Shown: piece after piece, positions 1 through 16,050 of the stretch | How positions within the stretch are numbered: position 1 is the stretch's first letter | Layout of the letters: each line of letters starts with the position of its first letter | DNA from: a virus | Lineage: Duplodnaviria > Heunggongvirae > Uroviricota > Caudoviricetes | Direction: 5' to 3' (one strand) | Virus record (IMG/VR): IMGVR_UViG_2558860161_000009 | Length of the DNA stretch: 16,050 nt | The notes under the pieces: generated by a model | Database searches by the model: none | Seen by the model: only the letters and a program-made list of their open reading frames with translations | What the model was told of the DNA's origin: nothing | Made by a program: the position numbers and the translations under genes

Positions 1-1224
1 ATGGCTGGCACAAACAAACTGAGCGACAAAAAGCTAAAAGCATTGCTGGGTTCTGAGCGTGAAGCGCCGATCATGATTGCCGATGGTGAGGGGCTAAGCG
101 TTAAGGTCTCGAAGCAAGGTAACGTTAGCTGGGTATTTTCATACCGGTTGGGAGGAAGGGGTAGCAAACTCGAACGTTTAACGCTTGGCCGTTACCCTGA
201 TATGCCGCTAAAACTTGCGCGAGAAAAGCGGGAACAGTGTCGCCAGTGGCTGGCTGGTGGGCTTGATCCGAAAACTGAGATTGAGCTGAGCACAGAAGAA
301 ACGCTTAAGCCTGTAACGGTTAAAGACGCCCTGGAATATTGGTTGGTGAATTACGCCAGGAGAAAGCGCAGTGATGAGGCGTTGGTGAGGGCGCAGCTAC
401 GCAAGCATATTTACCCGCGCCTTGGTCGTTATCCGATCACCAGATGTGAAACCCGCCATTGGGTGGCCTGTTTTGACGAAATAAACCAGACTAAACCCAT
501 GACCGCCGGCCGCATGTTCCAGATTTCTAAACAGGCGTTACGTTTCTGCAAGGTTCGCCGTTATGCTGCCAGTGATGCTCTGGCCTTTCTCACCATTCAG
601 GATGTAGGCCAGCCATCTGGTCAACGTGATCGCGTATTGTCAGATAGCGAGCTGGCTGATGTGTGGCGCTGTACAGATAGCGATGATCAGCAGCCGTATT
701 ATTCACGTCTGCTCAAAATGCTGGTGCTTTTTGGTGCGCGAACGATGGAAGTTCGCCTTTCTCGATGGTCAGAGTGGGATTTTACATCGTGGATTTGGAC
801 TGTACCGAAAGAGCATAGCAAAACCAGAGAGAAAATCGTGAGGTCGATACCTGAAGCTATACGCCCGTGGCTGGAAGAGTTAAAGCGCGAGACAGGGAAA
901 ACAGGTTTGTTACTGGGCGAAGATCGTACCCGTCAGGCTGTATCATTGAAAGGGCGCAGGCTTTTTAAAGATTTTCACCATAACGAGCCGTGGACACTTC
1001 ACGATCTGCGTCGGACGTTTTCTACGGGGCTAAACAATATGGGTATAGCACCGCATATAGTCGAGCTGCTGTTGGGCCATGCCTTGCCGGGAGTTATGGC
1101 GATTTATAACCGTAGTCTTTACTTACCGGAGAAGCTGGACGCGCTGAACAAGTGGTATGACCGCTTAGAACTTCTCGCGGGTAATCACTCTAATATCGTT
1201 ATTTTAAAGGCTGGTGAAAAATGA
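1..1224 (+). CDS. int: Tyrosine site-specific recombinase, P4-type satellite integrase
   Basis: 407-aa ORF starting at window position 1. N-terminal arm-binding region (KLSDKKLKAL...WVFSYRLGGRGSKLERLTLGRYP) and C-terminal catalytic region (HDLRRTFSTG...LLGHA...AIYNRS with the presumed catalytic Tyr) are typical of P4-like integrases. Confidence 0.9.
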   Translation: MAGTNKLSDKKLKALLGSEREAPIMIADGEGLSVKVSKQGNVSWVFSYRLGGRGSKLERLTLGRYPDMPLKLAREKREQCRQWLAGGLDPKTEIELSTEETLKPVTVKDALEYWLVNYARRKRSDEALVRAQLRKHIYPRLGRYPITRCETRHWVACFDEINQTKPMTAGRMFQISKQALRFCKVRRYAASDALAFLTIQDVGQPSGQRDRVLSDSELADVWRCTDSDDQQPYYSRLLKMLVLFGARTMEVRLSRWSEWDFTSWIWTVPKEHSKTREKIVRSIPEAIRPWLEELKRETGKTGLLLGEDRTRQAVSLKGRRLFKDFHHNEPWTLHDLRRTFSTGLNNMGIAPHIVELLLGHALPGVMAIYNRSLYLPEKLDALNKWYDRLELLAGNHSNIVILKAGEK

Positions 1225-2024
1225 GAATTAGCCACAAAAAAGATTTGCCAACATGGTTTGATTTAGATAACTACACTCAATTTATTGGCATGTCAGATAA
1301 AGACTTATTTTATCAGTTGGTTGTTAGATATGACATGCTTGAAAACTTCTATCGATATGGCGGGTCTTTTTATAATGAACCTCTTACAAATAACGATGAA
1401 GTAGGAAGGATACTTGGAAATGGCGCGGTCGCTAATGCGATTGATAGAGCTACGTACTTCTATGATGCGTTTAAACTTCCTATTAAAAGAGAAGGTGTTT
1501 TGTCTGGTGGGGTTGCGTTACGACCAATGTCCATTGAAGACTTTATTTATATGAAAGATGCTGTAGATAATTATATGGAAAATAATTTTACGGGAACGGC
1601 TGAAAATTTAGTTTACCATTCATTTACAAGTGTTAGCTCATTTTTGGAACCAAATGACCTTTTTATTAAAGTTGATTTGTCACGCCCGGATGATTTATTG
1701 ATTGATGTGTTTAAAAAAAACCTCAAGAATTGGCGTGAGGAATTAAAAATAAAAGAAAAGGAAAAAACATACCAGTCATGGGAAACAATTAAAAAAAAGG
1801 TATACGATTATTCACTTTTCCCCGTAGTTGATTTGATGATCTGGGCTAAATCTCGCGGGGCATGCGTCACCAATGGCGTGCTTGCTGTGGCTGTGTTTCC
1901 GAACGGAGAGTATGACTCAACGCAGATAGCGCAAACCGTAAAGCCAAATATAGAAAAAATCTTCTCAATTTCTTCTATAGAAAAAATCAGGTCAGAACTT
2001 CAGGATAGAAAAATTCTTCCTTAA
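1221..2024 (+). CDS. Hypothetical 267-aa protein, AT-rich orphan cargo gene; no recognisable domain
   Basis: Long uninterrupted ORF whose ATG overlaps the integrase stop (ATGA at 1221-1224). Markedly lower G+C than flanking genes (a 100-nt sample counted by eye is about one third G+C). I could not match any catalytic or DNA-binding motif. Confidence 0.7.
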   Translation: MRISHKKDLPTWFDLDNYTQFIGMSDKDLFYQLVVRYDMLENFYRYGGSFYNEPLTNNDEVGRILGNGAVANAIDRATYFYDAFKLPIKREGVLSGGVALRPMSIEDFIYMKDAVDNYMENNFTGTAENLVYHSFTSVSSFLEPNDLFIKVDLSRPDDLLIDVFKKNLKNWREELKIKEKEKTYQSWETIKKKVYDYSLFPVVDLMIWAKSRGACVTNGVLAVAVFPNGEYDSTQIAQTVKPNIEKIFSISSIEKIRSELQDRKILP

Positions 2025-2119
2025 TCTTGGTGGTCAAAACAATTTAATTTTCGTCTAGTGTGACATCCAATCACAAGGATAACAATAGCCCCCACAAACT
2101 TAGAAACAGTGGAGGCAAC

Positions 2120-2404
2120 ATGCAAATTATCACCTTTACCCCGCCAAATCCTGAACAACGCCGCACCATTCTGGAGGAGTACGGCTTCAAGTTCGATCGC
2201 CGAATCCGCGAAGATGAATGCAGCGAGATCACCAGTCTTTCTCGTTCGAGCCGCTGGAAGATGGAACAGCAGGGGCGCTTCCCGCCGCGCTGTCACTTTG
2301 GCCGCAACAGCTGTGCCTGGCTTCTTTCGGATGTGCTCTGGTGGGTTCGTAATCCGCCTGCCGTGGAAAACGTCAATAACCCGTACAGCCGCAAATCTGC
2401 TTAA
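2120..2404 (+). CDS. alpA: AlpA-family (phage regulatory, MerR-like HTH) transcriptional regulator
   Basis: Start chosen at the internal ATG 2120 preceded by GGAGG (2111-2115); the ORF track's 2060 start adds an unsupported N-terminal extension. The segment ITSLSRSSRWKMEQQGRFPP...GRNSCAWLLSDVLWWV matches the AlpA pattern (tG.SRST.W...G.FP...lG.r...W...dv..W). Confidence 0.8.
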   Translation: MQIITFTPPNPEQRRTILEEYGFKFDRRIREDECSEITSLSRSSRWKMEQQGRFPPRCHFGRNSCAWLLSDVLWWVRNPPAVENVNNPYSRKSA

Positions 2405-2424
2405 TTAACCACAGGTAATCAGAG

Positions 2425-3108
2425 ATGAAAAATATTAATGCCCTTAACGGGCAGGGATTCGCTCACCCTGTTGCCAGTAAAAGCGATATTAGCGTGCAGC
2501 TTAAACAGCTTCCTGCCGTCGAATTTCACGGGCAACGCGTGGTGACGTTCGCAATGATTGATACCGCGCACCAGCGACCTAAAGACACGGCTAAAAAGAC
2601 TTTTCAGCGTAATCGCACTCGCTTCATTGATGGTGAGGACTTTTTTATTGTCGGCGCGTCAGAGGTCGAATGGGGAGGGGCTGGATATTTAGACAGGGGC
2701 ATTAAACGCCCTGGCAAAAAAATGAACAGTCCGATACGTGGCCGCGTAACACTGATTACGGAATCAGGCTATCTGCTGCTGACCAAACCGTTTAACGATG
2801 ATTTGGCCTGGCAGGTACAGCGCCAGCTCGTGAAAACTTATTTCCGTTGCCCGGAGTTTGTCACTTTCCATCATGTGGATCTGCCGTCGCTCGAAGAACT
2901 GATCGCCATGCCGGTTACTGATGCGCAAAACGCCGTGACTCGTGCGGACAAGCATTCTAAGCAGTTTCATGGCTCACAGGGCAGTAATGGAATGAATCTC
3001 CGCAAGAAGGAACTCAAAGTTCTGCGTCCGGCGGTACGGCTGGTAGATGCGATGGGGCAGATTGATTTCGATAAATATGAGTGGGAGGCGGCACATGATC
3101 GCGCATAA
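2425..3108 (+). CDS. ORF6N-domain protein (phage antirepressor-like family)
   Basis: 227-aa ORF 20 nt downstream of alpA. N-terminal region HGQRVVTF...TFQRNRTRFIDGEDFF...WGGAGYL...LITESGYLLL fits the ORF6N domain pattern as I recall it. Confidence 0.65.
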   Translation: MKNINALNGQGFAHPVASKSDISVQLKQLPAVEFHGQRVVTFAMIDTAHQRPKDTAKKTFQRNRTRFIDGEDFFIVGASEVEWGGAGYLDRGIKRPGKKMNSPIRGRVTLITESGYLLLTKPFNDDLAWQVQRQLVKTYFRCPEFVTFHHVDLPSLEELIAMPVTDAQNAVTRADKHSKQFHGSQGSNGMNLRKKELKVLRPAVRLVDAMGQIDFDKYEWEAAHDRA

Positions 3109-3114
3109 AACAAA

Positions 3115-3134
3115 GGCGACCGGGGGCGGTCGCC
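3115..3134. other. Perfect 8-bp-stem hairpin (GGCGACCG-GGGG-CGGTCGCC) between convergent genes; possible terminator for minus-strand transcripts
   Basis: Inverted repeat read directly from the sequence; on the minus strand it is followed by a T-rich run (reverse complement of CATAAAACAAA). Confidence 0.3.
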
Positions 3135-3435
3135 AATGGGAAAACACTAAACATAAGCCCGAACATCATAGTGATTTGCTGGCTGGTGGGCAATGTGATC
3201 AGTCAGATTTGGTTCGTTCCAAGGTTTGCAACGAGAGCTTTTTCCTGTGCTCTTTAAGGAATTTCTCAAGAGCAAAAGCACATGGCGCGAATCTTTCTGA
3301 TTCATGTTTATGCGCTATATTTTTGCGTCGTCTCTTACGAGTTGGTGATGGTGTTTTGGTTGATTCTGTGTCGCTCATGGTGCTGTCCTGTAAAGCAATG
3401 CGCCGGACTTCTTCAAACTATGCCGCTGATAGTGG

Positions 3436-3615
3436 CTACTCCTGCTCTTTGGCCTTGCGCCGCTGGCGGCGTTTGATCTCACCTTCAAGTGCCGAAACGA
3501 TAAATTGCCCAGTGCTTTCGCCTTCTTCCTTTAAATTTTCTACAGCGTCAGCTATTGCATGGGGTACTCGTGCCTCAAGTTTTTTGGATTTTCCATTAAC
3601 TGCTTTCGTTGCCAT
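3436..3615 (-). CDS. Small (59 aa) putative ribbon-helix-helix-like DNA-binding regulator, divergent from the replication operon
   Basis: Internal ATG at 3615..3613 is preceded on the minus strand by AAGGAAAT; stop TAG at 3438..3436. The product MATKAVNGKSKKLEARVPHAIADAVENLKEEGESTGQFIVSALEGEI... has a beta-strand/helix/helix pattern and a basic tail. Fold assignment is inference; the longer 120-aa version in the ORF track is rejected. Confidence 0.5.
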   Translation of the reverse strand: MATKAVNGKSKKLEARVPHAIADAVENLKEEGESTGQFIVSALEGEIKRRQRRKAKEQE

Positions 3616-3635
3616 ATCTGATTTCCTTGTTATTA

Positions 3636-3720
3636 GGTAGCTGACAGTATACACACAAGAAAATGGAAAAACACTATTGACGTGGCTGACACCTGTCACT
3701 AGTATAGTGGCTGACACCTT
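3636..3720. promoter_or_regulatory. Divergent promoter/operator region: sigma70-like promoter for rightward transcription overlapped by direct repeats of GTGGCTGACACCT
   Basis: TTGACG at 3677-3682, 17-bp spacer, TAGTAT at 3700-3705. Exact 13-mer GTGGCTGACACCT at 3682-3694 and 3707-3719, with a third partial copy (GCTGACA core) at 3640-3646 next to the start of the minus-strand regulator. Confidence 0.45.
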
Positions 3721-3814
3721 TATTGAGGTAATCGATGAAAAGACAAAGCCCGCAGGTGCTACCAACACCAACGGGCTTCTAACCACCAACGATAGCAAGA
3801 TTATCGAGGCAGCT

Positions 3815-4018
3815 ATGAGAAATCATACCATACACCCGCAAGGGCGGGACTCGTACAACCTGAATAAATACATCTGGCGTTTTATCGCCCTGAGCACGGC
3901 ACAACCGCGCGTGATTACCATCGTGGCCACCAGCGAACAGGAAGCACGCCAGCAATCCCCGGCTGGCTGCGTGATGGTATTCGCCGCCCGTATTCGTCAG
4001 GGGGTGTGCCATGCCTGA
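3815..4018 (+). CDS. Hypothetical small protein (67 aa), start uncertain
   Basis: ATG at 3815 preceded by GAGG (3806-3809); its stop overlaps the ATG of the next ORF (ATGCCTGA at 4011-4018), suggesting translational coupling. No recognisable motif. Confidence 0.3.
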   Translation: MRNHTIHPQGRDSYNLNKYIWRFIALSTAQPRVITIVATSEQEARQQSPAGCVMVFAARIRQGVCHA

Positions 4019-4331
4019 CATGACCAATTACCAGTACCTGATTAATCCGCATTTTAACTGTGAGCATGATATTGCTAAAAAGGTTTATTCCGCTGCGGAT
4101 GGGGCTACTGACAATATATCAATGGCTGTTGCGTCAATTGGTAGCCTGATGTGGCATGCGTCAGAAAATGAGGAATATGACGAAAAGGCTATGCGCATTG
4201 ACATGGGTAATATTGGCTTGTTACTGGCAATGCTTGGGCAGTTTGATATTTCGTTACGGTGCACCATTGAAAATGCCACAGATGCATTAAATGCCATAAA
4301 GAAAGCGAATACTGATTCAAATCGGGGATAA
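4011..4331 (+). CDS. Hypothetical protein (106 aa)
   Basis: ORF tightly packed in the same orientation as the flanking genes; no recognisable motif. Confidence 0.5.
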   Translation: MPDMTNYQYLINPHFNCEHDIAKKVYSAADGATDNISMAVASIGSLMWHASENEEYDEKAMRIDMGNIGLLLAMLGQFDISLRCTIENATDALNAIKKANTDSNRG

Positions 4332-4337
4332 ATAATC

Positions 4338-4637
4338 ATGAGAACATATTTATCTGGCTTAACTGCCAGCGGTTATGCACACCCCAAAATTATCCCCGGC
4401 GCTATTTATCTGGATAAGAACGGTAACAGAGTAACGGTAAAAGAACTGATGTTTGACCGTGTTTATTTTATTCGTGATGGCTATTCATTTCATAGTTCGC
4501 TGAACGTGGAGATCTTTATTTGCAGATTCCGGCGGGAAATCCCGCTTTCCAGAAATAACCATGTGTCATGTATGGATGTTGATAAAAAACTACAGGAACT
4601 GAAAAACATGATTGCCGCGTGGAGAGAGCAGAAATGA
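4338..4637 (+). CDS. Hypothetical protein (99 aa)
   Basis: ORF whose stop overlaps the start of the replication gene (ATGA at 4634-4637); no recognisable motif. Confidence 0.5.
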   Translation: MRTYLSGLTASGYAHPKIIPGAIYLDKNGNRVTVKELMFDRVYFIRDGYSFHSSLNVEIFICRFRREIPLSRNNHVSCMDVDKKLQELKNMIAAWREQK

Positions 4638-6757
4638 AAAAAGCGCCAAATTTAAAACACCAGCCGCGTGACAAAATGACGGAAGTCATCATTTTTGCGG
4701 GTAGTAATGCGTGGGCACATGCGAAGCAGTGGCAGGAACAGGACGGGCGACTGGCTGGCGATAACGTGCCTCCTGTCTGGCTTGGAGAGCAACAACTTGC
4801 CGAACTGGACAACCTGCAAATCGTACCGGACGGACGCTATCGCGTGCGTCTCTATCAGGCGGGGTTATTGCGTCCGGGGCTTGTTAATACCATCGGGCAG
4901 AAACTGGCAGCGGCAGGTGTCAGGGATGCTGATTATTACCCTGAAGGAATGCACAGCCAGAAACGGGAGAACTGGCGCGAATATCTGGAACGTGAACGGG
5001 CAGAGCAGGCGGAAAAGAAAAAGGTAGTTGAACTGCCTGTAAAGAAAAAAGAGCCATGCTATCAGGATGATGAATTAAAGCCCCGCGTTGAAAGTCGCGC
5101 CGATGGTGTTTTCTGGGTAACGCCCAAAGTGGATAAGCAGTCAGGTGAAATTATCCGGCCTGAGACGTGGTTATGTTCTCCACTTGAACTACTGGGAACG
5201 GGGGTAATCGGTAAAGAGCATTACCGCGTGATGCGCTGGAAAAAATTCGCAAACCATGAAGTCATAACAATGGCGATCCCGTGTGGTGGCATTGGCGACC
5301 GTGACGGCTGGCGGTTGCTTAAAGATCACGGCCTGAACGTGACAACAAACGGCAAATACAGGGCTATCCTGGCTGACTGGATGCAGTTAAGCGGAAGCCA
5401 TGAGGAATGGCAGCTAAGCACAACAACGGGCTGGCATTTTGGCGCGTACATCATGCCGGATGGTTCAATCATTGGTGATTCAGAAAAACCGATCCTGTTT
5501 ACCGGAAAAAGTGCCGCTGTTAATGGCTATTCGGTTGTGGGTACGGCGGAGGGCTGGCGCGACAGCGTGGCGCGGCTGGCTGGTGGCAATCCGTCCATGA
5601 TGCTGGGTGTTGCCACGTCACTGGCAGCACCTTTGATTGGCCTTGTTGGTGCTGACGGCTTCGGGGTACATCTTTTCGAACAGTCATCGGCAGGGAAAAC
5701 CACCACGCAGAACATCGCTTCAAGTTTATGGGGGGAGCCGGACGCGCAACGGCTGACCTGGTACGGAACGGCGTTAGGTATCGCCAACGAGGCCGAAGCA
5801 CACAACGACGGGCTGTTACCCCTGGATGAAATAGGCCAGGCCGGAAACGCGCGGGAAGTGTCCACGTCAGCCTATACGCTGTTTAACGGTTCGGGGAAAT
5901 TACAGGGGGCGAAGGACGGCGGCAACAGGGAGATCAAACACTGGCGCACGGTGGCAATCAGCACCGGAGAAATGGATGTTGAGACATTCCTCAAAAGTGA
6001 GGGGGTAAAAGTCAAAGCAGGCCAGCTTGTCCGTCTGCTTAACGTACCGATGGAGAAAGCCACGCAATTTCACGAATACAGCACCGGAAAGGCGCACGCA
6101 GACGCGTTAAAGGATGCCTGGACTGCAAATCACGGGGCGGCGGGTCGTGAGTGGGTTAAATGGCTGGCAGACCACCAGCAGGAGGCAAAGGACACGGTAA
6201 GGGAATGCCGCGAACGGTGGCACAACCTGATACCGGAGAGCTACGGCGAGCAGGTCCACCGCGTGGGGGAGCGTTTCGCCATACTGGAGGCCGCACTAGT
6301 GCTTTCCGGTCATATTACTGGCTGGGATGTTCAGGCGTGCCGTGATGCCATTCAGCATAACTTTAATGCCTGGGTGAAGGAGTTCGGCACGGGTAACAGG
6401 GAATTTAAACAGATGGTTGAACAGGCTGAGGCGTTTTTGTCGTCGTTCGGGTTCAGTCGATACCTTCCTTACCCAAACAGTGATGAGCGTGATTTACCAA
6501 TTAAAGATCTTGCCGGATACAGAAAGGGGAGTATCAGAAATGAAGATGATGAGTTCCGCTTTTACACGTTTCCTCATGTGTTTGAGGGTGAGATAGCACA
6601 GGGATTTAATCCGTCTCACTTTGCCCGCGCGTTGAGTGCTGCCGGAATGCTGGAAGCGGGTAACGATCGCCGTTACAAGAAAAAGGCGCTCGGCAAAATT
6701 GGGGGGAAGCAGCATGTTTTTTACGTGCTGATGTTCCAGCCTGAAGCAGAAGATTAA
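4634..6757 (+). CDS. Satellite replication protein, primase/helicase-like (DUF927-type P-loop NTPase)
   Basis: About 707 aa from the ATG at 4634, which is preceded by GGAGAG and overlaps the upstream stop. Walker-A-like SSAGKTT encoded near 5683-5703; large size and position immediately upstream of an iteron cluster. Family assignment from memory of P4 alpha / PICI Pri-Rep-like proteins. Confidence 0.75.
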   Translation: MKKAPNLKHQPRDKMTEVIIFAGSNAWAHAKQWQEQDGRLAGDNVPPVWLGEQQLAELDNLQIVPDGRYRVRLYQAGLLRPGLVNTIGQKLAAAGVRDADYYPEGMHSQKRENWREYLERERAEQAEKKKVVELPVKKKEPCYQDDELKPRVESRADGVFWVTPKVDKQSGEIIRPETWLCSPLELLGTGVIGKEHYRVMRWKKFANHEVITMAIPCGGIGDRDGWRLLKDHGLNVTTNGKYRAILADWMQLSGSHEEWQLSTTTGWHFGAYIMPDGSIIGDSEKPILFTGKSAAVNGYSVVGTAEGWRDSVARLAGGNPSMMLGVATSLAAPLIGLVGADGFGVHLFEQSSAGKTTTQNIASSLWGEPDAQRLTWYGTALGIANEAEAHNDGLLPLDEIGQAGNAREVSTSAYTLFNGSGKLQGAKDGGNREIKHWRTVAISTGEMDVETFLKSEGVKVKAGQLVRLLNVPMEKATQFHEYSTGKAHADALKDAWTANHGAAGREWVKWLADHQQEAKDTVRECRERWHNLIPESYGEQVHRVGERFAILEAALVLSGHITGWDVQACRDAIQHNFNAWVKEFGTGNREFKQMVEQAEAFLSSFGFSRYLPYPNSDERDLPIKDLAGYRKGSIRNEDDEFRFYTFPHVFEGEIAQGFNPSHFARALSAAGMLEAGNDRRYKKKALGKIGGKQHVFYVLMFQPEAED

Positions 6758-6779
6758 CTCCCCTGTGTGAGGTGAAAAG

Positions 6780-6905
6780 TTGCGGGTTATGCGGGTTATC
6801 CTGTGTGTAAGTGCATTAACTGTATGAATAAAAAGGAAATCAATAACCCGCACGTAACCCGCAAAACGGCAGTTATAACCCGCAAAAGTGCGATTATAAC
6901 CCGCA
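6780..6905. repeat. Iteron cluster, probable replication origin: 2 tandem GCGGGTTAT copies followed by 4 inverted (A/G)TAACCCGC copies
   Basis: Forward copies at 6782-6790 and 6791-6799; inverted copies at 6843-6851, 6854-6862, 6875-6883 and 6897-6905 (spacing 11, 21, 22 bp); AT-rich segment 6810-6842 in between; directly downstream of the replication gene. Confidence 0.6.
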
Positions 6906-6968
6906 GAATTTCACCGTAAGGGTGTAAACAAGCGTAACTATCAACGTTAAAACCGGAGAACAGACAGC

Positions 6969-7394
6969 ATGACAGCACAGATAGCTGCTTACGGGCGGTT
7001 GGTGGCTGACCCGCAGTTAAAGACCACCAGCAAAGGGACACAAATGGCGATGGCGAGTATGGCGATTCCTCTTCCGTGCAGCCAGGCAGATGACGGAACA
7101 GCGACGATGTGGTTATCAATTCTGGCGTTTGGCAGACAGGCCGATGCACTGGCAAAACACCACAAAGGCGAGCTGGTGAGCGTGGCGGGTAACATGCAGG
7201 TAAGCCAGTGGACAGGCCAGAACGGGGAAACGCGGCAGGGCTGGCAGGTTATCGCAGACAGCGTAATCAGTGCGCGAACGGCGCGACCTGGTGGCAAAAA
7301 AGGCCAGCAGGGGCAGGCCACTGACGCACTGAACAGGGCAAAACAACAGACAGGCCAGCACGATGACCCGTACGGGGATGAAATACCGTTTTAG
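6969..7394 (+). CDS. ssb: Single-stranded DNA-binding protein (SSB-like)
   Basis: 141-aa product with an OB-fold-like N-terminal part, a Gly/Gln-rich linker (PGGKKGQQGQ) and an acidic C-terminal tail ending DDPYGDEIPF, resembling the SSB C-terminal D-I-P-F tip. Confidence 0.7.
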   Translation: MTAQIAAYGRLVADPQLKTTSKGTQMAMASMAIPLPCSQADDGTATMWLSILAFGRQADALAKHHKGELVSVAGNMQVSQWTGQNGETRQGWQVIADSVISARTARPGGKKGQQGQATDALNRAKQQTGQHDDPYGDEIPF

Positions 7395-7412
7395 CGATAA
7401 CAGGGGGGATAC

Positions 7413-7661
7413 ATGCCAGTGACATTTGAAGAAGTCCAGCAACATAAAAAGTTTCATGGTTTTGATGATCTGGAAACCACGACAGCAAAAAAATATCGCC
7501 GTCTGCTTTCTTCCGATGCGTTGTTTTTTGTAGATCATCATGATTTTCTGCGTAGCTCACTGACAGGGGAAATTTTCGCAACCAACCGTGAGCAGGTGGA
7601 AGCGATGATCGAATATCTGTGGAAAATAAGACGCAGAATGCGGGATTCCATGAAACAGTAA
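7413..7661 (+). CDS. Hypothetical protein (82 aa)
   Basis: ORF 19 nt after ssb, followed by an intrinsic terminator; no recognisable motif. Confidence 0.5.
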   Translation: MPVTFEEVQQHKKFHGFDDLETTTAKKYRRLLSSDALFFVDHHDFLRSSLTGEIFATNREQVEAMIEYLWKIRRRMRDSMKQ

Positions 7662-7670
7662 AGCGATAAA

Positions 7671-7697
7671 GGCCCGGATTTTTCCGGGTTTTCTTTT
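7671..7697 (+). terminator. Rho-independent terminator ending the replication module
   Basis: Stem CCCGGA (7673-7678), loop TTTT, stem TCCGGG (7683-7688), then T-tract TTTTCTTTT (7689-7697). Confidence 0.55.
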
Positions 7698-7934
7698 CAG
7701 GTTTTGTAAATTATTTGTTCGTGGTTGTTTCTGGCTGTTCAGTGATTCTGGCTGATATTTACATACTGATTTTTATGTATATGTTGGCGTGTGGCACTCA
7801 GACGTGAGCCGCCACAATGCCGCCTGACCCCCTGCGCGATGCCGGGTTGATCTGCGAGATGCCGAGAGTGTCGGGCGGCGCTCCCTCCGTGTTGGTTTCA
7901 CGTCCTGAATCTTAACCAATACGAGAAAACCTTC

Positions 7935-9080
7935 ATGAAGAAATTAATCGAACTCCGCCAGCAAAAAACCGCCCTGAAAAACCAGATGCGATCCCTGCTG
8001 GAAAAAGCCGACAGTGAAAACCGCAGCCTGAACGATGACGAGGGCAAACAGTTTGATGAACTGCGTGCAAAAGCCGATTCCCTCGACACAGAAATTTCCC
8101 GTCTTGAAGCTGTTGCGGATGAAGAACGTAACCAGCCTGGTGTTTCCGTCGAAGAGAAAATCACCAAAGATGAACTGCGCTCTTACATTCTGACCGGGGA
8201 AACCCGCAACCTGTCCGGCAGTGTCCCGGCTGATGGTGGCTATACCGTTATTCCCGAGCTGAATAAAGAGATTATGCGCCAGCTTGCCGATGAATCGGTG
8301 ATGCGCAAAATCTGTACCGTTAAAACCATTCACAGCAATGAATTTAAGCAACTGGTTTCCGCTGGTGGCGCGGTGGTTGAGCATGGCGAGGAAGGTGCGG
8401 CACGTAACCAGACGGCAACGCCGAAACTGAACGAAGTCAGCATCCGCCTGTATCCGATCTACGCTTACCCGAAAACCACTCAGGAAATTATCGATTTTTC
8501 CGAAGTCGATATTATGAGCTGGTTATCTTCTGAAATTGGCGACACTTTCGTTGATACCGAAGAAACGGATCTGGTTTCCGGTGACGGCGAGAAAAAAGCT
8601 AAAGGTTTCCTGGCGTTCCCGCGCACTGCGGATAACGACAAAACCCGTCCTTTCGGTACGCTCCAGACGAAAAAAGTTACTGGCAGTCTCAGCGCCGACA
8701 TGCTGATTGACCTGAAATTTACGCTGCGCAATAAGTACCGCAAAAAAGCTGTATGGGTGATGAACTCAAATACAGCCGCCTCCGCACAAAAACTGAAAAA
8801 TGCCACTGGTGATTACATCTGGCGCGATCGTTTACAGGCTGGTGATCCTGATTCTCTGCTGGGGCTTCCGGTTGAATATCTGGAATTTATGCCGGACGGT
8901 GTGATTGCAGTAGGTGACTTTAAGCGCGGTTATTTCATCGTTGACCATGAAACCGGTACGCGTACCCGTCCGGACTTCAGCGAACCCGGATTCATTAACA
9001 TCTATACCCAGAAATATCTGGGCGGTGGTGTGGTGGATTCGAACGCCATCAAGATTCTGGAAATTCAGGCTGGTGAGTAA
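7935..9080 (+). CDS. Major capsid protein, HK97 family, with N-terminal coiled-coil scaffold-like domain
   Basis: 381-aa product: charged coiled-coil-like N-terminus, then a region (GGYTVIPELNKEIMRQLADESVMRKICTVKT...) matching the HK97-type capsid pattern as I recall it. Confidence 0.8.
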   Translation: MKKLIELRQQKTALKNQMRSLLEKADSENRSLNDDEGKQFDELRAKADSLDTEISRLEAVADEERNQPGVSVEEKITKDELRSYILTGETRNLSGSVPADGGYTVIPELNKEIMRQLADESVMRKICTVKTIHSNEFKQLVSAGGAVVEHGEEGAARNQTATPKLNEVSIRLYPIYAYPKTTQEIIDFSEVDIMSWLSSEIGDTFVDTEETDLVSGDGEKKAKGFLAFPRTADNDKTRPFGTLQTKKVTGSLSADMLIDLKFTLRNKYRKKAVWVMNSNTAASAQKLKNATGDYIWRDRLQAGDPDSLLGLPVEYLEFMPDGVIAVGDFKRGYFIVDHETGTRTRPDFSEPGFINIYTQKYLGGGVVDSNAIKILEIQAGE

Positions 9081-9087
9081 TGAGCAA

Positions 9088-9109
9088 GGAGGCTTCGGCC
9101 TCCTTTTTT
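9088..9109 (+). terminator. Rho-independent terminator/attenuator immediately after the capsid gene
   Basis: Stem GGAGGC (9088-9093), loop TTCG, stem GCCTCC (9098-9103), then TTTTTT (9104-9109). Confidence 0.6.
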
Positions 9110-9128
9110 AGCTTCAGGGGATACACCG

Positions 9129-9689
9129 ATGAAAAACACCGATTTTGAAATCCGCACATCTGAACTGACCGCCAGCAATAAAAAGCTGGTGGGGTATGCC
9201 GTTCGCTGGAACAGCCTTTCAGAAATTATCTGGGACGAATTCCGCGAACAGTTCACGCCGGGGGCTTTTGCTGACTATCTGGCGGCGGGTAATGATGTGC
9301 GCTGCCTGTATGAGCATGACTATACCCAACTGCTGGGGCGCACCAAATCCGGCACTCTGGTACTGACTGAGGATAACACCGGGTTACGTTTTGAACTGAC
9401 ACCGCCGGATACCCAGCTTGGAAAAGATGTGCTTACGCTGGTGGAGCGTGGCGACATTACAGGAATGAGCTTTGGTTTTCGCGCATTATGCGAGGAGTGG
9501 AGTATCGCGCAAAAACCGTATTTGCGTACCGTAACCGCCGCTGAACTCCGTGAAATCACAATAACGTCGATGCCTGCTTATCCAGAATCTGGCGTGGAGA
9601 TTGCCCACCGTTCGTTGTTTGCACAGCACCCTGAATTATGCCCGACAGGAAATAATCGTCATCGCTGGTCTGAGCTGGCGGGGTTGTGA
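9129..9689 (+). CDS. Prohead (head maturation) protease, HK97 family
   Basis: 186-aa product with GYAVRWNS...FTPGAFADYL...LYEHD...LGRT...GLRFEL...GDITGMSFGF, characteristic of HK97-type prohead proteases; sits between capsid and portal genes. Confidence 0.8.
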   Translation: MKNTDFEIRTSELTASNKKLVGYAVRWNSLSEIIWDEFREQFTPGAFADYLAAGNDVRCLYEHDYTQLLGRTKSGTLVLTEDNTGLRFELTPPDTQLGKDVLTLVERGDITGMSFGFRALCEEWSIAQKPYLRTVTAAELREITITSMPAYPESGVEIAHRSLFAQHPELCPTGNNRHRWSELAGL

Positions 9690-9690
9690 T

Positions 9691-10905
9691 ATGTGGTGGC
9701 CTTTTAGTCGTAAAAAAAGCGAGCAGCGTAACCTGTCCATTGATGATTTTCTGGCGCTGTCCGGCGTACCGAATACCGGATCCGGAGAATATGTTTCTGC
9801 CGGGACGGCTGAATCATTGCCTGCAGTGATGAACGCGGTTTCTGTCATCGCTGAGGCGGTGGCCACGATGCCGTGTTATCTGTATCTGGTACGTAATGAC
9901 AAGGGCAGGGAGGCGCGGGAATGGCTGGACAGTCACCCGGTAGATATTCTGCTGAATGAGCAGCCTAATTCGTGCCAGACACCTTACCAGTTTAAACGCA
10001 CAATGATGCGTCACTGCCTGCTGAACGGTAACGCCTATGCGGTTATTGAGTGGGGGCAAGACGGGCAGCCAAAATCACTTCATCCTTATGCGCCGGGGTG
10101 TGTTGTACCGGAACGCACAGGCGCACACAAATACCGCTATACCATCACCGAACCCTATACAGGAACGGTGCGCACGTATTTACAGGAAGAAGTTCTGCAT
10201 CTCCGCTATGCCTCGGATGATGGCTTTCTGGGGCGTTCCCCTGTCACGATTTGCCGTGAGGCGCTTGGGCTTGGCCTTGCTCAACAGCGCCACGGAGCCA
10301 GCATTATGAAAGATGGCATGATGGCGGCAGGGATTATCACGTCAGGCGAATGGCTGGACGGCGTGAAAGGTAAACAGGCATTAGATGCTCTGGAACGCTA
10401 CAAGGGGGCGAAAAATGCCGGAAAAACGCCAATCCTTGAAGGGGGCATGGATTACAAGCAACTGGGAATGAGTAACCAGGATGCGGAATGGCTGGCCTCC
10501 CGTCGCTTCTCCATTGAAGACATCGCCCGCATGTTCAACGTATCGCCTATTTTTCTGCAGGAATACAGCAACAGCACCTACAGCAATTTCAGCGAGGCAA
10601 GCCGCGCGTTTCTGACCATGACAATGCGCCCATGGCTGGCGAACTTCGAACAGCAAATCAAGGCCGCTTTGCTGGTGGCTTCTCCCGTACCTGGTACCCG
10701 TTATCTGGTTGAGTTTGATTCAGCCGATTTATTACGCGCCACACCCACCGAACGTTATGCCACGTATGAGAAAGGGATTAAGAACGGGATCATGAATCCG
10801 AACGAAGCCCGTGAGCGTGAGGGTATGCCGCCGCGTGAAGGTGGTGATGAGTTCAGCCAGGCATGGAAACAGACTGTGGAAATTAAAGGGAGAAAAGATG
10901 AGTGA
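9691..10905 (+). CDS. Portal protein, HK97 family
   Basis: Start taken at ATG 9691 (MWWPFSRKK...), 1 nt after the protease stop; the ORF track's 9601 start would overlap the protease gene. Size (404 aa) and position fit a portal. Confidence 0.75.
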   Translation: MWWPFSRKKSEQRNLSIDDFLALSGVPNTGSGEYVSAGTAESLPAVMNAVSVIAEAVATMPCYLYLVRNDKGREAREWLDSHPVDILLNEQPNSCQTPYQFKRTMMRHCLLNGNAYAVIEWGQDGQPKSLHPYAPGCVVPERTGAHKYRYTITEPYTGTVRTYLQEEVLHLRYASDDGFLGRSPVTICREALGLGLAQQRHGASIMKDGMMAAGIITSGEWLDGVKGKQALDALERYKGAKNAGKTPILEGGMDYKQLGMSNQDAEWLASRRFSIEDIARMFNVSPIFLQEYSNSTYSNFSEASRAFLTMTMRPWLANFEQQIKAALLVASPVPGTRYLVEFDSADLLRATPTERYATYEKGIKNGIMNPNEAREREGMPPREGGDEFSQAWKQTVEIKGRKDE

Positions 10906-11200
10906 AGCCAGAATTACACCTGATGAAGTCAGGGCACATCTTCGACTTGATGATGATTTATCCGGTGAAGGCGAACTTCTGAAAATGTATACCGATGCGG
11001 CGCTGGAAGCCTGCCAGAAGCATATCGGGAAACGTTTTGAAGACGGGCTGGAATTTACCCCGGCAATGCGTGTTGGTTGCCTGATGTACATCGCTTTCCT
11101 GTACGAGAACCGGGAAGCGGTTTCACCAGTGGAGCACTCGGAACTGCCTATGGCTATTTCTGCGCTCTGGTCAGTTTATCGTGACGTAGGGGTGTACTGA
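10898..11200 (+). CDS. Head-tail connector (gp6-like DNA-packaging/adaptor) protein
   Basis: Start at ATG 10898 preceded by AAGGGAG and overlapping the portal stop. N-terminus ITPDEVRAHLRLDDDLSGEGELLKMYTDAALEACQKHIG matches the typical connector N-terminal motif. Confidence 0.7.
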   Translation: MSEARITPDEVRAHLRLDDDLSGEGELLKMYTDAALEACQKHIGKRFEDGLEFTPAMRVGCLMYIAFLYENREAVSPVEHSELPMAISALWSVYRDVGVY

Positions 11201-11640
11201 TGCCGTGGCAACCATTAAGGCGATGCACTGAGCCTGGCTGTAATAAGCGCGTGAAGTCCGGCAAGTGTGAAGAGCACAGGCGGGCTGCATGGCGTGCAGA
11301 GGATGCCAGACGGGGACACCGCCGCGCGCGCGGGTATTCCCGACAGTGGGACAAATACCGCGCCCTGTACCTGAGCAAAAACCCGTTATGCGTGCGTTGT
11401 CTGGCTAAGGGGATTTATACGCCAGCTCTTGTGGTGGATCACATCATTCCCATCAATGGCGGCGGTGATGTTCTCTTCTGGCCTGAGTGGAATCACCAGG
11501 CATTGTGCCAGACGTGCCACAACCGTAAGACGACACGGGAAGATCCAGCCACGAAAGCAAACCGTAAAGCGGGCATGTATCGCGAGCAGGAAGAACGGGC
11601 GGCACACCGTAACGACTGGATGTATGGCGATGATGACTGA
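11200..11640 (+). CDS. HNH endonuclease (packaging-associated)
   Basis: Cys-rich zinc-finger-like segments (CTEPGC...CEEH and C..C...CQTCHNRKT) and HNH-like core DHIIPINGGGD...WNHQALC. Start overlaps the connector stop (TGATG). Confidence 0.85.
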   Translation: MPWQPLRRCTEPGCNKRVKSGKCEEHRRAAWRAEDARRGHRRARGYSRQWDKYRALYLSKNPLCVRCLAKGIYTPALVVDHIIPINGGGDVLFWPEWNHQALCQTCHNRKTTREDPATKANRKAGMYREQEERAAHRNDWMYGDDD

Positions 11641-11817
11641 ACAGGAGCAAACCAGGCTGATACGTGGACTGATAAGGCAGCGTGACACATGGAAGACACA
11701 GGAGACAGAGCACAAAGCCAACAGGACAGGGCGCACAAAACGCACCACAGCGAAGCGATTAACCGACCGTGACCGCGAGGTCATGGAATGTTTTCGCAAT
11801 CGCTGGTGAGGCCGTCA

Positions 11818-11877
11818 GAGGGGGTGGGGGTGGTTTTCAGGACGAAACCGTCCCTGCCGGACACCGACCGCCCCCTC
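11818..11877. other. Candidate cos (packaging) site: G-rich nested inverted repeats between the HNH and terS genes
   Basis: GAGGGGG (11818-11824) pairs with CCCCCTC (11871-11877); inner GGTTT (11832-11836) pairs with AAACC (11845-11849); lies in the 288-bp gap directly upstream of terS. Confidence 0.35.
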
Positions 11878-11928
11878 AAATTTTTGTGCACGGTAATTTT
11901 TTTGAAAATAATTGGGCGAAAAAAGAAC

Positions 11929-12285
11929 ATGGCAAGACCACCAAAAGCCCCCGCTTACCTGGATGAAATCGCGGTCAGGCAGTGGAAGGAAAAATCGCGC
12001 CAGCTTTCCGGGCGGGAAGACCTTACCCCCGCCGACTGGAGCAATCTGGAACTGTATTGTGTTAACTACTCCATATACCGCAAAGCCGTCGAAGACCTTG
12101 CGACGCGCGGGTTCAGCATTGTTAACAGTCAGGGCAGCGAGAGCAGAAACCCCGCACTGAGCGCAAAGGCTGACGCAGAAAGAATAATGATCAAAATGGC
12201 TTCTTTGCTGGGTTTTGACCCGGTAAGCCGTCGCAGAAATCCACCGGAAACAGAGGAAGAGGACGAACTTGACCGCCTGGCATGA
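11929..12285 (+). CDS. terS: Terminase small subunit (P27-family-like)
   Basis: Start at ATG 11929 (MARPPKAP...); the ORF track's 11788 start would run through the putative cos region. Internal ELYCVNYSIYRKA and C-terminal LGFDPVSRRR segments resemble P27-type TerS. Confidence 0.7.
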   Translation: MARPPKAPAYLDEIAVRQWKEKSRQLSGREDLTPADWSNLELYCVNYSIYRKAVEDLATRGFSIVNSQGSESRNPALSAKADAERIMIKMASLLGFDPVSRRRNPPETEEEDELDRLA

Positions 12286-13930
12286 GTACGCAGAAGGCGT
12301 AAAAAACGGCAAAATTACGGCCTGTAAACGACTGAAACAGGCCGTTAAACGGTATTTTTCTGACCTTGAAAACTCCCTTTACACGTTCGATCCGGAGGTC
12401 GTGGAGCGGTTTATTGCCTTTTCCCGGGTGTGTCCGCACGTAAAAGGCGCAATGCGCGGTAGTCCCATTGAACTGGAGCCGTGGCAGCAGTTCGCCTTTG
12501 CCTGCATCCTGGGCTTTAAGGTTAAGGCCACCGGACGGCGCAAATACACCAGCGCATTCATTGAAGTACCGCGAAAAAATGCCAAATCCACGGTCGCCGC
12601 TATCCTGGCTAACTGGTTTCTGGTTATGGAAAACGGGCAGCAGGATATTTACACCGCCGCCGTGAGTCGTGATCAGGCGCGGATCGTGTTTGATGATGCG
12701 CGTCAGATGTGCCTTTTATCCCGACCGTTACGAAAGCGGGTAAATATTCAGGCGCACAAGGTGATACACCCGAAAACCAACAGCCTGTTAAAGCCACTGG
12801 CAGCAAAAGCGGCAACCATTGAGGGGACAAACCCGAGTCTTGCCATTGTGGATGAATATCACCTGCACCCAGACAACGGGGTTTATTCCGCACTTGAGCT
12901 GGGGATGGGGGCGCGTCCGGAGGGGCTGTTATTTGCCATCACCACATCGGGGAGCAACGTTGTTTCAGCCTGTAAACAACACTATGACTATTGCTGTCAG
13001 ATACTGGATGGTGAAGAGATGAACGAATCCATGTTCGTTCTGATTTACGAGCTGGATGATGAAAGCGAGGTTGACGATCCGGCGATGTGGATAAAGGCGA
13101 ATCCAAATATCGATGTTTCCGTCGATCGTGAAAAACTGGCCTCAACCATCCAGAAAGCGCGGGGTATTCCGTCGCAGTGGGTGGAAATGCTCACCAAGCG
13201 ATTCAATATCTGGTGTCAGGGGGCTACGCCGTGGATGGGTAACGGTGCATGGGCGGAGTGCGCCGGAACGTTCGCGGAGGCGGATTTATACGGGCAGGAG
13301 TGCTACGCGGGGCTGGACTTATCATCAACCAGCGATATTTCCAGCGTGTGCTATGCCTTTCCGGTCGGTAAAAAGATTATGCTGGTTTCCCGTCACTATC
13401 TGCCGGAATTTCAGCTACAGAACCCCGCCAATAAAAACCGCGCCATCTATCGCCAGTGGGTAAAGGCGGGCTGGATACGCACAACACCGGGTGACTGCAT
13501 TGATTATGACCGTATCCGTGATGACATCATGGCGGATGCAGAGAATTTCAATATCAGGCTGGTGGGCTTCGATACATGGAACGCCACGCACCTGAGGACG
13601 CAGCTACAGGGGGCAGGATTTGAGGTGGAGCCGTTCCCGCAAACATACCTTCGTTTCAGTCCGGCGGCGAAATCGTTCGAAGTTTTTGTTAACCGGAAGG
13701 TGATTGTGCATCGTGGTGATCCGGTGCTGGCCTGGTCAATGAGTAATGTTGTGATGCAGAGTGACGCGAACGCCAATATCAAGCCGAACAAGAAAAAATC
13801 ATCCAACAAGATAGACCCGAGCGTTGCGGCGCTGATGGCGTTTGGCACATTCCAGGCAGAGCATGAGGAATTTGCATTTGATATGAGCGACAGCCACAAA
13901 GAGCGACTTGCGGCGTTTGATGGGGTATGA
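12269..13930 (+). CDS. terL: Terminase large subunit
   Basis: 553-aa product with ATPase-like N-terminal part (VPRKNAKST resembles a Walker A region) and nuclease-like C-terminal part. Start as given in the ORF track is a TTG overlapping the terS 3' end; the exact start is uncertain. Confidence 0.85.
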   Translation: MTAWHEYAEGVKNGKITACKRLKQAVKRYFSDLENSLYTFDPEVVERFIAFSRVCPHVKGAMRGSPIELEPWQQFAFACILGFKVKATGRRKYTSAFIEVPRKNAKSTVAAILANWFLVMENGQQDIYTAAVSRDQARIVFDDARQMCLLSRPLRKRVNIQAHKVIHPKTNSLLKPLAAKAATIEGTNPSLAIVDEYHLHPDNGVYSALELGMGARPEGLLFAITTSGSNVVSACKQHYDYCCQILDGEEMNESMFVLIYELDDESEVDDPAMWIKANPNIDVSVDREKLASTIQKARGIPSQWVEMLTKRFNIWCQGATPWMGNGAWAECAGTFAEADLYGQECYAGLDLSSTSDISSVCYAFPVGKKIMLVSRHYLPEFQLQNPANKNRAIYRQWVKAGWIRTTPGDCIDYDRIRDDIMADAENFNIRLVGFDTWNATHLRTQLQGAGFEVEPFPQTYLRFSPAAKSFEVFVNRKVIVHRGDPVLAWSMSNVVMQSDANANIKPNKKKSSNKIDPSVAALMAFGTFQAEHEEFAFDMSDSHKERLAAFDGV

Positions 13931-14217
13931 CGAGAATGACTGAAACTGATCTACTAAAAATAATTCGCCGCATTACCGGAATCAGTCAGCAGCCTGACGA
14001 ACAGGCTACACAGCCGGACAGCGTGATAGCCGAAAATTACGCGCGTGTGGTGGCTGAGGTAATGCGCCGTGACGGTATTGAGCTTAACGGCGTGGATATG
14101 CGCAACATACGAACCAGAGTTCTTGAGTTGCTGGCATACCGTCGCCGTTCTCAACAACGGAGGGAGAGCGCGAAAAATACTTACCAGTGGAAGAAGCCGG
14201 AACGGTTGCGGCGGTAG
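13927..14217 (+). CDS. Hypothetical protein (96 aa) downstream of terL
   Basis: ATG overlaps the terL stop (ATGA); basic C-terminus; no recognisable motif. Confidence 0.5.
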   Translation: MTRMTETDLLKIIRRITGISQQPDEQATQPDSVIAENYARVVAEVMRRDGIELNGVDMRNIRTRVLELLAYRRRSQQRRESAKNTYQWKKPERLRR

Positions 14218-14544
14218 ATTCCTGATATTCAGTAAAACCACGAATCTGTGGTGTTTACTGGCGCGGTTACGGCGGTGACACGCACCGAGGCAGAACAATT
14301 ACCGTAGGTTAAAGCGACAGTATTCACACCAAAGGCAGAAATTAGCGGTTAACGTAACTGACTGATATTTTCAGGAACAGCCAACGGCTGAGGCCGGAGC
14401 TATAAGAATAGCTTTGGGTACAGTCCTCAGTTTTGAGGGATGTTAACCAACTGAATAATAAGCAAACCTCAAAATTGAGTTTTGTATCTGCCTGAGTTAT
14501 TTCTGTGCTAACTTGTTGATATTCCCGACGGCCCAAAAATGGGT

Positions 14545-14674
14545 TGGCTGGTGGGTGAGTTGCAGATTTGCAACTCGACCATGAAACTACGGAAACTACC
14601 CGTAGTTTGGGTAGTAAGAGCAACACCCAGATTTTGGGGCTTACTCGCGATCCCCAAATAAAGGGGATCGGTGG
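14545..14674. repeat. Copy 1 of a ~130-bp hairpin-rich direct repeat
   Basis: Nearly identical by eye to 14982-15108. Contains hairpins GAGTTGCA-GATT-TGCAACTC, AACTACGG-AAACTAC-CCGTAGTT and GATCCCC-AAATAAA-GGGGATC. Confidence 0.7.
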
Positions 14675-14702
14675 CATCACTGGCCCCACTTTCCTGATGT
14701 GT

Positions 14703-14857
14703 TTGCGGGTTATTTGGGAGAGGTTGCGGGTTATTTTGAATGACTTGCGGGTTACGATTTGGCTAACATTTGAACATGTCATTTTTCAACGCATTGATAT
14801 TAAATAATAAAAAATACTTAGCACGCGAAGATAACCCGCTAACCCGCATAACCCGCA
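14703..14857. repeat. Second iteron cluster of the same family as 6780-6905 (ori-like)
   Basis: TTGCGGGTTA(T/C) at 14703-14713, 14724-14734 and 14745-14755 (exactly 21 bp apart); AT-rich spacer 14756-14830; inverted (T)AACCCGC at 14833-14839, 14841-14847 and 14851-14857; then TATATATATA. Confidence 0.6.
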
Positions 14858-14981
14858 CTGTTTTGTATATATATACGAAAAATTGCATTCAGGAGGGGTA
14901 GCAAAATCCCTACCGTCTCTTATCTCTTGGAGTGCCCGCCTCTTCGAATTTTAACCCCCGTGAAATTACAAAATTTCCCTG

Positions 14982-15108
14982 ACTGATGGCGAGTTGCAGA
15001 TCTGCAACTCGACTATGAAACTACGGAAACTACCCGTAGTTTGGGTAGTAAGAGTAACACCCAGATTTTGGGGCTTACTTGCGATACCCAAATACAGGGG
15101 ATCGGTGG
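14982..15108. repeat. Copy 2 of the ~130-bp hairpin-rich direct repeat
   Basis: Aligned by eye to copy 1 with a handful of substitutions (for example GATTTG to GATCTG, AGCAAC to AGTAAC, TCGCGATCC to TTGCGATAC). Confidence 0.7.
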
Positions 15109-15513
15109 AAGAAATATCGTTTCTCATATGTGAGTACCGAGGGCGGAATTCCGCCTTCGGTTACTTATTGTGCTCATGCACAGGGAGGGGCGGGTCAAAT
15201 CTCTGTACCCTGACGTCTTCCGGACTGCCCGCTCCATCGATTTTTTATACCCGCGAAAAATGCTTCACGCTGGTGGGCATGATGCGTGGGGATGCTGATA
15301 ATGGGTTATTGTGGGATAGATGTCTCATACAATAAGAGATTCATAATTTGCTTTTTAATACTGTTATACTCGCCGCCTTTCTACCGTGCTCATGCTTTCG
15401 CATATTTTCGGCTTTGTGCAATAATCCGTATATCACTCGGTGTATCACTTTTAGCTAAAATGCATGGCGTGTTTGTTAATTTAACTGATTAAAATCAGTG
15501 GGATATAAAGTTT

Positions 15514-16050
15514 ATGAAACATATTGTAGAAGTAATGATCCCCGAAGCGGAGATTAAAGCGCGTATCGCCGAACTGGGTCGTCAGATTACTGAGCGTTAC
15601 AAAGACAGCGGCAGCGATATGGTGCTGGTTGGTCTGCTGCGTGGCTCATTTATGTTTATGGCGGACCTGTGCCGTGAAGTTCAGGTATCTCATGAAGTCG
15701 ACTTTATGACCGCCTCCAGCTACGGTAGCGGCATGTCCACCACCCGTGATGTGAAAATCCTCAAAGATCTGGATGAAGATATCCGTGGCAAGGACGTGCT
15801 GATTGTTGAAGATATCATCGACTCGGGGAATACACTGTCGAAAGTGCGTGAGATCTTAAGCCTGCGCGAACCGAAGTCGCTGGCGATTTGTACGCTGCTG
15901 GATAAACCGTCCCGTCGTGAAGTGAACGTCCCGGTAGAATTTATTGGTTTCTCGATCCCGGATGAGTTTGTGGTGGGTTACGGCATTGATTACGCACAGC
16001 GTTACCGTCATCTGCCGTATATCGGCAAAGTGATTCTGCTGGACGAGTAA
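15514..16050 (+). CDS. hpt: Hypoxanthine phosphoribosyltransferase
   Basis: 178-aa product with the type I PRTase PRPP-binding motif [14 protein letters not shown]; the sequence matches E. coli Hpt as I remember it. Complete gene ending in TAA at 16048-16050. Confidence 0.95.

Follow-up and report, generated by a model that had tools for sequence, protein, structure and literature searches.

A stretch of 16,050 bp, here called the window, carries phage-type head and packaging genes next to the hpt gene of Escherichia coli, and the question is what kind of element this is and whether it can still move. Very probably, the window holds an intact E. coli capsid-forming PICI (cf-PICI) of ~15.7 kb, which belongs to the clade of EcCIEDL933 and is inserted in hpt. 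Both the cf-PICI family and the hpt insertion site were already known, and the island is largely ordinary. It contains int, alpA, a DUF927 primase-helicase gene with an iteron origin, and genes for SSB, an HK97-type capsid, protease, portal, adaptor, HNH endonuclease, TerS and TerL, all of them intact and recognized by matches to Pfam, PHROG and NCBIfam. Among the ~20 credible genes of the window, no tail or lysis families were found in Pfam and PHROG, the credible small proteins contain no membrane-spanning segments, and the island is free of pseudogenes and gene fragments. Eight gene junctions overlap by 1–17 nt. A preliminary description had read the region as a head-only, cf-PICI-like satellite with its own head genes, an int, alpA and primase/ori module, many overlapping gene junctions and no tail or lysis genes, and these data, together with the iterons and the synteny with EcCIEDL933 discussed below, bear it out. 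Pseudogenized capsid or terminase genes, or tail and lysis genes upstream of position 1, had been named as what would speak against it; the former are intact, and upstream of position 1 lies gcd, as seen in strain B1172.

In E. coli K-12, gcd and hpt are adjacent and separated by a spacer of 205 bp, and alignment with this empty site confirms the earlier statement that gcd precedes hpt there and that the whole block is an insertion. The hpt locus had thus been named correctly, but the position directly upstream of the gene had not, since the K-12 alignment and attL place the integration inside the 5' end of hpt. The att core, TATGAAACATA[C/T]TGTAGAAG, comprises the hpt start codon and six codons, and attB, TATGAAACATACTGTAGAAG, corresponds to the first 20 bp of hpt. 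Alignment with the empty site and attL locates the attR core, TATGAAACATATTGTAGAAG, at 15513–15532, within the first 19 nt of the hpt reading frame. This is the real right end of the island, ~425 bp beyond position 15108, where it had been drawn before; what ends at 15108 is the second of two 121-bp repeats inside the island. The left att site is not included in the window; it is known from related genomes, in which the search for a left repeat upstream of position 1 placed the start of the attL core 192 bp to the left of the window. Strain B1172 shares 99.4% identity with the window, and the distance from the start of its gcd to int, 397 bp, leaves no room for hidden genes on the upstream side; the computed size of the excised element in this strain is 15,706 bp. 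This size is compatible with the 15.4–15.5 kb genome packaged in the T=4 heads of EcCIEDL933, which supports the cf-PICI reading.

The island restores the beginning of the hpt gene and substitutes its own DNA for the promoter region. Because it brings a substitute start, hpt (15514–16050, plus strand; 178 aa) remains intact, and the only difference from K-12 Hpt, T4I, is located in the island-derived part of the att core. A promoter scan revealed a promoter-like site at 15397–15425, now upstream of hpt. The segment at 15286–15512 appears to be an integrase-specific arm of the attachment site, as it is shared with the hpt island of strain D8 and not with a cspD/clpS island. It contains a doubled motif, GTATATCACTcgGTGTATCACT, at 15428–15449, which is also present in the left arm. 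A tRNA-targeting island was ruled out, as a tRNA scan found none. An hpt site for PICIs of 15–16 kb in E. coli, mapped by TIGER, was published in 2023, with attL and attR identical to those of the present island, including the C/T at core position 12 (PMC10111431). Two features by which hpt PICIs are recognized there, the identity block TATGAAACATA at the start of hpt and restoration of the gene, are found here, and the attR core matches the published sequences exactly; a further feature of hpt PICIs is an integrase from a clade akin to the integrases of helper-embedded PICIs. The same paper lists hpt PICIs as regular PICIs, nowhere calls them capsid-forming in its searched text, and reports a doubled arm motif of its own that is restricted to helper-embedded PICIs (PMC10111431).

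The left half of the island contains the integration and regulatory genes, which, like the other genes below, are on the plus strand unless indicated otherwise. The tyrosine integrase (1–1224; 407 aa; PF13356, PF00589, PF22022), which has an arm-binding N-terminal domain and is annotated in B1172, is followed with a 4-nt overlap at its stop codon by a DUF6387 protein of 267 aa (1221–2024; PF19924, E 2e-29). The latter gene region shows a dip in GC content to 36–41%, and the same gene pair is present in a fis-integrated island (HZ13). An AlpA-family regulator of 94 aa (2120–2404; PF05930, E 5.3e-10, 39.5 bits vs. a cut-off of 21) is 47% identical to that of EcCIEDL933. In a variable slot downstream of alpA, an anti-repressor-like ORF6N-domain protein of 227 aa is encoded (2425–3108; PF10543; PHROG 4608 anti-repressor, E 4e-34). 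PADLOC assigned DUF6387, the ORF6N protein and the other uncharacterized proteins to no defence family; its single BrxA match (E 0.0096, 13.8 bits) was considered noise. A small YlcI/YnfO-family protein of 59 aa (3436–3615, minus strand; NCBIfam NF041551, E 4e-17), annotated in B1172, D8, 2824 and HZ13, is encoded by a gene that diverges from those for replication and packaging. The divergent intergenic region contains direct repeats at 3637–3719 (GTGGCTGACA three times, and a 23-nt unit twice, 25 nt apart), which are, by their position, a candidate operator or promoter. An Icd-like protein of 67 aa (3815–4018; NCBIfam NF033153, E 1e-19) opens the rightward gene block. The ORF at 3047–3640 was rejected as a gene, as it has no family matches, a junk-like composition and no annotation in relatives.

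The replication module continues with a hypothetical protein of 106 aa (4011–4331; PHROG 15327), a DUF4222 protein (4338–4637; PF13973) and a DUF927 primase-helicase of 707 aa (4634–6757; PF06048, E 3e-47; PHROG 1139 DNA primase, E 3e-180), which is predicted from its sequence to be the replication initiator of the island. Directly downstream, iteron cluster ori-A (6781–6905) consists of two inverted copies of TAACCCGCA and four direct copies with starts 11, 21 and 21 bp apart. Genes for SSB (6969–7394; PF00436) and a conserved protein of 82 aa (7413–7661; PHROG 1957) follow, both with orthologues in EcCIEDL933. The other half of the iteron origin, ori-B (14704–14857), is found 7.8 kb away from ori-A between two 121-bp direct repeats (14554–14674 and 14988–15108), which are 94% identical and strongly structured. 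It contains three copies of TTGCGGGTTA spaced by 21 bp, an AT-rich stretch and three inverted copies, and its homologue in EcCIEDL933 is the second, rep-proximal half of the origin. All 11 exact copies of TAACCCGCA in the window are inside ori-A or ori-B; with at most one mismatch, 17 matches were found in the window where 3.9 were expected. Since no match to the lambda-type cosN (GGGCGGCGACCT) exceeds chance, the 121-bp element does not represent a cos site of the lambda or classical PICI type, and it has no match in Rfam, where a search at E ≤1 yielded only a chance 31-nt match at 9079–9109 (21 bits vs. a gathering score of 382). The ORFs at 14342–14782 (minus strand) and 14994–15335 were discarded for the same reasons as the one above, i.e., no families, junk-like composition and no annotation in relatives.

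The packaging module starts with a major capsid protein of the HK97 fold (7935–9080; 381 aa; PF05065, E 1e-60), which is 76% identical to the EcCIEDL933 capsid (PDB 9GYI, E 5e-187) and retains all five residues that were experimentally found to be essential, i.e., D257, K290, D295, E319 and R345. It is followed by a prohead serine protease of family S78 (9129–9689; PF04586, E 7e-46), a portal protein of 404 aa (9691–10905; PF04860, E 6e-93) and the gp6-like head-tail adaptor Ad1, annotated as "connector" (10898–11200; 100 aa; PF05135; PHROG 40 Ad1, E 2e-28). Ad1 is the only head-tail gene of the island, and its phage relatives (SfI, SfII, phiP27) are at best 34–40% identical, which is uninformative about the identity of the helper. 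An HNH endonuclease (11200–11640; PF01844; PHROG 144) and a conserved protein of 61 aa (11624–11809; PHROG 3173) precede the segment at 11810–11928, which, by its position between HNH and terS, is probably the cos region; it aligns with EcCIEDL933 and contains a G-rich/C-rich inverted repeat, GAGGGGGTGG (N40) CCGCCCCCTC. A virion-derived record, LR881103, is ~70 bp shorter than the window, and its ends may be arbitrary, making cos mapping from it ambiguous. TerS (11929–12285; 118 aa) and TerL (12269–13930; 553 aa) are together covered by matches to PF05119, PF03354 and PF20441. The last gene of the module encodes a conserved 96-aa protein whose C-terminus is basic (13927–14217; PHROG 1561) and which is 75% identical to its counterpart in EcCIEDL933.

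Experimentally, cf-PICIs are defined by alpA-mediated induction by a helper, production of their own small capsids that package the island only, and dependence on helper tails, with EcCIEDL933 of E. coli O157:H7 as the prototype (bioRxiv 10.1101/2022.09.08.507074; capsid PDB 9GYI). We located EcCIEDL933 in O157:H7 strain FRIK804, where the capsid is identical to the PDB 9GYI chain (five fragments, 381 residues). The two islands have the same gene order, which begins with int and runs to the small gene that follows TerL, and syntenic proteins are 31–93% identical (TerL 93%, TerS 89%, primase 89%, HNH 84%, portal 81%). They also share the iteron sequence, a size of ~15.5 kb and the absence of tail and lysis genes. 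In contrast, the integrases are only 47% identical, and EcCIEDL933 is located between roxA and phoQ instead of in hpt. Furthermore, the DUF6387, ORF6N and divergent YlcI/YnfO genes are not found in EcCIEDL933, its AlpA has a shorter N-terminus, its origin is not split into two distant clusters, and it has an Hc1 gene between those for the portal and Ad1, which the present island lacks. The cf-PICI model of SatelliteFinder has 11 core components, and elements with 10 of these are still accepted as "Type B" (PMC10085698). The integrase, AlpA/MerR-type regulator, primase-replicase, capsid, protease, portal, Ad1 connector, HNH, TerS and TerL are all present here; the component lacking is Hc1 (PF05521), the second head-tail protein, called "head-tail adaptor" in that paper. 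The model also demands the absence of tail and holin genes, and none is found here in an island flanked by gcd and hpt.

The absence of Hc1 appears genuine: tblastn against the window gave no match, and a profile of 62 homologues found nothing below E = 10 among all six-frame ORFs of the window, with a positive control at 1.7e-40. One could, therefore, suppose that the island derives from a cf-PICI but has lost the ability to spread by itself, as packaged DNA would be lost and tails would be unable to dock without Hc1. Mutations in the packaging module of EcCIEDL933 did abolish transfer, except in hypothetical gene 1792, and a published double mutant in adaptor and connector was complemented with both genes together. 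However, 143 of 5426 complete E. coli genomes carry the Hc1-less junction with ≥90% identity, and the layout is found again in Leclercia, Pantoea, Erwinia, Yersinia, Xenorhabdus and Gilliamella, scattered across trees, and at least at three att sites with differing integrases and replication modules. A dead element would not be expected to keep spreading and recombining, nor to have every other gene intact. Moreover, the same packaging module is combined with three integrase/att modules (hpt, cspD/clpS and fis) and three replication modules, which argues for ongoing mobility. An immobile element is, therefore, unlikely. It is hardly credible that the element is not a satellite but an HK97-like prophage that decayed through deletion of its tail and lysis genes, even if phages are the source of the capsid, protease, portal, HNH and terminase genes and the capsid also matches those of gene-transfer agents (E 1e-47), considering the precise att boundaries around just 15.7 kb, the PICI-type int-alpA-primase module in the left half, the recurrence of the compact layout in ~530 E. 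coli genomes and many genera, the lack of gene remnants, and the identity of at most 37% in TerL and capsid to true phages among the matches listed from a phage collection. HK97 was absent among these matches, and the only close "phage" records in both searches were two of satellite size (15–16.5 kb) and one 106.5-kb record labelled as a Klebsiella phage.

For an intact cf-PICI without Hc1, we infer that the helper phage supplies this protein along with the tail. More generally, we tentatively suggest, as a minority possibility, that Hc1-less cf-PICIs are recurrent, further-reduced satellites that depend on a helper for head closure and tail, and whose primase-helicase needs two separated iteron sites like ori and crr of P4. 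Satellite phage P4 has, like the present island, an integrase, an AlpA-type regulator and an iteron-binding primase-helicase, and it requires two separated iteron regions, ori and crr, the latter consisting of 120-bp direct repeats. The 121-bp repeats described here, in contrast, flank the iterons rather than contain them. P4 is not known to encode a capsid, portal or terminase. Classical Gram-negative PICIs of the EcCICFT073 type share the int-alpA-icd-DUF4222-primase-SSB left half, and in one of them, L006, an unnamed hypothetical gene resembling the 96-aa gene in size and position is found at the right end, followed by the 121-bp element. However, classical PICIs lack portal, protease, TerL and HNH, and use a lambda-like cos with the helper terminase, whereas no lambda-like cosN is found here. 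Phage HK97 resembles the island in its capsid fold, in having a prohead protease and a gp6-like adaptor, and in packaging from cos with the aid of HNH, the gene for which lies beside terS. It is, however, a complete phage whose head is T=7 and which encodes head closure, tail and lysis proteins itself.

A life cycle can be extrapolated from the experiments on EcCIEDL933; the present island is known from sequence, with its integration in hpt demonstrated above. The tyrosine integrase has placed the island in the first 20 bp of hpt. A helper phage would turn on alpA, and Int would excise the island as a circle of ~15.7 kb, which the DUF927 primase-helicase and SSB may replicate from the TAACCCGCA iterons. 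Capsid protein, protease and portal would build small T=4 heads, and TerS, TerL and HNH would cut at cos between HNH and terS, filling each head with one island genome. Ad1 would then complete the portal vertex, and helper-made tails would attach to the island heads.

There is little new in kind here, as the description of cf-PICIs dates from 2022–23 and the hpt site has been on record since 2023. The value of the island is that of a well-delimited example, with corrected ends, an att core, candidate integrase arm sites and an origin, and with two real departures from the prototype, i.e., the absence of Hc1 and the split iteron origin. The promoter swap ahead of hpt, a purine-salvage gene, could change its expression in carrier strains. 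The Hc1-less sub-type is common, and what it lacks is a member of the head-tail protein pair that was found to determine tail compatibility in the islands studied. If Hc1 indeed comes from the helper, this would refine the view that cf-PICIs steal tails only. Hc1-less cf-PICIs could then not form stable, DNA-filled, tail-less capsids, which are thought to let cf-PICIs cross species.

The window consists of E. coli DNA, with a full-length identity of 99.4% to strain B1172, and carries a near-unbroken run of plus-strand genes, which were assigned by Pfam, PHROG and NCBIfam matches. The integrase gene (1-1224) is followed by genes for a DUF6387 protein (1221-2024), AlpA (2120-2404) and an anti-repressor-like ORF6N protein (2425-3108). 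The sole minus-strand gene encodes a small YlcI/YnfO-family protein of 59 aa (3436-3615). Further to the right lie genes for an Icd-like protein (3815-4018), two small genes (4011-4637), and genes for a DUF927 primase-helicase (4634-6757), SSB (6969-7394) and an 82-aa protein (7413-7661). Then come the HK97-type capsid (7935-9080), S78 prohead protease (9129-9689), portal (9691-10905), gp6-like adaptor Ad1 (10898-11200), HNH protein (11200-11640), a 61-aa protein (11624-11809), TerS (11929-12285), TerL (12269-13930), a 96-aa protein (13927-14217) and, at the right end, hpt (15514-16050). The overlapping gene junctions remarked upon in the preliminary description were found at eight places and measure 1-17 nt. 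No tail or lysis families were detected among the genes of the window and no membrane-spanning segment in its credible small proteins, which bears out the head-only gene set proposed earlier. A tRNA scan of the window found none, and an Rfam search gave no meaningful match.

The capsid matches PDB entry 9GYI (E 5e-187), i.e., the capsid of EcCIEDL933, the prototype capsid-forming PICI (cf-PICI) of E. coli O157:H7. EcCIEDL933 sits between roxA and phoQ in O157:H7 strain FRIK804; over the 381 residues of the five fragments compared, its capsid equals the 9GYI chain exactly. Gene for gene, the island of the window is in synteny with EcCIEDL933, with protein identities of 93% for TerL, 89% for TerS and primase, 84% for HNH, 81% for the portal, 77% for the 61-aa protein, 75-76% for the capsid, 75% for the 96-aa protein, 68% for SSB, 61% for the protease, 56% for the adaptor, 50% for the Icd-like protein, and 47% for both Int and AlpA. 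Five residues of the EcCIEDL933 capsid are known from published work to lower or abolish transfer when mutated, and all five are conserved in the island. In a phage collection, vB_KppS-Ant (16.5 kb) and Pasteurella Pmp8 (15.3 kb), both satellite-sized, were near in TerL and capsid and Pmp7 (10.7 kb) in TerL; a Salmonella fragment of 3.8 kb matched in the capsid, and one record of 106.5 kb labelled as a Klebsiella phage matched in both. The remaining phages among the matches listed showed at most 37% identity in these proteins. Given the synteny with EcCIEDL933 and the mostly low identity to phages, the island, as judged from its sequence, fits the published definition of a cf-PICI, as had been suspected, and a decayed prophage is ruled out.

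A capsid-gene homologue is found in 531 of 5426 complete E. coli genomes, and at least 80% of the exact island in only 2 of them. The record LR881103, deposited as "Escherichia phage vB_KppS-Ant" (16,548 bp), encodes integrase, primase and terminases together with a head module, but nothing convincing as a tail module; the label "tape measure" given to a gene 3' of TerL seems doubtful. The Pasteurella records OR544138 and OR544139, known here from their size and TerL, are satellite-sized and near in TerL. Phage-deposited records such as LR881103 look like cf-PICI genomes.

Some genes in the left part of the island deserve mention. The DUF6387 gene lies in DNA of 36-41% GC and overlaps the stop codon of int, and the same pair recurs in the fis-integrated island of strain HZ13 (L089 1734-2576), suggesting a unit tied to this integrase clade rather than random cargo. 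The DUF6387 protein did not match known defence families. The divergent YlcI/YnfO gene, which is absent from EcCIEDL933, is located beside three direct repeats of GTGGCTGACA, 5' of the rightward genes (3436-3719). Its product has a ribbon-helix-helix-like appearance, judged by eye; protein and repeats could be a repressor-operator pair. An open frame of 197 codons (3047-3640) overlaps this gene; it shows 60% identity over 108 residues to a 247-aa "hypothetical protein" annotated 3' of alpA in EcCIEDL933, and its composition looks non-coding. The protein annotated in EcCIEDL933 may not be real; alternatively, recombination may have left a scar here.

In a K-12 derivative, gcd adjoins hpt with a spacer of 205 bp, confirming that the block is an insertion relative to K-12. 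Alignment of this empty site with both island junctions defined the att core: K-12 sequence continues through TATGAAACATACTGTAGAAG at the left junction and restarts at TATGAAACATATTGTAGAAG at the right, a pattern repeated at the hpt island of strain D8. The core comprises the start codon of hpt plus six codons. Thus, the island was correctly placed at hpt in the preliminary description, but it is integrated into the 5' end of the gene, not upstream of it. Its right end was also misplaced: what ends at position 15108 is an internal repeat, and attR occupies 15513-15532. The left att repeat, to be looked for upstream of position 1 according to the preliminary description, is seen in related genomes, where it starts 192 bp to the left. 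Since gcd starts 397 bp upstream of int in B1172, there is no space for tail or lysis genes, and their presence there is excluded in this strain. The predicted excised circle measures 15,706 bp (B1172), with the junction ...ATATAAAGTT-TATGAAACATATTGTAGAAG-CAAAAAACTTCG... At position 12, the left core copy has a C, as in K-12, and the right copy a T; because of this difference, strand exchange most likely occurs within the TGTAGAAG part of the core.

The island restores hpt, with T4I as the sole protein change relative to K-12 Hpt. After integration, the region upstream of hpt (15136-15532) is entirely island DNA; it contains a hairpin resembling a terminator (15136-15161) and a site resembling a promoter (15397-15425). 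The original promoter region of hpt has come to stand before a stub of 14 codons followed by int, which it may drive. A doubled motif, GTATATCACTcgGTGTATCACT, is present in both att arms (15428-15449 in the window; 7957-7978 of the B1172 locus L001 in the left arm, beyond the window), at distances from the core centre of 84 bp on the upstream side and 149 bp on the downstream side. A doubled arm motif has been reported in helper-embedded PICIs only, with tgTGTATTGCa occurring twice, 81 bp upstream and 132 bp downstream (PMC10111431, 2023). The island motif shares the 12-bp period and is similarly spaced, and these elements are probably integrase arm sites. The TIGER survey listed 49 PICIs in hpt, and the attL and attR in its supplementary alignments are those of the island (PMC10111431). 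The same left junction at hpt is found in 28 of 5426 complete E. coli genomes.

The iteron TAACCCGCA occurs in 11 exact copies, confined to two clusters; with at most one mismatch, 17 were found against 3.9 expected by chance. Cluster A (6781-6905) lies 3' of the primase gene. Cluster B (14704-14857), in which three iterons spaced at 21 bp are followed by AT-rich DNA and three more iterons in inverted orientation, lies 7.8 kb away at the right end, flanked by 121-bp direct repeats (14554-14674 and 14988-15108). In EcCIEDL933, in contrast, both clusters are contiguous, directly 3' of the primase gene (L003 10060-10390). The layout of the island may be compared with that of P4, with its ori and crr. 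In the D8 island, the primase differs, the 121-bp element is present once and cluster B is missing; the island of strain 2824, with a DUF927 primase, retains both repeats and cluster B. The double-repeat split arrangement was found in only 15 of 5426 E. coli genomes. The 121-bp element itself has a very strong predicted fold (-56 kcal/mol, z = -5.9), matches no Rfam family and is present in 988 of the 5426 genomes, mostly as a single copy; in the single-copy case inspected, it is found in a classical PICI (L006), at its right end and just 3' of a small unnamed hypothetical gene.

The cos site was placed by position, presumably at 11810-11928, since HNH and terS flank this segment, and a G-rich/C-rich inverted repeat within it aligns with EcCIEDL933. 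Up to position 11924, a single base separates the window from B1172; approximately 85 differences in 11925-14500 make up nearly all the rest of the divergence. The capsid allele (7935-9080) groups with EcCIEDL933 and Citrobacter, and its DNA is only ~70% identical to that of several other hpt islands (L004 and L005 were compared), whereas portal and TerL group with those islands. The packaging module is a mosaic.

EcCIEDL933 contains two head-tail genes between portal and HNH, encoding the 112-aa head-closure protein Hc1 (PF05521, PHROG 25) and the 98-aa gp6-like adaptor Ad1 (PF05135, PHROG 40), whereas the window contains only the latter. The nucleotide alignment between the islands breaks exactly where portal ends, tblastn with Hc1 found no match in the window, and an Hc1 profile of 62 homologues gave nothing below E = 10 in all its six-frame ORFs, while the positive control reached 1.7e-40. 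A portal-Ad1-HNH junction that is contiguous and ≥90% identical is present in 143 E. coli genomes; ~390 more match the junction region and, among the matches listed, have the longer form with Hc1. The Hc1-less module is paired with hpt, cspD/clpS and fis integrases and with three distinct replication modules. In a cross-genus survey of one genome per species, ~10 of ~70 loci lacked Hc1 between portal and Ad1, in Leclercia, Pantoea, Erwinia, Yersinia, Xenorhabdus, Gilliamella and Symbiopectobacterium. The absence of Hc1 is thus not a private deletion of the island. Rough neighbour-joining trees place the short forms in scattered positions among long forms, suggesting repeated loss or gain. The gene moves as well as being lost, since Symbiopectobacterium carries it 3' of HNH (L062 11942-12373, L063 8164-8595).

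According to published work, transfer of EcCIEDL933 needs nearly every gene of the packaging module, and both head-tail proteins determine tail compatibility in the islands studied. Hc1-less islands could be transfer-defective, but this fits poorly with their wide spread. The favoured inference is that the helper supplies head closure to islands of this kind.

The family has been known since 2022-23 and the hpt site was catalogued in 2023. The island therefore adds a member to a known family, and only in lacking Hc1 and in its split origin does it go further than the prototypes already published.

Follow-up and report, generated by a model that had tools for sequence, protein, structure and literature searches.

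A 59-residue protein of the YlcI/YnfO family, encoded divergently from the replication operon of an Escherichia coli phage satellite, probably binds three operators in the DNA between the two transcription units, repressing both the rightward promoter and its own in an immunity-like switch. The window, i.e. the whole 16,050-nucleotide stretch analysed, is by its gene content an E. coli capsid-forming PICI-like phage satellite. It is 99.9% identical to an RefSeq-annotated island in E. coli CFS3292 (L001), the genes of which start with integrase, DUF6387, an AlpA-type regulator and an ORF6N protein, continue with the leftward YlcI/YnfO gene and then run rightward through Icd-like, hypothetical protein, DUF4222, DUF927 primase and SSB genes to capsid, protease, portal, HNH and terminase genes (RefSeq, Pfam, NCBIfam). 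This is the gene set of a cf-PICI, with integrase, AlpA and primase alongside the island's own capsid and terminase genes, and without tail or lysis genes. The repeats analysed here sit between the YlcI/YnfO gene (3615–3436, minus strand) and an operon reaching from the Icd-like gene, which heads it, to the primase gene, in which the open reading frames overlap or abut. The genes, promoter elements and candidate operators of the region are as follows.

3115–3134, minus strand: terminator-like hairpin with T-run, 8 pairs of which 7 are G-C, tail TTTGTTTTAT; ends the leftward two-gene operon
3199–3378, minus strand: basic hypothetical protein, 59 aa (ORF list), co-transcribed downstream of the regulator
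3436–3615, minus strand: regulator, 59 aa, YlcI/YnfO family (NCBIfam and RefSeq), ATG at 3615–3613
3635–3649, no strand: candidate operator O1, the weaker site, AGGTAGCTGACAGTA, core 3637–3647, covering the edge of the -10 and the predicted start of the regulator promoter
3646–3651, minus strand: -10 hexamer TATACT of the leftward (regulator) promoter, predicted start near 3639
3677–3682, plus strand: -35 hexamer TTGACG of the rightward promoter (promoter scan)
3680–3694, no strand: candidate operator O2, ACGTGGCTGACACCT, core 3682–3692, at about -30 to -20 of the rightward promoter
3700–3705, plus strand: -10 hexamer TAGTAT of the rightward promoter (promoter scan), predicted start near 3712
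3705–3719, no strand: candidate operator O3, TAGTGGCTGACACCT, core 3707–3717, at about -5 to +6 of the rightward promoter
3815–4018, plus strand: Icd-like gene, 67 aa (NCBIfam NF033153, 70 bits against a cut-off of 25; RefSeq agrees)
4011–6757, plus strand: remainder of the operon, encoding a 106-aa hypothetical protein, DUF4222 and a 712-aa DUF927 primase/replicase (Pfam, RefSeq)

Read on the plus strand, the hairpin at 3115–3134 has no T-run after its stem. Most related loci do not conserve the basic 59-aa protein of the leftward operon; at a coverage of 50% or more, homologues were found only in L002 and L004. A terminator-like hairpin on the plus strand at 3560–3577, within the regulator gene, corresponds to the codons for EARVPH. 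In L001 an IS1A (10031–10728) lies between the 106-aa ORF and the DUF4222 gene; the window, at about 4331–4338, is without it.

The preliminary description had noted two exact 13-mers 25 bp apart and a partial third copy beside the start of the divergent regulator gene, and both observations hold. The 13-mer GTGGCTGACACCT occurs at 3682–3694 and 3707–3719, 25 bp start to start, and the partial copy, GTAGCTGACAG at 3637–3647, matches at 9 of 11 core positions and lies 22 bp from the regulator ATG. When the 199-bp intergenic region was shuffled with dinucleotides preserved the longest direct repeat was 11 nt, none of 5000 shuffles reaching 13 nt, and a 13-nt repeat was reached in one of 60 shuffles of the whole window. 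Since the 13-mer is not enriched across the window (5 matches against 3.46 expected, allowing up to 3 mismatches), it is a feature local to the intergenic region. What had been described as direct repeats are indeed repeated, but the repeat unit is an 11-bp core, GTG-N5-CAC, within a 15-bp palindrome, AGGTG-N5-CACCT, with a variable 5-bp centre; the sites are therefore palindromes as well as direct repeats, and on sequence each 13-mer is the right-hand 13 bp of a 15-bp palindromic candidate operator. The remaining 11-mer matches (7002, 9972, 13887 and position 1) lie in coding sequence and were taken as chance, that at 7002 being the codons for the conserved LVADP of SSB. A 23-nt extended form of the repeat (CACTAnTnnnG 5' of each 13-mer) is absent as a conserved feature in relatives and probably just mirrors the promoter hexamers. 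The O1 of the window, GTAGCTGACAG, reads GTGGCTGACAG in the 99.9% identical island L001 and in most relatives of the same class; the G-to-A change, at 3639, affects an otherwise near-invariant arm position, is seen also in L014 (Xenorhabdus mauleonii), and may make autorepression weaker.

A scan of one genome per species gave 66 loci from many Enterobacterales genera. With the regulator ATG as anchor, O1, O2 and O3 lie in almost all of them at fixed offsets (24, 69 and 91–95 respectively, the last being 103–105 in some classes); the positions are kept across 61 distinct related loci, and this spacing is seen in Escherichia, Xenorhabdus, Pectobacterium, Yersinia, Serratia, Proteus and others. 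The promoter scan of the window returned TTGACG-17 bp-TAGTAT, the sigma70-like promoter which the 13-mers had been said to overlap at its -35 element and start region, but as the scan gave 4 matches against 3.8 expected this match on its own is at chance level. The hexamers are nevertheless conserved in the relatives: TTGA[C/A/G]N stands at the same offset in 61/61 loci, and a -10 of the form TAnnnT follows the -35 by 17–18 bp in 59/61. On the leftward side TATACT is present in 47/61 loci, most of the others carrying TATAAT, TATTAT or TATGAT at the equivalent position; no -35 is recognisable for this promoter, and a T-rich stretch lies upstream. The operators are locked to these elements. The leftward -10 shares two bases with the edge of O1; O2 covers the final base of the rightward -35 and fills the spacer, sitting at -30 to -20 across loci; and O3 sits at -8 to +6 or, in some classes, at +5 to +15. 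Such placement over both predicted promoters fits repression of both, and hence autoregulation, and the layout originally proposed, with sites over the promoter that points toward the small ORFs and primase and a copy at the regulator promoter, is fixed in the 61 loci.

The sequences of the sites change together with that of the regulator. Of three E. coli relatives, L004 has the same regulator and sites as the window, and in L002 and L003, in which the N-terminal half of the regulator is of another type, both 13-mers are changed alike to GTGGGCCACACCT and the third copy is changed too. Across loci the palindrome arms are constant and the central five bases shift jointly at all three sites of a locus. 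Copies of O3 that are free of promoter constraint display the full palindrome AGGTG-N5-CACCT, and several classes carry O3 in the opposite orientation to O2, which is what one expects of a symmetric dimer. About 18–24 site classes can be distinguished, each tied to one sequence of the predicted beta-strand of the regulator; examples are given below.

strand KSKKLEARV: site GTGGCTGACAC
strand KSKRFDVRV: site GTGTC(C/G)GACAC
strand KSQ(A/S)LK(A/S)RV: site GTGGGCCACAC
strand KSQKMSARV: site TGGGTGCCAG
strand KSQKLQARA: site GTGGAGTCCAC
strand KSQQLNARF: site GTGCGATTCAC
strand KSQMTTVRI: site GTGTATTTCAC
strand KSLQVSVRL: site GTGGTGTTCAC

Shared ancestry inflates the statistics on co-variation, as the classes are not fully independent of one another: O2 and O3 are identical at 10.25 of 11 positions within a locus and 7.25 between classes, the corresponding values for the central 5 bp being 4.58 and 1.53, and the observed pairing of O2 with O3 was matched by none of 100000 permutations. 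Subject to the same inflation, operator distance is 0.047 among loci that share an identical beta-strand, even with up to 37% divergence in the remainder of the protein, and 0.40 among loci whose strands differ. When the remainder of the protein is controlled for, operator and strand have a partial correlation of 0.32, the reverse being 0.14. Regulator residues 12, 13 and 14 show the highest mutual information with the operator centre after permutation correction. The pattern nonetheless recurs in unrelated genomic backgrounds. It is also seen in a locus that was not used in deriving it, L073 (E. coli PNUSAE019785, NZ_CP104645.1 310171–322379), where strand KSQKLQARAP accompanies the sites CTGGAATCCAG, GTGGATTCCAC and CTGGAATCCAG and fits the K12/Q14 class; this island lies within a prophage terminase large-subunit gene, a helper-embedded arrangement of a kind described previously (PMC10111431). 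Compared with L003, the 5' half of the regulator gene, the operators and the hairpin and upper leader of the window are 53–77% identical and the flanks (the regulator 3' end and the Icd-like gene) are 87–100% identical, a mosaic which indicates exchange of a specificity cassette. The module is detectable by blastn in 488 of 5426 complete E. coli genomes (about 9%). Comparison of the loci thus establishes the site positions, the promoter hexamers and the protein-site co-variation, and it is strong evidence for a putative ribbon-helix-helix (RHH) repressor with its operators, autoregulation included.

The regulator itself matches the YlcI/YnfO model NCBIfam NF041551 over residues 9–50 (61.9 bits, cut-off 30, E 4e-17), and the RefSeq name of a near-identical protein is likewise YlcI/YnfO family. 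A beta-strand, KSKKLEARV, is predicted at about residues 9–17, and the AF2 monomer model (mean pLDDT 88) is extended over residues 1–18 with helices at 19–28 and 35–58, giving a predicted strand-helix-helix topology with the G-x-S/T/N turn. In 30 homologues this turn, G32-E33-S34, is invariant or nearly so, as is R16-x-P18. The 59-aa protein has no match in Pfam, and some homologues have weak Pfam matches within the RHH clan, to RHH_1, PSK_trans_fac and CB_ParB_C (E 0.009–0.03). Foldseek against the PDB and a viral library returned nothing significant (all E > 0.01); the best TM-scores were to ParD antitoxins (0.67/0.76, rmsd 1.7) but with E above 1, and matches in the viral library with CopG or Arc/Mnt names had E 1.3–1.8. 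A sequence search of the PDB with the regulator likewise found no match. Alignment by hhalign to Arc (probability 19%) sets KSKKLEARVP in register with KMPQFNLRWP, equating K12, E14 and R16 with Arc Q9, N11 and R13, which are the base-contacting residues in the Arc-operator structure; alignment to CopG (probability 9%) places residues 11–45 on CopG 3–38. The small RHH-like divergent gene of the preliminary description is there as a divergent YlcI/YnfO gene, and the RHH fold, as modelled, is likely, without reaching statistical significance in these comparisons. The C-terminal tail EIKRRQR (residues 46–52; 3436–3476) is the same in every homologue regardless of operator class, and resembles arginine-rich RNA-binding motifs. 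A tblastn search of 50,697 phage records with the regulator found no match, so a helper-encoded homologue is unlikely.

An RHH protein could bind these sites without simple repression, as an activator of the rightward promoter or in a centromere- or iteron-type architectural role of the kind played by omega and ParG-type proteins. Some family members do have weak Pfam matches to the RHH C-terminal domain of centromere-binding ParB, and omega-type proteins likewise bind arrays of short repeats, direct or inverted. We nevertheless regard such a role as improbable, as the island has no ParA-type partner gene, there are just three sites, each in fixed register with a promoter element across 61 loci, and the replication iterons are a different sequence elsewhere (TAACCCGCAA at 6780–6906), unrelated in sequence to the candidate operators.

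If up to one mismatch is allowed, the window contains 13 matches to the iteron-like 10-mer TAACCCGCAA, where 1.28 would be expected. The cluster at 6780–6906, between the primase and SSB genes, is probably the replication origin and has six copies, two of them inverted, followed by four direct ones repeating every 21 bp. Another six are found about 7.8 kb away, near the island end (14703–14858): three on the minus strand, also repeating every 21 bp, and three on the plus strand. Lying so far from the replicase gene, this second cluster might serve copy control or be connected with packaging.

The sites could alternatively be bound by another island protein, AlpA, the ORF6N/Bro-N protein or the Icd-like protein, with the small divergent gene a bystander. 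AlpA is the sole regulator experimentally shown to control these islands (PMC6092414), and the window, like many relatives, has the alpA and ORF6N/Bro-N genes a short way upstream. The distribution of these genes among the loci makes this very unlikely. L052, L043 and L005 encode an AlpA 88–92% identical to that of the window yet have other operators, while L004 and L013 have the window's operator without such an AlpA; L070 has a window-type ORF6N (78% identical) and a different operator; and L004 has another first downstream gene (ash-like) with the same operator as the window. Neither AlpA, integrase, ORF6N, Icd-like protein nor primase follows the operator class. The 59-aa protein alone is found in every locus and varies in step with the sites, above all in the predicted DNA-reading strand. 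Activators, moreover, do not act from sites in the spacer and over the start.

The gene after alpA always encodes an 'antirepressor-type' protein, the family of which varies, being ORF6N here (2425–3108) and Bro-N in L003 and L073; AntA/AntB occupies that position in Enterobacter cf-PICIs (PMC13612085). This protein is a candidate derepressor of the small regulator, and does not co-vary with operator class. Upstream of alpA, by about 100 bp, three direct copies of ATAGAAAAA(A/T)TC lie 27–28 bp apart at 1950–2019, within the final 75 bp of the DUF6387 gene, and are candidate regulatory sites for the alpA promoter. In other PICIs the alpA promoter is helper-induced and autoactivated.

Downstream of the rightward promoter the transcript would begin with a structured leader, the elements of which are as follows.

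3746–3778, plus strand: leader hairpin in the 5' untranslated region, covarying and conserved
3778–3786, plus strand: single-stranded box TCTAACCAC, directly 3' of the hairpin, near-invariant in 55 distinct leader segments
3790–3809, plus strand: small second hairpin CGATA..TATCG, directly adjoining the GAGG that serves the Icd-like gene as Shine-Dalgarno

In the alignment 90.7% of cells of the leader hairpin are paired, against 33–44% with a slid partner; compensatory changes occur in 8 of 10 pairs, and none of 500 shuffles reached the observed score. The related loci have a hairpin equivalent to the second one at or around the Shine-Dalgarno, and in some Xenorhabdus loci the TCTAACCAC box repeats about 45 nt downstream, within the first Icd-like codons. 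A 15-codon ORF (3735–3782) behind a good Shine-Dalgarno was rejected as a leader peptide: L002 and L003 conserve neither its frame nor its length, whereas the RNA pairing is conserved. In L002 the RefSeq annotation has a 157-aa 'Icd-like' CDS (3733–4206) that begins inside the regulator gene and crosses the operators and leader. As the leader structure and the Shine-Dalgarno/ATG are conserved at the equivalent of window position 3815, comparison indicates that the short Icd-like form (about 67 aa) is the correct one there.

The rightward operon could on these grounds be controlled mainly by RNA, the hairpin and TCTAACCAC box acting in attenuation, antitermination or an immunity like that of P1 c4 and P4 CI. 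The strong covariation in the hairpin is in keeping with this, the Icd-like gene comes next as it does in the P1 immI operon (c4-icd-ant), and some Gram-negative PICIs are reported to carry RNA elements that confer immunity (PMC10111431). Rfam searches gave no credible family, C4 and isrK included, either for the window at gathering thresholds or for 3100–4700 at E up to 10, the top match being SymR on the minus strand with 23.7 bits against a gathering score of 61; the idea of a C4/CI-type leader is thus unsupported, and was rejected. In addition no complementary target pair was found for the leader and no U-run follows the hairpin. Control mainly by RNA is in our view highly improbable, and an RNA layer would supplement the co-variation of operator and protein, which needs its own explanation. 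Finally, the notion that the repeat is functionless, arising by chance or as a by-product of local duplication of promoter sequence, could appeal to the chance-level promoter scan, the lack of window-wide enrichment and the frequency with which short two-copy repeats are fortuitous, but it is scarcely credible given the local shuffles and effectively refuted by the comparative data, in which three sites at fixed positions in many genera undergo concerted, class-specific changes.

Repression by the YlcI/YnfO protein is therefore the reading we prefer, and from the comparisons above we infer binding, repression, autoregulation, the fold and the link to induction. O1, O2 and O3 would all be bound by the divergently encoded protein, probably as an RHH dimer, the two-stranded beta-ribbon of which would read the variable central 5 bp through its variable residues 12–14, with invariant parts of the protein, R16 included, reading the constant GTG/CAC arms. 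Occupation of O2 in the spacer and O3 at the -10/start would block RNA polymerase at the rightward promoter, from which the structured leader would be transcribed together with the Icd-like gene and the replication operon (DUF4222 and primase); occupation of O1, at the -10 edge and start of the leftward promoter, would limit synthesis of the regulator. Such occupancy would constitute an immunity-like switch, with satellite replication off until a signal relieves repression, and on the comparative evidence the regulator probably keeps the satellite replication genes off. Between satellites the regulator strand and the operators would be swapped jointly, as one specificity cassette.

This predicted switch has parallels in several known systems. 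In the immI region of Salmonella phage P22, Arc and Mnt are likewise small RHH repressors, placing a beta-ribbon in the major groove (predicted here), with operators over divergent promoters, autoregulation (proposed here) and control of genes that decide the element's developmental fate. The window regulator has no significant sequence similarity to Arc. Arc binds a 21-bp operator as a tetramer, in contrast to one 15-bp palindrome per site at three sites in the window; the target of Arc and Mnt is an antirepressor gene and not a satellite replication operon, and Arc is without the invariant Arg-rich C-terminal tail. The master repressors Stl/Rpr of Gram-positive PICIs (SaPIs) are similarly encoded divergently from an operon with replication genes, and the logic is alike in that the island is silent until a helper is active (PMC6092414), but they are much larger HTH proteins inactivated by helper phage proteins, whereas the window protein has 59 aa and is RHH-like. 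CopG (pMV158) and omega (pSM19035), repressors of plasmid copy number, resemble it as small RHH proteins that repress a replication-gene promoter (proposed here) from short sites, pseudo-symmetric or repeated, that overlap the -35 and -10; they differ in that the similarity is weak (the 9% CopG alignment), the window is a phage satellite and its sites are spaced by 45 and 22–35 bp. The P1 immI (c4 RNA, icd, ant) and P4 CI systems share a repressor-controlled promoter (proposed here), structured leader, Icd-type gene and development genes, but the P1 promoter is under C1 and that of the window is proposed to be under an RHH-type protein, with a leader that has no C4 or isrK match. The family namesakes, YlcI and YnfO of the cryptic K-12 prophages DLP12 and Qin, match the same NCBIfam N-terminal model as the window regulator, and YnfO has a strand-helix-helix-like sequence pattern; unlike the window gene, K-12 ynfO is flanked by nohA and ydfO within the remains of a lambdoid prophage, its product is without the EIKRRQR tail, and no GGTG-N5-CACC site is found upstream of it.

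In the current model of Gram-negative PICIs induction is by the activator AlpA, and no repressor is reported (PMC6092414). We sought EcCICFT073 in the CFT073 genome at 1.39–1.48 Mb and found only the helper prophage and chromosomal genes there. Our literature search found no paper on the function of YlcI/YnfO or DUF3950 or on these operators; the cf-PICI papers do not discuss the module, and one 2026 survey lists YlcI/YnfO solely as a prophage-associated protein. A control layer based on a repressor, as proposed here, is thus not yet described for such Gram-negative elements. More speculatively, YlcI/YnfO could be the missing master or immunity repressor of many Gram-negative PICIs and cf-PICIs, acting through about 20 interchangeable cassettes; this extension is possible, and we hold it to be rather doubtful. 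Were it so, the variety of cassettes would allow co-resident satellites to avoid cross-regulation, induction by AlpA would pass via relief of this repressor, and EIKRRQR would be the docking point for a derepressor such as the Bro-N/ORF6N protein of the AlpA operon or, alternatively, would have an RNA-binding function aimed at the leader hairpin.

The analysis yields a candidate repressor, base-level coordinates for its operators and promoters, a predicted rule by which residues 12–14 specify the central pentamer, and about 20 natural specificity variants. If confirmed, these would provide orthogonal small repressor-operator pairs of possible use in synthetic biology, and a layer of repression would be added to the model of how these satellites are regulated. 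The value of the finding lies in this context, as a candidate repression layer and a set of natural specificity variants for Gram-negative satellites.

Follow-up and report, generated by a model that had tools for sequence, protein, structure and literature searches.

The cos site of phage lambda is built of three parts, cosQ, cosN and cosB, which are, in this order, an upstream element, the nick site, and a downstream small-terminase and bending site that adjoins the small-terminase gene. Cleavage of lambda cos leaves 12-nt 5′ overhangs; lambda has no HNH partner, and its terminase is unrelated to the one considered here. The ends of HK97 DNA have been defined experimentally and carry 10-nt 3′ overhangs, and cleavage is stimulated by the HNH protein gp74 (PMC11331095, PMC9410871). 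The minimal site of the HK97 small terminase (TerS) lies at +15 to +29, CTAACCCGATTTTTT, and includes an essential A-tract (PMC11331095). Capsid-forming PICIs (cf-PICIs) are recently recognised, widespread satellites that package only themselves and borrow phage tails. Their architecture has been defined, and they need packaging genes of their own (10.1101/2022.09.08.507074; 10.1101/2025.02.11.637232). Packaged cf-PICI DNA was reported, without sequence, to form concatemers through cohesive cos ends (10.1101/2025.02.11.637232). No sequence-level description or map of a cf-PICI cos was found in the literature searched.

We analysed a 16,050-nucleotide stretch of DNA, hereafter the window. A cf-PICI is recognised as an island of 10–18 kb with an integrase, a replication module, capsid, protease, portal and connector genes and an hnh-terS-terL cluster, with tail and lysis genes absent (10.1101/2025.02.11.637232). 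A 100% identical sequence is present in the E. coli MS6198 chromosome as an island of ~14 kb between yhdJ and fis. A Pfam scan and the RefSeq annotation revealed genes for int, a DUF927-type primase, an HK97-fold major capsid protein, an S78 prohead protease, a portal, a head-tail connector, HNH, terS and terL. The RefSeq table for this island gives no gene a tail or lysis name; several of its genes are hypothetical. With those genes read as hypothetical, the window element has the composition of a cf-PICI by both the Pfam scan and the RefSeq annotation. Judged by its gene content, the window is an E. coli cf-PICI and a relative of EcCIEDL933. It shares with known cf-PICIs the gene order, the absence of tail genes, the cos blocks described below and a packaging module that is 80–90% identical; it differs from them in being another allele and in its integration site between yhdJ and fis.

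Many E. coli genomes carry relatives of the packaging region that are 80–90% identical at the DNA level. In the cos region, the prophage-like element Sp7 of O157:H7 Sakai has 85% identity to the window; we regard Sp7 as corresponding to the prototype EcCIEDL933. A search of 5426 complete E. coli genomes located the cos region at 579 places in 534 genomes, and the counts for terS were the same (579 and 534). The cos-terS pair is thus found in ~10% of complete E. coli genomes, always on the chromosome and in at most five copies per genome. The two counts are equal, and at the sensitivity used no orphan copy of cos turned up in these 5426 genomes, either on plasmids or at other sites.

The sequence-only reading had proposed a cos site in the HNH-terS interval from which the island is packaged by its own terminase. 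Our analysis supports both parts of this proposal. With a probability of roughly 85%, we regard positions 11810–11928 as the cos site of the cf-PICI, built like the cos of HK97-type HNH-dependent phages. The evidence comprises gene context, homology of TerL and HNH to the HK97 enzymes, conservation of non-coding blocks, collinearity with HK97 cos, the equal counts of cos and terS in E. coli genomes, and the ends of two database records (LR881103.1 and EPP-1). A cos is an expected feature between HNH and terS genes; the block structure and the predicted cut are a testable refinement rather than a surprise. The features of the region are collected in Table 1.

Table 1. Features of the packaging region (positions in the window; blocks, nick zone and recognition site are assigned from the evidence in the last column)
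Feature	Positions	Strand	Evidence
HNH endonuclease gene	11200–11640	+	PF01844, E 8.8e-10; phrog_144, E 3.6e-45
Small gene, 61 aa	11624–11809	+	RefSeq WP_001251188; phrog_3173 over full length, E 6e-27
True intergenic region, probably the whole cos region, 119 nt	11810–11928		gene limits, conservation, alignments
Upstream conserved G-block, GGGGGTGGGGGTGGTTTTCAGGAC	11820–11843		conservation
Spacer, variable except CACC at 11862–11865	11844–11863		59–68% identity over 11844–11865
Predicted cosN (nick zone), CCGACCGCCCCCTCAAATTTTT	11864–11885		conservation, aligned record ends
Predicted small-terminase recognition and bending site, GTGCACGGTAATTTTTTTGAAAATAA	11886–11911		conservation; HK97-like position
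Variable leader and ribosome-binding region of terS	11912–11928	+	29–35% identity to relatives
terS, P27-family small terminase, 118 aa	11929–12285	+	PF05119, E 4e-23; phrog_83, E 3e-38; RefSeq start 11929
terL, HK97-type large terminase	12269–13930	+	PF03354 and PF20441

The interval 11641–11928 had been taken as the gap between the HNH gene and terS, but it is not a gap. A conserved gene for a 61-aa protein overlaps the HNH stop codon and fills 60% of this interval, so that the true intergenic region is limited to its last 119 nt. The resulting map order, HNH, small ORF, intergenic region, P27-family terS and terL, places the intergenic region where an HK97-type cos is expected. The small phrog_3173 product could be a packaging accessory factor. 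vB_KppS-Ant and Acinetobacter phage AbIPP1 each have a small ORF in the corresponding place, of 50 aa and 72 aa, respectively; when the E. coli version is compared with the Klebsiella one, likeness is apparent only at the C-terminus (..RDRE.xECFRNR).

The other border of the region depends on the terS start. Most gene callers in the public protein collection give terS as a 165-aa reading frame from an ATG at 11788 (11788–12285), a form that would read straight through cos. The 118-aa start of RefSeq agrees with the domain limits in Pfam and PHROG and with the ATGGCAAGACC start conserved among relatives; in Klebsiella-type relatives an in-frame TAA lies 6 nt before it. The 165-aa form is probably a widespread mis-annotation.

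Regions upstream of terS were aligned from ~200 related loci (IMG/VR, E. coli genomes and a Pasteurella satellite), which yielded 106 distinct sequences. Three blocks are common to all of them: GGGGTGGGGGnGGTTTTCAGGAC (the G-block), (G)ACCGCCCCCTCAAATTTTT (the C-rich block that contains the predicted nick zone) and GCACGGnnATTTTTTTGAAAATAA (the block preceding the terS leader). The G-block is nearly invariant, as is GCCCCCTCAAATTTTT within the C-rich block. Compared with Klebsiella-type relatives the blocks are 81–92% identical (88–92% for the G-block, 90% for the C-rich block and 81–89% for the third block), whereas third-codon positions in the same comparison are only 52–56% identical in terS and 43–50% in HNH. 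The 17 nt directly before the terS ATG are the least conserved (~30% identical). The third block contains a T7 tract at 11897–11903, the sole run of seven or more T in the window. Pasteurella Pmp8, which has a TerS of 61% identity, carries the same blocks. These comparisons indicate that it is the DNA sequence of the three non-coding blocks, and not a fold, that is under purifying selection.

Conserved blocks upstream of an operon might also control its expression. The region adjoins terS on the upstream side, includes a conserved A/T-rich segment and has weak terminator-like matches at 11767–11786 and 11812–11827, and the blocks could accordingly be read as a promoter, activator site, terminator, attenuator or mRNA structure governing terS-terL transcription or translation rather than packaging. 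Several observations make this reading highly improbable. A scan revealed no σ70-like promoter on the + strand. Of the two terminator-like stems, both weak, one falls within the small ORF and the other, of five pairs, has a tail that runs into the G-block. Covariation is absent, and a search of Rfam with 11500–12100 on both strands gave no match at E ≤ 1. The 17 nt preceding the ATG are the part that varies most, and control of expression leaves both the collinearity with HK97 cos and the record ends unexplained. An intrinsic (rho-independent) terminator was considered separately and rejected, the candidates being weak (5–8 pairs). A long hairpin between the G-block and the C-rich block was likewise rejected as a terminator: it is followed by CAAATTTTTG, and covariation is absent.

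The packaging proteins were compared with those of HK97. TerL is a full-length homolog of HK97 gp2 (28% identity over ~500 aa, E 4e-49), and its only sequence match in the PDB is a large-terminase chain, 6Z6D (E 2e-43). The HNH protein, taken to be an accessory nuclease of the terminase, is 36% identical to HK97 gp74 (BLASTP, E 6e-17). Homology of both proteins to gp2 and gp74 is what an HK97-type cos system should have. The small terminases belong to different families, P27/PF05119 in the window and phrog_5601 in HK97. No sequence similarity between the window TerS and HK97 gp1 was detectable, the TerS sequence had no PDB matches, and an AlphaFold2 model of TerS (33 sequences, pLDDT 74) gave no Foldseek PDB hits with E < 1.

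When the two ends of the HK97 record are joined, the sequence reads CAGGGCAGGGGGGGGGATCAAATCTTCAAAACCTTTGCCCCAAATGACCGCCGCCAAA and, across the junction, GTTTGAATTTAACGCTAACCCGATTTTTTTAG, with the ATG further on. The elements of the joined sequence stand in the order GGGCAGGGGGGGGGATC, AAACC, TGCCCC, GACCGCCGCCAAA, the junction and GTTTGAATTTAACGCTAACCCGATTTTTTT. A collinear alignment of the window with HK97 cos runs through the G-run, AAACC, TGCC, GACCGCCnCC, AAA/TTT, CG and T7. Its score is 43 against 21.8 ± 6.2 for shuffles (0 of 500 as good; z = 3.4), a moderate similarity. Around the cut, the window is thus moderately similar in DNA sequence to the defined HK97 cos: the GACCGCCnCC core and the T7 tract occur in both. 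HK106, the helper of EcCIEDL933, has the HK97 cos except for one extra G in the G-run.

In the window as in HK97 and HK106, the cos region has the HNH gene on one side and terS on the other. The window and HK97 are also alike in the G-run located 45–60 nt upstream, in AAACC and TGCC, in GACCGCCnCC..AAA at the cut, and in (C/G)G..ATTTTTTT downstream, before the terS ATG. They differ in the sequence around the T-tract, GCACGGTAATTTTTTTGAAAATAA in the window versus CTAACCCGATTTTTTTAG in HK97, and in the small phrog_3173 gene, which stands between HNH and cos in the window; the cut and the overhang of the window are predictions. Acinetobacter phage AbIPP1, with a TerS 40% identical to that of the window, bridges the window and HK97 with CAGGGGGAGGGTGGGTTTTGAC...ATGACCGCCCCCTAAAG. 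Upstream of their P27-family terS genes, AbIPP1, EPP-1 (Edwardsiella), AS1 (Marinobacter) and Pmp8 (Pasteurella) have the G-block, the C-rich core and the T-tract laid out in the same way. Spacings differ among the cos regions of these phages, that of AS1 being ~20 nt shorter, and their ends come from database records that do not document the method of end determination. With lambda cos the window shares the same three-part logic, a likeness of layout for which no sequence similarity is claimed.

As indirect evidence, two linear records from phage collections have ends that fall within the predicted cos. One, LR881103.1 (vB_KppS-Ant), is a Klebsiella cf-PICI record made from phage-preparation DNA with Nextera XT libraries and SPAdes assembly, and the paper on vB_KppS-Ant describes no reordering of it (PMC8006926). 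Its last bases are ...GGTTTTCAGGAC (in a longer form ...GGGGTGGGGGAGGTTTTCAGGAC), and its first base lies 22 nt upstream of the terS ATG. The record is without 69 nt that are present between its end points in integrated relatives 95–96% identical to it. The absent segment corresponds to 11844–11912 of the window (midpoint 11878) and brackets the site only to within 69 nt. Had a circular contig been reordered, no sequence would have been lost. A tagmentation library of a linear molecule would be expected to lack a few tens of bases at either end.

The other record is that of Edwardsiella phage EPP-1, which has a P27 TerS and an HNH gene at its right end. Its end and start, ...CTGCCCGCCTC and CCCCAATTTTTATG..., meet inside the homologous C-rich block; how these ends were determined is undocumented. 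The EPP-1 record also has a perfect tandem duplication of ~112 nt inside terS (101–324), probably an assembly artefact, which lowers confidence in the record generally. The records of BiPBO1, AbIPP1 and HK106 were reordered to the terS ATG and are uninformative on ends, and the ends of the Paraburkholderia phage IPK record bear no resemblance to cos. When ~200 loci were searched for IMG/VR contig ends at cos, the few contigs that start near terS were uninformative, since they begin at gene or chunk boundaries. An ENA contig of cf-PICI size (L210) spans cos uninterrupted.

The predicted cut was placed by comparing multiple and pairwise alignments. Two multiple alignments made with MAFFT match window position 11875 to the first base of both the HK97 and the EPP-1 record, and 11870 to that of AS1, while a left-anchored pairwise alignment with HK97 puts the cut between about 11880 and 11881. 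From this comparison the nick zone was assigned to the C-rich block, and the top strand is predicted to be cut most likely between 11874 and 11875, or within a range of about 11870–11881. If the ends are HK97-like, a 3′ overhang of ~10 nt would be produced. The third block, 11886–11911, is a putative TerS binding site; since similarity to gp1 and a Foldseek match are both lacking, it is placed by its position and its A-tract.

The case for cos had originally been made from nested inverted repeats in a G-rich segment. The G-rich segment is real: the run GGGGGTGGGGGTGG at 11820–11833 is the sole G4+NG5+ motif in the 16-kb window. The repeats also exist at the positions implied, GAGGGGG (11818–11824) with CCCCCTC (11871–11877) and GGTTT (11832–11836) with AAACC (11845–11849). 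The GAGGGGG and GGTTT arms fall at the G-block, the AAACC arm lies in the spacer, and the CCCCCTC arm is within the C-rich block, so that the C-rich arm of the outer repeat coincides with the predicted cleavage site. As a reason for placing cos here, however, the repeats did not hold up. Among dinucleotide shuffles, 49% of those of the 288-nt interval and 58% of those of the 119-nt intergenic region contain a perfect inverted repeat of 7 bp whose arms are at most 60 nt apart. No compensatory double change was present at any stem position in the 106 distinct related sequences. The repeats arise because the conserved G-block and the C-rich nick region happen to be complementary, the G-run standing ~45 nt upstream of the conserved C-run.

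The pairing of the two blocks could itself be the signal, with the terminase or HNH protein reading a hairpin or cruciform. As a single strand the window sequence folds as a long hairpin, GAGGGGGTGG paired with CCGCCCCCTC, better than shuffles do (z about −2.1); in 65 of 71 distinct relatives the fold of minimum energy includes G-block/C-block pairing, and a G-run upstream of a C-rich nick site also occurs in HK97, AbIPP1, Pmp8 and EPP-1. Yet any G-run is trivially complementary to any C-run, and 7-bp repeats are equally frequent in shuffles. For the segment from the G-block to the C-block the relatives have a mean z of only −0.85 (14% below −2). The RNAalifold consensus is weak (−4.3). Besides the absence of compensatory changes, two stem positions are unpaired in most relatives: the outer pair 11820/11875 is formed in 21 of the 106 sequences and the inner pair 11834/11847 in 44. 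The stems are centred at 11847.5 (outer) and 11840.5 (inner) and, not being concentric, have no single dyad axis. Finally, HK97 cos is recognised as duplex DNA (PMC11331095). A structural signal of this kind appears very improbable.

Short dyads are seen in the spacer to the left of CACC: GGTGCC-A-GGCACC and GCTGG-CA-CCAGC in relatives (among loci L055, L079, L083 and L064) and GTCC-CTGCC-GGAC in the window. These lineage-specific dyads were considered as possible covariation and rejected, the pattern having been seen by eye only and the mean fold z of the spacer being −0.67.

The G-block deserves separate mention. A G-rich block 45–60 nt upstream of the cut is found in the sampled cf-PICI relatives and in HK97, HK106, AbIPP1, EPP-1, AS1 and BiPBO1, with a counterpart in Pmp8. 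The HK97 G-run is at about −56 to −43 from the right end of the record, outside the TerS minimal site. No described function for a cos G-block was found in the literature searched. The G-block probably belongs to cos, where it may act in termination as cosQ does or position the nuclease.

Taken with what is known of HK97 and cf-PICIs, the blocks suggest how the island might be packaged. After induction and replication of the island, concatemers would be formed. The island's own P27-family TerS would recognise the conserved T7 block just upstream of terS and position the HK97-type TerL and the HNH protein on the C-rich block. Both strands would be nicked there, the top strand near the predicted position, leaving, by analogy with HK97, a 3′ overhang of ~10 nt. 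Packaging would start from the terS side and take in terS, terL, the att junction, int, the capsid genes, HNH and the small ORF, and would end at the next cos, possibly with help from the G-block. The nick positions, the type of overhang, the assignment of proteins to blocks and any role of the G-block are all what we infer from these comparisons.

Use of this site by the island's own terminase is supported by the homology of TerL and HNH and by the cf-PICI literature. Many PICIs use helper terminases or pac sites (10.1101/2022.09.08.507074), and the island might accordingly be packaged by a headful (pac) mechanism or from a helper-phage cos, the region not being the island's own cos. We consider this extremely improbable. 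An HK97-type TerL together with an HNH protein is a hallmark of 3′-overhang cos packaging (PMC9410871), and concatemers joined by cohesive ends were reported for cf-PICI DNA. For the prototype, the packaging module was reported to be necessary for exclusive packaging of the island. The region differs from HK106/HK97 cos at the TerS site and the TerS is of another family, which fits separate packaging specificities.

For the island's own cos a wider interpretation can be put forward tentatively. The cf-PICI cos may possibly be a diverged HK97-type helper cos in which the GACCGCCnCC core and the G-block were kept while the TerS block and TerS family were swapped, making satellite and helper packaging mutually exclusive. 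Were this true, the G-block would be a conserved, previously undescribed cos element of HK97-like phages, possibly cosQ-like in termination, and the swap of the TerS block and TerS would be the molecular basis of the exclusivity between satellite and helper packaging. Because the TerS block is common to all sampled Enterobacteriaceae and Pasteurella relatives, cross-packaging between different cf-PICIs would be possible. Definition of the cos provides a testable account of satellite/helper exclusion, with a similar nuclease core and a different TerS site and family. It also offers a minimal cassette of ~100 bp for plasmids transducible by cf-PICI particles and a marker to orient and delimit cf-PICIs in genomes and viromes.

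The published description of vB_KppS-Ant is that of an induced filamentous ssDNA prophage, and its record is filed under Escherichia phages; it is in fact a Klebsiella cf-PICI. A tape-measure-like gene (up to 1135 aa; PF20155, PF06120, PF09718) directly follows terL in LR881103.1 (2036–4333) and in the ENA metagenome contig L210 (11637–15044). Unlike the Klebsiella element, the window is without this gene and has only a 96-aa ORF after terL (13927–14217, phrog_1561).

Follow-up and report, generated by a model that had tools for sequence, protein, structure and literature searches.

The window analysed here, a stretch of 16,050 nucleotides, ends in about 1.2 kb of non-coding DNA that separates the last gene of the island from hpt, and within this DNA a hairpin-rich sequence occurs twice. 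What is this sequence, and why is it present in two copies? The original prediction had placed near-identical repeats at 14545–14674 and 14982–15108, and a repeat search of the window confirmed these positions in essence. The search identified direct repeats of 121 nt at 14554–14674 (R1) and 14988–15108 (R2), both read on the + strand, that are 94% identical with seven mismatches, a similarity far above chance. The two copies start 434 bp apart, and we refer to the 121-nt repeat unit as R. In the alignment, fainter similarity reaches a further ~45 bp leftward of both copies (14509–14553 and 14943–14987) and takes in a small hairpin, H0. As also predicted, the copies bracket the right-end iteron cluster, which we found within 14675–14987.

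At least three strong hairpins had been expected in each copy, and folding revealed four. In R1 these are H1 (14557–14576), H2 (14584–14608, with an alternative H2' at 14595–14615), H3 (14618–14646) and H4 (14649–14669). The hairpins of R2 have the same coordinates plus 434, with an A·G mismatch within H4. Folded as RNA, the 146-nt R segments reach −51 to −64 kcal/mol; relative to dinucleotide shuffles, their z-scores are −5.0 to −8.4 over both strands. H0 lies before R1 on the + strand (14530–14545, GGCCCA-AAAA-TGGGTT), and the alignment places its counterpart H0' before R2, also on the + strand (14962–14977, GAAATT-ACAA-AATTTC); among variants, the loop and position of this hairpin are kept and its stem varies. 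A Chi sequence, GCTGGTGG, is found on the + strand at the left edge of R1 (14547–14554). The commonest R variants carry it, and R2 is among those in which it is degenerate.

The window is a capsid-forming PICI satellite located between gcd and hpt. Its gene order, read from the window ORFs and the annotation of a near-identical region in strain KSC9, starts with an integrase, DUF6387, an AlpA-type regulator, Icd-like, DUF4222, a DUF927 primase-helicase and SSB, and ends with the major capsid protein, prohead protease, portal, connector, HNH, P27-family TerS, TerL and a 96-aa phrog_1561 protein. Capsid-forming PICIs have been described with this same gene content (bioRxiv 10.1101/2022.09.08.507074). 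Over its 1220-bp right end, the island matches strain PEC209 at 100% identity. The attR core, GTATATCACTCGGTGTATCACT, comprises 22 bp at 15428–15449, and in KSC9 (L001, 1379–1400) int is preceded, at a distance of 22 bp, by an identical 22-mer.

The 96-aa protein, here called hyp, is encoded by the last gene of the late operon in the ORF list (13927–14217, + strand). It matches PHROG family phrog_1561 with an E-value of 1e-53, and no Pfam family was matched. We predicted its structure to look for a nucleic-acid-binding fold, and the AF2 model consists of three helices at low confidence (pLDDT 63, too low for a fold search); a domain search of hyp detected no DNA-binding domain. Between the hyp stop codon and R1 lies an optional mosaic insert, 'pre' (14231–14508, + strand), which is 98% identical in L008 and missing from L002 and L004, and fragments of which are found shuffled among other islands. 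Read from the sequence, repeats of a hyp-stop/TGATATTC motif flank this insert. The usual follower of R, 'post1' (15109–15185, + strand), holds a terminator-like hairpin that the terminator scan placed on the + strand at 15136–15161, with an 11-bp stem and the tail TACTTATTGT. The stem includes a + strand G·U pair, as read from the sequence.

To determine how widespread R is, we queried complete E. coli genomes with one copy by BLAST and found it in 707 of 5426 (13%), at a median of one place per genome. A sequence search of 50,697 phage records did not find R, and an exact-pattern scan of the GTDB species-representative genomes gave zero matches. Scanning the GTDB species representatives with a hyp profile yielded one locus, in Shigella flexneri, which has no R. 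Three matches were to 'plasmids', one of which is a 10.8-kb circular PICI. Our full-text search with three R sub-sequences retrieved no paper containing them, and R goes unmentioned in papers on PICIs, capsid-forming PICIs and helper-embedded satellites. The R family thus appears to be undescribed.

The genomic context of R was surveyed in annotated genome matches and 80 IMG/VR loci, with 89 loci counted for the order of hyp and R. In about 86 of these 89, hyp precedes R in the same orientation, and in most surveyed loci R is followed by post1 with its terminator-like hairpin. At every locus examined, R lies within a PICI-type island. The full unit consists of H0 and H1–H4 (about 135 bp) and, normally, the terminator-like hairpin. 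Carriage of R is optional: in a sample of 48 hyp-bearing loci drawn regardless of R, 22 had it and 26 did not, so that its role must be dispensable or replaceable. These data show R to be non-coding, conserved and specific to satellites, an optional module that forms the 3' end of the late (capsid/packaging) operon in E. coli PICIs.

This distribution bears on whether R belongs to a known class of repeat. REP, BIME and ERIC sequences are likewise hairpin-forming and non-coding and are often found in 3' UTRs ahead of terminators, where REP elements can shield upstream mRNA from 3' exonucleases. However, REP and ERIC sequences occur in tens to hundreds of core-chromosome copies, whereas R occurs once per PICI, in 13% of genomes and in a fixed place and orientation, and its primary sequence is far more conserved. 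The original prediction had seen no resemblance to ERIC or REP, which agrees with the median of one copy per carrying genome and with the PICI-type island around R at every locus examined. A common chromosomal intergenic repeat unrelated to mobile elements, the outcome that would have spoken against the prediction, is not what we found: R is confined to 707 of the 5426 genomes and, among the loci examined, to PICIs. We also considered a MITE-like mobile element and rejected it, as R is fixed downstream of hyp in one orientation and has no visible terminal inverted repeats.

The islands that carry R are diverse. They include both capsid-forming islands and Rpp-type islands with lambda-like cos sites, and they occupy at least five att sites, namely gcd/hpt, cspD/clpS, rcnR/thiM, tRNA-Ile/mug and a prophage late-gene site. 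Their integrases are only 47–48% identical, and from island to island R is accompanied by different regulators, primases and integrases. The primase-proximal iterons also differ, with GCGGGTTA in the window versus P4-type TGTTCACC in L002 and L091. The presence of R across differing att sites, packaging systems and iterons shows that it is not an att arm, a cos/pac site or a Rep-specific origin component. Together with the comparison to chromosomal repeats above, R is neither an att, cos or Rep-binding sequence nor a REP/ERIC sequence.

Two of the explanations first offered for the repeats, att-flanking DNA duplicated in tandem or sequential integrations and a packaging-related site, gain no support from these comparisons or from the layout of the islands themselves. 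R does lie less than about 0.9 kb from attR, in non-coding right-end DNA, and two cos sites are known in some PICIs (PMC6739421), as would suit att-flanking or cos/pac DNA duplicated by tandem integration. However, both copies are internal to the island and on the same side, 320–875 bp from attR, with 320 bp between the end of R2 and the attR core, and a comparison with the left junction found no R near attL. R coincides with neither recombination core and is not tied to one integrase or att specificity. Rpp-type islands have two lambda-type cosN sequences (PMC6739421). In the Rpp-type island L005, cosN GGGCGGCGACCT is found at 4838 and 5373, upstream of hyp and 600–1100 bp upstream of R (6001–6132); no lambda-type cosN was found in or near R. 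The cos1 and cos2 sites of EcCICFT073 do resemble the R pair in being duplicated cis elements in the right-hand part of an E. coli PICI (PMC6739421), but lambda-type cosN lies upstream of hyp, outside R, and R is dispensable despite near-identical terminases, as capsid-forming islands with 99%-identical TerL exist both with and without it. An origin of R in duplicated att or cos/pac DNA is barely credible.

We next considered replication, given the module that separates R1 from R2. This origin-like iteron module, 'mid' (14675–14987), has three direct copies of GCGGGTTA at 14705, 14726 and 14747, an AT-rich spacer and three inverted copies, TAACCCGC, at 14832, 14840 and 14849. The GCGGGTTA core is also that of a primase-proximal cluster at 6782–6904, which sits just 3' of the primase gene in the canonical PICI ori position. 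Outside the iteron core, mid is unrelated to this cluster. Homologues of mid are present in 160 genomes at a coverage of at least 80%, some at the right end and others beside the primase-proximal origin. The right-end cluster of L006 and that island's own primase-proximal CTGTCTACC iterons are not cognate.

The nearest known parallel is satellite P4, which, like the window island, has a primase-helicase and two ~120-bp direct repeats in non-coding DNA near attP/int. According to its record annotation, P4 crr (4291–4590) contains repeats at 4291–4410 and 4471–4590 and lies 4.7 kb from ori (9086–9809). In both P4 and the window, a second iteron cluster is found kilobases from the first; those of the window, read from its sequence, are at 6782–6904 and 14705–14856 and have the same GCGGGTTA core. 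R could thus be a replication accessory, either as a single-strand initiation or primosome-assembly signal or because R-mid-R forms a second cis-replication region like P4 crr. Besides the shared iteron core that R brackets in the window and the two 120-bp direct repeats annotated beside attP in P4, the general resemblance of multi-hairpin segments of ~130 nt to G4-type priming signals counts towards this idea.

Conversely, the P4 crr repeats each hold five type-1 iterons, whereas the 121-bp repeats of the window hold none and only flank them: GCGGGTTA was not found inside R, and iterons occur only between the copies. In most islands R is normally single and away from any iteron cluster, and islands with unlike and unrelated iterons, GCGGGTTA or the P4-type TGTTCACC of L002 and L091, both carry it. 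Mid is in turn found at right ends without R (L006, L105 and L113), R1 and R2 have the same orientation, and R has no sequence similarity to any phage record searched. We also compared the AAACTAC motif of R with the island iterons and rejected the likeness, as only the 5-mer GGTAG is common to it and the L006 iterons. The likeness to P4 ori/crr is one of form only, and we consider a role of R in replication quite improbable.

If mid and R are separate modules, how did the window come to have R on both sides of mid? Few genomes have the doubled arrangement: of the 5426, 14 contain the R1|mid junction, 15 the mid|R2 junction and four the full 1.2-kb region, and two R copies 434–436 bp apart were found in 4 of the 80 IMG/VR loci. 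Right-end regions of the islands are a patchwork of 30–300-bp modules that vary in order and copy number. L004, at the same hpt site, has the order hyp-R-post, L008 has hyp-pre-R-post, L007 has hyp-partial R-3.5 kb cargo-mid-R-post, and L006 has hyp-other modules-mid, without R. At the R1|mid junction, R terminates in ...ATCGGTGG, and in L006 and L007 the sequence just upstream of mid terminates in TTCGGTGG or TTCGATGG, both resembling the 3' end of R. This R-like end points to a join at a 7-bp microhomology, TCGGTGG. From these alignments we infer that the doubled arrangement is a rare recombinant in which a hyp-pre-R segment was probably joined at TCGGTGG to a mid-R-terminator segment like those found in other islands. 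Such a join would leave the origin-like cluster bracketed by two R copies. Recombination between R1 and R2 would restore the single-copy order hyp-pre-R-post, and the doubled arrangement should be prone to collapse in this way. We read the duplication itself as an ordinary recombination product. The original prediction had included recombination-related sites among its possibilities, and this much of that idea holds, as does the position of R at the boundaries of mosaic modules; it gained no further support.

Is the sequence of R constrained? Divergence was compared in 23 distinct pairs of R and hyp whose loci had been found by means other than R, and the mean pairwise values were 0.077 for R, 0.103 for hyp codon positions 1+2 and 0.240 for hyp position 3. 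Since R diverges more slowly than hyp positions 1+2, it appears to be constrained, judging from these alignments. Variation in the 23 pairs clusters near the R edges and within the loop of H4, and the stems, loops and linkers of R are equally conserved. In a larger set of 58 pairs, the divergence of R correlates with that of hyp (r = 0.82). The low divergence of R could partly result from gene conversion between co-resident islands.

Gene conversion is central to another explanation, that R is a boundary ('linker') sequence with no function beyond homology, at which PICIs cross over and swap right-end modules and cargo; its low divergence would then come from repeated conversion events. The patchwork of 30–300-bp modules in varying order fits this well, as do flanks that switch exactly at the ends of R. 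In L007, a partial and a full R enclose mid and the 3.5 kb of cargo, repeats (hyp-stop/TGATATTC) also border the pre insert, and Chi is present at 14547. Linkers at lambdoid mosaic junctions are similar in being short conserved sequences where flanking modules change, in their association with Chi and in the placement seen on both sides of the L007 cargo. However, R is longer and more structured than typical linkers and evolves more slowly than neighbouring coding DNA, including hyp codon positions 1+2. Its position and orientation are invariant, and its divergence follows that of hyp with r = 0.82, which indicates co-inheritance rather than independent sweeps. Many R variants also lack Chi. 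The coding part is enriched for Chi on its + strand, but elsewhere, at the right ends of other islands, Chi has mixed orientation and therefore fails to account for R. We find it fairly unlikely that R is a crossover boundary and nothing more.

What, then, might R do at the end of the late operon? We tentatively favour, with confidence a little short of even, that R is a structured 3'-UTR RNA element of this operon, protective or processed and possibly with a specific partner. R would be transcribed on the + strand within the late-operon mRNA as a structured 3' UTR. It would act in cis, as a protective or processing structure at the 3' end before the terminator. It might also give rise to a stable 3'-UTR-derived RNA that has a sequence-specific partner, and such a partner would account for loops and linkers that are as conserved as the stems. 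The arrangement of the locus is consistent with such transcription: the scan found no terminator-like site between the hyp stop codon and R1 and a strong one 28 bp past R2, and a promoter scan found no sigma-70-like promoter adjoining R on either strand. R was also considered as an intrinsic terminator itself and rejected, since no T run follows any of H1–H4 and the terminator scan finds such a site only after R2, at 15136–15161.

Variation among R copies offers a further view of the proposed RNA. H0 has at least six different stems over 19 sequence variants with the loop kept, and some of these variants have G·U pairs that are valid on the + strand only. RNAalifold identified H4 extension pairs of C-G (13 sequences), U-G (2) and U-A (4) and an H1 extension with both GC and AU. 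By minimum free energy, the + strand RNA is more stable than the − strand in 43 of 44 distinct units, an advantage that comes partly from G+T composition. Of the five common polymorphisms, as read from the alignment, four leave the + strand structure unaffected. Other observations do not single out this strand: by z-score, R1 folds better on the − strand and R2 on the + strand, and the H1 variant of L003-type copies pairs on the − strand only. Within H1–H4, covariation does not exceed that of shuffles, with 95.3% of cells paired versus 95.0% and one compensatory pair, in a test of low power because all known copies are at least 77% identical. The GTDB scans found no copies in other species, so distant homologues were not available for the covariation analysis.

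Known RNA families offered no match. Rfam covariance models gave no match to the block, nor to the whole window at the gathering score, and at E ≤ 10 the region 14200–15520 had chance-level matches only, none of them relevant. ARAGORN found no tRNA or tmRNA. The original prediction had also raised a duplicated small structured RNA gene, which survives in part: a structured RNA is possible, more as part of the late-operon 3' UTR than as an independent duplicated gene. We found no promoter, no Rfam family and no significant covariation in H1–H4.

The structured 3'-UTR element that we favour has parallels in lambda sib and 3'-UTR sRNAs, which are like R in their place at the operon end just before a terminator hairpin, their strong multi-hairpin fold and their lack of an own promoter. 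Unlike at lambda sib, integration leaves R joined to its upstream gene, and R has no Rfam family. A more specific proposal, which we regard as rather doubtful, is that R is an undescribed, satellite-specific structured non-coding RNA that the PICI late operon releases from its 3' end, to act in trans on the helper phage or host by base-pairing or protein titration. If this were true, R might tune helper late gene expression or the competition between island and helper. It would also account for the slow evolution of loops and linkers and for the carriage of R by about half of the islands.

Even conservation, perfect palindromes and a 9-bp-periodic AAACTAC/GTAGTTT array suit protein-bound double-stranded DNA equally well. 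The palindromes of R are GAGTTGCA-N4-TGCAACTC and GATACCC-N7-GGGTATC, and the array reads AAACTAC AAACTAC GTAGTTT GTAGTAA, or with its 9-bp period AAACTACGG AAACTACCC GTAGTTTGG GTAGTAAGA. R may be a double-stranded DNA platform, with palindromes and array as operators for an island, helper or host protein. One candidate binder is the adjacent basic-tailed phrog_1561 protein, and its complex with R could control transcription or shape a nucleoprotein structure close to attP and the origin. Stems, loops and linkers are evenly conserved, variants differ by an indel of exactly one 9-bp AAACTACNN unit, the linkage of R to hyp is tight and of fixed orientation, and compensatory changes in palindromes are also expected of dimer-binding sites. 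Conversely, hyp has no detected DNA-binding domain and an AF2 model of low confidence, and the regulators, primases and integrases differ among R islands. Loops of 4–7 nt between arms of 7–9 bp are more typical of folded hairpins than of operators, and G·U-type intermediates, as in the U-G pair of the H4 extension and in the H0 variants, are meaningless in duplex DNA. A DNA-binding platform is thus possible, if unlikely.

R could also be a duplicated small gene for a protein or type I toxin. Frame +0 is open through R and would encode 26 aa, MKLRKLPVVWVVR(A/V)TPRFWGLLAIPK, or 40–52 aa from upstream starts, and in one strain (L005, 6000–6158) PGAP annotates an ORF of 52 aa across R. This frame has the highest synonymous share, 18 of 46 variants versus 25% expected, and the 9-bp indel preserves it. 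However, the synonymous excess is not significant after six-frame correction, and a − strand frame is also open. A Shine-Dalgarno sequence is absent, and the start and stop vary among R1, R2 and other variants. The stop, which falls within the variable loop of H4, is lost in R2, and L003-type copies carry an internal stop. That R encodes a small protein is very unlikely.

PICIs, capsid-forming ones included, are widespread in E. coli, where they drive gene transfer and phage interference, and to our knowledge their non-coding cis elements are almost uncharacterised. The analysis of this locus defines a discrete, constrained, island-specific non-coding module that is separate from att, cos and ori functions. 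It further describes the island right end as a shuffled mosaic of small hairpin modules, including a movable origin-like iteron cassette that here gives a pair of cognate iteron clusters like those of P4 ori and crr. If R is a functional RNA or a protein-binding site, it would represent a new regulatory layer in satellite-helper biology.

Short repeats recur around the right end of the window, where R, a 121-nt hairpin-rich non-coding repeat, follows hyp, the last late-operon gene. Small hairpins of the type we call H0 lie between the hyp stop codon and R, at 14530-14545 and 14962-14977, and have equivalents in other loci. Across loci, the A-rich loop of H0 is conserved on at least six different stems, and a conserved TGATATTC motif precedes the hairpin. 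A similar motif and hairpin are found directly 3' of the hyp stop codon (14218-14262), so that short repeats also flank 'pre', the insert between this stop codon and the first R copy.

In other islands, accessory cargo is located directly 3' of R or is enclosed by one partial and one full copy of it (L003, 6258-7019; L007, 3457-7000). Examples include a gene of the abortive-infection family and several hypothetical genes on the minus strand. R thus lies at the boundary of a region whose cargo varies. Separately, the second R copy of an IMG/VR locus (L039, from about 10088 onward) is truncated at position 105, where GGCTTTGTTGAATAAATCG follows, a sequence that resembles an IS903/IS5-family terminal repeat.

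At the opposite end of the island (window 1), the near-identical copy in strain KSC9 (L001, 1379-1423) has only 22 bp between the attL core and the int start codon, which is too little space for int to have its own promoter when integrated. Directly before the attR core (window 15397-15449) lies a promoter-like site, TTCGCA-17-AATAAT with TG. This predicted promoter would point toward hpt when the island is integrated and toward int in the circular form. One probable instance of an excised circular island is a 10,790 bp E. coli sequence deposited as a non-mobilizable 'plasmid' (NZ_CP148328.1), which has full PICI gene content, comprising int, alpA, primase, a capsid-protease fusion, DUF1441, hyp and R.

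R-bearing PICIs were also found within prophage late genes in O157:H7 146N4 (L002) and EP91A (L003), where they adjoin truncated terminase gpA or major capsid genes, matching the description of helper-embedded satellites (bioRxiv 10.1101/2022.07.18.500453). Chi sites (GCTGGTGG) are strongly co-oriented with the genes and with the presumed packaging direction. Ten occur on the + strand of the 16-kb window (253, 3182, 5579, 8361, 9185, 9437, 10671, 13558, 14547 and 15269) and three on the - strand, and 78 related 2.5-kb coding segments contain 76 on + and 10 on -.

The window contains two iteron clusters separated by about 8 kb. The first (6782-6904) closely follows the DUF927 primase gene on its 3' side, and the second (14705-14856) is near attR. 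Both have the GCGGGTTA core and the same architecture of direct copies, an AT-rich spacer and inverted copies, and their paired placement is similar to the layout of P4 ori and crr. The primase-proximal iterons of two other R-bearing PICIs, L002 (3945-4233) and L091 (7437-7725), are CTGTTCACC/GGTGAACAG, and within these is the 8-bp motif TGTTCACC, which we take to be the P4 type-1 iteron. In the island of MS 200-1 (L006, 1960-2260 versus 7001-7300), the primase-proximal iterons are CTGTCTACC, whereas those in the right-end 'mid' module, the origin-like iteron module, are GCGGGTTA. An origin-like cassette at the right end therefore need not be cognate with the initiator of the island that carries it. 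Such a non-cognate cassette might permit replication in trans by another island, or might be a relic.

Follow-up and report, generated by a model that had tools for sequence, protein, structure and literature searches.

An iteron cluster near the packaging end of an E. coli satellite island (cluster B) is, as sequence comparison indicates with high confidence, the second unit of the replication origin of the island's DUF927 Rep protein, displaced to the cos end from its partner unit beside the Rep gene (cluster A). By analogy with P4 ori/crr, Rep probably still binds B, which would serve as a second start site or as a cis partner of A. The DNA analysed is a single stretch of 16,050 bp, referred to here as the window, in which cluster A lies at 6780-6905 and cluster B at 14703-14857. 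An earlier note, made from the letters alone, had described B as an origin-like module built from the repeat found beside the replication gene, had likened the pair of clusters to the ori and crr sites of phage P4, and had offered the origin of a decayed tandem satellite as an alternative.

Results

The island and its limits

The window matches E. coli B1172 identically, between gcd and hpt. According to Pfam matches and RefSeq annotation, the gene order begins with integrase, DUF6387, HTH, ORF6N, YlcI, an Icd-like gene and DUF4222, continues with a 707-aa DUF927 protein, SSB, HK97-type capsid, protease, portal and connector, and ends with HNH, P27-type TerS and TerL; the same two sources place no tail genes in the island. 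With int, a Rep-origin module, unidirectional genes and its own capsid, protease, portal, connector, HNH, TerS and TerL, the element has the architecture described for capsid-forming PICIs (Alqurainy et al., bioRxiv 10.1101/2022.09.08.507074), and judged by gene content it is a capsid-forming PICI (cf-PICI) of E. coli of about 15.7 kb.

The island is a discrete, att-bounded element at a specific chromosomal site. Three-way alignment with the empty site of K-12 shows that the att core, ATGAAACATAYTGTAGAAG, coincides with the 19 nt that begin hpt. Its right-hand copy (attR core, ATGAAACATATTGTAGAAG, 15514-15532, + strand) forms the right island boundary, and in all other E. coli genomes the alignment with the window starts no earlier than 15513. 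With up to 3 mismatches allowed, the core has only two copies in the 37-kb locus (L001 3509 and window 15514) and is not repeated on either side of cluster B. Because the core is found only at the two island ends, B must lie within the island, about 650 bp from its right end. Since the island inserts at the first 19 nt of hpt, the hpt promoter/RBS region of this strain is island DNA and not K-12 sequence, and integration rebuilds the 5' end of the gene (window 15452-15532; L001 3300-3530). The hpt-integrated form is present in only about 12 of 5,426 E. coli genomes. A GTATATCACT-type tandem repeat, GTATATCACTCGGTGTATCACT, is found near both island ends (window 15429-15451, + strand; L001 3655-3677 on the left, just 5' of int). 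The K-12 empty-site alignment rules it out as the att core and thus as the crossover core; these repeats are probably a pair of Int arm-type sites, and analogous GGTGTAGTTA tandems are present in L002, L003 and L067.

Two iteron clusters with one repeat word

The 8-mer GCGGGTTA has 12 exact matches in the window, compared with a mean of 0.57 expected from dinucleotide-preserving shuffles, and this number was reached in none of 200 such shuffles. All 12 copies are confined to clusters A and B, six in each, which bears out the earlier view that both clusters use the same repeat unit. Cluster A, the Rep-proximal origin unit, starts 23 bp past the Rep stop codon and consists of two direct iterons (6780-6799, with the word at 6782 and 6791 on the + strand), a 44-bp AT-rich spacer (6800-6843) and four inverted iterons (6844-6904, with the word at 6844, 6855, 6876 and 6897 on the - strand). 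The left arm of cluster B (14703-14755, + strand) contains three direct iterons, TTGCGGGTTAY, with a period of exactly 21 bp (word at 14705, 14726 and 14747). Its right arm (14831-14857, - strand) contains three inverted iterons, ATAACCCGC, TAACCCGC and ATAACCCGC, with a period of 8-9 bp (word at 14832, 14840 and 14849). A 77-bp spacer with a GC content of 0.28-0.32 separates the opposed iteron sets; the AT-rich spacer feature at 14756-14830, the presumed melting region, includes a conserved TTGATATTAAA block. The GTTTTGTATATATATACGAAAAATT element that closes cluster B (14860-14884, + strand) hardly varies among copies (0.003 diversity per site), and a (TA)5 run is located 3' of the cluster at 14866-14875. 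Exact-word counts, positions and spacing thus agree with the coordinates and description that the earlier note gave for B.

SaPI origins lie directly 3' of rep and require two or more opposed iterons flanking either side of an AT region (PMC9371898), and Gram-negative PICI origins contain two iteron sets around an AT-rich region (PMC6092414). Taken alone, each cluster of the window has inward-pointing iterons flanking an AT-rich spacer, with three + and three - iterons in B and two + and four - iterons in A. The location directly 3' of rep is that of A and not of B, which is 7.9 kb from the Rep stop codon and immediately upstream of a cos-like copy, cos #1. The layout of B and the word that it shares with A support its interpretation as an origin-type module. 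The island therefore carries two separated cis sites, 7.9 kb apart, with a common, putatively initiator-binding repeat, and "two separated clusters for one initiator" is an apt description of it, the att core being present only at the island ends.

Several further properties of cluster B were noted. The IHF consensus WATCAANNNNTTR has only two matches in the window, both on the - strand: one (14787-14799) falls in the conserved block of the AT-rich spacer of B, and the other (14509-14521) lies just ahead of the Chi site and 121-bp unit described below. A G run between the first two direct iterons (14713-14724) varies by 1 nt in length among copies, and the (TA)n run after B (14866-14875) ranges from (TA)5 to (TA)7. 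Open reading frames overlapping B are not conserved, and the G and TA runs of its copies differ by indels of 1, 2 and 4 nt; B is therefore non-coding. Neither an Rfam gathering scan of the window nor an E-value scan of 14200-15520 gave a match, and the window contains no tRNA or tmRNA genes, so neither B nor its flanking sequence corresponds to a known RNA gene.

Clusters A and B adjoin in related islands

In a classical PICI (L004) and in an O157:H7 cf-PICI that is probably of the EcCIEDL933 lineage (L005), A and B adjoin in the intergenic region 3' of the DUF927 gene. The order is two direct, four inverted, one inverted and two direct iterons, an AT-rich spacer, three inverted iterons and a TATATATATA run, and the next gene begins about 25 nt past this run. 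Eight IMG/VR loci have the same contiguous arrangement. Outside E. coli, the comparison took in twenty loci from E. albertii, Serratia, Rahnella, Pantoea, Citrobacter, Yersinia, Cedecea and other genera that encode DUF927 Rep homologs at 55-75% identity. Five other iteron words occur among them (GTGGGTTA, CGTGGTTCA, GTTGGTTCA, CTTATCCCA and CTTGTCCCA), and 12 of the 20 loci keep the contiguous spacing pattern of 2 direct, 4+1 inverted, 2 direct and 2-3 inverted iterons. Contiguous A and B are seen in islands from ten genera besides that of E. coli.

The contiguity and shared spacing of the two clusters across these relatives make A and B the two parts of a single bipartite origin, about 300 bp long, and each part has, judged by its iterons and spacer, the full SaPI/PICI-type layout. 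With A and B side by side in relatives, the window shows the split form of that origin: its homology to the contiguous form ends right after the last iteron of A (at about 6907), and the SSB gene comes next. By this homology B is not an independent second invention but a displaced half of the Rep origin. The earlier note had proposed a comparison with related islands, and had considered that intact relatives always carrying one cluster would speak against its reading. Both clusters do occur in one element (L004, L005 and the 12 loci of other genera), and contiguous and split relatives alike carry both. In Yersinia pekkanenii (L014), three whole-origin copies are found within 6 kb (7143-7403, 11725-11985 and 12906-13196), which suggests tandem or nested islands.

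Recurrence and conservation of the split layout

The split layout is also present in a cf-PICI at yifB (L067), in an island without capsid genes and with different cargo, where A and B are 10.6 kb apart (L066), and in six IMG/VR loci with A-B distances of 7.7-9.2 kb. Three Serratia loci (L016, L017 and L023) have split origins as well, each with its own cognate word. Across 5,426 complete E. coli genomes, megablast detects A in 231, B in 183 and either in 288, these being raw totals in which clonal relatives are counted separately; contiguous forms account for about 140 genomes. From these figures we estimate, by set arithmetic on the counts and not genome by genome, that about 90 genomes have the split layout, with varying cargo and att sites, that about 57 have B without A, and that at most about one has A without any B. 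Wherever both coordinates were at hand, the two clusters had the same orientation and a separation of 7.8-10.6 kb.

The papers searched place PICI origins only immediately 3' of rep (PMC6092414; PMC9371898). None of the literature searched describes a PICI origin that is split or double, or reports an experiment on a bipartite origin of a DUF927 Rep. The split layout of the E. coli islands, which recurs in related islands, does not seem to have been described.

In two of the split islands, the DNA between the clusters has content of its own. In L066, three large genes without annotation (843, 686 and 918 aa) lie within the interval 6644-13991, after SSB/ProQ/PerC and ahead of B; they may be accessory or defence cargo. 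In the Serratia locus L017, where A is 4.7 kb from the distal B, P2-type baseplate/spike homologs (gpV apex motif, hub gp41) lie between the two clusters at 12100-16650.

Among 24 distinct distal copies of B, diversity in the direct iterons is 0.020 per site compared with 0.12-0.14 in the spacers, a roughly six-fold difference (permutation p=0.00015). In the alignment, the inverted triple of the right arm is fully intact in all copies except those of L066 and L005; the apparent conservation of this arm is biased, because the pattern with which most IMG/VR copies of B were retrieved contained that triple. The closing GTTTTGTATATATATACGAAAAATT element is common to contiguous and split forms, and to the E. 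albertii locus L006 despite the different iteron word of that island. In every distal copy of B, a nearly invariant TTTTGTATATATATACGAAAAATTG element is followed directly by a cos-like unit.

Rep and iteron specificity

The Rep gene occupies 4634-6757 on the + strand and encodes an initiator of the DUF927 primase/helicase type (Pfam DUF927, E=2.8e-47; RefSeq annotation). Among solved structures, the protein has hits to the SaPI Rep helicases 8tch (5e-15) and 5dgk (1.6e-4). SaPI Reps are initiator-helicases in which a C-terminal winged helix reads the iterons (PMC9371898). Among 23 homologs of the window Rep, the iteron word co-varies with the Rep C-terminus, and sequence comparison makes the C-terminal ~100 aa the likely iteron-reading domain. 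The word in B is that of A, cognate to the specificity domain of the resident Rep, and the same correspondence is found in L006, where the word has changed. The L006 Rep is 94% identical to the window Rep in its core and only 42% identical at the C-terminus, which resembles Reps that use CTTATCCCA. Cluster A and the distal cluster B of L006, 2.2 kb apart, both use CTTGTCCCA, with a layout of three direct iterons (21-bp period), an AT spacer and three inverted iterons (9-bp period). The SSB gene between them remains at backbone similarity to the E. coli islands (89.5% nt), as does the TATATATACGAAAAATTGCATTCAGGAGGGG sequence 3' of B (88-95%). Since the intervening and following DNA stays at backbone similarity, the A and B patches must have switched word together.

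The opposite end of the protein has a history of its own. The N-terminal ~150 aa of Rep (within residues 1-160, window 4634-5110) are 62-94% identical in the PICI primases of L002 and L003, which are unrelated to the window Rep beyond this region; from these alignments the N-terminus looks like a module shuffled onto different primase-helicase bodies.

Organisation of the right end

Reading from left to right, the right end of the island consists of a Chi site with a 121-bp unit, B with cos #1, a mutated Chi with a second 121-bp unit, a hairpin with cos #2, and a further Chi. The first Chi site, GCTGGTGG (14547-14554, + strand), forms the left edge of the first 121-bp unit (14554-14674, + strand), which is hairpin-rich, contains AAACTAC/GTAGTTT repeats and is not an att site. 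Cos-like unit #1 (14885-14965, + strand) is a diverged copy that resembles cos #2 and the single cos found 3' of B in L002, L006, L066 and L067; a cos directly follows B in every distal-type copy. The second 121-bp unit (14988-15108, + strand) is 94% identical to the first and precedes a GC-rich terminator-like hairpin (15136-15161, + strand), cos #2 (15183-15262, + strand) and a Chi site directly after it (15269-15276, + strand). Cos #2 matches the termini or cos of phages with HNH and P27-type TerS: it is 82-95% identical to sequences of SfII, SfI, SfV, SfIV, ST64B and phiP27, annotated there as cos-site, and the SfV record begins at window position 15219 and that of SfI ends at 15235. Such a phage-like cos fits the P27-TerS/HNH/TerL set of the island.

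The 121-bp direct repeat that brackets B was overlooked in the earlier note. It is single-copy at the right end of L003 and L004 and is found in many other genomes; the 71 copies retrieved (31 distinct), mostly from IMG/VR loci, are highly similar to each other. In the islands inspected (L003, L004 and the window) the unit is upstream of cos at the right end, usually with a terminator-like hairpin following. Its predicted RNA fold has a z score of -5.3, one palindrome-preserving double change distinguishes copies, and nothing in Rfam matches it. Possible roles for the unit are recognition by TerS and action as a 3'UTR RNA. Compared with L004, an additional 434 bp is present in the window. The doubled right end is rare (about 5-12 genomes and four IMG/VR loci), and two cos sites are already known in EcCICFT073 (PMC6092414).

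Chi sites are abundant throughout: GCTGGTGG has 13 copies in the 16-kb window, ten of them on the + strand, compared with 0.49 expected from shuffles, and a Chi lies directly 3' of cluster A in the split loci L006, L016, L017 and L023. This abundance may protect cos-cut or rolling-circle DNA from RecBCD. We also considered B as a mimic of a helper-phage origin. When 14500-15300 was compared by blastn with 50,697 phage records, the sole record containing B was a 2-kb O157 fragment, and real phages matched only the cos; this possibility was rejected.

Proposed function of cluster B and alternatives

In the mechanism that we infer, the C-terminal DNA-binding domain of Rep would bind the GCGGGTTA iterons of both clusters, and opposed Rep assemblies at each cluster would melt the AT-rich spacer. 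Cluster B would then contribute to replication either by initiating in its own right or by assisting A in cis, the two being brought together by Rep in a loop of the kind associated with P4 ori/crr and R6K gamma.

Copies of B that lack a cognate Rep bear on this proposal. Besides the estimated 57 or so E. coli genomes with B and no A, the islands L002, L049, L051 and L056 carry B at the cos end together with a Rep whose C-terminal part is different and a complete origin of their own, with the words GTCTACC (L002), CTCTACC (L049) and TGTTCACC (L051 and L056). These orphan copies at the cos end indicate that B can persist without its cognate Rep and travels with the terL/cos module. Because B also occurs in islands with unrelated Rep and iteron sets, its presence alone is no proof of function. 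Orphan copies have iterons that look no less intact than those of cognate ones. In a Serratia locus (L013) A is present with no B within 10 kb, so unit A may suffice alone.

B could accordingly be seen as a passenger relic, an origin half linked by recombination to the cos/packaging end and carried along without a role in replication. The orphan copies would suit this explanation, as would the location of B about 200 bp to 1 kb 3' of terL whatever the Rep type, with cf-PICI TerL proteins 97-100% identical, and the strong mosaicism of PICIs, whose breakpoints fall at iteron edges. Nevertheless we consider it unlikely, if the leading alternative. A passenger would not be expected to keep its distal iterons some six times more conserved than its spacers, nor to have changed word in L006 in step with A and the Rep C-terminus across DNA that stayed at backbone similarity; split forms with cognate words, moreover, occur in several genera, and B is present in nearly every E. 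coli genome with a split-type A.

A bolder proposal, which we hold to be a good deal more doubtful, combines two elements: B would be an obligatory long-range partner of A via looping by Rep that spans half of the circular replicon, and B and cos together would form a portable replicate-and-package cassette, usable in trans by a cf-PICI whose Rep is GCGGGTTA-specific. If this were true, islands with a foreign Rep that carry B and cos could be replicated and packaged by a cf-PICI, one satellite exploiting another.

A regulatory role, in which B titrates or handcuffs Rep (copy control, incompatibility) or serves as a Rep-regulated operator, and is not an initiation site, strikes us as improbable. 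P1 incA and other auxiliary iteron clusters of plasmids are examples of Rep-titrating or handcuffing loci; B likewise reuses the iteron word of the origin at a distance, and orphan copies could act against competing islands. However, B is no plain iteron array: its opposed iterons, AT-rich spacer and TA run make up a full origin layout, and most relatives have it within the origin. A consensus scan finds no sigma-70-like promoter in B, and an over-replicating induced satellite has little obvious need for negative copy control.

It is more improbable still that B belongs to the packaging signal as an accessory, cosQ-side site read by terminase. The repeats of B are Rep iterons, which change with the Rep C-terminus and not with TerS. 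A cos-like unit does lie within about 30 bp of B in every distal-type copy, and the closing TATATATA element is nearly invariant, but B is away from cos in the contiguous forms and phages that share the cos are without B.

The alternative raised earlier, in which a second satellite integrated in tandem and then decayed to leave B as its origin, is scarcely credible. The 121-bp direct repeats bracketing B and the second cos-like copy might suggest it, but the att core has no copies other than those at the island ends, the 121-bp repeat belongs to the right end of PICIs, where L003 and L004 have one copy each, and occurs in many genomes, no integrase or Rep remnant lies between its two copies, and B and cos are arranged in the same way without duplication in L067, L066, L006 and L002.

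Discussion

Our preferred reading thus remains that B is a displaced, probably still functional, unit of the Rep origin. What is new here is that the DUF927-Rep replicon, widespread in enterobacterial PICIs including capsid-forming ones, appears to have a two-unit origin, that its second unit may be located kilobases from the first, next to the packaging site, and that the split layout stays matched to the specificity domain of the initiator. If the distal unit is active, the island would have two start sites or long-range looping by its initiator as in P4, and its replication and packaging signals would be physically coupled. This bears on satellite amplification, on module exchange between islands and on the design of synthetic PICI vectors, which could be crippled if built without the distal unit.

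The island resembles SaPI/PICI origins (PMC6092414; PMC9371898) in its homologous Rep, its opposed short iterons around an AT-rich spacer, the location of cluster A directly 3' of the Rep gene, and a specificity that tracks the Rep C-terminus. It differs from them in having two units and not one, the second of which is 7.9 kb from the Rep gene and adjoins cos.

The ori and crr of P4 are reportedly cis-acting sites about 4.5 kb apart, both of which the alpha primase-helicase is said to bind. The window island is similarly a small satellite with one initiator and two iteron clusters kilobases apart, one of them directly 3' of the initiator gene. Unlike P4, however, its Rep has a DUF927/SaPI-Rep-like core and its word is GCGGGTTA, not TGTTCACC, so that it does not combine a P4 alpha-type initiator with TGTTCACC type I iterons; furthermore, its two sites are homologous to halves of one contiguous origin. 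P4-like TGTTCACC origins are present in the sister PICIs L003 and L051. As a functional analogy, the parallel with P4 ori/crr would be a reasonable one.

Compared with cf-PICIs of the EcCIEDL933 type, the island has the same gene set, lacks tail genes and is of similar size (about 15.7 kb). The O157:H7 cf-PICI L005 has an uninterrupted A-B origin next to its Rep gene, whereas in the window island and its close relatives B is at the cos end. The window island also has a duplicated right-end unit and two cos copies.

Finally, plasmids provide examples of auxiliary iteron clusters, among them the R6K gamma enhancer with its distant alpha and beta origins, and P1 incA. These resemble the present case in placing extra clusters of the initiator repeat at a distance, which allows looping or handcuffing. 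They are plain arrays or minimal origins in plasmids under copy control, whereas B has all the parts of an origin-like unit and belongs to a satellite that is inducible.
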